64,000 bases of DNA from an uncultured Oscillospiraceae bacterium (GTDB lineage Bacteria > Bacillota > Clostridia > RUG12999), in contig CAYQKW010000001.1 in the NCBI GenBank assembly GCA_964418245.1, forward strand, positions 1,101-65,100, read 5' to 3'. Position 1 is the stretch's first letter. Each line of letters begins with the position of its first letter. The translations under genes and the position numbers were made by a program. Below are positions 1 through 64,000 of this stretch, one piece after another. The notes under the pieces were generated by a model. The model saw only the letters and a list, made by a program, of their open reading frames with translations, did not search any database and was not told the DNA's origin.

Positions 1-249
1 GTATACGCAACACTTTTCGGAATAGGCGAACGGGTTATAAAACAGCTCAAAACGGTATATCCCGAAAAAATTCCGGAAATCGAGAGTTATAACAGAAATG
101 TGATTATAGCTTCGTCATATCATCGCAGTATGTATATGTCTTCGCAGAGAGCTATTCAGGAACGAAGAACAAGCGGCGGGGGCGGCAGAGCATCAATCGG
201 CGGGGGCGGAGGTTTTTCCGGCGGCGGTTCGGGCGGTGGCTCAAGATAA
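1..249 (+). CDS. 3' end of a gene truncated by the window edge; Gly-rich C-terminal tail (DUF2207/TPM-like membrane protein?)
   Basis: Frame 1 is open from nt 1 to TAA at 247-249. The translation ends ...QERRTSGGGGRASIGGGGGFSGGGSGGGSR. The family guess is from memory only. Confidence 0.45.
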   Translation, partial: VYATLFGIGERVIKQLKTVYPEKIPEIESYNRNVIIASSYHRSMYMSSQRAIQERRTSGGGGRASIGGGGGFSGGGSGGGSR

Positions 250-307
250 AATTGTTACTTTTTTTGAACAGAATATTAAAATAAGATAAAAAACGGAGGA
301 ATTTATT

Positions 308-787
308 ATGAAAAAATTATTTGCACTTATGGTTACGGTTGTTATGTCTTTTGCATTTTTAACAGGATGCGGAAATCCTGTTTTCGATGATTTTGAAAAT
401 TTTCTCAATGTTGAAATGAAAGAAATTAACGCGAATTACGATGTAATAACCGAAGAAACGGGAAAATGGGAAAATATCGAAGAAGATGCGGAACTTTTGT
501 CGAGTTTGCAGGATGTTTTGATTCCGACAGTGGAAGATTCACTCAACAAACTCAAAAACGTTACAGCCGAAACAGATGAAGTTAAAGCATTAAAAGATAA
601 ATATGTAAAAGTGATGGAAGCCTATAAAGAAGGATTTGACGGCATTCTTGCGGGACTCCAAGAAGCTGATGAAGATAAACTGAATGCCGGAACCGCAAGA
701 GTGGAAGAAGGACTTAAATTGCTGGATGAATATAACGAGGGATTAGAAGAATTGGCAAAAGAGGTGGATGCGGAAATCGAATATTAA
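308..787 (+). CDS. Lipoprotein, acidic helical, unknown function
   Basis: GGAGG RBS upstream of the ATG. Signal peptide with lipobox FLTGC (MKKLFALMVTVVMSFAFLTGCGN). Confidence 0.8.
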   Translation: MKKLFALMVTVVMSFAFLTGCGNPVFDDFENFLNVEMKEINANYDVITEETGKWENIEEDAELLSSLQDVLIPTVEDSLNKLKNVTAETDEVKALKDKYVKVMEAYKEGFDGILAGLQEADEDKLNAGTARVEEGLKLLDEYNEGLEELAKEVDAEIEY

Positions 788-827
788 TTCGATGAACACA
801 GAAAACGGTTAGTTTGAAAATATTATT

Positions 828-858
828 GGGCGGACAGTGATGTCCGCCCACTGTTTTA
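828..858 (+). terminator. Rho-independent terminator
   Basis: GGGCGGACA-gtga-TGTCCGCCC perfect 9-bp stem followed by actgtttta. Confidence 0.7.
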
Positions 859-972
859 TCTCGGTTTGTTAAATATTTGTTTCTGTGATGCCGAACCGAT
901 GTGCCCGGCGATATGTGCTGATTCGGTTTCTGTAAAAAAATCTGTGTTTTTTTATTTTTATCTTTGAATGTG

Positions 973-1001
973 TTGACTTTTGAATGAAAGTGTGGTATAA
1001 T
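973..1001 (+). promoter_or_regulatory. Sigma-A type promoter of the first GRM transcription unit
   Basis: TTGACT (973-978), 17-nt spacer, TGg-TATAAT (TG at 993-994, -10 at 996-1001). Confidence 0.6.
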
Positions 1002-1264
1002 AAATCTACGGATTAAATAAGCGTCTGCGGACGCAGGATACAAGGTAGATTTATTGATACCGTTTTTATGAATGCAAACCGCTTTGCGGTGCATAAAGGC
1101 AATTTAAATTGGTGGAGCGAAGCGAGAAATCACGGCGAATCCGATTTATGACAACAATAGTTGTCAAATCATTTAAAATGACGGCAGTTGAATTATTTGC
1201 CGATTTTATATCGGCATGTATGCGATTGTGATAAAATAATAAAGGTATAATGCGAGAGGTTTAT
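1002..1264 (+). promoter_or_regulatory. Long structured 5' leader (unclassified cis-regulatory RNA candidate)
   Basis: About 260 nt lie between the -10 box and the ATG at 1265, with at least 5 hairpins. Two of them (1182-1202 and 1199-1215) share nucleotides and are mutually exclusive. I recognise no known riboswitch consensus. Confidence 0.35.
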
Positions 1265-2113
1265 ATGTATAATGTAAAATTATGTCTGGGGACAAGCGAC
1301 CAATTCGGAATAACGGTAAAAGAACAGATAAAATTGTTTAAAGATACGGGATTTGAAGCTTTTTTCGTAAATTGGAGCAAAGGCGAAAATATATCCGAAA
1401 TAAAAGAATATGCGGATTCTCTCGGAATGATTTTTCAGTCTGTACACGCTCCGTTCGGAAAATCGGCGGATATGTGGACAAGCGGAGAAAAAGCAACGAT
1501 TGCCGTTGAAGAACTTTCGGAATGTCTTGCGGATTGTGCCGCAAACAATGTGCCGATTATGGTATGTCATGCGTTTATAGGTTTTGAGGAACACAGCCCA
1601 AGTGAAGTCGGTGTTGAAAATTATCGTAAAGTGGTGGAGAAAGCGAGAAAACTCGGTGTAAAAATCGCATTTGAAAATACAGAGGGTGAAGAATATCTTG
1701 CCGCTTTGATGAAAGCTTTTGATGATTATGAAAATGTTGGATTTTGCTGGGATACAGGACATGAAATGTGTTATAACCGTAGCTGTGATATGATGGAACT
1801 TTACGGAGAAAAAATCATATGTACGCATTTGAATGATAATATAGGAATAAAAGATTACGACGGAACAATTTTCTGGACTGACGATTTGCATTTGCTGCCG
1901 TTTGACGGTGCTGCCGATTGGAAAAATATCGTACACAGACTCAATAAATATAATTATAATGATATACTTACGTTTGAACTTAATAAACTCAGTAAACCGA
2001 ACAGACACGAAAATGACGTGTATGATAAAATGACGATTGAAGAATATATTTGCGAAGCATATAAACGTGCTTGCAAAACGGCGATGCTTAAGACAAGAGA
2101 TTCAAAAGCATAA
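1265..2113 (+). CDS. Sugar phosphate isomerase/epimerase, xylose-isomerase-like TIM barrel (AP endonuclease 2 fold)
   Basis: Family-typical motifs: SVHAPF, CHAF, AFENTEGE, WDTGHE, THLNDN, TFEL. I prefer the start at 1265 (GAGAGG RBS at 1254-1259) over the track start at 1250. Confidence 0.85.
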   Translation: MYNVKLCLGTSDQFGITVKEQIKLFKDTGFEAFFVNWSKGENISEIKEYADSLGMIFQSVHAPFGKSADMWTSGEKATIAVEELSECLADCAANNVPIMVCHAFIGFEEHSPSEVGVENYRKVVEKARKLGVKIAFENTEGEEYLAALMKAFDDYENVGFCWDTGHEMCYNRSCDMMELYGEKIICTHLNDNIGIKDYDGTIFWTDDLHLLPFDGAADWKNIVHRLNKYNYNDILTFELNKLSKPNRHENDVYDKMTIEEYICEAYKRACKTAMLKTRDSKA

Positions 2114-2146
2114 AACGGATTAAAAAAACAAATTTGGTGAATTAAA

Positions 2147-2875
2147 ATGAAACTTATATTTTGTGACCTTGACGGCACGCTGCTGTTTTCAAACAGCAAA
2201 ATACAGCTGCTGCGGACAAAACAACTGCTGCCGAAGCTTAAAGAAGCAGGATATATATTTTGCGTATCGAGCGGACGAGCGTATTTTGAATTGAGAAATT
2301 TTTTCGATGATGCCGATATATATTATTGTGCAAGCGACGGTGCCATATGTGCCAAATCAAAAACAACGCTTTTTGAATTTCCGATAAATAAAGAAGATAT
2401 ACCGAATAATCTGACGGATTTTGCGGCATACGGAAAAGGTATCGCATATGTTAAATCGCATAACGAATATCTGATAAGAAAAATAAAAAAAGCATATAAC
2501 GGATTTATATGCGAAATTTCCGATGTATCTGAGATTAAAGAGAATGTGGCAAAACTTGCACTGTTCGGCAGTAAAATGAACAGTGAATCAAAAAATAAAT
2601 TTAATATTATATATGATAAAAACGGAATTTCGGAACTTGTATCCAAAGGCACCGATAAAGCACGGGCGGCACGTGAGCTTGCCGAAAGGCTTAATATTAA
2701 GCGTGAAGATGTGCTGGCGTTCGGTGATAACGAGAATGACATAAGTCTGTTTGAGTTTGCCGGAAAAAGTTTTGCGGCACCCGGAGCGAACATAAAAGTC
2801 AGACACGCCGCAGATAAGGACTGCGGAAGCGTGTCGGGGGAATTATATAAATTGATTTGCGGAAAGGATGATTAA
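2147..2875 (+). CDS. Cof-type HAD-IIB phosphatase
   Basis: N-terminal FCDLDGTLL nucleophile motif; C-terminal GDNENDISLF motif. The stop codon overlaps the start region of the GRE gene. Confidence 0.85.
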   Translation: MKLIFCDLDGTLLFSNSKIQLLRTKQLLPKLKEAGYIFCVSSGRAYFELRNFFDDADIYYCASDGAICAKSKTTLFEFPINKEDIPNNLTDFAAYGKGIAYVKSHNEYLIRKIKKAYNGFICEISDVSEIKENVAKLALFGSKMNSESKNKFNIIYDKNGISELVSKGTDKARAARELAERLNIKREDVLAFGDNENDISLFEFAGKSFAAPGANIKVRHAADKDCGSVSGELYKLICGKDD

Positions 2876-2876
2876 T

Positions 2877-5378
2877 ATGAAAATAAACGAGGAATATAAA
2901 AATATTGAAAAATCACCGAGAATAGACAGGCTTATTTCGGCACTTTTCGAGAAAATGCCCGAAATTGAAGCGGACAGGGCAGAGCTTATAACCGAATCTT
3001 ATAAGCAGACGGAGCATTTGCCGATAATCACAAGACGTGCGAAAGTATTTGCGCATATACTCAAAAATATACCTATTACAATACGTGAAGATGAACTTAT
3101 CGTGGGCAGTGCAACCAAAGCTCCGAGAGGCTGTCAAACGTTTCCCGAATTTTCATATTCATGGCTTGAAGATGAGTTCGATACGGTAAGCACACGAAAC
3201 GCAGATCCGTTTTATATATCGGAAGAAACAAAAGCACGACTTAAAAAAGTATATCCGTACTGGAAAGGCAAAACAACAAGCGAACTTGCCACAAGTTATA
3301 TGGCTCCCGAAGCAAAACGTGCAATGGAACATAATATATTCACAACCGGAAACTATTTTTACAACGGTGTCGGTCATGTTACGGTTGTTTACGGAAAAGT
3401 GCTTGAAAAAGGCATGAACGGCATTATTGCCGAAGCAAATGCGGAACTTGAAAAATGCAAACCGGAAAATCCTGATTATTTTGAACGTTCAACGTTTTTG
3501 GAAGCGGTTATAGAAAGCTGCGAAGCCGTTAAAATATATGCCGGCAGATATGCGCTTTTGGCACTCGATGAGGCAAAAGAATGCCGTGACGAAAAAAGAA
3601 AAGCCGAACTGCTGCAAATTGCGGAAAACTGCTCAAAAGTACCGGCAGAGGGCGCAAAAAATTATTATGAAGCCTGTCAGTCGTTCTGGTTCATACAGAT
3701 GCTTTTGCAGGTTGAATCAAGCGGACATTCAATTTCACCCGGCAGATTTGATATGTATATGTATCCGTATTTGAAAAACGATACGATAAGCAAAGAATTT
3801 GCACAGGAACTCACGGATTGCATATGGGTTAAATTGAATGATTTAAATAAGGTCAGAGATGCGGCATCCGCAGAGGGATTTGCGGGATACAGCCTTTTCC
3901 AGAATCTCATAGCCGGCGGACAGACAAAAGACGGCAGAGATGCCACAAACGAACTTTCGTATATGTGTATTCAGGCAACAATGCACGTACTTCTGCCGCA
4001 GCCGTCGTTCTCGGTGAGAGTACATAACGGCACACCGCACGATTTTCTGCTTAAAGCGGCGGAACTCACAAGAACCGGTGTGGGACTTCCGGCATATTAC
4101 AACGATGAAGTTATAATTCCGGCACTTATAAGCCGTGGTCTTACAATGGAGGATGCGAGAAATTACAATATAATCGGATGTGTTGAACCTCAGGTGTCGG
4201 GAAAAACGGAGGGATGGCACGATGCGGCATTCTTTAATATGTGTCGTATTTTGGAACTTGTATTCTCGAACGGAGAAGATAACGGCGTAAGAATTTCTCC
4301 GGAAACAGGTGACGTAACAAAAATGGAAACATTTGAAGAATTTTTCGATGCATATAAATCACAGATGAATTATATGATTAAAATGCTTGTTAATTCCGAT
4401 AATGCCATAGATAAAGCCCATGCGGAACGCTGTCCGCTGCCGTTTGAATCGTGTATGGTTGAAGATTGTATAAAACGAGGAAAACCTGTTCAGCAGGGCG
4501 GCGCAATATATAATTTCACCGGACCTCAGGGCTTCGGAATAGCCAATATGGCGGACGGACTTTATGCGGTTAAAAAACTTGTTTACGATGATAAGAAAAT
4601 AACAATGGCGGAACTTAAAGATGCGCTCGAAAACAATTTCGGCAGAGGCGTGAACGAAAAAGAAAGCATTGAAATCACGGCAAGAATCGCAAGTGAACTT
4701 GAAAAATCGGGAATCACGGCAGATGAAAAGGTGATTTCGGGTATATATAACAAAGTAAGCGGCGAATCCGAAAAATATGATTATATTCTTAAACTTATAG
4801 ACGAACTTCCGAAATTCGGAAACGACATAGACGAAGTTGATGAACTGGCGCGTGAAGCGGCATATACATATACGCGTCCTCTCGAACAATATAAAAATCC
4901 GAGGGGCGGAATGTTCCAGGCAGGACTTTATCCGGTATCGGCAAATGTGCCGCTCGGTGCACAGACGGGTGCAACTCCGGACGGAAGGTTTGCATATACG
5001 CCGGTTGCGGACGGTGTTTCGCCGTGTTCCGGAAAGGACGTGAACGGTCCTACGGCGGCGGCAAATTCGGTGGCAAAACTTGACCACGGCATAGCATCAA
5101 ACGGAACTCTGTTCAATATGAAATTCCATCCGTCGGCACTTTCGGGTCTCAGTGGCTTGAATGCATTTGTAAATCTCATAAGAGGATATTTTGACCAAAA
5201 GGGTATGCATATGCAGTTTAACGTTGTAAGCCGAGAAACACTGCTTGATGCGCAGAAACATCCGGAAAAATATAAAAGCCTTGTTGTACGTGTTGCGGGA
5301 TACAGTGCGTTGTTCACAACTCTTTCAAGGTCTTTGCAGGACGATATTATAAGAAGAACGGAGCAAACTTCGTTTTAA
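2877..5378 (+). CDS. Glycyl radical enzyme, diol-dehydratase-like (1,2-propanediol/glycerol dehydratase clade candidate)
   Basis: C-terminal glycyl radical motif VVRVAGYSALF. Thiyl loop GCVEP with Glu at Cys+2 and Asp at Cys+14 (WHDAA). NGVGHV His about 268 residues upstream of the Cys. This spacing matches my memory of B12-independent glycerol dehydratase (His164/Cys433/Glu435/Asp447). Start 2877 preferred (GGAAAGGA RBS); 2868 is the alternative. Confidence 0.93.
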   Translation: MKINEEYKNIEKSPRIDRLISALFEKMPEIEADRAELITESYKQTEHLPIITRRAKVFAHILKNIPITIREDELIVGSATKAPRGCQTFPEFSYSWLEDEFDTVSTRNADPFYISEETKARLKKVYPYWKGKTTSELATSYMAPEAKRAMEHNIFTTGNYFYNGVGHVTVVYGKVLEKGMNGIIAEANAELEKCKPENPDYFERSTFLEAVIESCEAVKIYAGRYALLALDEAKECRDEKRKAELLQIAENCSKVPAEGAKNYYEACQSFWFIQMLLQVESSGHSISPGRFDMYMYPYLKNDTISKEFAQELTDCIWVKLNDLNKVRDAASAEGFAGYSLFQNLIAGGQTKDGRDATNELSYMCIQATMHVLLPQPSFSVRVHNGTPHDFLLKAAELTRTGVGLPAYYNDEVIIPALISRGLTMEDARNYNIIGCVEPQVSGKTEGWHDAAFFNMCRILELVFSNGEDNGVRISPETGDVTKMETFEEFFDAYKSQMNYMIKMLVNSDNAIDKAHAERCPLPFESCMVEDCIKRGKPVQQGGAIYNFTGPQGFGIANMADGLYAVKKLVYDDKKITMAELKDALENNFGRGVNEKESIEITARIASELEKSGITADEKVISGIYNKVSGESEKYDYILKLIDELPKFGNDIDEVDELAREAAYTYTRPLEQYKNPRGGMFQAGLYPVSANVPLGAQTGATPDGRFAYTPVADGVSPCSGKDVNGPTAAANSVAKLDHGIASNGTLFNMKFHPSALSGLSGLNAFVNLIRGYFDQKGMHMQFNVVSRETLLDAQKHPEKYKSLVVRVAGYSALFTTLSRSLQDDIIRRTEQTSF

Positions 5379-5387
5379 GGAGTAATT

Positions 5388-6176
5388 ATGCAGGATTATT
5401 ATAATGAAAAAGGAAGAATTTTCGATATTCAGAAATTTTCCGTTCACGACGGGCCGGGTATACGGACCATAGTTTTTCTTAAAGGTTGTGCAATGCGATG
5501 CCGCTGGTGCTGTAATCCGGAATCGCAGAACGGCGGAATTGAAATTATGAATATGGACGGAAAAGAGAAAACCGTCGGCGAAGACATAACCGCGAAAGAA
5601 GCTATGGAACTGGTTATGAGTGATATGGTTTATTACCGACGTTCGGGCGGAGGACTCACGCTTTCGGGCGGAGAGTGTTTACTGCAACCCGATTTTTCCG
5701 CGGCACTCCTAAGGATAGCAAAAGAAAATGGAATATCCACGGCGATAGAATCTACCGCAAACGTTCCGCTTGAAAATATAGAAAAAGTTTTGACGTATCT
5801 TGATGTGTTTTTGATGGACATAAAAAATATGAACAGCGAAAAACATAAAATGTTTACGGGAATCGGAAACGAAAGAATACTTGAAAATGCGAAAATAACA
5901 GCGAAAAAAGCGAATAAACTTATTGTTCGTGTTCCGGTTATACCGACGTTCAACGCAACCGATTCGGAAATATCAGAGATAGCAAGGTTTGCGGCATCGC
6001 TTGATAACGTAACGGAAATTCATCTGTTGCCGTATCATAGATTGGGGCAGGATAAATACCGCTGGCTTGGCAGAGAATATGCCCTTGAGGGAATATCTCC
6101 GCCGGGAGACGAACTTATGAACAGATTTTTGAAAATTGCCGAAGGCTTTGGGCTTAAGGCACAAATCGGAGGGTGA
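5388..6176 (+). CDS. Glycyl radical enzyme activating enzyme (radical SAM), short PflA-like form
   Basis: CAMRCRWC = CX3CX2C. GGLTLSGGE SAM motif. N-terminal FSVHDGPGIRT motif. Only 5 Cys in 262 aa. Confidence 0.93.
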   Translation: MQDYYNEKGRIFDIQKFSVHDGPGIRTIVFLKGCAMRCRWCCNPESQNGGIEIMNMDGKEKTVGEDITAKEAMELVMSDMVYYRRSGGGLTLSGGECLLQPDFSAALLRIAKENGISTAIESTANVPLENIEKVLTYLDVFLMDIKNMNSEKHKMFTGIGNERILENAKITAKKANKLIVRVPVIPTFNATDSEISEIARFAASLDNVTEIHLLPYHRLGQDKYRWLGREYALEGISPPGDELMNRFLKIAEGFGLKAQIGG

Positions 6177-6178
6177 AT

Positions 6179-6541
6179 ATGGATTTGTTTGACAATAAAG
6201 ATAAAATGCGTATTGTTCAGGAACTCGTTCCGGGCAAGCAAATAACGCTTGCTCATATAATCGCAAATCCCGACAGAATATTATATAAAAAATTGGGACT
6301 TGACCCGAATGCCGAAATGTCCGCAATAGGCATCATAACGATGTCGCCGGCGGAAACCGCAATAATCGCGGGTGATATTGCAATCAAATCTTCGGGAGCG
6401 GAAATCGGTTTTGTTGACCGTTTCAGCGGTACTCTCATAGTGACAGGCAGTGTGTCGCAGGTTCAGACGGCGGTTGCAAGCGTAACCGAATATTGCCGTG
6501 ATACGCTTAAATTTACGGTGTGTGAGATAACAAAAACATGA
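6179..6541 (+). CDS. pduU: Circularly permuted BMC shell protein (PduU/EutS-like)
   Basis: RIVQELVPGKQITLAHIIANPD...IGFVDRFSGTLIVTGSVSQV matches the EutS/PduU pattern. GGAGGG RBS; alternative GTG start at 6173. Confidence 0.85.
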   Translation: MDLFDNKDKMRIVQELVPGKQITLAHIIANPDRILYKKLGLDPNAEMSAIGIITMSPAETAIIAGDIAIKSSGAEIGFVDRFSGTLIVTGSVSQVQTAVASVTEYCRDTLKFTVCEITKT

Positions 6542-6963
6542 GAACGATAATTTTTATGGGGAGGAGCGAAAGCGGAAAAACTTCGCTCACACAAGCAATT
6601 TTAACCGGTAAGGTTGAATATAACAAAACACAGTATATAAATTATTATAACGGCATCATAGATACGCCGGGCGAATATGCCGAAAATAAAATTCTCGGGC
6701 GCGCGCTGGCACTGTATTCTTACGAAGCCGATGTTGTGGGATTGTTGCTTTCGGCAACCGAACAATATTCTTTGTTTCCGCCGAACATAACGTGTATGAC
6801 AACTCGTGAAGTGATAGGCATTGTGACAAAGATAGACCGCGGCGATGCCGACTCGGAACGTGCGGAGCGTTGGCTCAGACTTTCAGGTTGTGAAAAAATC
6901 TTTAAAATAAGCAGCAAAACCGGCGAGGGTATTAATGATTTGATTGATTATTTAACAAAATAA
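6538..6963 (+). CDS. pduV: EutP/PduV-family small GTPase
   Basis: P-loop GRSESGKTS and the DTPGEY motif. The ATGA start overlaps the upstream stop. Confidence 0.85.
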   Translation: MRTIIFMGRSESGKTSLTQAILTGKVEYNKTQYINYYNGIIDTPGEYAENKILGRALALYSYEADVVGLLLSATEQYSLFPPNITCMTTREVIGIVTKIDRGDADSERAERWLRLSGCEKIFKISSKTGEGINDLIDYLTK

Positions 6964-7003
6964 TGCAGATACGACCGCAGACGTGACAGAACGGAGAAAA
7001 AAT

Positions 7004-7783
7004 ATGAAAATTATTATAAGAGTTATGACAGCTAATATTTGGGGAAATTATTTTAATAATCCTGTTTCGGTAAGAGAAGACGGCTTAATAACGGTGTTCG
7101 ATAAATATTCACCCGATGTGTTGGGATTACAGGAGGTTATGGATGAATGGTATAAAAGTAAAATGTTTCCGCAACTTGCCGAAAACTATAATCTGTTCGG
7201 TACGGAAATGTTTAACTCCAATATATTTGTTCCGATGGCGGCACGAAAAGAATTTAAAATTCTTGCAAAAGGATTTGAATATTTTACGGATACACCGGAT
7301 GCTTCAAAATCGGTAGACTGGGCGGTTCTCGAAAATAACGGAAAAGTATTTGCCGTATGCAACACACATTTTTGGTGGATGACGGGAGAAGAACACGATA
7401 AAATAAGAGTAATAAACGCAAAACAAATTTCAGCACTTATGAAATATCTTCATGAACGCTTTAATTGTCCCGTATTTGCTTTCGGTGATATGAATACAAC
7501 AATTTCGAGTGATGTTTTTAAAGTTTATGAGGAAAACGGAATAAAACATCTTTATGACATTGCGGAAGAAAAAGATGATATTACTTCGCATCACGGTGAC
7601 CCGATAAAAGATGAAAACGGAAAATTCCACGGAAAAACTTCGGATAATGACCATACATATTCGATTGACCATATTATTGCACTCGGCGACGGATTTGAAG
7701 TTAAAGAATACAGAGTTGTAACAGACCAAGAAGTTCTCGATGCAACGGATCATTCTCCGGTGTATGCCGATATTGTGCTTTGA
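7004..7783 (+). CDS. Endonuclease/exonuclease/phosphatase (EEP) family protein
   Basis: EEP motifs: LGLQEV, NTHFWW, FGDMNT, and SIDHII...TDHSPVYADI at the C-terminus. Start taken at the ATG after a GGAG RBS; the track start is a GTG at 6983. Confidence 0.8.
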   Translation: MKIIIRVMTANIWGNYFNNPVSVREDGLITVFDKYSPDVLGLQEVMDEWYKSKMFPQLAENYNLFGTEMFNSNIFVPMAARKEFKILAKGFEYFTDTPDASKSVDWAVLENNGKVFAVCNTHFWWMTGEEHDKIRVINAKQISALMKYLHERFNCPVFAFGDMNTTISSDVFKVYEENGIKHLYDIAEEKDDITSHHGDPIKDENGKFHGKTSDNDHTYSIDHIIALGDGFEVKEYRVVTDQEVLDATDHSPVYADIVL

Positions 7784-7847
7784 TAGCGGATAAAAACCAA
7801 ATCCAACAAAAAACAACATAAAAAAAGAAAAATAAACAAAAAACCTA

Positions 7848-7876
7848 TTGACATTTCATTTGTTTTGTGGTATTAT
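7848..7876 (+). promoter_or_regulatory. Sigma-A type internal promoter ahead of the aldolase-to-pduL unit
   Basis: TTGACA (7848-7853), 17-nt spacer, TGg-TATTAT (7871-7876). Lies in the 204-nt gap after the EEP gene. Confidence 0.55.
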
Positions 7877-7987
7877 ATCAGTAGGGGAATTTGCGGAAGT
7901 TATAAAACGCAAAATATAAAATGTATATAATAAAAATTTTATTATAAATAAAAAAGCCGAAAGGCTGAAAATAAAGGAGATAAAAAA

Positions 7988-8794
7988 ATGGTATCAGAAT
8001 ACGAAATCAAAAAAGAAATCTGTGAAATCGGAAAAAGAATTTACAACAGAGGCATGGTTGCCGCAAACGACGGTAATATTTCCGTTAAATTGAACGACAA
8101 TGAATTTCTTTGCACACCTACGGGCGTAAGTAAAGGTTTCATGACACCCGATTATATTTGTAAAGTTGATAAAGACGGAAACGTTTTGCAGGCAAACGGA
8201 AACTTCAAACCGTCATCGGAAATAAAAATGCACATGAGAGTATATGCTCAAAGACCTGACGTTAATTCGGTTGTTCATGCTCATCCTACATATGCAACAA
8301 GCTTTGCAATCGCAGGTATTCCGCTCACACAGCCCATAATGCCCGAAGCGGTTATAGCACTCGGATGCGTACCTATAGCAGAATACGGCACACCGTCAAC
8401 AATGGAAATTCCGGATGCTGTTGAAAAATATCTCCAGCATTACGATGCGGTTCTTCTTGAAAACCACGGAGCACTTGCATATTCGGATTCACTTCTTGCG
8501 GCTTATCATAAAATGGAATCGCTTGAATTTTATGCTGAACTTCTGTTCAAATCAAGACTTCTCGGCGGTCCGAAAGAACTTTCGCAGAGCCAGGTTGAAA
8601 GACTTTATGAAATCAGACGTCAGTTCGGTATGACGGGTAAACATCCGGCAGATTTATGTCCGAATGCAAAAGAAGGCAAAAAGAGCTGTCACAGCTGCGG
8701 AGCTTGCGGAAGCAAAAAAGCCGAAACATCGGCAGCAGATGAAGATGTAATCGCTGCTATTACCAAAAAGGTAATGGAACAGCTCGGCAAATAA
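7988..8794 (+). CDS. Class II aldolase (fuculose-/rhamnulose-1-phosphate aldolase-like) with Cys-rich linker and C-terminal encapsulation-peptide-like helix
   Basis: Zn ligand pattern HAHP...ENHG and the SSEIKMH acid/base Glu. An extra ~55 aa tail contains C224-x9-C-x2-C-x2-C240 and the amphipathic EDVIAAITKKVMEQL. Confidence 0.9.
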   Translation: MVSEYEIKKEICEIGKRIYNRGMVAANDGNISVKLNDNEFLCTPTGVSKGFMTPDYICKVDKDGNVLQANGNFKPSSEIKMHMRVYAQRPDVNSVVHAHPTYATSFAIAGIPLTQPIMPEAVIALGCVPIAEYGTPSTMEIPDAVEKYLQHYDAVLLENHGALAYSDSLLAAYHKMESLEFYAELLFKSRLLGGPKELSQSQVERLYEIRRQFGMTGKHPADLCPNAKEGKKSCHSCGACGSKKAETSAADEDVIAAITKKVMEQLGK

Positions 8795-8796
8795 TC

Positions 8797-9276
8797 ATGA
8801 ACAAAAAAGATATAAGCAGTATTGTATCTGAAATTGTAAACAGTCTTGATACAAAAATGACACTTGCACTTGCCGAAAGAATTTCGGCGCGTGTAGAGGC
8901 AAAGGCGGCGGAAATCGGTGTTAATGCCGTTGTTGCAATTGCCGATGCCGGGGCGAATATTGTGCTTATGCACGCAATGGACGAGGCGTTTATCGCAAGC
9001 CGTGACATAGCCCTTAATAAGGCATATACCGTAGTTGCTTTGAAAATGTCAACCGCAAAGCTGAAAACTTTAAGTCAGCCGGGCGAAGAACTTTACGGAA
9101 TACAGTTCACAAACGGCGGCAGAATAGTGATTTTCGGCGGCGGTGACCCACTTGAAGCAAACGGAAAGGTAATAGGCGGAATAGGTGTTTCGGGCGGCAC
9201 GGAAGCGGAGGATACGTTCTTAAGCGATTTCGGAAGAAAAGTCTTTGAGGAGGAAATATCGTGTCCGATGAAATAA
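8797..9276 (+). CDS. GlcG/DUF336 (PduO C-terminal domain-like, haem-binding family) with N-terminal encapsulation-peptide-like helix
   Basis: ALNKAYTVVALKMST...GGIGVSGGTEAEDT family pattern. N-terminus DISSIVSEIVNSLD. Confidence 0.8.
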   Translation: MNKKDISSIVSEIVNSLDTKMTLALAERISARVEAKAAEIGVNAVVAIADAGANIVLMHAMDEAFIASRDIALNKAYTVVALKMSTAKLKTLSQPGEELYGIQFTNGGRIVIFGGGDPLEANGKVIGGIGVSGGTEAEDTFLSDFGRKVFEEEISCPMK

Positions 9277-9599
9277 AAGTGTTTTTATCTGCCGATGAAA
9301 CAGACCTTAAAGAACCGTGTAAAGCGGTTATTGCAAGCAAAGAAGCATATCCTGAAGTGCTTTACCGATTGGTTCGGCTCGGCGGATATGTTATGAGTGA
9401 AAAAGAATATTGCTTATTTGAAGAAAAAAATATCAAAACCAAAAATTTAAGTGCGGCACTTTTTGCCGTTGGTGCAAAAACCTGCATGGAACATAAATTT
9501 TTGATATATACGGTAAAGAATGTAAAACGGATTACGCCGGAGGAAAAGAGCGTTCCTTTTGTGTATGTAATCCCGGCAATAAAGGAGGTTTTGGAATGA
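9261..9599 (+). CDS. Hypothetical protein (112 aa) embedded in the BMC operon
   Basis: GTG start 7 nt after a GAGGAGG RBS. Overlaps both neighbours (16 nt upstream, ATGA downstream), so it is translationally coupled. I recognise no family. Confidence 0.6.
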   Translation: MSDEIKVFLSADETDLKEPCKAVIASKEAYPEVLYRLVRLGGYVMSEKEYCLFEEKNIKTKNLSAALFAVGAKTCMEHKFLIYTVKNVKRITPEEKSVPFVYVIPAIKEVLE

Positions 9600-10786
9600 A
9601 CTTAAGTTCAGACAAAATAGAAGAAATCGTAAAACAGGTATTGACCGAAATGGGCGGCACAGCCGCACCGGCATCGCGTGATATACCGAAAACAAGCCGC
9701 GTTGCCATGCTTACCGGGCTTGAAAATTACGAAATAAAAGAATTTCCGATTCCCGAAATCGGCGATGATGATATTCTTGTTAAAGTTGAAGGCTGCGGTG
9801 TATGCGGTACGGATGCTCATGAATTTAAAAGAGACCCGTTCGGGCTTATCCCTGTTGTACTCGGTCATGAGGGTACCGGCGAGATAGTTAAAATGGGTAA
9901 AAACGTTAAAAAAGACAGTGCCGGTAAACCGCTCGGTATAGGTGATAAAGTTGTTACCTGCATGATATTTAAAGATAACCCGGATATTACAATGTTCGAT
10001 TTAAACAAACAAAACGTTGGCGGTGCCGATGTATACGGACTTTTACCCGATGACGATATTCATCTTAACGGATGGTTTGCGGATTATCTTGTTATACGAA
10101 AAGGTTCGACAGTGTTTAATGTAAGTGATTTAAGCCTTGATATGCGTATACTCATAGAACCGTGCGCAGTGCTTATTCACGCTGTTGAAAGAGCAAAATC
10201 GACAGGTATTTTAAGATTTAATTCACGTGTTGCCGTTCAGGGATGCGGACCTATAGGTCTTATTTGTATTGCTGTTCTGCGTACAATGGGGATTGAAAAT
10301 ATCGTAGCCGTTGACGGTGAGGACAAACGTCTTGCGTTTGCCAAAGAAATGGGTGCGGAAAAATCCGTAAACTTCAAAGAACATAAAGGTATAGATGCGC
10401 TTGCAAAAGCTGTTGAAGACGCATTCGGCGGTTATCCGGCGGATTTTGCGTTCCAGTGTACGGGGTCACCGGTCGCACACAGCAATATATATAAATTCAT
10501 AAGAAACGGCGGCGGTTTATGTGAACTCGGATTCTTCATAAACGGCGGCGATGCAACAATTAATCCGCATTTTGACCTTTGTTCAAAAGAAATTACACTT
10601 GTCGGCTCATGGGTATATACATTAAGAGATTACGCAACAACGTTCGATTTCTTAAAACGTGCAAAAGCTATCGGTCTTCCGATGGAAAAGCTTATAACGC
10701 ACAAATTCCCACTCAGTCAGATTAATGAAGCACACAAAACAAACCTTGCAATGCAAGGACTTAAAATAGCAATAATAAATGAATAA
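9596..10786 (+). CDS. Zn-dependent medium-chain alcohol dehydrogenase with N-terminal encapsulation-peptide-like extension
   Basis: GCGVCGTDAHEF and VLGHEGTGEIV Zn-ADH motifs; GCGPIGL Rossmann motif. About 35 aa N-terminal extension SDKIEEIVKQVLTEMGG followed by a Pro/Ala linker. Confidence 0.9.
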   Translation: MNLSSDKIEEIVKQVLTEMGGTAAPASRDIPKTSRVAMLTGLENYEIKEFPIPEIGDDDILVKVEGCGVCGTDAHEFKRDPFGLIPVVLGHEGTGEIVKMGKNVKKDSAGKPLGIGDKVVTCMIFKDNPDITMFDLNKQNVGGADVYGLLPDDDIHLNGWFADYLVIRKGSTVFNVSDLSLDMRILIEPCAVLIHAVERAKSTGILRFNSRVAVQGCGPIGLICIAVLRTMGIENIVAVDGEDKRLAFAKEMGAEKSVNFKEHKGIDALAKAVEDAFGGYPADFAFQCTGSPVAHSNIYKFIRNGGGLCELGFFINGGDATINPHFDLCSKEITLVGSWVYTLRDYATTFDFLKRAKAIGLPMEKLITHKFPLSQINEAHKTNLAMQGLKIAIINE

Positions 10787-10802
10787 TCAGGAGGAATAGA
10801 AA

Positions 10803-11081
10803 ATGGCACAGGAAGCACTCGGAATGATAGAAACAAGAGGTTTGGTTGCGGCAATAGAAGCAGCCGATGCAATGGTTAAAGCAGCAGAGGTAACACTCAT
10901 AGGAACAGAGAAAATAGGTTCGGGTCTCGTATCCGTTATGGTAAGAGGTGACGTAGGCGCGGTTAAAGCAGCAACGGAAGCGGGAAGCGCAAGCGCTCAG
11001 AGACTCGGAGAACTTATTGCGGTACACGTAATTCCCCGTCCTCACGGTGATGTTGAAAAAATTCTGCCGACACTTAAATAA
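10803..11081 (+). CDS. BMC-H hexameric shell protein (PduA/EutM-like), copy 1
   Basis: [28 protein letters not shown]... is a canonical Pfam00936-type sequence. AGGAGG RBS. Confidence 0.95.
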
Positions 11082-11096
11082 TCGGAGGAAGTAAAA

Positions 11097-11447
11097 ATGG
11101 CTGAAGCAAAAAAAGGCAAAAAGCCTATAATAAAAGAAGAAACAAAAATTATTAAGGAGGAAATAAAAATGGCACAGGAAGCACTCGGAATGATAGAAAC
11201 AAGAGGTTTGGTTGCGGCAATAGAAGCAGCCGATGCAATGGTTAAAGCGGCAAACGTAGTATTGATAGGAACAGAGAAAATAGGTTCGGGTCTCGTATCC
11301 GTTATGGTGAGAGGTGACGTCGGTGCGGTTAAATCCGCAACGGAAGCGGGTCAGGCCGCCGCACAAAGACTCGGTGAAATAATTGCGGTACACGTAATTC
11401 CCCGTCCTCACGGCGATGTTGAAAAAATTCTGCCGACACTTAAATAA
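11097..11447 (+). CDS. BMC-H shell protein, copy 2, with optional 24-aa Lys-rich N-terminal extension (second in-frame start at 11169)
   Basis: GGAGG + 8 nt + ATG at 11097, and AAGGAGG + 8 nt + ATG at 11169. The region from 11169 on is a 92-aa BMC-H. Confidence 0.9.
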
Positions 11448-11467
11448 TTTATAACGGTTGTGAGAAT

Positions 11468-11734
11468 ATGATAATCGGTAAGGTTGTGGGAAGTCTTGTT
11501 TCCACAAGAAAAAACGAAAAATTAATCGGCAATAAATTTCTTATAGTACAGCCGGCAAAGTCAATGTCCGACGGAAAAAATCTTGTCGCAACAGATGATG
11601 TCGGTGCCGGAATAGGCGAGATTGTTCTTGTTGCCACGGGCAGTGCGGCAAGAGTTGGGTGCGGCGCACCCGATTCGCCTATCGACGCGGCTATAGTCGG
11701 AATTGTTGACGATGGCGCGGATTTGGAGATATAA
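11468..11734 (+). CDS. pduN: BMC-P pentameric vertex protein (EutN/PduN/CcmL family)
   Basis: MIIGKVVGSLVSTRKNEKLIGNKFLIVQP...IVGIVD matches the EutN pattern. Confidence 0.9.
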   Translation: MIIGKVVGSLVSTRKNEKLIGNKFLIVQPAKSMSDGKNLVATDDVGAGIGEIVLVATGSAARVGCGAPDSPIDAAIVGIVDDGADLEI

Positions 11735-11737
11735 GTT

Positions 11738-13081
11738 ATGCAGATTAATGAGTTAAAACAATTGTTAAGAGAAAACGGAATCGTAGGAGCGGGCGGCGCA
11801 GGCTTCCCGTCCTACGCTAAACTTGATTTAAGGGCAAATACGGTTATTCTCAATTGTGCCGAATGTGAACCGCTGTTAAAACTGCACAGACAAATGCTTG
11901 AAAAATATGCTTATGAAATAGTAAGTACACTTGCGGTTATAGCCGATGCGGTTGAAGCGGATGAGTTTGTAATTGCCGTTAAAGGCAGTTACAAGGGTGC
12001 GGTTTCGGCGGTGAAAAATGTAATCGGCGAGTTCAAAAAAGGACGTATCGGGATTTTGCCGGAAATGTATCCGGCAGGTGATGAGGTTGTTACGATATAT
12101 GAAACCACCGGCAGAGTTGTTCCGCCGGGTAATCTGCCGATTTCCGTCGGCTGTATAGTGTATAATGTTGAAACGGTATATAATATGTATTGTGCAATAA
12201 ATTCAAAATTGCCCGTAACGCATAAATACGTTACGGTAGCCGGCGAGGTTAAAGAACCGAAAACAATAAAAGCTCCGCTCGGAACAAGCTTCAAAACGCT
12301 TATTGATATGTGCGGAGGAGTTACGGCAGAAAACATACGTATAATCAGCGGCGGTCCTATGACGGGTAATCTTGCCGATGAATACGGTGTTGTTACAAAA
12401 ACCACAAACGGTATACTTGTAATGTCCGAAAATCATGAGATTGTTTTGAAACGTCTTGCAAATGTCGGACTTGAAATTAAACGTGCAATGAGTGTTTGCT
12501 GTCAGTGCCGTGCCTGTACGGAACTGTGTTCGAGAAACTTGCTTGGGCAACCCATTGAACCGCATAAATTTATGCGCGCACTTTCAAGAAATGTTATAAC
12601 AGACCCGCAGGATATGATTAATACAATGTATTGTTCAAGTTGCGGAATATGCGAAATGTATGCTTGTCCGCAGGGACTTAATCCGCGTTCGCTGATTGCG
12701 GAATATAAAGCCGGATTACGTAAAAACGGAATAAAACCGACAGCACTCGAAGAATTTGACGAGGTACGCGACGACAGAGAATATCGTCTTGTGCCAATGC
12801 ACAGGCTTAAGGAACGCCTTGACCTTATAAAATACGATATTAACGCTCCGATAACGGATGAAATACCGAATGAAAAACGAATTAAAATTATGCTTTCTCA
12901 GCATATAGGCGCACCGGCGAAACCGGTTGTTAAAACGGGTGATAAGGTTGTTGCCGCTCAGGTGATTGCAAAAACAGATGATTCGGCACTGGGCGTGAAT
13001 ATTCATGTACCGGAGAACGGAATTGTTGAGGAGATAACAGATAGATTTATTATAATAGCGGTCGGCGCCGGAAAGGAATGA
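11738..13081 (+). CDS. pduS: PduS-like / RnfC-like flavin Fe-S oxidoreductase
   Basis: GAGGAGFPSYAKL nucleotide motif and NCAECEPLL. Two ferredoxin-type clusters: CCQCRACTELC and CSSCGICEMYAC. Confidence 0.85.
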   Translation: MQINELKQLLRENGIVGAGGAGFPSYAKLDLRANTVILNCAECEPLLKLHRQMLEKYAYEIVSTLAVIADAVEADEFVIAVKGSYKGAVSAVKNVIGEFKKGRIGILPEMYPAGDEVVTIYETTGRVVPPGNLPISVGCIVYNVETVYNMYCAINSKLPVTHKYVTVAGEVKEPKTIKAPLGTSFKTLIDMCGGVTAENIRIISGGPMTGNLADEYGVVTKTTNGILVMSENHEIVLKRLANVGLEIKRAMSVCCQCRACTELCSRNLLGQPIEPHKFMRALSRNVITDPQDMINTMYCSSCGICEMYACPQGLNPRSLIAEYKAGLRKNGIKPTALEEFDEVRDDREYRLVPMHRLKERLDLIKYDINAPITDEIPNEKRIKIMLSQHIGAPAKPVVKTGDKVVAAQVIAKTDDSALGVNIHVPENGIVEEITDRFIIIAVGAGKE

Positions 13082-13088
13082 AACAAAG

Positions 13089-13637
13089 ATGGCAAATGCA
13101 ATAGGTATGGTTGAATATGTAACGGTATCAATCGGTGTTCAGGCGGCTGATATAATGGTTAAAACGTCTGAGGTTGATATACTTGAAGCAAAGGTCGTTT
13201 GTCCGGGTAAATACATAGTTATAATAAGCGGAGATTTAAGTGCCGTTAATGCGGCGGTTGAAGCTTCTAAGGTGAAATTCCCGAAGAAACTTATAGACAG
13301 TTTTGTACTCGGCAATCCGCATGAGTCCATTTATCCGGCAATGTACGGCACAAGCGTTGTTGAAGACGTGAATGCACTCGGTGTGATAGAAACATTTTCG
13401 GCGGCATCGGCGATAGTTGCGGCAGATGTATGTGCAAAAACATCAATAGTAGACCTTATAGAACTCCGTCTTGCTCACGGTATGTGCGGCAAGTCGTATG
13501 TGATGATAACCGGTGAAGTTGCCGCTGTTCAGGCTGCAATCGAAAAAGCAAAAGCCGGTACGGGCGACAAGGGTATGCTGCTTGACAGTGCCGTTATACC
13601 GCGTCCGGACAAAAAACTTATAAAAAGTATTATTTAA
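13089..13637 (+). CDS. pduT: BMC-T tandem-domain shell protein, PduT-like
   Basis: Two BMC domains in 182 aa. Cys38 (VVCPGKY) sits where PduT ligates the pore [4Fe-4S] cluster (from memory). Confidence 0.85.
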   Translation: MANAIGMVEYVTVSIGVQAADIMVKTSEVDILEAKVVCPGKYIVIISGDLSAVNAAVEASKVKFPKKLIDSFVLGNPHESIYPAMYGTSVVEDVNALGVIETFSAASAIVAADVCAKTSIVDLIELRLAHGMCGKSYVMITGEVAAVQAAIEKAKAGTGDKGMLLDSAVIPRPDKKLIKSII

Positions 13638-13687
13638 CCTGAATATCGGCGGTAATTTTGCCGGTATATTTGAAAGAGGTGTTAAAC

Positions 13688-15073
13688 TTGGCAATAGATG
13701 AAGAAAGAATAAGCAAAATTGTGGAGCAGGTTGTGAAAAGCATGAAATCCGCTCCAAAGAAACAGCTTGGCGTGTTCGATAATATGACGGACGCACTTGA
13801 AGCCGTGAATGCGGCTTACAAAACATTTCGCAGTTACACAATAGAACAGCGCGAAAAAATGATTTCAAAAATACGTGAATTTACACTTGAAGAAGCTGAA
13901 AATCTCGCTCGTCTCGGAGTTGAAGAAACGGGAATGGGAAGAGTTGAAGATAAAGTTATAAAACATCAGTTGGTTGCAAACAAAACGCCTGGTACGGAAG
14001 ATTTGAAAACAAGTGCGTTCAGCGGCGATGCCGGACTTACTCTTATAGAACAAGCACCGTTCGGTGTAATCGGAAGCATAACGCCGTCCACAAATCCGAG
14101 CGAAACAGTAATTTGTAATTCAATCGGTATGATAGCCGGAGGAAACGCGGTTGTGTTTAATCCGCATCCGAATGCAAAGAGAACGGCAAACTATGCGGTT
14201 GATTTGGTAAACCGTGCGATTTTGGAAGCCGGCGGTCCCGAAAATCTTGTTGTAACAGTTGAAAATCCAACAAAAGAATCTTCGGACGAAATGATGAAAG
14301 CTCCAATAGTTCGTATGCTTGTTGCAACGGGCGGTCCCGGAGTTGTTAAAGCACTGTTATCCTCCGGTAAAAAAGCAATCGGGGCTGGTGCAGGAAATCC
14401 GCCTGTTATCGTTGATGATACAGCAGATATTCAAAAAGCCGGAAAAGATATTGTTCTCGGCGCAAGTTTCGATAATAACCTGCCGTGTATAGCAGAGAAA
14501 GAATGTTTTGTTTTTGAAAATAAAGCAGATGAGCTTATCGAAGCTATGAAAGCAAACGGTGCATATTACATAAATGCGGAGCAGACCGAAAAACTTAAAA
14601 ATATAATTCTTAAAGAGAATAACGGTAAATGGTCAATCAATAAAGATTGGGTAGGCAAAGATGCACGTCTTTTCCTTAAAGCAATCGGAATTGATGCAGA
14701 CCCCCGTCTTGTAATCTGCGAAACAACAAACGAGCATCCGTTCGTTCAGACGGAAATGATGATGCCTGTACTTGCAATCGTTCGTGTTAATAATATTGAT
14801 GAAGCGGTTGAAAAAGCTGTTGCGGCAGAACACGGCAACAGACATTCGGCACATATCCATTCCAAAAACATAGATAACATAACAAAATTCGCAAAAGCTG
14901 TGGAAACAACGATTTTTGTTAAAAATGCTCCGTCGTATGCCGGTATAGGTGCGGGCGGCGAGGGATATACAACTTTCACAATTGCAGGTCCCACGGGCGA
15001 AGGACTGACGGCGGCACATTCGTTCACACGTCAGCGCCGCTGTGTTATGGTAGATGCAATGCATATTATTTAA
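13688..15073 (+). CDS. pduP: CoA-acylating aldehyde dehydrogenase (PduP/EutE-like) with N-terminal encapsulation-peptide-like helix
   Basis: ALDH core including NNLPCIAEKE (catalytic Cys). N-terminus AIDEERISKIVEQVVKSMKS. Preferred start is the TTG at 13688, 8 nt after a GAAAGAGG RBS; the track start is the TTG at 13658. Confidence 0.88.
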   Translation: MAIDEERISKIVEQVVKSMKSAPKKQLGVFDNMTDALEAVNAAYKTFRSYTIEQREKMISKIREFTLEEAENLARLGVEETGMGRVEDKVIKHQLVANKTPGTEDLKTSAFSGDAGLTLIEQAPFGVIGSITPSTNPSETVICNSIGMIAGGNAVVFNPHPNAKRTANYAVDLVNRAILEAGGPENLVVTVENPTKESSDEMMKAPIVRMLVATGGPGVVKALLSSGKKAIGAGAGNPPVIVDDTADIQKAGKDIVLGASFDNNLPCIAEKECFVFENKADELIEAMKANGAYYINAEQTEKLKNIILKENNGKWSINKDWVGKDARLFLKAIGIDADPRLVICETTNEHPFVQTEMMMPVLAIVRVNNIDEAVEKAVAAEHGNRHSAHIHSKNIDNITKFAKAVETTIFVKNAPSYAGIGAGGEGYTTFTIAGPTGEGLTAAHSFTRQRRCVMVDAMHII

Positions 15074-15088
15074 AGAGGAGTTAAAATT

Positions 15089-15730
15089 ATGAAAGCACTT
15101 GGCATGATAGAGGTTTACAGCTTTACAACGGCGGTATGCACGGCTGATGTATGTGCAAAAGCGGCAGATGTAAAAGTTATTGCCTTTGACAGGAACAGAC
15201 CGTTTGCACCGTCTGCTCCGGCTCCGCTTATAATGATTGTTAAAATAGAAGGCAGTGTTTCGGCGGTGCGCGCCGCGGTAGATGCCGGCGTGAATTATGC
15301 AAAATCGCTCAATAAATACATTGTATCCCATATAATAGCAAATCCCGGAGACGATGTTGATATAATGGCATATAAACTTGATATCAACAAGGATAAGTAT
15401 AATAAAAAATTACCAAAATCGTTTCTCAATGCAGAGTATGATGAGCAAAGCCCAAAGTCGATAGGACTTTTGGAAGTACAAGGGCTTGTTGCGTCGATAG
15501 AGGGTCTTGATTCGATGCTCAAAGCGGCGGAAGTGAGACTTGTACATACAGAAAAACGGCTCGGCGGAAGGCTTGTTACACTTGTTGTAACCGGGAATAT
15601 ATCCGCGGTAAAATCTGCGTTGGAAACCGGTAAAGAAAAGGCGGCGGCACTCGGAACGGTATACGGTTGTGAAGCAATACCCAATCTCCATAGTGAAGTT
15701 GCAAAGTTTTTTGACTTTGAAATTGAATAA
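15089..15730 (+). CDS. BMC-T tandem-domain shell protein (second type)
   Basis: Two BMC domains (MKALGMIEVYSF... and SIGLLEVQGLVASIEGLDSMLKAAEV...) joined by a Lys/Asn-rich linker. Confidence 0.85.
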   Translation: MKALGMIEVYSFTTAVCTADVCAKAADVKVIAFDRNRPFAPSAPAPLIMIVKIEGSVSAVRAAVDAGVNYAKSLNKYIVSHIIANPGDDVDIMAYKLDINKDKYNKKLPKSFLNAEYDEQSPKSIGLLEVQGLVASIEGLDSMLKAAEVRLVHTEKRLGGRLVTLVVTGNISAVKSALETGKEKAAALGTVYGCEAIPNLHSEVAKFFDFEIE

Positions 15731-15812
15731 CCGAATTGAGAATTACTCATATATGCGGCCGATTCCGCCGAAAACGCTGAATGACGGGGCTTTGCCCCAT
15801 TATTGAAAGAAA
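15723..15812 (+). repeat. Intergenic element copy A (three collinear blocks shared with 32007-32125)
   Basis: TTGAATAACCGAA (spans the stop codon) ... TGAATGACGGGGCT with GGGGC-ttt-GCCCC hairpin ... TATTGAAAgAAAGG (RBS). Confidence 0.5.
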
Positions 15813-15825
15813 GGATTGATTTTAA

Positions 15826-16104
15826 ATGGCACAGGAAGCACTCGGTATGATAGAAACAAGAGGTCTGGTTGCGGCAATAGAAGCGGCAGATGCAATGGTT
15901 AAAGCGGCAAATGTTGTATTGATAGGGACAGAAAAAATAGGTTCAGGTCTTGTATCTGTGATGATACGCGGCGATGTTGGTGCAGTGAAATCTGCCACGG
16001 AAGCAGGCAGAAACGCGGCCGAGAAACTCGGAGAAATAATTGCGGTACACGTAATTCCCCGTCCTCACGGCGATGTTGAAAAAATTCTTCCTACATTAAA
16101 ATAA
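15826..16104 (+). CDS. BMC-H hexameric shell protein, copy 3
   Basis: 92 aa and nearly identical to the copy-2 core. Differences are V46I in VMIRG and a few residues in the GRNAAEK segment. Confidence 0.95.
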
Positions 16105-16118
16105 AAGGAGAATAAACA

Positions 16119-16751
16119 ATGCTTGATGTAAAGGAAATAGAAAAAGCCGTTGCGAAAGCAATTGCCGAATATAAAGCAGACGGAATAAAAATAGGCGTTT
16201 CTCAAAGGCATATTCATTTGTCTGCCGAAGATTTGGAAAAATTATTCGGAAAAGGATATGAACTCACAAAGAAGAAGACGCTTATGGGCAGGGAATATGC
16301 TGCCGAAGAAACCGTTACGCTTGTCGGTCCGTCGCTTCGGGCAATAGAAAAAGTGAGGGTTTTGGGTCCCGTAAGAAAAAATACACAGGTTGAAGTTTCC
16401 AGAACAGATACTTTTGTACTTAAAGTAAGTCCGCCGGTACGTCCGTCGGGCGACATAAAAGGTTCGGAACGTATTGCCGTTGTTGGTCCGAAAGGCACAA
16501 TATATCTTAAAGAAGGCGTAATCATTGCCAATCGACATATTCATCTCACACCGGAATATGCCGCAAAAGAAGGGCTTAATGACGGTGATTATGTTGACGT
16601 ACTTGCCGAAGGAATAAAACCCACAAAATTCTATGATGTACAAATTCGTGTGCGTGAAGATTTCAATACCGAAATGCATATTGATATAGATGACGCGAAT
16701 GCGGCAGGTCTCAGAAACGGCGACAGGGTTAAAATTGTGAGAAAAAAATAA
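16119..16751 (+). CDS. pduL: Phosphate propanoyl/acyl-transferase PduL with N-terminal encapsulation-peptide-like helix
   Basis: Duplicated RHIHL motifs (SQRHIHLSAEDL, ANRHIHLTPEYA). N-terminus VKEIEKAVAKAIAEY. Confidence 0.9.
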   Translation: MLDVKEIEKAVAKAIAEYKADGIKIGVSQRHIHLSAEDLEKLFGKGYELTKKKTLMGREYAAEETVTLVGPSLRAIEKVRVLGPVRKNTQVEVSRTDTFVLKVSPPVRPSGDIKGSERIAVVGPKGTIYLKEGVIIANRHIHLTPEYAAKEGLNDGDYVDVLAEGIKPTKFYDVQIRVREDFNTEMHIDIDDANAAGLRNGDRVKIVRKK

Positions 16752-16761
16752 CTGATTCAAG

Positions 16762-16804
16762 GCGGATACCACCGTTAAGAACGGCGGTATCCGTTTGGTT
16801 TTTC
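16762..16804 (+). terminator. Rho-independent terminator ending the BMC operon
   Basis: CGGATACCaCCGTT-aaga-AACGGcGGTATCCG followed by tttggttttt. Confidence 0.7.
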
Positions 16805-16947
16805 TCACAGGTGAAAACAGTCTGCACATTTATTCAATACAGAACGTGAAATATAAATTGAATGATGTATATACCGCTGTCTTGAAATTGAAAGCACGGG
16901 AGCGGAATTAATTATTGAAGAGAACCGATTTTTACGGAGGTGAACAA

Positions 16948-17703
16948 ATGTTTGCGCTTGAACGTCAAAAGCATATATTGGAAGCGTTGAAAGAAGAAGG
17001 TTCGGTTTCGGTCAAAAGCTTAAGCAAGGCACTTTCGGTTACGGAGGAAACAATTCGCCGTGATTTGGAAAAATTGGAAAAAGAAGATGCGTTAATGCGA
17101 ACTCATGGCGGAGCAATCCTGATGGACAATCAAGAAATGCCGCTTGAAAAACGTAAGCAGACAAACACGGTTATAAAAGAAAGACTGGCAAAAGAAGCTG
17201 TTAAGTTTATAATGCCGGGGGATACAGTGTTTCTTGACGCATCAACAACGACGTTTTTTATTGCAAAAGAATTGAAAAAACGCAAAAAAATCACTGTTGT
17301 AACAAATTCGTTGAGAATTTTAAACGAACTGGACGGCGATACGGATATTAAAGTTATCTCTGTCGGAGGGCTTATGAGTCAGAACCAGTCATTAATCGGC
17401 AGTCGTGCGGAAAATTGCATAAAAGAGAATTATTATGCGAATAAAATGTTTTTCAGCAGCCGCGGTATCAGTATAGATGCGGGAGTGCTGGAAAGCAACG
17501 AACAGGAATGTGCGGTAAAACAGTGTATGCTCAAAAATGCAAGAGCAAAGTTTTATATGTTTGACCGCTCGAAAGTCGGAAGAATAGGACTTTCAAAGCT
17601 TGCACGTTTTGATGAGATTAATCACGTTATAGCCGAAAAGAATTTTTCGGAAGAACTCCGCAGAAAATTTGATGAACATAATATAGAAATACATGAAATT
17701 TAA
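16948..17703 (+). CDS. DeoR-family transcriptional regulator (likely locus regulator)
   Basis: N-terminal HTH: ERQKHILEALKEEGSVSVKSLSKALSVTEETIRRDLEKLE. DeoR C-terminal sugar-phosphate sensor domain. ATG after a GGAGGTG RBS; the track start is a TTG at 16915. Confidence 0.9.
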   Translation: MFALERQKHILEALKEEGSVSVKSLSKALSVTEETIRRDLEKLEKEDALMRTHGGAILMDNQEMPLEKRKQTNTVIKERLAKEAVKFIMPGDTVFLDASTTTFFIAKELKKRKKITVVTNSLRILNELDGDTDIKVISVGGLMSQNQSLIGSRAENCIKENYYANKMFFSSRGISIDAGVLESNEQECAVKQCMLKNARAKFYMFDRSKVGRIGLSKLARFDEINHVIAEKNFSEELRRKFDEHNIEIHEI

Positions 17704-17737
17704 CCGAAAGTAAGGTGAATTTGCCTTACTTTCGGTT
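17702..17737. terminator. Bidirectional terminator hairpin between convergent genes
   Basis: AACCGAAAGTAAGG-tgaatttg-CCTTACTTTCGGTT, a perfect 14-bp stem. Confidence 0.75.
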
Positions 17738-17774
17738 AAATGCTTAAGTGGATTCGACACGGATTGTTTATGAT

Positions 17775-18977
17775 TTAATTGGATTTTCTGCCGTCTGTAA
17801 TAAATTGTTCAAGCCTGTCAAGCCCTTTCGCGATGGATTCCATTGAATTTGCATAAGACCAACGTATAAAATCATCGTCACCAAATCCGCTGCACGGAAC
17901 TACAGCAACAAGTGATTTTTCAAGGAAAAGCTCGGCAAAATCATCACTGGTGGATATTTTTTTGCCAAAAAGATATGAGCCTTTGATTTTTGATATATTC
18001 ATCATTACATAAAAAGCACCGTTTGGTTTCAAACACGAAAGCCCGTCAATCGAATTTATTTTTTCTACCATATAATCACGGCGTTTTTTAAATTCGTTGT
18101 TCATATAGCGAACGTTATCAAGATTACCCAGCAAAGCTTCTTCTGCGGCGGCTTGTGCAATAGAGTTCGGGCATGATGTGGCGTGGCTTTGTACATTTGA
18201 AATGGCTTTGGCAAGTTCGGAAGTACAGCCAAGGTAGCCGATGCGCCAGCCGGTCATTGCATAGGTTTTTGAAACGGCGTTCACCGTGATGGTAAGTTTC
18301 TTTATTTTGTCGCCGAAAGAGGCAATACTTATGTGGCGGTTTCCGTCATAAATAATATGTTCATACACTTCGTCGGAAATAACATATATGTTATGTTCAA
18401 CAGCAAAATCGGCAATTTCTTTTAATTCTTCTTCGCTGTAAATCATACCCGTTGGGTTTGATGGGCTGTTGAGTACCAGCGCGACCGTGCGCGGAGAAAA
18501 TGCTTTTTTTAAATCATCAACGGTTATTTTAAAGTTGTTTTCTTCTTTTGTTTCAATGATTATAGGAATACCGTCGGCAAGACGTATCATTTCGGGATAG
18601 CTCACCCAATATGGTGCAGGAACAATAACTTCGTTTCCGGGATTGCAAATTGCTGTGAAAACATTCATGAGAGAATGCTTTGCACCGTTTGATATGACTA
18701 TATTGTCGGGTCTGTATTTAAGATTGTTATCACGAAGAAACTTTTGACAAACAGCTTTTTTAAGGCTTAATGTGCCTGCGGCCGGAGTATATTTCGTTGC
18801 TCCGTTTTCAAGAGCGGCAACTGCGGCTTCTTTTATATTGTCGGGAGTATCAAAATCCGGTTCGCCGGTGCCGAAGCCCACAACGTCAATGCCTTTGGCT
18901 TTCATTTCTTTGAATTTAGTATCTATTGCAAGAGTTGAAGATGCCTTTACGGCACGAGCTTTGTCTGAAATATGCAT
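17775..18977 (-). CDS. Aspartate/aromatic aminotransferase, PLP-dependent class I
   Basis: GEPDFDTP and the SKTYAMTGWRIGY PLP-Lys motif. Start at MHISDK, 7 nt after a GGAGGT RBS; the track start is a TTG inside that RBS. Confidence 0.9.
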   Translation of the reverse strand: MHISDKARAVKASSTLAIDTKFKEMKAKGIDVVGFGTGEPDFDTPDNIKEAAVAALENGATKYTPAAGTLSLKKAVCQKFLRDNNLKYRPDNIVISNGAKHSLMNVFTAICNPGNEVIVPAPYWVSYPEMIRLADGIPIIIETKEENNFKITVDDLKKAFSPRTVALVLNSPSNPTGMIYSEEELKEIADFAVEHNIYVISDEVYEHIIYDGNRHISIASFGDKIKKLTITVNAVSKTYAMTGWRIGYLGCTSELAKAISNVQSHATSCPNSIAQAAAEEALLGNLDNVRYMNNEFKKRRDYMVEKINSIDGLSCLKPNGAFYVMMNISKIKGSYLFGKKISTSDDFAELFLEKSLVAVVPCSGFGDDDFIRWSYANSMESIAKGLDRLEQFITDGRKSN

Positions 18978-19251
18978 AATTAATACCTCCAAAAATTATT
19001 TTTAATAATATTCTATTAAATATTTTACACCAAAACGGCAAAAAATGCAAGAAAAACTTTGCAAAAATTCATTTTTCGTTAATTATACCAGTTTATTTAA
19101 AAAAAACACTTACATAGTTATTTATTTTTTTTTGAAAATTGACGTAAAATAAAATACTCACAAAAGATGTATATTGTGTTCGCCGCATAGTTTATTCGGG
19201 TAACGCTAAATTAACTTTTATCAAAAATATATTTAAATTTGTGCAAAAGTG

Positions 19252-19280
19252 TTGACTTTTGTGTGTATATGTGGTATAAT
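19252..19280 (+). promoter_or_regulatory. Sigma-A type promoter for the DeoR-MFS pair
   Basis: TTGACT, 17-nt spacer, TGg-TATAAT. Confidence 0.55.
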
Positions 19281-19332
19281 GTGCAAAGTTGAATGTTTTG
19301 TATAAAATTTATTTATCGGAGAGTGATAAATT

Positions 19333-20133
19333 ATGCTTGCAATAGAGCGTCAGCAAAAAATTTGTAAAAAACTTGAGATGAACGGTTCGGTATCAATCGG
19401 TGAGCTTACGCACGAGTTTGATGTTTCGGTAGAAACGGTACGTCGTGATTTGCTTCAGCTGGAGCGTATCGGGAAATTATGCCGTGTGCACGGCGGAGCG
19501 ATTCCCATCGGAGAAATGAAAAAAGAAGAGAGTTTGTCGGTGCGTCTCGGCGAATATGAAAAAGAAAAAGAAGAACTTTCGCAAACCGCATTGTCGCTTA
19601 TATCCGAGAAAGATATTATCGCCCTTGACTGCGGAAGTACCGCAATAAAACTCTGCGAAGCGATTGTAAGAAAATTTGATACGCTTACGGTTATAACCGC
19701 CGGAATAGATAATTTCAACATTCTGCGCCGCGGCAAAAACATAAACATCATTTTAATCGGCGGAATGTTCGATTCAAAAGAAAATATGTTTTACGGGCGT
19801 GCGGCGCTTGAAATGATAAAACGCTATCATGTTTCAAAATGTTTTATATTCCCCGCGGCAGTATCGCTGAAAAACGGCATATCCGGTTACGGAGAGCATT
19901 TTGCCGATATACAGGAGGCATATATAAACATTGCGGATAAAACGGTTATACTTGCCGACAGCGGAAAGTTTGAGAAAAATGCTTTTGAAAAACTTGTCGA
20001 TATGCAGAAAAATTTCACATATGTGACGGATTCGGGGCTTCCTGAAATTATACAAACGGAATATGCCGAAAACGGTATTGATTTGCTTATATGCGAGAAA
20101 GGAAATGATACAAATGGAAAAGACGAAAAATAA
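19333..20133 (+). CDS. DeoR-family transcriptional regulator
   Basis: ERQQKICKKLEMNGSVSIGELTHEFDVSVETVRRDLLQLE HTH plus a DeoR C-terminal domain. Confidence 0.9.
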   Translation: MLAIERQQKICKKLEMNGSVSIGELTHEFDVSVETVRRDLLQLERIGKLCRVHGGAIPIGEMKKEESLSVRLGEYEKEKEELSQTALSLISEKDIIALDCGSTAIKLCEAIVRKFDTLTVITAGIDNFNILRRGKNINIILIGGMFDSKENMFYGRAALEMIKRYHVSKCFIFPAAVSLKNGISGYGEHFADIQEAYINIADKTVILADSGKFEKNAFEKLVDMQKNFTYVTDSGLPEIIQTEYAENGIDLLICEKGNDTNGKDEK

Positions 20134-21334
20134 ATATGTCGCAAGACTGGTTATGCTGTGTTCAATGCTTTATTTTATAAGTTACATAACACGTATCAAC
20201 TATGCGGCCGTACTTGTTGAGATTATAAAAAATCTTAATATCACAAAAACGGCGGCGTCGCTTGCGCTTACGGCAAGTGCCGTGAGCTATGGGTTCGGAC
20301 AACTTATAAGCGGATATTTGGGAGACAGAATCAAACCGGACAAAATTATTGTATCGGGACTTATATGTACAGCGGCAATGAATTTGCTGATACCTTTGGC
20401 AACCTCAACCGGATATATGACGGCAATATGGTTTGTGAACGGATTTGCGCAGGCAATGATGTGGCCTCCGATAGTCAAAATAATGACTTCAATGATGACC
20501 GCCGAAGAATATAAACGAGGCTGTGTGAAGGTTTCGTGCGCAAGCTCTGTTGCAACGATTTTCATATATGTTGCGGCACCGCTTATCATATATATTTCAA
20601 GCTGGAAATGTGTGTTTGTATTTTCGGCAATTTGCGCCGTATTGATGTGTATTTTCTGGATTGTGGAATTCAAGGAAATAAAAACCCATTTAAATCCAAA
20701 AGAAAAAATACATACAGAGAATAAAACAGAGAAAAAAGAAAAATTTACATTGCCTGTATTTTCCTTGCTCATCGCAATATTGTTTTCGATTATTCTTCAG
20801 GGCAGTCTGCGTGACGGAGTTGCGAATTGGATGCCTTCGTATATATCCGAAACGTTTAATCTGGGCAGTGAAATATCGATACTCACAAGCGTATTATTGC
20901 CGATATTCAGTATATTTACGTTTAATATCGTGTCGATTGTGAATCTCAGATTTATCAAAAACGAGTATTCCTGTGTTACACTGTTTTATTCATTGGGAGC
21001 TGTAAGCGCACTTATGCTTGCGCTGCTCGGTTCGAAAAGTGCCGCCGCAGCGGTTTTTGCCGCCGCGATTCTGAATGCGGCAATGCACGGAGTGAATTAT
21101 TGCCAAACAGCACTTACGCCGATTTATTTTGCACGTTACGGAAAAGTTTCGTTTATATCCGGCATTCTGAACAGCGGAACATATATAGGGAGTGCGGTTT
21201 CAACATATGGTATTGCCGCACTCACAAAATCACTCGAATGGGATAAAATCGCGCTTTTGTGGTGCGTGACATCGGCATTCGGTGCTGTATTCTGCTTCTT
21301 TGTTTCCAAAGTGTGGAAAAAGTTTAAGGCATGA
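20114..21334 (+). CDS. MFS transporter, organophosphate:Pi antiporter family (GlpT/UhpC-like)
   Basis: Multiple TM segments. NGFAQAMMWPPIVKIMT resembles the GlpT NGWFQGMGWPP signature (from memory). Start uncertain: 20114 preferred, with 20105 and 20063 as alternatives. Overlaps the DeoR 3' end. Confidence 0.82.
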   Translation: MEKTKNKYVARLVMLCSMLYFISYITRINYAAVLVEIIKNLNITKTAASLALTASAVSYGFGQLISGYLGDRIKPDKIIVSGLICTAAMNLLIPLATSTGYMTAIWFVNGFAQAMMWPPIVKIMTSMMTAEEYKRGCVKVSCASSVATIFIYVAAPLIIYISSWKCVFVFSAICAVLMCIFWIVEFKEIKTHLNPKEKIHTENKTEKKEKFTLPVFSLLIAILFSIILQGSLRDGVANWMPSYISETFNLGSEISILTSVLLPIFSIFTFNIVSIVNLRFIKNEYSCVTLFYSLGAVSALMLALLGSKSAAAAVFAAAILNAAMHGVNYCQTALTPIYFARYGKVSFISGILNSGTYIGSAVSTYGIAALTKSLEWDKIALLWCVTSAFGAVFCFFVSKVWKKFKA

Positions 21335-21416
21335 CACGCAACGTTTACAGATGATAGCCACTGTGCCGAAACAAGCACATAAAAGAAATGTTTTGTTTGA
21401 GGCAACAGCAAAAAAT

Positions 21417-21657
21417 ATGGGGTAACGTATTCGGCGGCGATATTGCTGTAAAATTCACTGCATATCTCCGGTAAAATAACGGTTATAACTTTTTTTTCAT
21501 ATTTGCCGGTATAATATTTTTCCAAACAGCCGAGTTCCTTTGCGGCGTTTTTGACTTTTATTATTGTTGCGTCGCTCATTTCGCCGCTTCCGTGCATAAC
21601 TTTCGATACCGTTGAAACAGATACACCCGAAAGTTCGGCAATTTTTTTCAGTGTCAT
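21417..21657 (-). pseudogene. Truncated LacI-family regulator (HTH and start of sensor domain only)
   Basis: MTLKKIAELSGVSVSTVSKVMHGSGEMSDATIIKVKNAAKELG...KKVITVILPEICSEFYSNIAAEY is LacI-like. After about residue 80 the ORF loses all family resemblance and simply runs antisense into the MFS gene. Confidence 0.5.
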
Positions 21658-21777
21658 AAAGCCACATCCCGTAAAATATTTGTGTTTATTTTACCATAAA
21701 GGATTATTAAATTCAAGCGTATTGTTAAATATATTTTTAATGAAATAAATATTGAAAAGGATTTTTAATACGGAGTG

Positions 21778-21800
21778 AAAACCGCGGTTTGCGGTTTTTT
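21778..21800 (+). terminator. Hairpin + T-tract with no adjacent upstream + strand gene
   Basis: AAAACCGC-ggttt-GCGGTTTTTT. Confidence 0.5.
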
Positions 21801-21820
21801 GGAAAAATTTTGATTTTCTA

Positions 21821-21849
21821 TTGACAACCGGCGTGAAATGTGATATAAT
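21821..21849 (+). promoter_or_regulatory. Sigma-A type promoter for cysK
   Basis: TTGACA, 17-nt spacer, TGa-TATAAT. A perfect consensus with extended -10. Confidence 0.65.
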
Positions 21850-21904
21850 TATAACATACCAAAAAGGTAGGAGAAAAATACAGCTGTTGAAAGGGGTAAT
21901 ATTT

Positions 21905-22837
21905 ATGGCTAAAATTTATTCATCTGCCGATATGCTTATCGGCAAAACACCGTTACTTGAACTTAAACATATCGAAAAAGAATTAAACCTTAAGGCGAAA
22001 ATCATAGCAAAACTTGAATATTTAAATCCGGCAGGGTCGGTTAAAGACCGTGTGGCAAAAGCAATGCTTGATGAAGCGGAAAAAAGCGGAAAATTAAAAC
22101 CCGATTCGGTTATCATCGAACCGACATCGGGTAACACGGGCATAGGGCTTGCATCGGTTGCGGCGGCAAGAGGATACAGAATAATAATCGTTATGCCGGA
22201 TACAATGTCGGTTGAACGTCGGCAAATCATGAAGGCATACGGTGCAGAACTTGTATTGAGCGACGGCGCAAAAGGGATGTCGGGAGCAATAGCGAAAGCC
22301 GATGAAATTGCCGCAGAGATACCGAACAGTTTCATTGCCGGTCAATTTGTCAATCCGGCAAATCCGAAAGCACATATAGACACCACCGGACCGGAAATTT
22401 ATGAAGATACGGACGGCGAGGTTGATATTTTTGTTGCCGGAGTGGGCACGGGCGGCACAATAACCGGAGTGGGAGAGTATTTGAAATCAAAAAATCCGAA
22501 TATCAAAATTGTTGCGGTTGAACCGGAAACATCGCCTGTTTTATCCAAAGGAACGGCGGGTGCACACAAAATTCAGGGCATTGGTGCCGGATTTGTGCCG
22601 GAGGTACTTAACACAAAAATATATGACGAAATTATTGCCGTTTCAAACGAAGATGCCTTTGCATTCGGAAAGCTTACAGGCAAAAAAGAGGGTATCCTTG
22701 TGGGTATTTCATCGGGAGCGGCATTGAGTGCGGCTGTTGAACTTGCAAAACGTCCGGAAAACGTGGGAAAAAACATTGTTGTACTTCTTCCGGACACGGG
22801 TGACCGCTATCTTTCAACACCGCTTTTTGCGGATTGA
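21905..22837 (+). CDS. cysK: Cysteine synthase A (O-acetylserine sulfhydrylase)
   Basis: [17 protein letters not shown] (PLP Lys) and [12 protein letters not shown] motifs. Start at MAKIYSS. Confidence 0.95.
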
Positions 22838-22864
22838 TAAACGAATTTAAAAGGAGAACCCTAC

Positions 22865-23272
22865 ATGATGATTTCAACACGCGGAAGATATGCTTTAAGA
22901 GTTATGATAGACATGGCGGAGCATGAAGAAAGAGGATATATCCCTCTCAAAGAAATTGCCGACCGCCAGGGCATATCACTTAAATATATCGAACGAATTA
23001 TACCGATTCTTAAAAAAAATGATCTTGTTGAGAGCGCATACGGAAAAGGCGGCGGATACAGACTTTCAAAGCCGCCGGAAAAATGCTGCGTGAAAGATAT
23101 TCTTGTTCTTACCGAAGGAACACTTGCACCGGTTGCGTGTTTGGAATGCGGAGCGACTGTGTGTGAAAAAAAAGATACTTGCCGCACGATTAAAATGTGG
23201 AAAAACCTGCACAATACGGTGAATGAGTTTTTTGATAATATTACAATTGCGGATTTGATGGCAGACGTGTGA
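22865..23272 (+). CDS. Rrf2-family transcriptional regulator (CymR/IscR-like)
   Basis: MISTRGRYALRVMIDMAEH... has the Rrf2 wHTH pattern. Includes Cys residues C-x2... in CLECGATVCEKKDTC. Confidence 0.9.
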   Translation: MMISTRGRYALRVMIDMAEHEERGYIPLKEIADRQGISLKYIERIIPILKKNDLVESAYGKGGGYRLSKPPEKCCVKDILVLTEGTLAPVACLECGATVCEKKDTCRTIKMWKNLHNTVNEFFDNITIADLMADV

Positions 23273-23337
23273 TGCGGCATAAAATCAATACGTCAGGCTT
23301 AAAGATTGTGTGATATAACAATAAACGGAGGGAACCA

Positions 23338-24477
23338 ATGAAGTTTATACATTTATCCGATTTTCACATCGGGAAAAGAGTGAATGAATATTCAATGCTT
23401 GAGGACCAGGAATATATATTAAATCAAATAACAGACATAATAGACGCGGAAGTGCCGGATTGTGTAATTATAGCCGGAGATGTGTATGATAAGCCTGTTC
23501 CGCCGGCAGAGGCGGTAGCTCTTTTTGATGATTTTTTGGTGAGATTATCAAAAAGAAACATATACGTTTTTGTAATCAGCGGCAATCACGATTCGCCTGA
23601 ACGTATTGCTTTTGGCGGCAGACTTATGAAAGCAAGCAAAATATATATGTCGCCTGTGTATGACGGAGAACCGAAACCTGTGACGCTTGAAGATGAATAC
23701 GGTAAAATAAATGTTTGGATGCTCCCGTTTATAAAACCTGTTCATGTCCGCAAATTCAACGAAGACACCGAAATTAACACATATACGGATGCGTTGCGCA
23801 CTGTGACGGAAAATTTGAATATAAACACAAAGGAACGTAACGTTATGATAACACACCAGTTTGTGACGGGTGCGGACAGAACGGAATCCGAAGAAATATC
23901 GGTCGGCGGAACAGATAACGTTGATGTATCGGTTTTTAAAGATTTTGATTATACCGCTCTCGGTCACATTCATCGTCCGCAGAACTGCGGTTCCGAAAAG
24001 GTGCGATACTCCGGAACGCCGCTCCAATATTCATTCTCAGAGGCAAAAGACAATAAAAGTGTTACTGTTGTTGAACTTAAAGAAAAAGGACATATTTCAG
24101 TGAATACCGTTCCGCTGACGCCGATGCGAAATATGGTGGAAATCAAAGGTAAATATGATGAAATTATGTTTCGTGATTTTTATAAAAATACAACCTTGCG
24201 TGAAGATTATGTACACATAACGCTTACGGACGAAGAGAATATTCCGGAGGCAATAGGTAAACTGCGCACGGTTTATCACAATCTTATGAAACTTGATTAT
24301 GATAATATTCGCACAAGAAACAATAATTCCGTTGACATTGCGGAAAATGCGGAAAGCAAGTCGCCGTATGAGCATTTCTGCGGATTTTACGAAAAACAAA
24401 ACAACCGCCCGATGAGCGATGAACAAAGTGAGTTCATAAAAAAAGTAATCGAAGAAATATGGGAGGGGAAATCATGA
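23338..24477 (+). CDS. sbcD: Exonuclease SbcD (Mre11 family)
   Basis: Calcineurin-like phosphoesterase motifs: HLSDFHIG, GDVYD, GNHD, GHIH. Confidence 0.9.
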   Translation: MKFIHLSDFHIGKRVNEYSMLEDQEYILNQITDIIDAEVPDCVIIAGDVYDKPVPPAEAVALFDDFLVRLSKRNIYVFVISGNHDSPERIAFGGRLMKASKIYMSPVYDGEPKPVTLEDEYGKINVWMLPFIKPVHVRKFNEDTEINTYTDALRTVTENLNINTKERNVMITHQFVTGADRTESEEISVGGTDNVDVSVFKDFDYTALGHIHRPQNCGSEKVRYSGTPLQYSFSEAKDNKSVTVVELKEKGHISVNTVPLTPMRNMVEIKGKYDEIMFRDFYKNTTLREDYVHITLTDEENIPEAIGKLRTVYHNLMKLDYDNIRTRNNNSVDIAENAESKSPYEHFCGFYEKQNNRPMSDEQSEFIKKVIEEIWEGKS

Positions 24478-27224
24478 GACCAAACAAATTGACAATGTCT
24501 GCTTTCGGACCATATGCCGGAAAAGTTACCGTCGAGCTTGATAAGCTTGGTCAAAACGGTCTTTACCTTATAACCGGCGATACCGGTGCCGGAAAAACCA
24601 CCATATTTGATGCAATTGCATATGCTCTGTTCGGCGAGGCAAGCGGAGAAAATAGGGAAACGTCAATGTTTCGCTCCAAATATGCAAAGCCGGAAACGCC
24701 GACAGAGGTGGAATTATATTTCACATGTAAAAATAAGGATTATTATATTAAAAGGAATCCGGAATATGACCGTCCAAAGTCAAGGGGAGAAGGATTTACA
24801 AAAGAAAAGGCCGATGCGGAATTGCATTTGCCCGACGGACGGATAATTACAAAATTGAAAGAGGTCAACGGTGCAGTTGTCGAAATTATCGGAATCGACA
24901 GAAATCAATTTTCTCAAATTGCCATGATAGCACAGGGTGATTTTCTTAAATTATTGTTGGCATCCACAGATGAACGAAAAAAAATATTCCAAAAACTTTT
25001 TAAAACACAAAACTATAATGAACTTCAGGAAAAGCTGAAATCCGAAGCCGGGAAACTCGGCGGAAAATACGTTGAAATCGAAAGCGGTATCAAACAATAT
25101 ATTGACGGTATTATGTGGAACGAAGAAAGTTTTTGTGATGATAAAATTGACGATTTAACCACCGAAGAACTTGCGGAACGCTTGGAAAAGCTTATAGCGG
25201 ACGATGAAACCGCCGAAAAAAATATTACCGAAGAAAAAGAAAAGGTACAAAAGAGATTGAATGATATAAACGTTTGCATTGCAAAGCTTGAAGATGTTTT
25301 TGCGGCAAAAGCGGATTTGGAAAAAAATAAAAATGAGTTTAACGCGGAATCTCAAAAAGGAATTGCATTGAAAGAGAAACTCAAAGCCGAAAAAGAACAA
25401 CTTCCCAACGTCAGGAAGCTTACAGATAAAATGGCGGAAATAAAGGCATTTTTGCCCGATTATGACGAACTTGCCGAAAAGCAAAGCATTTTTGAAAAAA
25501 ACAAAACTCTTATTGATAATGGCTTAAAAAACATAGCAATAACAGAGGAAAAAATCAAATTGCTTGCAGATGAAACGGAAGTACTTGCTGCAGAAAGCAA
25601 AGCACTTGAAAAAATCGGCGAAGAAAAACTTAAACTTGAAGCAGAAAAAGAAAAGCCGGAAGCAGAAAAGGTAAGATTGGAAACTTTGAATACAGAGCTG
25701 GACGAAGCGGTAAGGTTGTGTATGGAATATGATGAAGCCCGGCAAGACTATATAACAAAATATAACAAATCCGAAGCGGCAGATGCCGAACTGAAAGACA
25801 GAACAAAAATTTATCTTGAAGCACAGGCCGGGATTCTTGCGGAAACTTTGGAAGAAAACAAACCCTGCCCGGTATGCGGTTCGACAATACATCCGCAAAT
25901 AGCCCGAAAACATAGCGATGTACCGACCAAAGAAGAACTTGACGGTCTTCGTGAAAAGTTTGACATTGCCGACAAAGCCGCAAACAACGCAAGAGTTAAA
26001 GCCGGGGAGCTGAAAGGTGCGGCAGAACGTGAAAAAGCGCGAGTTCAAAAAGAAATATCGGCGGTTTTGGGTGAGGCAGTGCCGGACGATATAAAGTCTG
26101 CCGTTGCAATGAAAATAGCGGATGCGGATTCTTTGATTGCGGAATTTAATGTAAAGATAACAGAGGTTATTAATAAAATTGACCGCAGAAAAAAGCTTGA
26201 TGAATTGTTGCCGCAAAGAAACGCGGAACTTAATGAGATACAAGAAAAATTGCTTGAATTTAAAGATGATGTTAAAGAAAAAACAAACGAGAACACGGCT
26301 TTGAAAAAACGTATCGAAGAACTTAAAACCAAACTCTTTTTTGAAACAAGATTTGATGCGGAAAAAAGAATAGCCGATTTAAACCGAGAAGCCGAAAATA
26401 TTCAAAAAATGTATAATAATACGTTGGAAGCGGTAAATGAAAACGAAAATCGGCTCGCATCGCTGAAATCCGCCGAAGAAGAAATTATGAAACGCATAGG
26501 CGGCAGTGCGGATGCCGATATTGAAAAAGAAAAAGAAAATAAAAGAATATATGAAGAAAAACAAAGAGAACTCGATTTAAAGCTAAAAGCGGTAAGCCGA
26601 CGAATATATTGCAATAAATCGGCACGTAACAAAATTTTGGAAAAACTCGGAGAAATAAAAGATGTTGAAGAAAAACTGAAATGGATGAAATCTCTGTCTG
26701 ATACGGCAAACGGAAACTTGAACGGCAAAGAAAAGATTATGCTTGAAACATATATTCAAATGACTTATTTTGACAGAATTATAAACCGCGCCAATATGAG
26801 GTTGATGGTTATGTCCGGCGGTCAGTATGAGCTGAAACGCAGAAAAGAAGCGGAAAATAACCGTAGCCGGAGTGGGCTTGAGCTTGATGTTATCGACCAT
26901 TATAACGGCAGCGAAAGAAGCGTAAAAACCTTGTCGGGCGGAGAATCGTTCAAGGCATCGCTTTCGCTTGCGCTCGGTTTGTCCGACGAAATCCAATCAT
27001 CATCGGGCGGAATTAAGCTTGATACAATGTTTGTGGACGAGGGGTTCGGTTCGCTTGACGATGAATCTTTAACACAAGCAATAAAGGCACTTTCGTCTCT
27101 TGCGGAGGGGAACCGGCTTGTGGGAATCATTTCTCATGTAAGTGAACTTAAAGATAAAATAGACAAACAGATAGTTGTAAAAAAAGATAAAACCGGCGGC
27201 AGTAATATCACGGTTATATCGTGA
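24474..27224 (+). CDS. sbcC: Exonuclease SbcC (Rad50/SMC-like ATPase)
   Basis: Walker A GDTGAGKTT, a long coiled coil with a CPVCGS zinc hook, signature LSGGESF and Walker B MFVDEGFG. The ATGA start overlaps the sbcD stop. Confidence 0.9.
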   Translation: MRPNKLTMSAFGPYAGKVTVELDKLGQNGLYLITGDTGAGKTTIFDAIAYALFGEASGENRETSMFRSKYAKPETPTEVELYFTCKNKDYYIKRNPEYDRPKSRGEGFTKEKADAELHLPDGRIITKLKEVNGAVVEIIGIDRNQFSQIAMIAQGDFLKLLLASTDERKKIFQKLFKTQNYNELQEKLKSEAGKLGGKYVEIESGIKQYIDGIMWNEESFCDDKIDDLTTEELAERLEKLIADDETAEKNITEEKEKVQKRLNDINVCIAKLEDVFAAKADLEKNKNEFNAESQKGIALKEKLKAEKEQLPNVRKLTDKMAEIKAFLPDYDELAEKQSIFEKNKTLIDNGLKNIAITEEKIKLLADETEVLAAESKALEKIGEEKLKLEAEKEKPEAEKVRLETLNTELDEAVRLCMEYDEARQDYITKYNKSEAADAELKDRTKIYLEAQAGILAETLEENKPCPVCGSTIHPQIARKHSDVPTKEELDGLREKFDIADKAANNARVKAGELKGAAEREKARVQKEISAVLGEAVPDDIKSAVAMKIADADSLIAEFNVKITEVINKIDRRKKLDELLPQRNAELNEIQEKLLEFKDDVKEKTNENTALKKRIEELKTKLFFETRFDAEKRIADLNREAENIQKMYNNTLEAVNENENRLASLKSAEEEIMKRIGGSADADIEKEKENKRIYEEKQRELDLKLKAVSRRIYCNKSARNKILEKLGEIKDVEEKLKWMKSLSDTANGNLNGKEKIMLETYIQMTYFDRIINRANMRLMVMSGGQYELKRRKEAENNRSRSGLELDVIDHYNGSERSVKTLSGGESFKASLSLALGLSDEIQSSSGGIKLDTMFVDEGFGSLDDESLTQAIKALSSLAEGNRLVGIISHVSELKDKIDKQIVVKKDKTGGSNITVIS

Positions 27225-27300
27225 CAGCACGGCAAACGGGCGGTTTTTACGTGAAAAAATAATTTATTTGCAACATTCACATAAATGTGCTTGAAATCGG

Positions 27301-27329
27301 TTGACTTATTTGCCGGTTTGAGGTATAAT
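27301..27329 (+). promoter_or_regulatory. Sigma-A type promoter for mnmE-tsaD
   Basis: TTGACT, 17-nt spacer, TATAAT. Confidence 0.5.
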
Positions 27330-27406
27330 ATATAATATATTGCTTTCGGTGCGGAATAATACTCTCATCGTAAAACAATGATAAATTGACCAAAGGAGAT
27401 AAAAAA

Positions 27407-28762
27407 ATGACCGAAGATACAATTGTTGCGCTGGCAACGCCGCCCGGAACGAGCGCACTTGCAGTGATACGCCTGAGCGGAGAAAAATCCGTTGAAATTG
27501 TGGACAAACTGTTTTCAAAAAATCTGTTGAACGCGGCAACGCATACGGCACATTTCGGGAAAATATGCGATACAAAAAGAAATGTTCTTGATGAGGCTGT
27601 TGTAACCGTTATGCTTGCTCCAAAAAGCTACACAGGCGAAAATTCGGTTGAGATAAGCTGTCACGGTTCAATGACGGCGGTCAGAAAAATTATACTTGCA
27701 TTAATTGAAAACGGTGCAAGACAGGCACGTGCCGGTGAGTTTACAAAACGTGCATTTTTAAACGGAAAAATGGACTTGTGCCGCAGTGAAGCGGTAATAG
27801 ATATAATTCATTCAAAAAGCGAACTTGCGCTTGAAAAAGGGTTGGATCAGCTTTCGGGAAGTATTTCGGCAAAAATAAATGAAATACGTGACAAAACGGT
27901 TTATCTTGCGGCGGCACTTTCGAGTGAAGCCGATTTTCCGGACGAGGGTGTGTCGGGGCTTACCGATGAATTTATTGCGGAAACGTTATCCGTTGTTATC
28001 GAACAAACCGATAAACTTCTTGAAACTGCCAAAAACGGTAAATATATCCGTGACGGAATATCCGTGTCGCTCATCGGCAGACCGAATGCAGGAAAATCCT
28101 CGGTACTCAATGCTTTGTCCGGGGAACAAAAAGCAATCGTAACAAATATTCCGGGTACAACGCGTGATATTGTTGAAGAATATATAAACATCGGGGGCAT
28201 ATGCGTGAAACTTACTGATACCGCCGGAATAAGGAATACAGAAGACGAAGTTGAAAAAATCGGCGTTGACCGTGCAAGAACATCTGCCGAAAATGCGGAT
28301 TTGATACTTTATGTTGCGGATGCAAGTATGCCGCCCGATAGTTACGATACCGAAATTGTCGGTTTCATAAAAGATAAAAATGTTATAATGCTGCTTAACA
28401 AGACGGATATATCCGAAGAATATGCCGAAGAATATAAAAAGCTCATCAGAGTGCCGGTTATATACATATCCGCTCTTTGCGGCAAAGGATTGGAGAATAT
28501 TAAATCCGCAATATCGAATATGTTTGAAACCGGAAAAGCCGTGTCAGAGGTGACAATCACAAATATACGCCATGCCGACGCGCTGACACGTGCGAGCGGA
28601 TGTCTGCATACGGCATATGATGCTTTCAAAAGCGGAATGCCGGCGGATTTGCTTACGGTTGATGTTGAATCGGCTGTGTCCGCTTTGGGCGAAATTACGG
28701 GCATGAGTGTGTCCGAAGAAATCGTAGATACAATATTTAAGGAGTTTTGTGTGGGAAAATGA
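27407..28762 (+). CDS. mnmE: tRNA modification GTPase MnmE
   Basis: [12 protein letters not shown]-terminus, G domain GRPNAGKSS...DTAG, and C-terminal FCVGK. ATG after an AAGGAG RBS. Confidence 0.95.
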
Positions 28763-29790
28763 TTAAAGAAGAACCGTTAATATTAGCAATAGAAAGTTCG
28801 TGCGACGAAACATCCGCGGCAATATCGAAAGGCGGAAGAGAAATTTTATCGAACATAATTTCGACGCAGATTGCAATACATACGCAATATGGCGGCGTTG
28901 TGCCGGAGATTGCATCAAGAAAGCATATTGAAGCAATTGACGAGGTTGTGGATCAATGTATTAAAGAAAGCGGCGTATCACTTGAAGAAATTGATGCCGT
29001 TGCTGTCACCGCCGGACCGGGGCTTGTGGGTGCGTTGCTTGTTGGTGTGTCATATGCGAAGGGGCTTGCATATTCTCTTGGAGTGCCGCTTGTTCCCGTA
29101 CACCATATCGAGGGACATATATGTGCAAATTTTATTGCTCACAAAGACCTTGAACCGCCGTTTGTCTGCCTTGTGGCATCGGGAGGTCACAGTCATATAA
29201 TTTATGTGAATGATTACAACAGCTTTGAAATACTCGGCAGAACACGCGACGATGCGGCGGGAGAAGCCTTTGACAAGGTGGCGCGTGTTATTGGACTTGG
29301 TTATCCGGGAGGGCCGAAAGTGGAAAAGTGTGCCGAAAACGGCAACAAAGATGCTATAAAATTTCCGAGAGTGCATTTTGAAAACAGCCTTGATTTCAGC
29401 TTCAGCGGCGTTAAAACAGCTGTGCTGAATTATATGCATAAAGCGGAGCAAAAAGGTGAAAATGTGAATATTTGCGATGTTGCGGCAAGTTTTCAAGAAG
29501 CGGCAACAGACATTCTTGTGGAAAACCTTATGAAAGCTGTTAAAATAAAAAATGCGTCTGCGGTTTGCCTTGCTGGAGGAGTCGCATCAAACGGATATTT
29601 ACGGAAAAAACTGAAGAACGAAGCTGAAAAATGCGGCATAACAACATTGTTTCCGCCGCCGGTTCTCTGTACTGACAACGCGGCAATGATAAGCTGTGCG
29701 GCATATTACGAATATAAAAAAGAACGTTTTGCATCACTTCGGCTCAATGCATATCCCTCTGTGAAACTCGGCGATAAGTTGGAAGTATAA
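28759..29790 (+). CDS. tsaD: tRNA N6-adenosine threonylcarbamoyltransferase TsaD
   Basis: [21 protein letters not shown] and SGGHS motifs. The ATGA start overlaps the mnmE stop. Confidence 0.95.
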
Positions 29791-29830
29791 GTATTTGTGC
29801 CGTAACGCGGAAAACACAGAATATAATAAT

Positions 29831-29860
29831 GCCGCAAAGGAAAAAACTTTGCGGCTTCTT
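29831..29860 (+). terminator. Rho-independent terminator
   Basis: GCCGCAAAG-gaaaaaa-CTTTGCGGC followed by ttctt. Confidence 0.7.
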
Positions 29861-30000
29861 AACATTATGCGCGGAATTTATCAATGTTGCATAAATGTGC
29901 AGTGTTTTACTTGTGATTTTTATATAAAAAAGCTATGGATTTTAATATATAAAAGTAGTAGAATATTGTATTATAAATAAAACAGAACAGGAGAATCAGC

Positions 30001-30270
30001 ATGAAAGCAGTTCTTACGGTTATAGGACGAGATACAATGGGAATAATCGCAAAGGTAAGCGGATACCTTGCCGACAATAAAATAAATATACTTGATATTT
30101 CACAAACCATTATGGACGATATATTCACAATGGTTATGCTTGTGGATTTAAACAAAGCCGAAAAAGATATTTCCGTAATTTCGGATGACCTTGCAAAAGC
30201 GGGGGATGAAATAGGTGTAGAGATAAAAATTCAGCATGATAAAATATTTAAGTCAATGCACAGAATATAA
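30001..30270 (+). CDS. ACT-domain protein (UPF0237 family)
   Basis: MKAVLTVIGRDTMGIIAKVSGYLADNKINILDISQT. Typical partner of the downstream UPF0210 gene. Confidence 0.85.
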   Translation: MKAVLTVIGRDTMGIIAKVSGYLADNKINILDISQTIMDDIFTMVMLVDLNKAEKDISVISDDLAKAGDEIGVEIKIQHDKIFKSMHRI

Positions 30271-30315
30271 CAAAAATGTCAACGCCTTCATTTGATTGCA
30301 CGAAAGGATAATGAT

Positions 30316-31674
30316 ATGATAAACAGCCGTGAAATAATGGAAACCATACATATGATTTCCGATGAACACCTTGATATAAGAACAATAACAATGGGAATAT
30401 CGCTTGCGGATTGTGCCGGCGAGGATATGAACAGAGTTGCCGAAAAGGTATATGATAAAATAACCGAAAAAGCCAAAGATTTGGTAAAAACCGGCGAAGC
30501 AATAGAAAAAGAATACGGAATACCGATAATAAACAAACGCATAAGCGTTACGCCGATTTCTCAGGTGACAGCACCGTCAGACGGGGATCCGGTAAAGGTT
30601 GCATCGGCACTTGAACGTGCGGCAAACAATGTCGGTGTGAACTTTATCGGCGGCTACAGTGCACTTGTTCAGAAAGGATATTCAAACAGTGATATTCGTC
30701 TTATAAATTCAATACCGCAGGCACTTGCCGAAACGACAAAATTGTGTTCGTCGGTGAATATTGGGTCGACACGTGCCGGAATAAACATGGATGCAGTGCG
30801 CAAAATGGGTGAAATTGTTAAAGAATGTGCCGAAATGACAAAGGATAACGGTGCGATGGCGTGTGCAAAACTTGTTGTATTTTGCAATGCGGTTGAAGAC
30901 AACCCGTTTATGGCAGGTGCGTTTTTGGGTGCCGGCGAACCGGAATGCGTAATAAACGTTGGTGTAAGCGGTCCCGGAGTGGTGCACAGCGCACTCAAAA
31001 AACTCGGGAAAAATGCGGATTTCGGTCAGGTTGCGGAAAAAATAAAGAAAACAGCGTTTAAAATAACCAGAATGGGTCAGCTTGTTGCGTCCGAGGCGTC
31101 GAAAAGGCTTGGTGTGCCGTTCGGAATTGTTGATTTGTCACTTGCTCCGACACCGGCAATAGGCGACAGTGTGGCACATATACTTGAGGAAATGGGTTTG
31201 GAAAAATGCGGTACACATGGCACGACGGCGGCACTTGCATTGCTTAACGATGCCGTGAAAAAAGGCGGAGTTATGGCAAGTTCGTATGTCGGCGGACTTT
31301 CCGGGGCATTCATACCGGTCAGCGAAGATGCCGGAATGATAGACGCGGCAATGTGCGGCGCACTCACGCTTGAAAAGCTTGAAGCCATGACTTGCGTATG
31401 TTCCGTGGGGCTTGATATGATAGTTGTTCCGGGGGATACATCGGCAAGTACCATATCCGCGATAATAGCGGACGAAGCCGCAATAGGTATGATTAACACA
31501 AAAACAACGGCGGTAAGAATAATACCGGCTCCGGGCAAAAAAGTTGGAGATGTTGTTGATTTCGGCGGATTGCTCGGAAGCGGACCTGTGATGAGGGTCA
31601 ATAATTTCGGCAGTGAAGAATTTGTTGCAAGGGGCGGAAGAATACCGGCTCCCGTAAACAGTCTTAAAAATTAG
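30316..31674 (+). CDS. UPF0210 / PFL-family protein (DUF711)
   Basis: [14 protein letters not shown]-terminal signature. Start at the ATG after a GAAAGGA RBS; the track start is a TTG at 30292. Confidence 0.85.
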
Positions 31675-31705
31675 TATTATATCAGCGGAAAGGCTATGAA
31701 GTATA

Positions 31706-32014
31706 ATGGAAAATCTTATTGAAAAGGTAATCAGGCTTGAAAAAGAAGCGCAGATTGCGTCAAAAGCCGCAGATGATGAAAAATTGAAGAAAAAATCCGA
31801 AATTGAGAAAAAAGCGGAAGCGGCAAAAAAAGAATTGTATGAACAGACAGACAAAAAAATTGCCGAAATAAGGCAAAGAGAAGAAGAAATATTGAACGAA
31901 AAAACCGCCGAAACAGAAAAAAGTACCGAGGCGGCAAAAAAACGGTTAAACGAGCTTTATGAAAATTGTCACAAAAAATGGGAGGACGAATTGTTTGATT
32001 CACTGTTTGAATAA
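31706..32014 (+). CDS. V/A-type ATPase peripheral-stalk coiled-coil subunit (G/H-like)
   Basis: 102-aa Lys/Glu-rich coiled coil at the head of the V-ATPase operon. Assignment is by position and composition only. Confidence 0.55.
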   Translation: MENLIEKVIRLEKEAQIASKAADDEKLKKKSEIEKKAEAAKKELYEQTDKKIAEIRQREEEILNEKTAETEKSTEAAKKRLNELYENCHKKWEDELFDSLFE

Positions 32015-32125
32015 CCGAAAGCAAAATGTTCCGCTCGATTTTACGGGCAATTCTGTCGGTTCAACACTTGCAGTCCGTTGCTAATGTTGAATGACGGGGC
32101 TGCGATCCCTATTGAAAAAAGAGGT
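32007..32125 (+). repeat. Intergenic element copy B (collinear blocks shared with 15723-15812)
   Basis: TTGAATAACCGAA (32007-32019) ... TGAATGACGGGGCT (32088-32101) ... TATTGAAAaAAGAGG. Confidence 0.5.
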
Positions 32126-32131
32126 GTTTGA

Positions 32132-33175
32132 ATGTATAACGGTTTGTTGAAATACAGCGCGATAGTAACAAAACTTCATGCGCTCGGCGGAAAACTGCTG
32201 TCATACAAAGATTTTGAAACAATGTCGAAATTTGAACGTGTGTCGGATGCGGTTAAAATGCTGCAAACCAGAACGCTTTACGGTCATGAGATTAATATGG
32301 CGGCCGACGAGGTACACAGAGATGTTCTTGAACAAAAACTGCGGTACGGATATATGGACAATTATATGCGTATAAGCCGTTATCTCAACAAAAACGACCG
32401 AAAGTTCATATCGGCGGCAATGAGCAAATACGAAATAGATATATTAAAAAAAGTTATAAGAAACTGTATTGAAGAAAACATTTCCGGAAACGGTTTTTTA
32501 TACGATATACCTCAAGACATCGGTGCCGTTTTTGATTTTGACGTAAAAAAACTTGCAGAAGCGTCCGATTTGAACGATGTGTTGAGTATCACGGAAAAGA
32601 GTAAATACAATAAGGTTATTGCGGCACTTATGCGGCGCGAAAAATCTGTTGATATATTTGAAATAGAAACAGGTCTTGACATATATTACTTTAAAAATCT
32701 TTGGGAAACGGCAAAAAAATGTTATTGTGAGAAAAAAGAAAACAAAATTGCGGAACTTGTGGGCGACGAAGCAGATATATTCAATGTTTTGTGGATATAT
32801 CGATGCAAAAGATACTACAAACTTCCGCCGGAATATATATATGCACTGCTGCTTCCGGTACACAACAGGCTCACCCCGGCAAAAGTAAAAAAGCTGGTTG
32901 AAACCGGTTCGGTCGAAGAGCTTAAAGAAACTCTTTCAAAGTCGAAATATGCCGCATATTTCAATTTCGACAATGCGGCACTGCTTGAAAAAATAATGCG
33001 GAAAACAATAATAAAAATAATCGGAGAACAGGTTAAAAAAAATCCGTACAATGTTGCAAGCGTAATGCTTTATTTATACAAAGAGGAACTCGAACTCGAA
33101 AATATTTGCTCGGTTGCAGAGGGAATACGCTACGGATTGCCGAGTGAAAAAATTCTTGAATATGTGGTGATGTAA
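32132..33175 (+). CDS. ntpC: V-type ATPase subunit C (V0 d-like)
   Basis: 347 aa with the size, position and helical repeat pattern of bacterial V-ATPase subunit C. Confidence 0.8.
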   Translation: MYNGLLKYSAIVTKLHALGGKLLSYKDFETMSKFERVSDAVKMLQTRTLYGHEINMAADEVHRDVLEQKLRYGYMDNYMRISRYLNKNDRKFISAAMSKYEIDILKKVIRNCIEENISGNGFLYDIPQDIGAVFDFDVKKLAEASDLNDVLSITEKSKYNKVIAALMRREKSVDIFEIETGLDIYYFKNLWETAKKCYCEKKENKIAELVGDEADIFNVLWIYRCKRYYKLPPEYIYALLLPVHNRLTPAKVKKLVETGSVEELKETLSKSKYAAYFNFDNAALLEKIMRKTIIKIIGEQVKKNPYNVASVMLYLYKEELELENICSVAEGIRYGLPSEKILEYVVM

Positions 33176-35074
33176 ATGGCTGTAAAAAAAATGAGCATGA
33201 TTAACATTATAGGGCCGGTAGATATGTTTGAAACTGTGCTTGACGAATGTATCATGGACAAAAATATTCATATTGAAGATATTACCGAAACGGCGGGAAA
33301 ACGTCGCGGAGTTTATACTTTCAGCGACAATAATCCGTATGAGGAAAAATATCGGCAATGTGGTGAATTGTGTGATATTCTTGAGATAAAACCGCATGAA
33401 ATAGATAATCCGGATAATATAGAAGATATTAAGTTTACGGATTATGTCGAAACGGTTAAAACAGAATTTTTGAAGCTTAAAGATGAAATCGCAAAAACAG
33501 AGCAGGATTTTGATGACAATGCCGTATTGCGCGAGCAGTTACTGCTGATGGGTGATATTTCCGAAAGGCTTGAAGATATATTCAATCTTGAATTTATGAA
33601 AGTACGGTTCGGCAGGTTGTCGAGAGATGCATACGACAAGCTTAACACATATCTTTCGGAGTTGGACGCACTGTTCGTAAAAGGCAGAGAAGACGGAAGA
33701 TATGTATACGGAATTTATGTAACTCCGCGGCTTGCGGCGGAAAACGTTGATAATGTGTTTGCATCACTCAATTTCGAGCGTATACGAATATCGGAAAAGG
33801 CTTGTGACATACCGTCGGTTGCGGCAGAAAAAATAAGAGAAGAAAACACAGAGCTTGAAAAGAAAAAGACAGAGCTGAAAAACCGAATGGCGGAATTTTT
33901 GAAAACCAATGAACATCGGATTTTATCGGTATACGGTTTTTACAAACGCAAATACGAACTGTTTAAAATACGCACGCTTTCGGTCAGAACTTCGGAAAAC
34001 TTTTATATGTCGGGCTGGACAACCGAAAAGGAAGCCGCCGATATTGCGGAAAGCGTGAACTTGAAATTCGGTAATACGGTGATGTCGGAGATAGCCGACG
34101 ATGTTAATGATAAAAACGCACCGACGTTGCTTTCAAATCCAAAGATAATAAAGCCGTTTGAGTTTTTTGTCAAGCTTTATTCAATGCCGAAGTATAACGA
34201 AATTGACCCGACGCCGATGATGGCAATAACATATTTTATATTGTTCGGTATGATGTTCGGCGATATGGGTCAGGGAATCATAATTTCAATAGTCGGTTGG
34301 ATTTTATATGCAAGAAAGAAAATGGATTTGGGTGCCATAATGGGTACGGTCGGCATATCGGCAACAATATTCGGAGCACTGTATGGCAGCGTATTCGGCA
34401 TAGAACTCGAAAACGGGATTTTCCCGATATGGATAAACCCATCGGAAGAAACCGTTACAATACTTATTTCTGCAATAGGTGTCGGAGTAATGCTCATCGT
34501 TGCGGCAATGTGTATGAACCTTATAAATGCTTTCAGAAACCGAGATTGGGGAGAGTTCTTCTTCAGTAAAAACGGTGTTGCCGGAATTGTGTTTTATGTT
34601 GCGGTTATAGCCGTTGCGTGTGCGGTAATGTTAAACGGTGCGTCAATAAACAAAGTTGTCGGAATATTCCTGTTTGCTGTTCCGCTTATAGTGATATTCT
34701 TAAAAGAACCGCTTTCAAATATACTTAAGAAACAAAAACCCATAGAAGGCAGTGCCGGAGAGTTTGTTACGGAAAGCTTTTTTGAAATGTTTGAAGTATT
34801 GCTCAGTTATGTAACAAATACGGTATCGTTTATAAGAATAGGTGCGTTTGCACTTGTTCACGCGGGTATGATGTTGGTTGTGCGTTCGCTCATGGGAATG
34901 GTGGGCGGATTTTCCGGAAACATCATATTTGTGATTGGCAATATATTTGTTATGTGTCTTGAAGCACTGCTTGTCGGCATTCAGACATTAAGACTTGAAT
35001 TTTTTGAAATGTTCAGCAGATTTTACACCGGCAGCGGCAGAGAATTTACCGCGGTCGGAAAAGATAAAAATTAA
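33176..35074 (+). CDS. ntpI: V-type ATPase subunit I (a-subunit, stator/proton channel)
   Basis: Soluble coiled-coil N-terminal half plus a multi-TM C-terminal half. Conserved Arg context: SFIRIGAFALVHA. Confidence 0.9.
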   Translation: MAVKKMSMINIIGPVDMFETVLDECIMDKNIHIEDITETAGKRRGVYTFSDNNPYEEKYRQCGELCDILEIKPHEIDNPDNIEDIKFTDYVETVKTEFLKLKDEIAKTEQDFDDNAVLREQLLLMGDISERLEDIFNLEFMKVRFGRLSRDAYDKLNTYLSELDALFVKGREDGRYVYGIYVTPRLAAENVDNVFASLNFERIRISEKACDIPSVAAEKIREENTELEKKKTELKNRMAEFLKTNEHRILSVYGFYKRKYELFKIRTLSVRTSENFYMSGWTTEKEAADIAESVNLKFGNTVMSEIADDVNDKNAPTLLSNPKIIKPFEFFVKLYSMPKYNEIDPTPMMAITYFILFGMMFGDMGQGIIISIVGWILYARKKMDLGAIMGTVGISATIFGALYGSVFGIELENGIFPIWINPSEETVTILISAIGVGVMLIVAAMCMNLINAFRNRDWGEFFFSKNGVAGIVFYVAVIAVACAVMLNGASINKVVGIFLFAVPLIVIFLKEPLSNILKKQKPIEGSAGEFVTESFFEMFEVLLSYVTNTVSFIRIGAFALVHAGMMLVVRSLMGMVGGFSGNIIFVIGNIFVMCLEALLVGIQTLRLEFFEMFSRFYTGSGREFTAVGKDKN

Positions 35075-35093
35075 TTTTTTGGAGGAATAAATC

Positions 35094-35504
35094 ATGATAT
35101 TATTAACAACAATTTTACTTATACTCACAACGGCAGTGCCTTTCTTTGCTTATCTTAAAAGCGAAAAAGGATTGAAAAGCAAAAAAGTTACAATGTTCAG
35201 CAATATAGGTATGTTTTTTGCAAGCCTTGTTATAATGACGGTTTGCATGGGCGGCAAAGCCCTTGCCGCGGCGGCTGTTTCGCCGGCATCAAACGGTATG
35301 GCATTTTTAAGTGCCGGTCTTGCAACGGCCGGTGCAACAATCGGTGCCGGTATTGCTGTCGGAGCGGCGGCTTCGGCGGCACTCGGTGCGTTAAGCGAAA
35401 ACGAGGGCATATTCGGTAAAGCACTTATATTCGTTGCACTTGCCGAAGGTATCGCACTGTATGGTGTGCTTGTTGCGGTTCTTATTCTTAACAACGTTGC
35501 ATAA
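35094..35504 (+). CDS. ntpK: V/A-type ATPase proteolipid subunit K (c)
   Basis: C-terminal Gly-rich hairpin GLATAGATIGAGIAVG...ALAEGIALYG with the carrier Glu. GGAGG RBS. Confidence 0.85.
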   Translation: MILLTTILLILTTAVPFFAYLKSEKGLKSKKVTMFSNIGMFFASLVIMTVCMGGKALAAAAVSPASNGMAFLSAGLATAGATIGAGIAVGAAASAALGALSENEGIFGKALIFVALAEGIALYGVLVAVLILNNVA

Positions 35505-35518
35505 AAGAGGCATTTGAT

Positions 35519-35830
35519 ATGAAAATGTTTGTAATCAGCGACAATGTGGATACCGAAACCGGTATGCGGCTTGCGGGTGCAGACGGTGTTGTCGTTCACG
35601 AAAAAGAGGAGTTCAATGCGGCACTCGACAAAGTTCTTGCAGACAGTGAAATAGGAATTTTGCTTATAACGGAAAAACTTGCAAAAACTTTCGGCGAACA
35701 GGTCGGAAAACTGAAGATAAGCCGCAGACTTCCCATAGTGATAGAAATACCCGACAGACACGGAACGGGGCGCACACCGGATTCCATAACGTCATATGTC
35801 GGTGAAGCAATCGGTGTAAAAGTAAAATAA
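35519..35830 (+). CDS. ntpF: V-type ATPase subunit F
   Basis: 103 aa; MKMFVISDNVDTETGMRLAGADGV matches the subunit F pattern. Confidence 0.85.
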   Translation: MKMFVISDNVDTETGMRLAGADGVVVHEKEEFNAALDKVLADSEIGILLITEKLAKTFGEQVGKLKISRRLPIVIEIPDRHGTGRTPDSITSYVGEAIGVKVK

Positions 35831-35844
35831 CGGGGGCACGTGAA

Positions 35845-36438
35845 ATGGCAGATATTCAAACCGAGAAAAAACTCGGTAACTTTAAAAATCTGATAATGAA
35901 AGATATAGAAGAAAAAAAAGAACTGTACGACAAGGAACTTGAAGAATATAAAACGGTACTCGAAAATTCGGTAAAAGACGAGGCTTTGCAAAGGGCTTAC
36001 GGAGTTATCCAACGTGAAAAAAACGCAATTATAAAAGAACGTCACGAAAAAGAATCGAGATTTGCGGCAGAAAAAAAGAAAGAACTTTTGAAATATCGTG
36101 ATGAAATTCTGAACAAAATATATTCACAGCTTGATAAACGCCTTGAGGAATATCGAAAAACGCCCGAATATGAACAGTTTATGGTTAAAACCGTAACCGA
36201 TGCAAAAAACGCACTCGGCGGCGGTGATGTTACGGCATATATCGATAAAGCGGATGAATTTATGTCGGAAAAACTTGAAAAAGCAACGGGTGCAAAAATT
36301 GAAGTGACTGAAAATAAAATCATAGGCGGTGCAAGAGTTAAATGTATGACGGGGAATATGATATGCGACAATTCTCTTGCCGAAAAGCTTAATGAAAATA
36401 AAACGGAGTTTTTTGAAAAATCCGGTTTATTTATTTAA
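35845..36438 (+). CDS. ntpE: V-type ATPase subunit E
   Basis: 197 aa with an N-terminal long helix plus a C-terminal globular domain, in the expected operon position. Confidence 0.8.
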   Translation: MADIQTEKKLGNFKNLIMKDIEEKKELYDKELEEYKTVLENSVKDEALQRAYGVIQREKNAIIKERHEKESRFAAEKKKELLKYRDEILNKIYSQLDKRLEEYRKTPEYEQFMVKTVTDAKNALGGGDVTAYIDKADEFMSEKLEKATGAKIEVTENKIIGGARVKCMTGNMICDNSLAEKLNENKTEFFEKSGLFI

Positions 36439-36461
36439 AAAACGCGGTGAGGTGGAATACA

Positions 36462-38225
36462 GTGGCAGAAGGTAAAATTTACGGAATAAACGGACCGGTT
36501 GTGAGTGTGCGCGACGTAAACGAATTTAAAATGATGGAAATGGTGAAAGTCGGGGACGATGCGTTAATCGGTGAAGTTATAGGAATATCGCAGAAAGAAA
36601 CCACAATACAGGTATACGAACCCACGGCGGGTATAAAACCGGGCGAACCGGTTGTCGGAACGGGAAGCCAGCTTTCGGTAACGTTGGCACCGGGTATAAT
36701 CGGCAGTATATTTGACGGAATACAGCGTCCGCTTAATGTTATCGAAAACATATGCGGAGATGGTTTCATCAAAAGAGGAATTGATGTAAGTTCGCTTGAT
36801 ACGGAGAAAAAATGGAAAACAAAAGTTCTTGCGAAATGCGGTGATAAGGTGAGCGGCGGCAGTGTTATAGCCACGGTTGAAGAAACACCGGCAATTCTTC
36901 ATAAGGTAATGGTTCCGCCTGATATATCGGGAACGGTGCTGGCGGCAGCAGCCGACGGAGAATATAACATAACGGAAAATCTTGTGCGTATCGAAACCGA
37001 AAAAGGTGTTGTTGAGATACCAATGATGCAGAAATGGCCGATAAGAAGCGCACGTCCGTATTTATACAGACGTCCGATAGAAAAATTGCTTGTAACGGGT
37101 CAGCGTGTTATAGATACAATGTTCCCGATAGCAAAAGGCGGAACAGCGGCAATACCGGGCGGATTCGGTACGGGAAAAACAATGACACAGCATCAGTTGG
37201 CAAAATTTGCGGATGCGGATTTGATAGTATATATCGGATGTGGGGAACGCGGAAACGAAATGACACAGGTTCTTGAAGAATTTCAGGGGCTTATTGACCC
37301 ACGCACAAAACGTCCGCTCATGGACAGAACAATACTTATAGCAAATACATCAAATATGCCGGTTGCGGCACGTGAGGCATCCATTTATACGGGTATTACA
37401 ATAGCGGAATATTATCGTGATATGGGTTATCATGTCGCTATTATGGCAGATTCCACGTCGCGTTGGGCAGAAGCACTTCGCGAAATTTCGGGTCGTCTTG
37501 AAGAAATGCCGGCGGAAGAAGGTTTTCCGGCATATTTGCCGTCAAGACTTTCGGAGTTCTATGAACGTGCCGGTTTTGTTGATAACTTCAACGGAACACA
37601 GGGGTCGGTTTCCATTATAGGTGCGGTATCTCCGCAGGGCGGTGATTTTTCCGAACCCGTAACTCAAAATACAAAAAGATTCATAAGATGTTTCTGGGCA
37701 CTTGATAAAAGTTTGGCATATTCCAGACACTATCCGGCAATAAACTGGATAGACAGTTACAGCGAATATCAGGACGAACTTGAACGCTGGTACGATGAAA
37801 ATGTCGGTGAGAAATTTATGCAATACAGAGAACGCTTTATTTCCATATTGCAGGAAGAAAGCAAACTTATGGAAATCGTTAAGCTGATAGGCAGTGATGT
37901 TTTGCCCGACAGCCAAAGACTTGATATTGAAATTGCAAAGGTTATACGTGTCGGATATTTACAGCAGAATGCATTTCATGCGGAGGATACGTGCGTTCCG
38001 CTTGAAAAACAGTATAAGATGATGGAAGTTATTCTGTATCTTTACGATAAATGCAGAACACTGACCGCAAAAAATATTCCGCTGTCAAGAATAAAGAAAT
38101 TCGGAATGTTTGAAAAACTTATAAATATTAAATATGATGTTAAAAACAGTGAAACCGATAAACTCAACGGATATATGCGTGAAATTGACGAAATGTATCT
38201 TAAGTTGATGAAAGAATACGAATAG
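36462..38225 (+). CDS. ntpA: V-type ATPase catalytic subunit A
   Basis: Walker A GGFGTGKT and the family-wide pattern. GTG start after a GAGGTGG RBS; the track start is a GTG at 36447. Confidence 0.95.
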
Positions 38226-38235
38226 AGGCGAAAAT

Positions 38236-39636
38236 ATGGCAATAGAATATATGGGGCTTAGCGACATAAACGGTCCGCTTGTGGCAATCGAAGGTGTTCG
38301 CGGAGCCGCCAACGAAGAAATTGTGGATATATTTTTGGATAACGGCGAAAAAAGAACCGGTCAGGTAATAACGCTTAAGGGTGATGTTGCCGTGGTACAG
38401 GTTTTTGAGGGAAGCAGCGGAATGTCAAGAGTAAACGCAACATCAAAGTTTACGGGGCATACACTTCACATACCGGCGTCAAAAGAGATGCTCGGAAGAA
38501 TTTTTGACGGTGCCGGTCGTCCGATAGATGGACTGGGTGATATTTATCCCGAAAAAAGACTTGACATTAACGGAAGCCCTATCAATCCCGTATCAAGAGA
38601 ATATCCGCAGAACTTTATACAAACGGGTATATCGTCTATAGATGCACTCACAACTCTTATAAGAGGGCAGAAACTGCCTATCTTTTCGGGCAGCGGACTT
38701 ACACATGACCAGCTTGCCGTGCAGATTGCGAGACAGGCAAAAACGTACGGTGATGAAGAATTTGCGATTGTATTTGCCGCAATGGGCGTAAAGCACGACG
38801 TTGCCAATTTCTTTAAAAAGAGTTTTGAAGAAAGCGGCGCACTCGAAAGGGTTGTTATGTTCCTCAACCTTTCAAACGACCCGGTTGTTGAAAGAATAGT
38901 TACACCGAGATGCGCACTCACGGCGGCGGAATATCTTGCGTTTGAACACGATATGCAAGTGCTTGTAATTTTAACGGATATGACATCATATGCCGAAGCG
39001 GTGCGTGAAGTATCTTCTTCAAAGGGTGAAATTCCGTCACGAAAAGGTTATCCGGGATATTTGTACAGTGATTTGGCAACGCTTTATGAGCGTGCCGGCA
39101 TGATAAAAGGCAAAAAAGGTTCGGTAACGCAAATACCCATACTGACCATGCCCAATAATGATATAACACATCCGATTCCCGATTTAACAGGTTATATAAC
39201 CGAAGGTCAAATTGTGCTGGAACGTGAATTGCAGCTTAACGGTATATATCCGCCGATAAATGTTCTGCCGTCACTTTCAAGACTTATGAAAGACGGTATA
39301 GGCGAGGGCTTTACAAGAGAAGACCACCCGGCTGTGTCGAATCAGCTGTTTGCGGCATATGCAAGGGTTGCCGAAGCAAAGGCACTTGCGTCCGTAATAG
39401 GTGAAGACGAACTTTCAGATACCGATAAGTCTTATATCAGGTTCGGCAAAGCTTTTGAAAGCCGTTTTTTGAAACAGGATAAATACGAGAACCGAACAAT
39501 TGCTCAAACACTTGATTTGGCATGGGAACTTTTATCCATGCTTCCGAGAACCGAACTTGACAGGGTGGAAGCAAAATATCTTGATAAATATTACAATCTG
39601 AGTATAGCGGATGAAAATTCCGAAACGAATGAATAA
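38236..39636 (+). CDS. ntpB: V-type ATPase subunit B
   Basis: [17 protein letters not shown]... shows the non-catalytic B subunit pattern. Confidence 0.95.
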
Positions 39637-39667
39637 AGTAATTTATAAACCGGGGGAGGCGGCTTGA

Positions 39668-40294
39668 TTGGCAGAAACCGTTTTTGCGACAAAAGGAAAC
39701 CTTATGATGATGAAAAATTCGCTTAAGCTTTCAAAACAGGGATATGAACTCATGGACAAAAAACGCACCATTCTTATAAACGAAATGATGCGGCTTATAA
39801 GCGAAGCGGAAGAAATTCAGTCGCAGATAGACTCAACTTTTAAAAATGCATATGCCGCATTGCAGAATGCAAATATAACCGAGGGCATAAGCATGGTTAA
39901 AGATATAGCGGAAGCGATACCGATAGATAACAGTATATCTGTCAGATTCAGAAGTGTTATGGGTGTTGAAATCCCCGAAGTTAGCTACAGCGAACACGAG
40001 CTTCACCCGTCATACGGATTTATGAGTTCTGTGATAGCACTTGATGAAGCATATGAATATTTTGAAAAAGTAAGACGGCTCACATTGAAACTTGCAGAGG
40101 TTGAAACCGCCGTATATAGGCTTGCGGTCAATATACGCAAAACACAGAAACGCGCAAATGCACTGAAAAATATCATAATTCCCAAATATACGGCAGTGAT
40201 AAGCAATATCATAAATGTTCTTGACGAAAAGGAACGTGAAGAATTTACAAGACTTAAAGTCATAAAAAGACAAAAATTAAACAAAGAGGAATAG
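39668..40294 (+). CDS. ntpD: V-type ATPase subunit D (central stalk)
   Basis: ATKGNLMMMKNSLKLSKQGYELMDKKR signature. TTG start 8 nt after a GGGGGAGG RBS. Confidence 0.9.
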   Translation: MAETVFATKGNLMMMKNSLKLSKQGYELMDKKRTILINEMMRLISEAEEIQSQIDSTFKNAYAALQNANITEGISMVKDIAEAIPIDNSISVRFRSVMGVEIPEVSYSEHELHPSYGFMSSVIALDEAYEYFEKVRRLTLKLAEVETAVYRLAVNIRKTQKRANALKNIIIPKYTAVISNIINVLDEKEREEFTRLKVIKRQKLNKEE

Positions 40295-40302
40295 AATGTA
40301 TA

Positions 40303-40339
40303 AATCCGCGGGTGCAACGTTGCATCTGCGGATTGTTTT
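40303..40339 (+). terminator. Rho-independent terminator of the V-ATPase operon
   Basis: AATCCGCgGgTGCAACG/TTGCAtCtGCGGATT hairpin followed by gtttta. Confidence 0.7.
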
Positions 40340-40397
40340 AACCCCGGTGAAGCTCTTTGATAAGATTGTCGGCGGCATTTTGAACGAATCTTTTTAA

Positions 40398-40502
40398 ATT
40401 TTTACGGAATATCGGCAATACAATATATATTATTTCTGCCGATATTTCAAAAAATCGGTCGGGCTTACTCCGAGTGAATATAAATATGGGAAAAACTCTT
40501 GA
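40398..40502 (+). pseudogene. Remnant of the C-terminal HTH of an AraC/XylS-family regulator
   Basis: Frame translation IFTEYRQYNIYYFCRYFKKSVGLTPSEYKYGKNS* matches the AraC-family C-terminal consensus (..YF.R.FKK..G.TPSEY..). A stop lies immediately upstream and there is no N-terminal part. Confidence 0.45.
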
Positions 40503-40668
40503 CATTTTATGTGGTAATAGTATATAATATATATACCAAAACCGATTCATATTGAAATCGCATATGCGATTTTCGATATATGCCGAAATATCAGCGGTTC
40601 AATATGCTGTCTGAGGTAACAAGGCAGGGCGGCTGAAAAACAAAATAAAAAACAAAAGGAAGAATATC

Positions 40669-41715
40669 ATGTCATCTGATGTAAAAATAAGCAGATTTAC
40701 CAATATTGACATTTTAAAGTGCCTTTGCGCTTTCATGGTAGTGTGTCTGCATGTTCCTTTGCCGAATCCGGCAGGGTCGATTATTATCACGTTATCGAGA
40801 ACAGCGGTTCCTATTTTCTTTATGATTACGGGTTTCTTTTATTCCGATACGGTTGAACGTAATGATGAAAAACGGCAAATTGTAAAAATTCTGAAGTTAA
40901 TTGTGTTTTCAAATCTTGCTTATTTTATATGGAATTTGATGATTGGAACGGTTGTGTATATATTAAGCGGAGATGTAAATTCTTTTGCGCATATAGTAAA
41001 TATATTCAATATGTTTTCAAAAAATGCGGTTGAAATTTTTTTGTGCAATGTTTCTCCGTTTGCGGGGCATCTTTGGTATTTGAACGCAATATTATATGTT
41101 CTTGTTGTTGCATATATAATGAGAAAATCCGGTAAATTCAAAGTTTTATATTACCTTACTCCGGTTTTGCTTTGCGCCGACCTGATTTTCGGGAAATATT
41201 CCGTTGCAATATTCGGAAAGAGTTTTGGTGTTGTATATGTAAGAAATTTTCTTTGTGTCGGTATTCCGTATTTTATGCTCGGAAATGCCATAAGATATGC
41301 TTATGTGCATCACAATAAAGAAAGTGTTTTTTGCCGAAAATCTTTGCTGATTTTAGGTACCGTTATATTTGCGGTGCTGTGTGTGGCAGAAAATCATATC
41401 ATCGTTTCGCTTGGGATAAATTCGGAAAGAGACCACTATATTACCACCACTTTTCTTGCATGTATGCTCTTTATCCTGTTTTTAAATTTATTTAAAAATA
41501 TAAATGACAAAAACATATTTGCGGTTATAGGCCGAAAATATTCTTCGTTAATTTATATTTTGCACATAATGGTTAGGACTGTCTTTAATATTGCCGCAAA
41601 AGTGTTGCCGTTCGGAACGGTTTACTCATATGTTGCACCTGTGGCTGTTTTCGCCGCAACGGCGGTTATAGCCGTGTTATACAGCAAGTTAATACATATC
41701 CGCAAAACTAAGTAA
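40669..41715 (+). CDS. Acyltransferase family 3 membrane protein (O-acyltransferase)
   Basis: About 10 TM segments. N-terminal RFTNIDILKCLCAFMVVCLHV fits the Acyl_transf_3 pattern. Confidence 0.8.
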   Translation: MSSDVKISRFTNIDILKCLCAFMVVCLHVPLPNPAGSIIITLSRTAVPIFFMITGFFYSDTVERNDEKRQIVKILKLIVFSNLAYFIWNLMIGTVVYILSGDVNSFAHIVNIFNMFSKNAVEIFLCNVSPFAGHLWYLNAILYVLVVAYIMRKSGKFKVLYYLTPVLLCADLIFGKYSVAIFGKSFGVVYVRNFLCVGIPYFMLGNAIRYAYVHHNKESVFCRKSLLILGTVIFAVLCVAENHIIVSLGINSERDHYITTTFLACMLFILFLNLFKNINDKNIFAVIGRKYSSLIYILHIMVRTVFNIAAKVLPFGTVYSYVAPVAVFAATAVIAVLYSKLIHIRKTK

Positions 41716-41761
41716 TAAAATGTATAAAAATAATAGCCGAATCAAAGGATTTTTGAAAGTT

Positions 41762-42301
41762 TCAAGAAGAATGCTTTAATTCGGTTATATTTTTAATCTT
41801 TCGGCTTATCACCGCGGCAAGAATAATTTTTACGGCATCAAACGGAATAAACGGCAGTACGCATATCGTAACGGCGGTTTTAAATCCGGAAAAGTTTTTT
41901 GTATATAACAGCATATATTGCAAACAGCCGATAATATAGCATATCATCAACCCAAAAACCATCGAAAACACTGAGGCGACGGTGGATTTTTTGAAACGTT
42001 CGGTAAAGAACCCAATGACGGCGGCAGAAAACAGAAATCCCCATATAAATCCTCCGGTCGGACCGCAAATCACACCTATACCGCTGTTGAACCCAGAAAA
42101 AACGGGAAGACCGAGAATGCCGAGCAACATATAAATCAACACGCTTAAAACACCGTTTTTAAAGCCCAGAACAGCGGAACTCAGAAAAAACGCAAAAGTT
42201 TGCATTGTGAAAGGGATGGCACCGATACTTGCGGAAATTTGTGCACATATTACGGTAACGGCAGTGAAAAATGAAATTTTTGTCATGTCACGTATATTCA
42301 T
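41762..42301 (-). CDS. bioY: Biotin transporter BioY (ECF S-component)
   Basis: TKISFFTAVTVICAQISASIGAIPFTMQTFAFFLS...GPTGGFIWGF BioY pattern. Start at MNIRDM after an AAGAGG RBS. The first 47 codons of the track ORF are upstream read-through. Confidence 0.9.
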   Translation of the reverse strand: MNIRDMTKISFFTAVTVICAQISASIGAIPFTMQTFAFFLSSAVLGFKNGVLSVLIYMLLGILGLPVFSGFNSGIGVICGPTGGFIWGFLFSAAVIGFFTERFKKSTVASVFSMVFGLMICYIIGCLQYMLLYTKNFSGFKTAVTICVLPFIPFDAVKIILAAVISRKIKNITELKHSS

Positions 42302-42332
42302 TGGCAACCTCTTTTTTGAATTTTGCATTTTA

Positions 42333-42361
42333 ATTCTATCATAAAAAGGACAGGTTGTCAA
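42333..42361 (-). promoter_or_regulatory. Sigma-A type promoter for bioY
   Basis: Minus strand: TTGACA, 17-nt spacer, TAGAAT. Confidence 0.5.
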
Positions 42362-42373
42362 GCGTATTTTGAT

Positions 42374-42401
42374 GTGACCCCAAAAAATTTGTAGGTTTAC
42401 A
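42374..42401 (-). promoter_or_regulatory. Candidate BirA operator
   Basis: Minus strand TGTAAAC-N15-GTCACA is an imperfect inverted repeat. It resembles the Firmicutes BirA box TGTAAAC-N-GTTTACA (from memory) and lies just upstream of the -35. Confidence 0.3.
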
Positions 42402-42486
42402 ATAGATGTGTTACATTCCGACATAAATTTGTTTTTTAGCATTAAATTCTGTTTTAAAATTTATGTCAAAAAAATCAAAAAAGGTA

Positions 42487-42515
42487 TTGTTTATATAAAA
42501 AAAATATGTTATAAT
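42487..42515 (+). promoter_or_regulatory. Sigma-A type promoter
   Basis: TTGTTT, 17-nt spacer, TGt-TATAAT. Confidence 0.45.
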
Positions 42516-42558
42516 ATAAATATGATATTGAAAATTTATTAAACAGGAGTTGTAATTT

Positions 42559-43068
42559 ATGCTTGATTACTTTACCGAAAACATTGTAAAAAGAAAAAAA
42601 GATGCGAAAGACATTGTCCTTTCGGCAATTATTGTTGTGGGTGCTTTGCTTGTGTTTCTTATATTGTGCTACATAGGGCTTCTCACGGGGCTTATGCAGA
42701 TATTGTTTCTGTTTGCCTGCGGTGCTTTGTGGGGTGCATATATTCTGCTCGGCAAACTGAGCATTGAATACGAATATATCGTAACAAACGGCGAGATGGA
42801 CATAGATAAAATTATGCAGCGCCGCAAAAGAAAAAGAATTATAACAATCAAACCAAAAAACATACGCAGCATTGAACCGCTCCGTCCGGATAATTCATCT
42901 TACAAACAGGTTTTGGACGTTTCAAAAAACGATAAAAACGCCGCGGACACATATATGCTTATAACAGAGGATAATATAAAAATAATTTTCAATCCCTCTG
43001 AAAAAATGCTTAAAATATTTGCAAAATTCCGTCCGCAGTGCATGAAAGGGATAAACTTAAATGAATAA
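42559..43068 (+). CDS. Hypothetical membrane protein (2 TM + basic C-terminal domain)
   Basis: AGGAG RBS and two hydrophobic segments. The 3' end overlaps the nnr start by 8 nt. Confidence 0.65.
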   Translation: MLDYFTENIVKRKKDAKDIVLSAIIVVGALLVFLILCYIGLLTGLMQILFLFACGALWGAYILLGKLSIEYEYIVTNGEMDIDKIMQRRKRKRIITIKPKNIRSIEPLRPDNSSYKQVLDVSKNDKNAADTYMLITEDNIKIIFNPSEKMLKIFAKFRPQCMKGINLNE

Positions 43069-44521
43069 TCTTGTATCTGCGGCACAGATGCGTAAACTTG
43101 AACAACGTGCATTTGAAAAAGGTATCTCCGGCGAAGTGCTTATGGAAGAAGCGGCATATGCCGCCGCCTGTGAGATAAAAAAAGATTTTAACAGCACAAA
43201 AACCGTGACCGCGGTATGCGGAAAAGGTAACAACGGCGGTGATGGGCTTGCACTTGCGCGTATCCTTCACTGCATGGGATTTGATGTGAAAATATGTCTT
43301 ACGGATGACACCTTAAAAACAGATTCGGCTCAGCTTAATTTGAAGCTTGCCGAAAGTTTCGGTATTGAATTTACAAAAGAGATACATTCCGATATTGTTA
43401 TCGATGCGATATTCGGTATTGGTATAAAAGGTGCCGCAAACGAACCGTATATTGATAAAATCAACCAAAGCGGAGCATATATCATATCTCTTGATATACC
43501 ATCCGGGGTGTGTGCCGATACCGGTGCGGCAGAGGGGGAAGTCGTCAACGCCGATCTCACCCTCACTTTCGGATACAAAAAATGCGGACTTACGCAATAT
43601 CCCGGTAAACAGCTTGCCGGTGAAATTCGTGTACTTCCCATTTCTGTTCCGTTTGAAACTTCGGGTATTTTTGAAGTAACATCAGTAAACGGTGGGTTAC
43701 CGGAATCGAAACCCGATGATAACAAAGGCTCGCGCGGAAAAGTTCTTATAATTTCGGGCTGTGTCAAATATTTGGGTGCCGCAAAAATGTGTACCCTTGC
43801 CGCACTGCGAACAGGCTGCGGACTTGTTTCTCTCATGCTGCCGAAAAACTTGTGTGCCGTGGTTCAGTCGAGCATTAGCGAGGCTGTTGTACTTCCGCTT
43901 GAATGTACCGACTACATATCATATGACGCATTTATTCAATATGAAAAAGAAATCATGTCTGCCGACAGCATTGTGATAGGTCCGGGGCTTTCGGCTTCCG
44001 ATGAAGTTTTAAAGATTCTTGATTATCTTTCGGATATAGACAAACCCGTAATAATTGATGCAGATGGAATAAATTCTGTTTTCGGGAATATAAATATATT
44101 AAAAAAATATAAAAACGCGGCAATAACTCCGCATCCCGGTGAATTTGCACGACTGTTCGGAACTTCGGTTTACAAAACACAGAACAATCGCATCGAATAC
44201 GCAAGAAATGCGGCATTAGAAACCGGTACGGTGGTTGCTTTGAAAGGGGCATCAACCGTAACCGCCTCACCGGACGGTACTTGCTATATCAATACGACCG
44301 GCAATCCCGGAATGGCAACCGGAGGCAGCGGAGATGTTCTTGCCGGAATAGCCGGTGCACTCTCGGCACGATGCAAAAATTTGACCGAAGCTATGTATCT
44401 TAGCGTATATCTGCACGGATTTGCCGGCGACGCTGTATGTGAAACCATCGGCACAGAGGGAATGCTGCCCACCGACTTAATCAACGCACTTCCCAATGCT
44501 ATTCAAAAGACAAAAATTTGA
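43061..44521 (+). CDS. nnr: Bifunctional NAD(P)H-hydrate repair enzyme Nnr (epimerase + ADP-dependent dehydratase)
   Basis: YjeF_N (CGKGNNGGDG) plus YjeF_C/carbohydrate kinase (GGSGDVLAG) domains. Confidence 0.9.
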   Translation: MNNLVSAAQMRKLEQRAFEKGISGEVLMEEAAYAAACEIKKDFNSTKTVTAVCGKGNNGGDGLALARILHCMGFDVKICLTDDTLKTDSAQLNLKLAESFGIEFTKEIHSDIVIDAIFGIGIKGAANEPYIDKINQSGAYIISLDIPSGVCADTGAAEGEVVNADLTLTFGYKKCGLTQYPGKQLAGEIRVLPISVPFETSGIFEVTSVNGGLPESKPDDNKGSRGKVLIISGCVKYLGAAKMCTLAALRTGCGLVSLMLPKNLCAVVQSSISEAVVLPLECTDYISYDAFIQYEKEIMSADSIVIGPGLSASDEVLKILDYLSDIDKPVIIDADGINSVFGNINILKKYKNAAITPHPGEFARLFGTSVYKTQNNRIEYARNAALETGTVVALKGASTVTASPDGTCYINTTGNPGMATGGSGDVLAGIAGALSARCKNLTEAMYLSVYLHGFAGDAVCETIGTEGMLPTDLINALPNAIQKTKI

Positions 44522-44548
44522 AATTTTTTATTTTTTGGAGGCATAGGT

Positions 44549-45142
44549 ATGAAAAAATTCGGATGTATTGTTTTAATTCTTTTGCTCTGCGGCTGTGAAA
44601 AAATTTCTTTGCCCCATGCAGATACGGAAAAGAGCATTTACGAAACATTTTCCGCGATGCAAAGCTACTCGGCAAGAGTTAAAGTGTTTACATATTCAAA
44701 CACAAACGAAAATGTGTATGAAATGACGCAATATTACGATTATCCGGAAAAATACCGCAGTGAATGCGATGGGAATATAACCGTTATAAACAACGATAAA
44801 GCTTATGTATTTTACGGGACAAAATCCGATAAAGAAATTTTCGATAAGCTGAGCGATAAAAAGAATTTTATGTATCTCAGCAGTTTTTTCGACAAATATT
44901 ACAGAGATGAAAATGCCGGGGTAAAATCATCATCAAAAAACGATAAACTTGTTACTTTAAATGTTGATACGGAATCGGTCAGCAAATATAAACGCCGTGC
45001 CGAGCTTATTATAAACACTTCGGAAATGAAACCGATTTCTTTAAAGATAACGGACGATAAGGGAAAAATATATATGAAAATCGAATATATATCGTTTAAA
45101 ATAAATCCCGAAATCGATTCAAAGCTTTTTGCTGTAAGCTAA
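44549..45142 (+). CDS. Lipoprotein, YdcC/LolA-like
   Basis: Signal peptide with lipobox LLCGC. Its position immediately upstream of alr-mazEF matches B. subtilis ydcC (from memory). Confidence 0.7.
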   Translation: MKKFGCIVLILLLCGCEKISLPHADTEKSIYETFSAMQSYSARVKVFTYSNTNENVYEMTQYYDYPEKYRSECDGNITVINNDKAYVFYGTKSDKEIFDKLSDKKNFMYLSSFFDKYYRDENAGVKSSSKNDKLVTLNVDTESVSKYKRRAELIINTSEMKPISLKITDDKGKIYMKIEYISFKINPEIDSKLFAVS

Positions 45143-45161
45143 AGGAAAGGAAGAACCCAAG

Positions 45162-46331
45162 ATGAACAATGCTTCAAAGAGAACATGGGCCGAAATTGAC
45201 CTTGAAGCTTTGAGAAACAATATGACAAATATTAAAAATTATGTGGGGGAGAATGTGCAGATTCTTGCTGTTGTGAAAGCAGATGCCTATGGTCACGGTG
45301 CGGTGAAATGTGCCGAAATAATGACCGAATGCGGCGTTTCGAGATTTGCCGTTGCCTTTACCGACGAAGCGGTTCAACTTCGTAAACACGGAATAACCCT
45401 GCCGATACAGCTGTTGGGGTATACTCCGCGTGCGGATTATGCCGCACTTATCGAATACGATATAATTCCGGCTGTGTTTTCTTACGATGACGCGGCTGTA
45501 TTGTCGGAAATGGCACTTAAACAGGGGAAAAAACATAAAATTCACATAAAACTCGATACAGGTATGCACCGCATAGGCTTTGACACCGTCTCTCCCGAAA
45601 CAATATCTGAAATTGCCGAAATATCAAAACTCGACGGCATTGAAATTGAAGGCATATTTACTCATTTTTCCTGTGCCGATATGTCTGATGACGACTATAC
45701 TTATATGCAGTTTGACCGGTTCATGCACGTTGTGAACGAACTTGAACGCATTAACGTCCATATTCCGCTTAAACACGTATGCAACAGTGCGGCAACGATA
45801 AAACATAAGGATATGCACCTTGATATGGTTCGCCCCGGAATTATAAATTACGGGCTCATGCCTTCGGAATGTGTGAATATCGATATTTTAAATTTAAAAC
45901 CGGTAATGAGCATAAAAACCAACATCTCTCATATACATTATATTGATAAAGAAGATAAAATCAGTTACGGAGCGGCTTTCACAGCCGATAAAAAAATGAA
46001 AATCGCCACGATACCAATTGGGTATGCAGATGGGTTTCTGCGTACATTTTCCGGAAAAATTCCGGTAATTGCCGGCGGAGAATATGCTGATATTGTCGGA
46101 AGAATTTGTATGGACCAATGTATGATTGACGTAACTTCCGTCAATAATATAAATGTCGGAGATGAAGTAACAATAATCGGCGAGCAAGCCGGAAAACGCA
46201 TAACCGCCGATTATGCGGCTCATGCCGTCGGTACGATAGGATATGAAATTGTGTGTCTTGTCGGTAAAAGGGTGCCGAGATTTTATCTTTGCGGCGGAGG
46301 CGTTGTTGACGTTACAAGCGGATTGGTTTAA
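45162..46331 (+). CDS. alr: Alanine racemase
   Basis: AVVKADAYGHG PLP-Lys motif and overall family pattern. Confidence 0.95.
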   Translation: MNNASKRTWAEIDLEALRNNMTNIKNYVGENVQILAVVKADAYGHGAVKCAEIMTECGVSRFAVAFTDEAVQLRKHGITLPIQLLGYTPRADYAALIEYDIIPAVFSYDDAAVLSEMALKQGKKHKIHIKLDTGMHRIGFDTVSPETISEIAEISKLDGIEIEGIFTHFSCADMSDDDYTYMQFDRFMHVVNELERINVHIPLKHVCNSAATIKHKDMHLDMVRPGIINYGLMPSECVNIDILNLKPVMSIKTNISHIHYIDKEDKISYGAAFTADKKMKIATIPIGYADGFLRTFSGKIPVIAGGEYADIVGRICMDQCMIDVTSVNNINVGDEVTIIGEQAGKRITADYAAHAVGTIGYEIVCLVGKRVPRFYLCGGGVVDVTSGLV

Positions 46332-46338
46332 ATTGCAT

Positions 46339-46367
46339 TTGATTTTTACATAGAAATGTTGTATAAT
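46339..46367 (+). promoter_or_regulatory. Sigma-A type promoter for mazEF
   Basis: TTGATT, 17-nt spacer, TATAAT. Confidence 0.45.
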
Positions 46368-46442
46368 GGTATTATACAATACTATCGGATTTTAAAAATC
46401 GGATGTGTATCCAAACGGTAATGGTTAAAGGGGGCGTGACGC

Positions 46443-46724
46443 TTGCCACAGCAAAAAAAAATATTGCTTACTCTTCCCGACTCCCTCTTGAAAGAGCTTG
46501 ACAATCTTGCAAAAGAGGAAAATATTACAAGAAGCAAGCTGATACGTGAAGCTATGAAAGCTTATGTATCCGACAGAGAAAAAGCCTGTATGCTTGATAG
46601 GCTTAAACGGGGATATATGGAAATGTCGGAAATAAATTCCGATATAGCCGAGTTATGTTTTGACGCCGACAGCGAACTGCTGTATCGGTATGAGGAAAAA
46701 CTTGCGGAGTGTGAGCATAAGTGA
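46443..46724 (+). CDS. mazE: MazE/EndoAI-type antitoxin (ribbon-helix-helix)
   Basis: 93 aa with RHH N-terminus [37 protein letters not shown] start after an AAGGGGG RBS. The GTGA junction overlaps mazF. Confidence 0.85.
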
Positions 46725-47071
46725 TTATTAAAAGAGGCGATATTTATTATGCGGATTTAAGCCCGGTTATCGGGTCTGAACAGGGAGGTGTGCGTCCTGT
46801 TCTTGTTGTGCAGAACGATGTGGGAAACAAATACAGTCCAACGATAATAGCTGCCGCTATTACTTCAAGGATTAACAAAGCAAAGTTGCCAACACACATT
46901 GAAATAAGCGCAGAGGACTACGGTCTTAACAAGGACAGTGTTATTCTTCTTGAACAAATCCGCACAATAGATAAAAGACGGCTCAGAGAAAGAATCGGCA
47001 AGCTTGACGACGAGCTTATGGGTATGGTTGATGGTGCCATTGAAGTAAGCTTCGGTTTAAGCGATTATTAA
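46721..47071 (+). CDS. mazF: MazF/EndoA endoribonuclease toxin (PemK family)
   Basis: [47 protein letters not shown] is nearly the textbook EndoA sequence. Confidence 0.95.
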
Positions 47072-47087
47072 TGCGGAGGAATGTTAT

Positions 47088-47516
47088 ATGAAAAAACAGT
47101 TTTTAACAGGTCTTTCGGCCGGATTTGCAATTATTGCGGTTTGCGCCGTCGTGGTTCTTGCCACACCGGGCGACGAAGACAACCCGTTGATTTCAAAAGC
47201 ATATCTTGAAAACAACTTTTTTGCGACCGTTAAAGAATATGTATCTTCAAAAACAGAATTTCAGGTGGTTTCGGTTGCAAAGGGCAAATCCTTGATAGGC
47301 AGTGCCGGATGTGAACTGATACTGCGTCAGGGCAGCGGCAAAATTATTGCTACCGAAAAAGGCGGACTTGCCGACACGACTGCCGGCTGCGACCTTGCAA
47401 ACAACACAAAAATGCCATCAAATCATCTGCTGATAGTTCCGGTGAACGACGGCAGAGGCTTTACGGCGTCGGAAGATGTTCTTGTGCTTGTTAAGGGCGG
47501 ATATGAAATAAAATAG
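47088..47516 (+). CDS. Hypothetical secreted/membrane-anchored protein
   Basis: GGAGG RBS and an N-terminal TM/signal segment (LSAGFAIIAVCAVVVLA). No family recognised. Confidence 0.6.
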   Translation: MKKQFLTGLSAGFAIIAVCAVVVLATPGDEDNPLISKAYLENNFFATVKEYVSSKTEFQVVSVAKGKSLIGSAGCELILRQGSGKIIATEKGGLADTTAGCDLANNTKMPSNHLLIVPVNDGRGFTASEDVLVLVKGGYEIK

Positions 47517-47566
47517 TTTAACAGGGCGGTGATACGGAGCGGTCTTGCAGATTTGCTCCAATCCGT

Positions 47567-48766
47567 ATGGACAGAGTTATTCTTCACTGTGATTGCAACG
47601 GATTTTATGCATCCGTTGAATGCGTACTTAATCCAAAATTAAAGAATATACCGATGGCAGTCGGAGGGGACGAGAAAAACCGCCACGGTATCATTCTTGC
47701 AAAAAACGAGCTTGCAAAAGCCTTTAACATAAAAACCGCCGAAACCATTTGGCAGGCAAAAAAGAAATGTCCCTATCTGACGGTTGTTCCTCCGCACCAT
47801 GAGATATATCATGATTTTTCAAAGAGGATAAACGAGATATATTCAAGGTTTACAGACCTTGTCGAGCCGTTCAGCATTGACGAATCCTGGCTTGACGTTA
47901 CCGAAAGCACAAATTTGTTCGGCAGCGGAAAAGAAATTGCGGACAAGCTCCGCAAACTTGTGTTCGAGGAAACAGGTGTAACCATATCGGTGGGCGTTTC
48001 TTTCAACAAAATTTTTGCAAAAATGGGCAGCGATTACAAAAAACCCGATGCCACCACGGTTATTGACCGCAGTAATTATATAGATATTTTATATCCTCTT
48101 CCGGCGGAAAATATGCTGTATGTCGGGAAGTCCACGTTGCAGAAACTGCACAGCACAGGCGTTTCAACCATAGGCGATATTGTGAACCTCGGTAAAGACA
48201 CGCTTACTCAAATGTTTGGCAAAGCCGGTACTGAACTTTATATAAATGCTGCCGGGCTTGACGACACGGCAGTTAAGCATATTGATGACAAACACGAAAT
48301 AAAATCTGTCGGAAACGGCACAACCTTTCGATATGATTTAACTTCTTACGAAAGTGCCGTTCCGGAAATTTATGCGTTAAGCGACAATATCGCCTCTAAA
48401 ATGCGAAAATCAAACATTAAATGCCGTGGTGTACAGCTTACTTTGAAAGACAGCGAATTTAAGGTTATAACGCGGCAGAAAATGCTTGAATCGCCAACAA
48501 ATCTCGCAAGAATTATATCAAAGGCGGCACTTGATATTTTAAAACAGTCGTGGAGTTTTAAAAAACCTTTGAGAATGATTGCGGTGACCGGCATTAACAT
48601 TATAAACGAAAACGATATGGGCGAACAATTGTCGTTTTTTGAAGATGTGTCGGAGGAAAAATACGAAAACATCGAAAAATCCATTGATGTTATAAGAGAA
48701 AAATACGGTAAAGACATTATTAAGCTCGGCAGTGCAAAAACGCTTGCCGAAAAGGACGGAGAATGA
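47567..48766 (+). CDS. dinB: DNA polymerase IV (Y-family)
   Basis: ILHCDCNGFYASVE and SIDESWLDV catalytic motifs. Confidence 0.93.
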   Translation: MDRVILHCDCNGFYASVECVLNPKLKNIPMAVGGDEKNRHGIILAKNELAKAFNIKTAETIWQAKKKCPYLTVVPPHHEIYHDFSKRINEIYSRFTDLVEPFSIDESWLDVTESTNLFGSGKEIADKLRKLVFEETGVTISVGVSFNKIFAKMGSDYKKPDATTVIDRSNYIDILYPLPAENMLYVGKSTLQKLHSTGVSTIGDIVNLGKDTLTQMFGKAGTELYINAAGLDDTAVKHIDDKHEIKSVGNGTTFRYDLTSYESAVPEIYALSDNIASKMRKSNIKCRGVQLTLKDSEFKVITRQKMLESPTNLARIISKAALDILKQSWSFKKPLRMIAVTGINIINENDMGEQLSFFEDVSEEKYENIEKSIDVIREKYGKDIIKLGSAKTLAEKDGE

Positions 48767-48769
48767 ATT

Positions 48770-49603
48770 ATGATTATTGAAATTATTAAATCGATTATAC
48801 TCGGTATTGTTCAGGGAATAACCGAGTGGCTTCCCATTTCCAGCACAGGTCACCTGTTGCTTATCAACGAATTTTTAAATTTAAAATGTTCGGACGATTT
48901 TCTGAATATGTTTAAAGTTGTTATCCAATTCGGTTCAATCATAGCCGTTATCGTGCTGTATTGGAATAAGCTTTTTCCGTATACGCTGAAAAAAGAAAAC
49001 GGAAAGAATGTGCTTGCAAAATCCAAGCAGGAACGAATCGATACGTACATATTGTGGGCAAAAGTTGCCGTTGCATCAATACCGGCGGCAATATTCGGAT
49101 TTTTGTTTGAAGATATTATAGACGATGTGCTTTCCGCACCGGTTGTAATAGCAATCGCACTTATTGTATACGGTATACTTTTTATTGTTATTGAAAATAT
49201 TTCCAAAAAAGCAAATGTCACGGATTTAAAACAACTGTCGTTCAAACGTGCTTTTATAATAGGCTGTTTTCAGTCGCTTGCGCTTATTCCGGGAACTTCT
49301 CGTTCCGGTTCAACAATACTCGGAGCAATAACAATCGGCACGGCGCGTCCGGTTGCATCGGAATTTTCTTTTTTCCTTGCAATACCGGTTATGTTCGGTG
49401 CAAGTTTCATAAAAATACTCGGTTTCGGTTTCGGTCTTTCCGCTCTTGAATGGTGGGTTTTGATTGTGGGAACCGTTGTGTCGTTCCTGGTTTCGGTTGC
49501 GGCAATCAAATTTTTGATGAACTACATAAGAAAACACGATTTTAAGGCCTTCGGATATTACAGAATTATACTCGGTATACTTGTACTTATTTATTTTCTG
49601 TGA
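48770..49603 (+). CDS. uppP: Undecaprenyl-diphosphate phosphatase
   Basis: GIVQGITEWLPISSTGHL and PGTSRSGSTI BacA motifs. Confidence 0.95.
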   Translation: MIIEIIKSIILGIVQGITEWLPISSTGHLLLINEFLNLKCSDDFLNMFKVVIQFGSIIAVIVLYWNKLFPYTLKKENGKNVLAKSKQERIDTYILWAKVAVASIPAAIFGFLFEDIIDDVLSAPVVIAIALIVYGILFIVIENISKKANVTDLKQLSFKRAFIIGCFQSLALIPGTSRSGSTILGAITIGTARPVASEFSFFLAIPVMFGASFIKILGFGFGLSALEWWVLIVGTVVSFLVSVAAIKFLMNYIRKHDFKAFGYYRIILGILVLIYFL

Positions 49604-49632
49604 TGCTCGTTTGCCTGTGAGGTAATATCAAA

Positions 49633-51990
49633 ATGAATGACAAAGCATTAAAAACACTTGAATATGACAAAATATTAAATAAAGTTGCGGATTTTGCCGT
49701 AACAAAAGCCGCAAAAGAAAAAATAACCGGGCTGAAACCGTCAAAAAAATCGAACGTTGTCGAATATATGCAAGAGGCTGCCGAACAAGCATCAAGCATG
49801 GCGATTATGTTTTCCGCCCCTCCTATGTCTGCGGTAAGCGACGTAACATCGGCATTGAAACGGGCGAAAATGGGCGGTATGCTCAATCTTGCGGAAATAT
49901 TGGCTGTCGGCGGAGTTTTGAGATGTGCAAGAAATCTTTCCGCGTACATTGCAAAAACCGATAAGTTTGAAATTTTAAGCAATATGGCAAAGGGACTTAC
50001 AGCAATAAAAAGTCTTGAAACCGATATAAGCGAATGTATTTTAAGCGAAGAGAGCGTTGCCGATGATGCAAGTGCCGAACTTGCGGCAATACGGCGGAAA
50101 AAAGCCGCCCTCAACAACAAAATAAAAGACATTCTTGACGATATGGTGCGTTCCGCATCCTACTCAAAGTATTTGCAGGAAGCAATTGTCACAATGCGTG
50201 ACAACAGATATGTTTTACCCGTAAAAAACGAATACCGCGCCAACGTACCCGGCATTCTGCACGATTCCTCCGCAACAGGCGCAACAGTGTTTATTGAACC
50301 TATGGCAGTTGTTCAAACGAATAATCAGATACGCGACCTATCCATTGCCGAAGAACGTGAAATAGAAAAAATCATTATGGATTTTTCTGCCCAAATTGCC
50401 GAAAATGCAGACGTGATTTTAATTGATATGCAAACAATAACAGATATTGATGTGCTTTTTGCAAAAGCTCTGTACGGCAACGCCAACAAATGTATACGCC
50501 CCACGCTGAGCCGTGGGGGGGAGCTTGAGTTGAAAAATGCACGCCATCCGCTGATAGACAAAAAAACGGTTGTTCCAATAACTGTGTATCTCGGCAAAGA
50601 TTTTGATACGCTTGTTGTAACAGGACCGAATACCGGCGGTAAAACGGTTACGCTCAAAACAGTGGGACTTTTTGCACTTATGTTTCAAACAGGGTTGCCG
50701 TTGCCCTGCGACATAGGCAGTACAATGCCTGTATATACGGATATTTTTGCCGATATAGGCGACGAGCAAAGCATTGAACAAAACTTGAGTACCTTTTCGT
50801 CGCATATGGTGAATACCGTTAATATATTGAACAGTATAGACAAAAACTCACTTGTGCTGTTTGACGAACTCGGTGCCGGAACAGACCCAGAAGAGGGTGC
50901 GGCGCTTGCAATTGAAATATTGGAATTTGTTCATTCTCTCGGTGCATTTGCGGTTGCTACCACTCATTACAGCGAACTCAAGCTATATGCCCTTTCAACC
51001 GACCGTGTTGAAAATGCTTCCTGCGAATTTGATGTGGAATCATTGCGTCCGACATACAAACTGTTAATCGGTATACCGGGAAAAAGCAACGCTTTTGCAA
51101 TATCACAGAAAATCGGTCTTTATGACGTTATAATCGAAAATGCAAAAAAACGTATGACAACCGAAAGCATACGCTTTGAGGATGTTATTTCACAGTTGCA
51201 CAAAGACCGTGAACTTGCTCGTGAAGAGTATGCATCGGCTTCAAAAAATGCCGCAGAAGTTAAAGCATTGAAAGAGGAACTTAAAAAATCTCAGAACGAA
51301 ATTAAATTGAAACGCGAAAACATAATAAATTCGGCAAAACGTGAAGCACGTGAAATTATTGAAAAGGCAAATGACGAAACCGCCGAACTTCTGCGTGAAG
51401 TCAGAAAGCTTTCGGCACAAGCCGTCACAAAAGACAATTTGAGAAAAATGGAGGAACTCAAGCTTTCGATAAACAAGAAAGCCGGAAATTCCGAACTTAA
51501 AGAAAAACGTATAAAAACCGGTACAAAAACAAAAGATATACGTCTTGGAATGACCGTAAATATAGTATCCATGGACAATACCGGCACGGTGCTAACGCTT
51601 CCTTCCGCAAACGGCGATTTCTTTATACAAGCCGGTATCATGAAAATAAAAACAAACGTAAACGATGTTAAAATAATTAAAGAAAAACCCGAAAAAGCTG
51701 CGGAAAAAGTTATTTCCAAACGAAATATCGGAAGTAAATCAATGACAGTTAATACAGAACTCGATTTAAGAGGTTATATGGCTTACGACGGTATTACCGA
51801 GCTGGATAAATTTATTGACGATGCAATGCTCGCTTCACTTCCGAGAGTAAGCGTTATCCACGGAAAAGGTACGGGAGCGCTGCGAGCCGCCGTTCACGAT
51901 TCCTTAAGACGTAATAAAGCCGTGAAATCCTTTAGATTGGGCGGATACGGCGAGGGCGATACGGGCGTTACCATTATTGATTTAAAATAA
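49633..51990 (+). CDS. mutS2: Endonuclease MutS2 (MutS domain V + Smr)
   Basis: Walker A GPNTGGKT and C-terminal Smr domain LDLRGY...VIHGKGTGALR. Confidence 0.95.
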   Translation: MNDKALKTLEYDKILNKVADFAVTKAAKEKITGLKPSKKSNVVEYMQEAAEQASSMAIMFSAPPMSAVSDVTSALKRAKMGGMLNLAEILAVGGVLRCARNLSAYIAKTDKFEILSNMAKGLTAIKSLETDISECILSEESVADDASAELAAIRRKKAALNNKIKDILDDMVRSASYSKYLQEAIVTMRDNRYVLPVKNEYRANVPGILHDSSATGATVFIEPMAVVQTNNQIRDLSIAEEREIEKIIMDFSAQIAENADVILIDMQTITDIDVLFAKALYGNANKCIRPTLSRGGELELKNARHPLIDKKTVVPITVYLGKDFDTLVVTGPNTGGKTVTLKTVGLFALMFQTGLPLPCDIGSTMPVYTDIFADIGDEQSIEQNLSTFSSHMVNTVNILNSIDKNSLVLFDELGAGTDPEEGAALAIEILEFVHSLGAFAVATTHYSELKLYALSTDRVENASCEFDVESLRPTYKLLIGIPGKSNAFAISQKIGLYDVIIENAKKRMTTESIRFEDVISQLHKDRELAREEYASASKNAAEVKALKEELKKSQNEIKLKRENIINSAKREAREIIEKANDETAELLREVRKLSAQAVTKDNLRKMEELKLSINKKAGNSELKEKRIKTGTKTKDIRLGMTVNIVSMDNTGTVLTLPSANGDFFIQAGIMKIKTNVNDVKIIKEKPEKAAEKVISKRNIGSKSMTVNTELDLRGYMAYDGITELDKFIDDAMLASLPRVSVIHGKGTGALRAAVHDSLRRNKAVKSFRLGGYGEGDTGVTIIDLK

Positions 51991-52005
51991 CTGCGAGGTT
52001 TTTAT

Positions 52006-52800
52006 ATGGCATTTATAAAACATTGCTGCGATTCTCTTGTTTACTATACAGATGAACATATTGATTCTCTGAACGGTTTGGATTATATATTCACCACCAG
52101 ATTCGGAGGTGTCAGCTGCGATAGTTTATATTCTTTGAATCTCGGCACACATCGAAATGACACAAAAGAAAATATTATTGAAAATTACAGACGTGCCTGC
52201 GGCGCCGTACATATTGATTACACCAAATGCGTACTTGCCAAACAAACTCATACGACCAATATACGCATTGTTACGGAAATCGATGCCGGAAAAGGATTGA
52301 TGTGTGAAAGTGATATAACAGATACGGATGGGCTTATAACAAACATTCCTGAACTTCCGCTTGTTATATTTTATGCCGACTGTGTACCGATTTTGCTTTT
52401 CGACCCAAAACAAAAAGTTCTTGCCTGCCTGCACGGCGGCTGGAGGGGTACAGTGAACGGTATTGCCGAAAAAGGTGTTGATATTATGAAAAACAGGTTT
52501 AACTGTAACGATATTTATGCCGCCGTAGGTCCGTCAATAGGGCAATGCTGTTTTGAAACCGGGCTTGAGGTTGCCGATGTTTTTAAAGAAAAGGGATTTT
52601 GCGATTTTATTGAATACAGAAACCAAAAAGCATTTATCGACTTATGGGGTGTGAACGAAAATATTCTTAAAGACTGCGGTGTAAAAAATATAAGTCTCGC
52701 AAAAATATGCACCGTATGTAACAAAAATGAATTTTTTTCACACCGCGGATGCGGTTCTTCAACCGGAAGAATGGCTCTTATCGCATCAATACGCAAATAA
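52006..52800 (+). CDS. pgeF: YfiH/PgeF family (DUF152) purine nucleoside phosphorylase / laccase-domain protein
   Basis: ADCVPILLFDP...LHGGWRG...CCFE family motifs. Confidence 0.9.
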   Translation: MAFIKHCCDSLVYYTDEHIDSLNGLDYIFTTRFGGVSCDSLYSLNLGTHRNDTKENIIENYRRACGAVHIDYTKCVLAKQTHTTNIRIVTEIDAGKGLMCESDITDTDGLITNIPELPLVIFYADCVPILLFDPKQKVLACLHGGWRGTVNGIAEKGVDIMKNRFNCNDIYAAVGPSIGQCCFETGLEVADVFKEKGFCDFIEYRNQKAFIDLWGVNENILKDCGVKNISLAKICTVCNKNEFFSHRGCGSSTGRMALIASIRK

Positions 52801-52843
52801 CATTGAACTGCGAATAACGTTACGTATATGAAAAATAACCAAT

Positions 52844-52879
52844 CGGCGGAATTGATTGACTTGTTAATCAGTTCCGCCG
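52844..52879 (+). terminator. Long hairpin downstream of pgeF
   Basis: CGGCGGAATTGATT-gacttgt-tAATCAGTTCCGCCG (14 bp with 1 mismatch). The T-tract is weak. Confidence 0.5.
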
Positions 52880-52996
52880 TCGGCATCATAAAAATATATT
52901 TTGCGTAATGTAACACACTGCCGTATTTCGGAATATTATATAATATAAAAATTCCCGCCGAAGCGGAGGTAAATAATAAATGAGGGTGGATACATA

Positions 52997-53155
52997 ATGT
53001 TTAAAAAATTCAAATGCAGCAGATTTTTTTACGGCATTGTCATGATAGCTGTCGGCATGGGCGTTATATTATCATTAATGTTGCCTACGCCCTGGACTGT
53101 GTTTTGCCTTGCTATGCTGCTTGTTTTGGCCGGATTTTTGTTGATATGCCATTAA
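52997..53155 (+). CDS. Small membrane protein, 52 aa (not in the ORF track)
   Basis: GAGGGTGG RBS 6 nt upstream of the ATG. Translation: MFKKFKCSRFFYGIVMIAVGMGVILSLMLPTPWTVFCLAMLLVLAGFLLICH, with two TM helices. Followed by the hairpin ATTCTTATA-N8-TATAAGAAT (53164-53189). Confidence 0.45.
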   Translation: MFKKFKCSRFFYGIVMIAVGMGVILSLMLPTPWTVFCLAMLLVLAGFLLICH

Positions 53156-53232
53156 TCCGCGTAATTCTTATACGTCCGCCTATAAGAATACGGAATAAAC
53201 TTTAAAGTGCGGACAGAAAGGCTGATACCGAT

Positions 53233-53301
53233 ATGAAAGTTGTTGTTGTAAAACCGTCAAAATTTATAAGTTCCGTGCTAAGGACAATATTCAAAATCTG
53301 A
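53233..53301 (+). CDS. spoVM: SpoVM-like 22-aa sporulation peptide (not in the ORF track)
   Basis: MKVVVVKPSKFISSVLRTIFKI compared with B. subtilis SpoVM MKFYTIKLPKFLGGIVRAMLGSFRKD (from memory). Same length class and the same K-x-P/S-K-F-hydrophobic-small-small-hydrophobic-hydrophobic-R amphipathic core. Followed by hairpin 53312-53341. Confidence 0.5.
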   Translation: MKVVVVKPSKFISSVLRTIFKI

Positions 53302-53410
53302 TTTTCAAACAGGGAGCGGCTCCAAAAACGGAGTTGCTCCCATATAAATAAGAATTTTACAAGCGAAAAATGACATTGGTTACACCAACCTATGTTGACG
53401 CACCAAAAAC

Positions 53411-53599
53411 GTAGGGGCAATATTAGCTGGCAGTGGGTAGCGGTTAGTGATTAGCTGTTAGAAATCGTGGAATTACTGCTCACTCCGCACTAATCATTAA
53501 ATCTCGTAGGGGCGGACGACCCTGTCCGCCCGAGCAATGATTGAACAAATTTAATCAATATTATCAAATTTGTAGGGAACGAACTGTGTGTCGTTCCGC
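53411..53599 (+). repeat. Cluster of three GTAGGG-prefixed units, two with clear hairpins
   Basis: 53411 GTAGGGGC; 53506 GTAGGGGCGGAC-gaccct-GTCCGCCC; 53572 GTAGGGAACGA-actgtgtg-TCGTTCC. Confidence 0.4.
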
Positions 53600-53662
53600 A
53601 ATTATTGCAAAAAAATATTACAATTAATTTTCAAAGTAAAATACAATTTTAACCGCAACTGT

Positions 53663-53691
53663 TTGACAAATCATAATTTTTATGATATAAT
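53663..53691 (+). promoter_or_regulatory. Sigma-A type promoter for transketolase
   Basis: TTGACA, 17-nt spacer, TGa-TATAAT. Confidence 0.6.
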
Positions 53692-53742
53692 AAATATACA
53701 CAGTGCAAATTTTGCATAATAAAACCGTAAAGAGGGATAAAA

Positions 53743-54579
53743 ATGGATAAAGAAACAAGTTTGAAGCTCACAGCTTATAAAATCCGTCGTCATGCACTTG
53801 ACGCCGTATACACTGCAAAGTCGGGGCACCCCGGCGGTTCGCTCTCGATTGCGGAGATTCTCTCCGTTTTATATTTTCACGAAATGAATATAGACCCGGC
53901 AAATCCGAAAAATCCCGACAGGGACAGATTTGTACTGTCTAAAGGGCATTGTGCTCCGGCACTTTACGGTGTGCTTGCCGAAAGAGGATTCTTCCCGAAA
54001 GAAGATATTAAAACATTCCGAAAAATTGACAGCTATTTGCAGGGTCATCCCGATATGAAACACGTTCCGGGCGTTGATATGTCAACCGGGTCACTCGGTC
54101 AGGGAATATGTGCCGCCAACGGAATGGCACTTGCCGCAAAGCTTGATAAAAAAGATTACCGCGTATATACCGTTCTCGGCGATGGGGAACTTGAAGAGGG
54201 GCAGGTTTGGGAAGCGGCAATGTTTGCGGCTCATTACAAACTTGATAATTTAACGGCGTTTGTTGACTTGAACCTTTTGCAGATTGACGGCGATGTCCGA
54301 AAGGTTATGAATCCGACGCCGGTCGACAAAAAATTTGAAGCTTTCGGCTGGAATGTTATCATAACCGATGCACACGATGTCGGCAAACTCATAGATGCTG
54401 TGGATACGGCAAAAACGGTTAAAGGCAAACCGACTGTTATAATTGCGGAAAGCACAAAAGGAAAAGGTGTATCGTTCATGGAAAACAATGCCGCATGGCA
54501 CGGAGCCGCACCGAACGACGAACAATATGAAACCGCAATAAAAGAGATTGACGAAAAAATCGCAGGTTTTCAACAATAA
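53743..54579 (+). CDS. Transketolase, N-terminal (TPP-binding) subunit
   Basis: SGHPGGSLS, GHCAP and GDGELEEGQVWEA motifs. Split-type transketolase. Confidence 0.95.
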   Translation: MDKETSLKLTAYKIRRHALDAVYTAKSGHPGGSLSIAEILSVLYFHEMNIDPANPKNPDRDRFVLSKGHCAPALYGVLAERGFFPKEDIKTFRKIDSYLQGHPDMKHVPGVDMSTGSLGQGICAANGMALAAKLDKKDYRVYTVLGDGELEEGQVWEAAMFAAHYKLDNLTAFVDLNLLQIDGDVRKVMNPTPVDKKFEAFGWNVIITDAHDVGKLIDAVDTAKTVKGKPTVIIAESTKGKGVSFMENNAAWHGAAPNDEQYETAIKEIDEKIAGFQQ

Positions 54580-54610
54580 ATCACTCTGCGCACAAAAGGA
54601 GATTATTAAT

Positions 54611-55555
54611 ATGTCTGAAATAAAAAAAACAGCTACAAGAGAGGCATACGGCAAAGCTCTCGCAAAATTCGGCGAAAAATATGATATAGTCGTTCTTGAT
54701 GCCGACCTTTCAAAATCAACCAAAACCGATACTTTCAAAAAAGCATTTCCCGAAAGATTTATCAACTGCGGAATTGCCGAAGCCGGTATGATTTCAACGG
54801 CAGCGGGTCTTGCCGCCTGCGGAAAAACGGTGTTTGCAAGTTCGTTTGCAATGTTTGCGGCGGGTCGTGCGTTTGAACAAGTACGAAATTCTGTATGTTA
54901 CCCGAATTTGAACGTGAAAATCGGAGCTACTCACGCCGGTATTTCCGTTGGCGAAGACGGTGCGACACACCAGGCAGTTGAAGACATTGCAATTATGCGG
55001 TCAATCCCCGGAATGTCTGTAATAAGCCCGGCGGATGCCGTTGAGACGGAAGCGGCGGTGGAAGCTGCAATTTTACATAACGGTCCCGTATATTTGAGAT
55101 TTGGGCGTCTTGCCGTACCTGTTTTTAACGATGAAGCAACATATAAATTTGAATGGGGCAAAGGAATTGTTTTGAAAGACGGAACCGACGTAACAATAAT
55201 ATCAAACGGGCTTATGGTTCCCGAAGCTTTAAAAGCCCACGAGATTTTGAAAGCCGAAAACATATCCGCAAGAATAGTAAATATGCATACAATTAAACCT
55301 ATTGACACAGAGCTTGTAATCGACTGCGCAAAGAAAACGGGGGCTATTGTAACCGCCGAAGAACACAGCATTATCGGTGGGCTCGGAAGCGCCGTTGCGG
55401 AAGTTGTGTGCGGAAACGTCCCCGTACCGGTTGCTATGGTCGGCATTGAAGACAAATTCGGCAAATCCGGTGTTCCGACAAAATTGCTTGAAGAATATGG
55501 TCTTACCGCCGAAAATATCGTAAAGAAAACTCTTGATATAATAAAAAGGAAATAA
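54611..55555 (+). CDS. Transketolase, C-terminal (pyrimidine-binding) subunit
   Basis: TREAYGKAL...DADLSKST...GIAEA pattern. ATG after an AAAGGAG RBS; the track start at 54548 is upstream read-through. Confidence 0.95.
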   Translation: MSEIKKTATREAYGKALAKFGEKYDIVVLDADLSKSTKTDTFKKAFPERFINCGIAEAGMISTAAGLAACGKTVFASSFAMFAAGRAFEQVRNSVCYPNLNVKIGATHAGISVGEDGATHQAVEDIAIMRSIPGMSVISPADAVETEAAVEAAILHNGPVYLRFGRLAVPVFNDEATYKFEWGKGIVLKDGTDVTIISNGLMVPEALKAHEILKAENISARIVNMHTIKPIDTELVIDCAKKTGAIVTAEEHSIIGGLGSAVAEVVCGNVPVPVAMVGIEDKFGKSGVPTKLLEEYGLTAENIVKKTLDIIKRK

Positions 55556-55557
55556 GC

Positions 55558-56388
55558 ATGACTGAATTTTTATTGTTTTTGCAAAGTTTTTCAAGTGAAT
55601 TTCTTGACAGTTTGTTTTTGTTTGTTTCATCGCTTACCGGCGAATTGGTTTATATTGCCGTGATATGTGCAATATATTGGTGTATAAACAAAAACAAAGG
55701 GATTATTGCCGCAATAACGCTGGTATTCAGCTTTTCGGCAAATACACTGCTTAAATATATATTTGCTGTGCCGCGACCCTATACATATTCCGCGGTACGG
55801 CAAATTGATACCGAAACGGGTTACGGATATTCGTTTCCGAGTGCACACGCACAGCTTTCGGCAACGTTTGCCGGGCTCGGAATGATTAACATTCGCAGAA
55901 AATCCATGTATATTGCCGGGATATTGCTTGCACTGCTTACCGGTATTTCAAGAATGTATCTCGGTGTGCATACTCCGCTTGATATTGCCGTGGGGTATAT
56001 ACTTGGAACGGGTATTATATTTGCAAGCAGCATATTGTTTAATCACGAAAAATATAAAAATGCAGTTGCAATTATTCTTTTTGCCGTGAATATTCCGCTT
56101 ATTTTCTTTACTGCGGACAAAGACCTGATGAGTATAAACATTCTTTTTGCCGGCTGTATTGCAGGGCTTTTACTTGAAGAACGTTTTATAAAGTTTGACG
56201 TATCGGGTTCTGTGAAAGAAAAAATTTTCCGTTATATTTTTGGAATGGCGGTGCTTATTGCCGTCAAATCACTTTTCGGCTTATTTGGGAAATATGTTTC
56301 ATATGTTTTCACCGGGCTTGCCATTACATTTATTGTTCCGGCAGTTTCAAATATTATAAAGAAAAACGTGAATAAATTTATGCATTAA
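55558..56388 (+). CDS. PAP2-family membrane phosphatase
   Basis: PAP2 motifs: KYIFAVPRP, SFPSAH, SRMYLGVHTPLD. Confidence 0.85.
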   Translation: MTEFLLFLQSFSSEFLDSLFLFVSSLTGELVYIAVICAIYWCINKNKGIIAAITLVFSFSANTLLKYIFAVPRPYTYSAVRQIDTETGYGYSFPSAHAQLSATFAGLGMINIRRKSMYIAGILLALLTGISRMYLGVHTPLDIAVGYILGTGIIFASSILFNHEKYKNAVAIILFAVNIPLIFFTADKDLMSINILFAGCIAGLLLEERFIKFDVSGSVKEKIFRYIFGMAVLIAVKSLFGLFGKYVSYVFTGLAITFIVPAVSNIIKKNVNKFMH

Positions 56389-56425
56389 CACAGGTTGGTG
56401 CAATTTGACGGACGAATATTTTTTT

Positions 56426-56448
56426 CGGGGCAGATATTATCTGCCCCG
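56426..56448. terminator. Hairpin between convergent PAP2 and LRR genes
   Basis: CGGGGCAGA-tatta-TCTGCCCCG. There is no good U-tract on either strand, so confidence is low. Confidence 0.4.
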
Positions 56449-56512
56449 AACGTGTTTGTGTGCCGCCGAAACTTATACATTAACACAGATTTTTGAAAAC
56501 ATGGTTTGCATA

Positions 56513-58219
56513 TCATTTCACTATTTCCGCTTCGCAAACGGGTATCATGCTTTCAAAACTTTTCCACACCATGATTTTTGCCGATGTGAAATCTGCATTC
56601 GCAACAAAATGTACGTTTTCGTCTGCGTTTGTTACATACTGAAAATCAACAAGCTTGTTGTTATTGTAACAAGCAAGTGCAACACACACTTTTTCGGGCA
56701 TATATTTTAATTCCGAAATAAAAATCTTCTCTCCTCTTGCGGCAATTTTACAGCTTGTTGAAGTGGTCGGTTTATATTCCCATGAAGCATATAGTGTTTC
56801 GGCACTGCCGCAATACGGAAAAGACACGGGCGAACTGCTTAAATCTTCGGTTTCATACCAACCGAAAAGTTTTTTGTTTTTATCTTTCAGCTCCGGAGAT
56901 TTCAGCACGGCATAGTCTGTTATATCCGGCAATTGCTCGTCATATCCCGAATTAAATTTATATGTCTTTTTATTTGCGTTGCAAATAACATTTTTATCGC
57001 TCAAAGGATTATTCTCAATCTTATTCCAGCTTTCGTCGTCACCTGCATAAAACACGGTATCTATTGAAGAAACGGGATTTAAATGGTGCATATTCTCAAA
57101 GTTTTGCGGCAACCCTATATATTTCAATTTAACACCATCGCCCAAAAAAGGAACTGATTTTATTTCACTGCCGAAAGAAATATATTCCAATGCCGGGCAA
57201 TTTCGAAAAGCATAATCACCGATGTTTGTAACGCTGTCGGGGATTATCAGCGACGTCAAAGAGGAACAGCCCGCAAATGCCAATTTGCCTATATTCGTCA
57301 CGCTGTCGGGAATTGTGATTTCTTTCAACGACAATGCCGTTTGAAACGCAAAATCTTCAATTTGTGTTATACCATTCGGAATTATATATTTGCTTTCGGA
57401 TTTATTTGGAGCATAACATATTAATTTCGTTTTATCTTTACTGAAAAGATTTCCGTCAACCGAACAGAAATCGACATTTGCAATGTCAACACCGAAATTT
57501 GAAAGAGCTTGGCAGTTTGCAAAAGCCCAATCTCCGATATTCGCAACACTGCTTGGGACGGAAATGTTTTTAATTCCACACCCAAAAAATGCACTCTCTC
57601 CGATAGCCGTAATGCCGTTTGCAAGAGTAATATCCGTTATGTTGCTGCAAAGTAAAAACGCTTCTTTTCCTATTGATATAACACTGTCGGGCAAACATAC
57701 GCTTTTTAAATTTTTATAGCCGTAAAATGCATAATCCCCAATCTTGGTAACACCGTCCGGAATTACAAGATTCTCAACCGCTTCGCCGTTAAGATATAAA
57801 TTTGCGTAATACAGCGGATTTGAATATGAAATATGAACATACGGATAACCTTCCGCAAAGCTGCCGCCTTTAAATTCAATACCGCACCATGCGGCAAGGT
57901 CCGAAATATGCACACTTGTTAAACCTGTGCAGTCGGCAAAAGCATCTTCACCAATTAAATTCACGCTGTTCGGTATGGTTATGCTTGTGAGGTTGCGGCA
58001 ACCCTCAAATGCATATTTGCCGATAGCCGTGACGGAATATCCGTCGATTTTTTCCGGAACGGCAATTGAAGTAACATCGTGAGAGCAGTCTGTGATTGTA
58101 ATTTCACCGTCGGTAATTACATAAGAAAGTCCGTTAGAATATTCCGCAGAAACCGTAAACGCTCCGCAAGAAACAATACATACAAAAATAATCATAAGCA
58201 AGAGTAATTTCTTTTTCAT
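56513..58219 (-). CDS. Secreted leucine-rich-repeat (BspA/LRR_5-type) surface protein
   Basis: Signal peptide MKKKLLLLMIIFVCIVSCGAFTVSA. About 23-aa repeats such as IPDSVTNIG.YAF..C..L. A non-repeat C-terminal region of roughly 190 aa. Confidence 0.85.
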   Translation of the reverse strand: MKKKLLLLMIIFVCIVSCGAFTVSAEYSNGLSYVITDGEITITDCSHDVTSIAVPEKIDGYSVTAIGKYAFEGCRNLTSITIPNSVNLIGEDAFADCTGLTSVHISDLAAWCGIEFKGGSFAEGYPYVHISYSNPLYYANLYLNGEAVENLVIPDGVTKIGDYAFYGYKNLKSVCLPDSVISIGKEAFLLCSNITDITLANGITAIGESAFFGCGIKNISVPSSVANIGDWAFANCQALSNFGVDIANVDFCSVDGNLFSKDKTKLICYAPNKSESKYIIPNGITQIEDFAFQTALSLKEITIPDSVTNIGKLAFAGCSSLTSLIIPDSVTNIGDYAFRNCPALEYISFGSEIKSVPFLGDGVKLKYIGLPQNFENMHHLNPVSSIDTVFYAGDDESWNKIENNPLSDKNVICNANKKTYKFNSGYDEQLPDITDYAVLKSPELKDKNKKLFGWYETEDLSSSPVSFPYCGSAETLYASWEYKPTTSTSCKIAARGEKIFISELKYMPEKVCVALACYNNNKLVDFQYVTNADENVHFVANADFTSAKIMVWKSFESMIPVCEAEIVK

Positions 58220-58403
58220 TTATCATTCTTCTTTCGTAAAAATTCGTATATTATAATTATATCACAAACCTTGCGAAATGTAAAGAGTTTTTTTAAAAAT
58301 ACACAAAAGTATGTTTATGATGCAAAACAACTGCTGTTTTCTGTGGAATTTACCTTAAAAAATGACAATCGAAAAGAAAATTTATTTTTTTTGTAAAAAA
58401 CTC

Positions 58404-58431
58404 TTGTTTTTATTTAAATTTGTGGTATAAT
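58404..58431 (+). promoter_or_regulatory. Sigma-A type promoter for zapA
   Basis: TTGTTT, 16-nt spacer, TGg-TATAAT. Confidence 0.45.
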
Positions 58432-58486
58432 ATATATTGAGACAAATGATATGTATTTATTGAGGTTTATGTAAGAAGGTGGAAGT

Positions 58487-58876
58487 GTGGAAAAAAACAA
58501 GCTTAAGGTTTTGATAGACGGCAGAGAATATACGGTTAAATCCGAGATGCCGGTTAAGGACATTCAAGAGGTTGCTTTTACGGTTGATTCGCACATCGGA
58601 GAAATAAGAAAAAGCGAATGCGGAATAGGCTTGAGCACGGTTATGGTTTCGGTGCTGGCGGCTCTTAATGTTGCGGAAGATTATATAAAGCTTAAAAAAA
58701 CATATGAAGAACTGAACAAAAAATACACACAGCTTCTGAAATCCGATGAAAAAAACAAGGCAGAGAATCTGGATTTAAAGAGTATTAAAGAAGAATACGA
58801 AAAATTGCAGAAAGAATATATCAAAGCAGAAACAATGTTAAAATCACGGGGAATAAATTCAAATGACAAAAAGTAA
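58487..58876 (+). CDS. zapA: Cell division protein ZapA
   Basis: KLKVLIDGREYTVKSEMP N-terminal pattern plus a C-terminal coiled coil. GTG start after a GAAGGTGGA RBS. Confidence 0.8.
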   Translation: MEKNKLKVLIDGREYTVKSEMPVKDIQEVAFTVDSHIGEIRKSECGIGLSTVMVSVLAALNVAEDYIKLKKTYEELNKKYTQLLKSDEKNKAENLDLKSIKEEYEKLQKEYIKAETMLKSRGINSNDKK

Positions 58877-60887
58877 ATTATTGCTTCCGGCATCACTTAT
58901 TACATATAAAACAGCTGTTCAGGCAGGTGCGGATGAAATATATCTCGGAACAGAAAAGTTCGGAGCAAGAAGTTATGCGGAAAACTTTGATATTGAGCAA
59001 CTTGAAGAGGCGGTTGATTACTGCCATTTAAGAAATGTGTCGGTTCACCTCACAATGAACACTCTTGTGAAAAAAAACGAAATGAAAGAATTTGTTCGCA
59101 TTGCCGAAAAAGCAATGAATATCGGTGTTGACGCTTTCATTGTGCAAGACCTTGCGGCGGCGGAAATATTGATAAAATCCGGAGCGGAAGTTCACGCAAG
59201 CACACAGCTTACAATTCATAATACAGCCGGGGCGAAGTTTGCGGAAGATTTCGGGTTTTCACGTGTTGTCCTGTCACGCGAAATGAATAAAGAAGAAATA
59301 AGAAAAATAACAGAAAATTGTAATATAGAAACAGAAATATTTGTTCACGGGGCTTTATGTATGTGTTACTCCGGGCAGTGCCTGATGAGCAGTATGATTG
59401 GCGGAAGAAGTGCAAATCGCGGCAAGTGTGCCCAGCCGTGCAGACTGCCGTATAAATTTTTGAAAGACGGCAAATTTGTTAAGCAGGGATATTTTTTAAA
59501 TCCTTACGATTTATCGCTTGCGGATATGTTGAATGAAATCAAGACGCTGAACATAACCTCGCTGAAAATTGAAGGCCGCATGAAAGGGAAAGAATATGTT
59601 GCGGCGGCGGCACACGAATATCGTGCGGCACTTGACGGCAGTGAATATGACAAAGATGTTTTAAAAGCGGCATTTTGCCGCGGCGGAAAGTTTACGCATG
59701 GCGGTTTCGGCGGAGAAAAAGGCAAAAAAATAATCTCGTTTGCCAAAGGAAACAGCGACGTATATGCAATACGTGACGTAACAAAGCTCAATAAAATCAA
59801 TACGTACATTGCGGATAATGCCAATATAAAAAAACAGCCGGCGGATATTAAAGTATATATAATTCCCGGCAAACAAATGACAGCCGTATTAAAATGCGGT
59901 GATTTTGAAGTTACAGCATTGGGGGCGGTTGCGGATACCGCAGAGAAAAGACCTCTCAGCCGCGAAGATGTTGAAAAAAGCATGAATAAAACCGGGGATA
60001 TGCCGTTTTATATAAAAAATACGGATATAGTATGCGAAAATGCATTTGTCCCCGTAAGCTCGCTTAACGAACTGCGCAGAAAAGCTTTCGGGATGCTTGC
60101 GGAAAAAATTGCGGAAAACAGCAAAAAAACAGCTGTGTTCAAATTGCCGCAATTATCCGAAACCCCAATATATCCGAAGAAAAAAACAAACATTTGGATA
60201 AGCACGAAGAAACAGCTTGAAGCCGTGAAAAACAAAGCGGAGATAACACTGTTTGTTCCGCTTGATATATATGACGGAGTGGGATTCTGTGTTATCCCCG
60301 ATATAATCCGCAACACAGATTATTATATAAACGAAGTGAATAAAAGAAATATCAAAAAAGTTGCATCGGGAAATTTGGGATTTATATACGAGGCTTTAAA
60401 AGCCGGTCTTGATGTGTATCTTACATATGCGGCAAATGTATTTTCAAAATATGATGAAGAAATGTGGCTCAGGCGCGGAGTGTGCGGAATGCAGGTTTCT
60501 CCCGAACTGAGTTTGAAAGAAATTGACTTTTCCGATAAATCTTCTGTTATTGTTTACGGCAAAATTGTCATGATGAAAACGGCAAATTGCCCGGCGTACA
60601 CGGTATTCGGAAAATGCGGAGAAGCCGCGGAATGCTCGCTTACCGACAGAAAAAACGAAAATTTCAAAATGTATTCGGATTGCCGCGAATGTGTTACATA
60701 TATATATAATTCAAAACCTGTATATATGGCGGATAAATTGCGGAATATTAAAAACGCCGGAGCTTTTGACATTGTATTTACCGACGAAGCCCCGGATATG
60801 TGCCGTAAGGTTCTTGAACTTTTTGATTCGGAGGAGCCATGTCCGTTTGATTTTACGAGAGGACATTTTACAAGAGGTGTGCTGTGA
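58863..60887 (+). CDS. U32-family peptidase-like protein (long form)
   Basis: LLLPASLITYKTAVQAGADEIYLG...FGAR N-terminus and the U32 signature E.FVHGALCMCYSGQCLMS. Confidence 0.9.
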   Translation: MTKSKLLLPASLITYKTAVQAGADEIYLGTEKFGARSYAENFDIEQLEEAVDYCHLRNVSVHLTMNTLVKKNEMKEFVRIAEKAMNIGVDAFIVQDLAAAEILIKSGAEVHASTQLTIHNTAGAKFAEDFGFSRVVLSREMNKEEIRKITENCNIETEIFVHGALCMCYSGQCLMSSMIGGRSANRGKCAQPCRLPYKFLKDGKFVKQGYFLNPYDLSLADMLNEIKTLNITSLKIEGRMKGKEYVAAAAHEYRAALDGSEYDKDVLKAAFCRGGKFTHGGFGGEKGKKIISFAKGNSDVYAIRDVTKLNKINTYIADNANIKKQPADIKVYIIPGKQMTAVLKCGDFEVTALGAVADTAEKRPLSREDVEKSMNKTGDMPFYIKNTDIVCENAFVPVSSLNELRRKAFGMLAEKIAENSKKTAVFKLPQLSETPIYPKKKTNIWISTKKQLEAVKNKAEITLFVPLDIYDGVGFCVIPDIIRNTDYYINEVNKRNIKKVASGNLGFIYEALKAGLDVYLTYAANVFSKYDEEMWLRRGVCGMQVSPELSLKEIDFSDKSSVIVYGKIVMMKTANCPAYTVFGKCGEAAECSLTDRKNENFKMYSDCRECVTYIYNSKPVYMADKLRNIKNAGAFDIVFTDEAPDMCRKVLELFDSEEPCPFDFTRGHFTRGVL

Positions 60888-61387
60888 AAAACAAAAAACT
60901 TGTTTTGATTGCCGTAACGGGCGCGCTGAGCGGTGGGCTTGCGGCAGCCGAAAGCATGATTTCGATTAATATTTTACCGGGAGGAAAAATAGGACTTGCA
61001 AATATTGCACTGATTATTACGGCACTGCTGTACGGGTTTAAAGAAACGGCGGCAGTGGGTATACTGAAAAGCATATTGGCATTGTTTATCACCGGCAGTG
61101 TAACGGGATTTGCATATTCGGTATGCGGCGGACTTGTGTCGGCGGCAGTTATGAATTTTGTTAAAAAATTCAAAAACATAAGTGCGGTCGGAATGGGTGT
61201 TTCGGGTGCATTTGCAAATAATCTTGTGCAAACCGGTGTTGCGGCGGTTATTATGTCAAATCCATATATAATGTATTATACCGGTATTTTGGGCCCGGTA
61301 AGCATTGTAACCGGTGTATTCACCGGCTGTGCGGCAAAAATGTGTGTGAAATATATAACCGAAAGCAATCTTCCGTTTGCCGCATAA
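60884..61387 (+). CDS. Gx-transporter family membrane protein (heptaprenyl diphosphate synthase component I-like)
   Basis: 167 aa with about 5 TM segments. The GTGA start overlaps the U32 stop. Family call is from memory. Confidence 0.65.
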   Translation: MKNKKLVLIAVTGALSGGLAAAESMISINILPGGKIGLANIALIITALLYGFKETAAVGILKSILALFITGSVTGFAYSVCGGLVSAAVMNFVKKFKNISAVGMGVSGAFANNLVQTGVAAVIMSNPYIMYYTGILGPVSIVTGVFTGCAAKMCVKYITESNLPFAA

Positions 61388-61431
61388 TGCAACGAGGGTT
61401 CGTCCACTACTAAGACAAAGAGGGAAATTAT

Positions 61432-62007
61432 ATGTGTAAATTTATATTGGCGTCAAAATCGCCCAGAAGAAAAGAAATTTTAAAAGCAATAGGAACAGAT
61501 TTTAAAACGGCGGTGTCGGATGCGGATGAAAACATAGATAAAAACATCGAGCCATCGCTGTATGTACAGGAACTCGCGATGATTAAAGCCGCGGCGATTA
61601 AATCAAAAGATGCAAAATATATAATAGCGGCAGATACTGTTGTATACTTTAACGGCAGAATAATGGGAAAACCGCATACAGAGCAAGAAGCATATCAAAT
61701 GCTTGAAGCCCTTTCGGGCAATACACATTGTGTTTATACCGGGATATGTGTATGCGATACCGAAAACGGCGTTTCCGCAACCGATTACGAGAAAACGGAT
61801 GTTACGTTTGGCATACTTGCGCCCGATGAAATCAATAAATATATAAAAAGCGGAGAGCCGTTTGACAAAGCCGGAGGATACGGAATACAGGGCAAGGGTT
61901 CGCTGCTTGTTGAAAAAATATCCGGAGATTATTTTAATGTTGTGGGTTTGCCAGTTGCAAAACTGAATAAATTATTGAAAAAAGAATTTAATACAGAGTT
62001 GATATAA
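61432..62007 (+). CDS. maf: Maf-like nucleoside triphosphate pyrophosphatase
   Basis: [13 protein letters not shown] and GAYGIQG-type motif ([27 protein letters not shown]). Confidence 0.95.
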
Positions 62008-62021
62008 AAGGAGAGATACAA

Positions 62022-63041
62022 ATGTTTTCAAAAGATATAGGAATTGACCTTGGAACAGCCAACACGCTTGTATATTTAAAAGGTGACGGAATTGTTGTGA
62101 ACGAACCGTCGGTTGTTGCGATAAATCAGGCTACCGGAGAGGTGCTTGCCGTAGGGAACGAAGCAAAAGAAATGATAGGCAGAACGCCCGGAACAATAAT
62201 GGCAGTAAGACCCATGAAAGACGGCGTTATTGCAGATTTTGAAGTTACGCAGGCAATGATAAAAAAATTCATTGAAAAAGCGGTTAAAAAAAGAAGTTTC
62301 TTTTTCAAACCGTTGCTTGTTGTTGCAATTCCGTCGGGGGTGACGGAAGTGGAAAAGCGTGCGGTTGAAGAAACGGGACTGCAAGCCGGAGCAAAAGAGG
62401 TTTATATGGTGTATGAGCCGATGGCATCATCTATCGGTTCGGGGCTTCCCGTCGGCGACCCCACAGGAAGTATGATTGTTGATATTGGCGGCGGAACAAG
62501 TGAAGTGGCGGTTATTTCGCTCGGCGGAATAGTAATATGCAATTCACTCAGAGTTGCCGGTGATACATTTGATTCTTCAATAGTAAATTATGTAAAACGC
62601 GAATGCAATCTTCAAATCGGAGACAGAACGGCGGAAGAAATAAAAATCGGCATAGGTTCCGCATATCCGTATGAGGACGAAGCGTATATGGATATAAAAG
62701 GGCGCGACCTTGTAACGGGTCTGCCCAAAGTGACAAAAATCAAAGCATCGCAAATACGGGAAGCATTGAGCGAACCTGTCAGTGAAATTATTGAGTGTAT
62801 AAAAACAACACTTGAAAAAACACCTCCGGAGCTTGCGGCGGATATTATGGAAAGAGGTATTATGCTTGCGGGCGGCGGTGCACTTCTGCGCGGTCTTGAT
62901 AAAATCATTTCAATAGAAACCAAAATACCGGTAAATGTTGCAAACGAACCGTTGAACGGTGTGATACGCGGAATAGGAACAATACTTGAAGGTGACGAAA
63001 GAGAAAAACTGCGTAAAATTCTTGAAACATCAAAAAGATGA
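62022..63041 (+). CDS. mreB: Rod-shape determining protein MreB
   Basis: [13 protein letters not shown] and [16 protein letters not shown] actin-fold motifs. Confidence 0.95.
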
Positions 63042-63397
63042 TTACAAAAACAGATTTTATTGTAATTTGTTTTGTTGCAATGTTTTCACTATTGGTATCT
63101 TTCATTTGCGGTTTTGCCGAAATTGAAACAAAAACCGCTGTTATCGAAGTTGACGGCAATGTTTTTGCGGAATATGAGATGGATAAAATATCGAGAGAAA
63201 AAATTGTTGATGTATACGGCAGAAACACAGTGAAAATAACAAATGAATACGTTCAGGTCACATACGCCGACTGCCCCGATAAACTCGACGTAAAACAGGG
63301 TAAAATCACAAAACCGGGGCAGACAATAGTGTGTTTGCCGAACAAAATGACTGTTACGATAAAAGATAAAAAAGAATATGACGATATAAGCAGATAA
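63038..63397 (+). CDS. NusG domain II-containing membrane protein (DUF1312-like)
   Basis: N-terminal TM segment. [32 protein letters not shown] resembles the NusG_II motif. The ATGA start overlaps the mreB stop. Confidence 0.6.
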
Positions 63398-63516
63398 GTA
63401 TTCTGCATTTTTCGGTTCGGGAGAAATCTTTAAAAATCGCTTTCTTATCATTTTACCTGCGGATAAGGGCGGTCTGAAAATGTTTGTGCCGTGCAGGCGG
63501 CGGAATAGAGGGGTTT

Positions 63517-64000
63517 ATGATAATCGGAATCTTAAAAAAGAAATTCATTCCGTTTATTCTTGTTGTTTCAATTGCAATAGGTGCGGTTGCGGCGGCAAAA
63601 CACATATTTTTTAAAGACGGAAACGGCAAAGTCAATTTTATATCCGACGCTGTCGGAATTATTATATCTCCCGTTCAGGGGGCATTTTCGTGGGTATTTG
63701 ATAACATAGCCCACATAGGCGTGTATTTTTCAAATGTGGACAGGCTCGAAAAAGAAAATACAGAACTTAAAAAGAATGTTCTTCGTCTTCAGGCGGATTT
63801 GAGCGAAAAAGAAAAATTCGAGCAAGAAAACGAACGCCTGCGTGGATTGCTTGATTTGAAAACAGCAAACAAAAACTATGATACGGTAGGTGCGTCGGTA
63901 ATCGGCAGAGAAGCCGATTTCAGCACAGGAATAATCAAAATTGACAAGGGTACAATAGACGGGATTTCAAAAAACGATGTTGTAACAGACAGTGCCGGGC
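63517..64000 (+). CDS. mreC: Rod-shape determining protein MreC (5' part; runs off the window)
   Basis: ATG after a GAGGGG RBS. N-terminal TM segment, then coiled coil LEKENTELKKNVLRLQADLSEKEKFEQENERLRGLLDLK. The frame is open to the window end. Confidence 0.85.
   Translation, partial: MIIGILKKKFIPFILVVSIAIGAVAAAKHIFFKDGNGKVNFISDAVGIIISPVQGAFSWVFDNIAHIGVYFSNVDRLEKENTELKKNVLRLQADLSEKEKFEQENERLRGLLDLKTANKNYDTVGASVIGREADFSTGIIKIDKGTIDGISKNDVVTDSAG

Follow-up and report, generated by a model that had tools for sequence, protein, structure and literature searches.

Does an unusual set of accessory genes mark a glycyl radical enzyme (GRE) microcompartment locus with an unusual substrate or entry route? 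The question arises from a 64,000-nucleotide stretch of DNA (the window) in which 21 co-oriented plus-strand genes span 1250–17703, and the remaining sequence holds housekeeping genes (SbcCD, MnmE, TsaD, V-ATPase, MutS2, transketolase and others). An earlier note had listed a GRE, its activase, seven shell genes, enzymes and a DeoR regulator, and all of these were found on the plus strand at the positions it gave (Table 1). We conclude that the locus differs only slightly from a known system, the GRM5 (fucose/rhamnose to propanediol) operon, and comes from an uncultured gut Clostridia bacterium. Two or three predicted phosphate-ester hydrolase genes have been added, and the core chemistry, as read from the encoded proteins, shows no sign of change.

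Table 1 Features of the GRM5-type locus, in window coordinates.
Feature	Position	Strand	Basis or remark
Promoter-like site P1, TTGACT-17-TATAAT with upstream TG	973–1001	+	Sequence motif; head of unit 1
250-nt leader, P1 to TIM gene	1002–1249	+	Not present in L001
AP_endonuc_2/xylose-isomerase-like TIM barrel, predicted endonuclease-IV-like metallo-phosphoesterase	1250–2113	+	PF01261, 86.5 bits
Cof-type HAD-IIB phosphatase	2147–2875	+	Pfam Hydrolase_3 PF08282, 138 bits
GRE, glycyl radical 1,2-propanediol dehydratase (predicted)	2868–5378	+	5I2A match
GRE activating enzyme, radical SAM	5388–6176	+	Family search; 262 aa
BMC-domain shell protein, 122 aa	6173–6541	+	Homologue in 52/80 related loci
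PduV/EutP GTPase	6538–6963	+	Family search
EEP-family metal phosphoesterase (predicted)	6983–7783	+	PF03372, 38 bits; last gene of unit 1
Promoter-like site P2, TTGACA-17-TATTAT with upstream TG	7848–7876	+	Sequence motif; head of unit 2
Class II (fuculose/rhamnulose-phosphate-type) aldolase, C-terminal extension	7988–8794	+	Family search
DUF336/HbpS-like (PduO C-terminal-like) protein	8797–9276	+	Family search
112-aa protein	9261–9599	+	Detached N-terminal domain of Zn-ADH (predicted)
Medium-chain Zn-ADH (GRM5 lactaldehyde reductase/propanol dehydrogenase, predicted)	9596–10786	+	Family search
BMC-H shell protein	10803–11081	+	Family search
BMC-H shell protein	11097–11447	+	Family search
BMC-P (EutN/CcmL) vertex protein	11468–11734	+	Family search
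PduS-like flavin/Fe-S oxidoreductase	11738–13081	+	Family search
Tandem-BMC (PduT-like) shell protein	13089–13637	+	Family search
CoA-acylating aldehyde dehydrogenase	13658–15073	+	NF011927, 680 bits
Tandem-BMC shell protein, 213 aa	15089–15730	+	Family search
BMC-H shell protein	15826–16104	+	Family search
PduL phosphotransacylase	16119–16751	+	Family search
DeoR-family regulator	16915–17703	+	Family search

The best PDB match of the GRE is the 1,2-propanediol dehydratase of Roseburia inulinivorans (5I2A; 1265 bits, 67.6% identity), aligned as a single stretch over residues 12–834; C. butyricum glycerol dehydratase scored 1048 bits and CutC at most 539 bits. Each motif of the diol-dehydratase-like pattern described in the earlier note was seen in this alignment (NGVGH; GCVEP with Cys438 and Glu440; Asp at Cys+14; RVAGYSALF). 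H166, S284, F344, C438, E440, D452, V696 and G817 are conserved without exception, so that every catalytic and substrate-pocket residue checked is identical in 5I2A. Because the active site matches that of a characterized enzyme, the proposal that the true substrate is a compound other than 1,2-propanediol found no support. It is very improbable that the locus represents a functionally new GRM type acting on something else: this reading could draw on the unusual neighbouring genes and on the caution of a 2026 review that sequence alone cannot fully reveal GRE eliminase substrate specificity and that annotations can be imprecise, but the window GRE is no farther from 5I2A than the GREs of standard GRM5 loci such as those of Blautia, and the locus retains the usual aldolase, Zn-ADH, AldDH and PduL.

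The remaining core genes agree with this assignment. The GRM5 signature set consists of a propanediol-dehydratase GRE, an aldolase of family PF00596, a reductase of families PF00107/PF08240 and an activase lacking the ferredoxin insert. This insert is missing from the activases of GRM5 only (Ferlez 2019); the window activase is the short, insert-free form. Like the GRM5 loci of R. inulinivorans, Clostridium phytofermentans (Cphy_1174-1187) and Blautia/Ruminococcus spp., the window combines a GRE of the clade with an internal insertion (a predicted encapsulation peptide), a short activase, a class II aldolase, a Zn-MDR ADH, acylating AldDH, PduL, the PduS/PduT pair, a BMC-H and BMC-P shell set, PduV, DUF336 and DeoR, with the 122-aa shell gene standing where other loci have their PduU-like gene. 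Among 80 genome loci whose GRE is 70–92% identical to that of the window, the aldolase recurs in 65 (67–93% identity), the Zn-ADH in 62 (73–95%), PduS in 51 and AldDH in 44, and synteny comparison showed PduL and DeoR to be likewise common to the window and related loci. In the literature, PduS/T are found in every GRM5 locus, the ancillary genes include DeoR, 'a hydrolase' and DUF336 (Axen 2014), and Roseburia has PduV and PduO-like genes and a Zn-MDR ADH. Zn-ADH, DUF336, PduV, DeoR and PduS/T are canonical GRM5 content and no anomaly. The 5I2A match, active-site alignment and synteny together bear out the GRM5-type core with a propanediol-dehydratase-like GRE, arranged in the sub-architecture of uncultured Clostridia/Oscillospiraceae (AldDH and PduL at the 3' end) and not in the Blautia order.

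Family membership and the published GRM5 model suggest how this core would work. L-Fuculose-1-P or L-rhamnulose-1-P, supplied by genes elsewhere in the genome, would be cleaved by the class II aldolase to DHAP and L-lactaldehyde, which the Zn-ADH, together with the detached 112-aa domain, would reduce to 1,2-propanediol. The dehydratase, activated by its radical-SAM partner, would yield propionaldehyde, to be converted by AldDH and PduL to propionyl-CoA and then propionyl-phosphate; the Zn-ADH may also form propanol. A shell of the seven BMC proteins would enclose the pathway, with PduS/PduT as electron supply and DeoR as control. No fucose or rhamnose isomerase, kinase or dedicated permease lies within the 64-kb window, as the earlier note had observed, but this absence is not the anomaly it was taken for: in the canonical GRM5 loci of Blautia schinkii and Faecalimonas, too, the upstream 10 kb holds housekeeping sequence without fuc/rha genes. 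A lack of such genes beside the locus is normal for GRM5, whose known loci have them elsewhere in the genome, and the same is presumed here.

Two further items regarded as foreign are likewise no anomaly. An Fe-ADH had been expected in place of the Zn-ADH, but the canonical GRM5 alcohol dehydrogenase/lactaldehyde reductase is a medium-chain Zn-ADH (PMC3557285, PMC4207490, PMC6325248). The '112-aa unknown protein', for which we found only eight relatives and no Pfam or NCBIfam match, overlaps the Zn-ADH start by 4 nt, has a dN/dS of 0.09 (against L001, the closest related locus) and forms one continuous reading frame with the ADH in three related loci (L003, L007 and L010). We read it as the split-off N-terminal domain of the Zn-ADH, which in the GRM5 loci named above, unlike the window, is not a separate ORF.

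The other departures from those loci are two genes ahead of the GRE, for the predicted TIM-barrel phosphoesterase and the HAD, and one after PduV, for the predicted EEP phosphoesterase. L001 (CAKVOK010000004.1), from an uncultured Clostridia MAG of the Hadza gut, is close to the window in GRE (92% identity), Zn-ADH (95%), aldolase (93%), HAD (80%) and 112-aa ORF (81%), and has a pst-phoU operon as its upstream neighbour. Position 973, where the earlier note began the locus, is the -35 box of P1, a strong promoter-like site; 936–999 is 94% identical to L001 9178–9241, directly upstream of the L001 HAD gene, and the P1 region matches the sequence upstream of the L010 HAD at 86%. P2 falls in the EEP–aldolase gap, in a region (7793–7866) 96% identical to L001 14214–14287. 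This conservation of P1 and P2 places the TIM gene inside unit 1 and the EEP gene at its end, and fits the two-unit layout in which the EEP had been said to close the first unit. The leader between P1 and the TIM gene (1002–1249) has no Rfam match. In L001, P1 abuts the HAD gene, the EEP is missing and a GDSL/SGNH hydrolase follows P2; TIM and EEP are therefore dispensable for core function.

The HAD gene, also regarded as foreign at the operon head, shares 8 nt with the start of the GRE gene and has a dN/dS of 0.13 (against L001); a homologue stands first in 11 of ~72 related loci (~15%). From these comparisons we regard the Cof-HAD as a recurrent optional first gene of one sub-clade. In contrast, the TIM and EEP genes occur in 0/80 related loci each, and the view that they are unusual for GRM5 holds.

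The TIM protein probably starts at Met6 (position 1265), and its AF2 model (pLDDT 92.9) has Foldseek matches at the superfamily level only. Its family-invariant residues are H66, H107, E142, D168, H171, H193, D212, H214 and E243, five of which align with ligands of Nfo and with endonuclease 4 (8EDD). A role as a substitute sugar isomerase is unlikely because the metal ligands are endonuclease-IV-like; the TIM protein is probably a phosphoesterase. The EEP, probably starting at Met8 (position 7004), retains an intact catalytic set (invariant N18, E51, D169, N171, D229, H230, D256 and H257). Its model lies nearest to Bacteroides EEPs including the BT3783 mannose-6-phosphatase (PDB 4C1R, 3MPR, 3G6S; TM ~0.76), with which it shares catalytic residues but only ~20% sequence identity. 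Unlike BT3783, the window EEP is encoded in a cytoplasmic operon and has no obvious signal sequence. BT3783 works on phosphorylated mannan outside the cytoplasm.

A GRM5-type metabolosome with HAD, EEP and TIM additions is, with good confidence, the best explanation of these data. As no terminal extension suited as an encapsulation peptide was found on TIM, HAD or EEP, cytosolic action is expected. In this reading TIM is an insertion, limited to this lineage, between the conserved P1 and the HAD gene. We tentatively suggest that HAD and EEP keep down the sugar-phosphate pools tied to deoxyhexose catabolism, by trimming or relieving them, and that TIM is a recently relocated housekeeping gene, now co-transcribed.

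Feeding from a different phospho-sugar branch, the other inference of the earlier note, is conceivable. A feeder module for phosphoesters made up of TIM, HAD and EEP, which would turn the locus into a GRM5 sub-variant entered by another route, is unlikely. Such a module might act on precursors that are phosphorylated or linked by phosphodiester bonds (a phosphoglycan fragment, sugar nucleotide or unusual sugar phosphate) and free a deoxyhexose, ketose or propanediol. It would suit three predicted phosphate-ester hydrolases (endonuclease-IV-like ligands, a Cof-type sugar phosphatase and a fold near BT3783) that share P1 with the GRE, are predicted to be co-transcribed and are under purifying selection (pN/pS ~0.2 for TIM and EEP), as well as the recurrence of HAD and the GRM specificity of the EEP clade. 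Yet the three genes occur together in no other related locus (EEP is present in L084, where HAD and TIM are missing; HAD is the only one of the three in eleven loci; and no other locus has TIM), L001 lacks two of the three, TIM homologues at 70–77% identity sit in unrelated gene contexts, and no candidate substrate or transporter gene is nearby.

It is somewhat more plausible, though still doubtful, that TIM and EEP are neutral passengers, conserved stand-alone genes that came by chance to lie in a strongly expressed operon without any functional link to the microcompartment. Both families occur mostly in non-GRM contexts (for EEP, homologues at ≤63% identity), both genes have lower GC than the core (0.36–0.37 versus 0.42–0.43) and both are missing from L001, where the GDSL gene occupies the same PduV–aldolase junction (P2 then GDSL; EEP then P2 in the window), suggesting an insertion hot spot. 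Chance is, however, a poor explanation for the EEP: the three mutually closest EEPs (75–84% identity) are all in GRM loci, although their GREs are only ~71% identical and gene order differs, the two closest homologues of the window EEP (75–77%) being arranged BMC-EEP-PduV. These relationships make the EEP a member of a small clade apparently confined to GRM loci. This counterargument is limited to EEP; TIM, taken alone, is more likely than not a passenger.

A role of TIM and EEP as DNA-repair phosphodiesterases, co-induced with the microcompartment against DNA damage from leaking propionaldehyde, is highly improbable. Sampson and Bobik reportedly described propionaldehyde genotoxicity in Salmonella Pdu shell mutants in 2008, and the best sequence matches, though weak, are deoxyribonuclease IV/endonuclease 4 for TIM and exodeoxyribonuclease III/TDP2 for EEP. 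Both fall far under the family cut-offs (Nfo, 22 versus 244 bits; Xth, 38 versus 280 bits), and in its fold the EEP resembles the Bacteroides EEPs of sugar-phosphatase type more closely than it does nucleases. To our knowledge, aldehyde adducts are not classic AP-endonuclease substrates. TIM also scores higher against CbiR, its best NCBIfam match (34.6 bits; cut-off 105), than against Nfo. It shares the fold and apparently the His/Asp/Glu metal ligands of this cobamide-remodelling phosphodiesterase and of endonuclease IV but, unlike CbiR, adjoins no cobamide genes, and its homologues are scattered over varied contexts.

The locus is a GRM5, the fucose/rhamnose-type glycyl radical microcompartment, with modest lineage-specific variation in its accessory hydrolases. 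ORF listing together with Pfam and NCBIfam scans recovered every gene listed in the earlier note, and its count of seven shell genes holds; its interpretation is borne out in part. Two strong promoter-like sites, P1 and P2, agree with the two transcription units proposed there. On the left the locus is bounded by a strong bidirectional terminator-like hairpin (10-bp stem with 7 GC pairs), which parts an upstream 159-aa ORF from it.

Features of the locus in gene order, and features of related loci (L numbers) mentioned in the text
Feature	Sequence	Position	Strand	Remark
Terminator-like hairpin	window	827-850	both	left boundary
P1 surroundings	window	936-999
Direct repeat	window	963-970; 979-986		both sides of P1 -35 box
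P1	window	973-1001		heads unit 1
Leader	window	1002-1249		about 250 nt
Small hairpin	window	1021-1034		in leader
Whole locus	window	1250-17703	+	21 genes
Xylose-isomerase-like TIM barrel	window		+	unit 1; PF01261
Cof-type HAD phosphatase	window		+	unit 1
GRE	window		+	unit 1
Activase	window		+	unit 1
122-aa BMC protein	window		+	unit 1; shell
PduV	window		+	unit 1
EEP phosphoesterase	window		+	unit 1; 204-nt gap to aldolase
P2	window	7848-7876		heads unit 2
Class II aldolase	window	7988-8794	+	unit 2
DUF336	window		+	unit 2
112-aa ORF	window	9261-9599	+	unit 2
Zn-ADH	window		+	unit 2
BMC-H, two copies	window		+	unit 2; shell
BMC-P	window		+	unit 2; shell
PduS	window	11738-13081	+	unit 2
PduT-like tandem BMC	window	13089-13637	+	unit 2; shell
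Acylating AldDH	window		+	unit 2
Second tandem BMC	window		+	unit 2; shell
BMC-H	window		+	unit 2; shell
PduL	window		+	unit 2
DeoR	window		+
Downstream cluster	window	17775-22837
Promoter-like site of downstream cluster	window	19252-19280
GDSL/SGNH hydrolase	L001	14323-15063		PduV-aldolase junction
Fused Zn-ADH ORF	L003	14872-16440
Fused Zn-ADH ORF	L007
Fused Zn-ADH ORF	L010	14775-16322
Second class II aldolase	L004	9154-9969		just 5' of GRE
Second class II aldolase	L005	9205-9969		just 5' of GRE

The glycyl radical enzyme (GRE) carries all the motifs first read from it (NGVGH, GCVEP, Asp at Cys+14, RVAGYSALF), and its best solved relative is the Roseburia inulinivorans 1,2-propanediol dehydratase 5I2A (1265 bits), to which it aligns in one unbroken stretch (12-834) with 556 of 823 residues identical (67.6%). 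Clostridium butyricum glycerol dehydratase follows at 1048 bits, with PflD/YbiW, CutC, HypD, IslA and others ranked lower. The window GRE shares with 5I2A, without exception, the catalytic and hydrophobic-pocket residues H166, S284, F344, C438, E440, D452, V696 and G817. Because 5I2A is the best match and these residues are identical, the enzyme nests with characterized propanediol dehydratases, the second of the two points that the earlier note named as refuting its proposal; a GRE substrate other than 1,2-propanediol is extremely unlikely.

Further gene-level features of GRM5 are also present. Ferlez et al. 2019 (PMC6325248) define GRM5 loci by a propanediol dehydratase GRE, an aldolase of family PF00596 and a lactaldehyde reductase with PF00107/PF08240; the window has a class II aldolase of that family (176 bits) and a Zn-dependent MDR alcohol dehydrogenase with PF00107 and PF08240. 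The earlier note took an Fe-ADH as the norm, mistakenly, since the literature describes the GRM5 enzyme as the zinc type: in the loci of C. phytofermentans and Roseburia the ADH is a zinc-dependent MDR enzyme (Petit et al. 2013, PMC3557285), GRM5 ADHs have zinc-binding Pfams in place of the usual iron type (Axen et al. 2014, PMC4207490), and the definition in PMC6325248 agrees. GRM5 GREs contain an internal insertion of ~60 aa, only GRM5 activases lack a ferredoxin insert, and PduS/PduT occur in 57 of 57 GRM5 loci (Ferlez 2019, PMC6325248). The window GRE has the insertion, a predicted encapsulation peptide, as judged from its single-stretch alignment to 5I2A versus an alignment to the non-BMC glycerol dehydratase 1R8W that splits at residue 593; the activase (262 aa) has only Radical_SAM and Fer4_12 domains, without the ~70-aa ferredoxin-like insertion, and its matches to longer activase models split around a gap; PduS and PduT homologues are both encoded.

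Beyond the gene families, GRE active-site conservation, operon architecture and promoter conservation established here, the published GRM5 model provides the likely chemistry. The aldolase would cleave fuculose-1-P or rhamnulose-1-P to DHAP and lactaldehyde, the Zn-ADH would reduce lactaldehyde to 1,2-propanediol, the GRE would dehydrate this to propionaldehyde, and AldDH with PduL would carry propionaldehyde through propionyl-CoA to propionyl-phosphate. In gut Clostridia, GRM5 organelles make propionate and propanol from fucose and rhamnose supplied by the host and its diet.

We scanned one genome per species and obtained 80 loci with a GRE 70-92% identical to that of the window, from Blautia, Faecalimonas, Acutalibacteraceae, Oscillospiraceae, Anaerocolumna and many uncultured Clostridia. 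By tblastn of all window proteins, the aldolase was found in 65 of these loci (orthologues 67-93% identical), Zn-ADH in 62, PduS in 51, PduV in 47, AldDH in 44 and DUF336 in 38; gene-by-gene maps of four representative loci gave an identical core set and nothing further. The window does lack a fucose/rhamnose isomerase, kinase or dedicated permease, its other 46 kb being housekeeping, but this is normal for the locus type, since the 10 kb 5' of the Blautia schinkii and Faecalimonas loci are likewise unrelated housekeeping. Two Lachnospiraceae-type GRM5 loci (L004, L005) have a second class II aldolase besides the usual downstream copy. In eleven loci (L020, L021, L025, L027, L029, L034, L060, L063, L066, L068, L072) no aldolase, Zn-ADH or AldDH was seen within the sequence compared, with GRE and activase equally similar. 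Some of these loci are truncated by contig ends; others may be stand-alone or differently organized propanediol dehydratase loci. Six features had seemed foreign to GRM5 at first. Four are accounted for here or below (the Zn-ADH, the absent sugar genes, the 112-aa ORF and, partly, the HAD), and the EEP and TIM genes stand.

The 112-aa ORF, previously an unknown protein, matches no family in the Pfam and NCBIfam scans and has only 8 close relatives in a 5.8-billion-protein index; with a dN/dS of 0.09 it is nonetheless a real coding gene. In L003, L007 and L010 the Zn-ADH ORF bears an in-frame N-terminal extension of 117-123 aa homologous to it (phmmer E 7e-8 to 1e-6), whereas in the window and in L001 (contig CAKVOK010000004.1), the closest relative, it is a separate ORF that shares 4 nt with the start of the ADH. 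Given this homology, the protein is best interpreted as an accessory domain detached from the Zn-ADH, and one could reasonably guess at a role in assembly or packaging. We found no description of a split or fused domain of this kind in the GRM5 literature consulted; it is a small lead that could matter for how the enzyme is packaged or assembled.

Among the 72 loci with enough upstream sequence, 11 have a Cof-type HAD phosphatase as the ORF directly 5' of the GRE (L001, L002, L003, L007, L008, L010, L014, L030, L043, L048, L050). In the window the two genes overlap by 8 nt at the GRE start codon, and the HAD has a dN/dS of 0.13 against L001. Judged from locus comparison, the HAD is an optional, recurring member of one GRM5 sub-clade and not peculiar to this locus.

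The TIM barrel is unusual, as had been thought, with no counterpart in the 80 related loci by tblastn even at E up to 1; the same search returned no EEP. The P1 surroundings match the stretch just 5' of the HAD start at 94% identity in L001 and the equivalent place at 86% in L010, and because the P1 region is conserved in both we infer that the TIM gene and its leader were inserted between operon promoter and HAD in this lineage. No terminator-like site separates TIM from HAD, so co-transcription is expected. The leader contains a small hairpin; an Rfam search of 1-22000 (E up to 0.1) matched no riboswitch or other RNA element in it, nor does it resemble the sequence upstream of TIM homologues. 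GC content is 0.37 for TIM and 0.36 for EEP versus 0.42-0.43 for core microcompartment genes, consistent with later insertion.

The TIM family (~3,900 members at an E threshold of 1e-5) has invariant H66, H107, E142, D168, H171, H193, D212, H214 and E243. Of these, H107, E142, D168, H171 and H193 line up with metal-binding residues in Escherichia coli endonuclease IV (hhalign, probability 81%, with a provisional Nfo sequence), and in a profile search the first five invariant positions align with the endonuclease 4 structure 8EDD. An AF2 model (pLDDT 92.9) gave UlaE, D-tagatose 3-epimerase and IolI as top Foldseek matches, at superfamily level only (TM 0.7, 10-19% identity); the TIM family also has five further invariant His/Asp residues that such epimerases, with a four-ligand E-D-H-E metal site, do without. 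The best NCBIfam match is CbiR, a cobamide-remodelling phosphodiesterase (PMC7733943), with 34.6 bits where the cut-off is 105, and there are no cobamide genes in the window or beside TIM homologues. Homologues 70-77% identical lie beside bacA, after a V-ATPase operon or beside a GH2 glycosidase, none in a GRM locus. A substitute fucose/rhamnose isomerase was set aside as unlikely, given the endonuclease IV-like ligand set and the non-sugar contexts of the homologues; TIM is probably a metallo-phosphoesterase rather than a sugar isomerase. We read its arrival here as a single recent event that could be functionally neutral, and it is likely a pure passenger.

The EEP was also rightly singled out as unusual, and its catalytic set is whole (N18, E51, D169, N171, D229, H230, D256, H257). 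Its closest database homologues, P0122 (75%) and P0123 (77%), are both in GRM loci, in the order BMC-EEP-PduV, which differs from BMC-PduV-EEP in the window; L084, a GRM locus with an EEP, has a GRE only 71% identical to that of the window. Homologues at 63% identity or less lie in non-GRM contexts, for instance flanked by glycogen phosphorylase and rplS or behind an ABC transporter, and a metagenome scan for EEP relatives returned 18 loci, none GRM-linked. With the two closest homologues in GRM loci and distant ones elsewhere, GRM5 loci appear to have recruited a small EEP clade; seen only inside GRM loci, it is a small concrete lead. That EEP, too, is a pure passenger is less likely than for TIM. 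In L001 a GDSL/SGNH hydrolase occupies the PduV-aldolase junction 3' of P2, whereas the EEP lies 5' of P2; the junction thus takes different hydrolase genes per lineage and looks like a hot spot where hydrolases insert.

The nearest folds to EEP are uncharacterized Bacteroides EEPs and the mannose-6-phosphatase BT3783 (TM ~0.76), ahead of TDP2 and deadenylases, and a sugar-phosphate phosphatase is plausible from this structural match. Aldehyde-linked DNA repair by TIM and EEP is very unlikely: TIM scores 22.2 bits against the Nfo family cut-off of 244, having the metal-ligand motifs alone in common, and EEP 38.3 bits against 280 for Xth (exodeoxyribonuclease III). Speculatively, the targets of HAD and EEP would be sugar-phosphate pools in the cytosol, and TIM would be a relocated phosphoesterase; no encapsulation-peptide-like terminal extension is obvious in any of the three. 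A GRM-specific EEP clade, a recurrent HAD and the endonuclease IV-like TIM of this lineage might form a dedicated cytosolic phosphoester feeder or front end, which we consider unlikely. If true, this GRM5 sub-variant would use a phosphorylated or phosphodiester-linked deoxyhexose or propanediol beyond reach of the classic fucose/rhamnose pathways. The presence of EEP and TIM is real, and nothing was found to indicate altered organelle chemistry; the EEP clade and Zn-ADH domain leave the view of the organelle's job as before.

A direct repeat, TTTGAATG, at P1 could be a DeoR operator; inspection by eye for one common to P1 and P2 gave nothing convincing. A small, separate cluster with its own strong promoter-like site follows just 3' of the locus; it encodes a class I/II aminotransferase on the - strand together with another regulator of the DeoR family, an MFS transporter and a PLP-dependent (PALP) enzyme.
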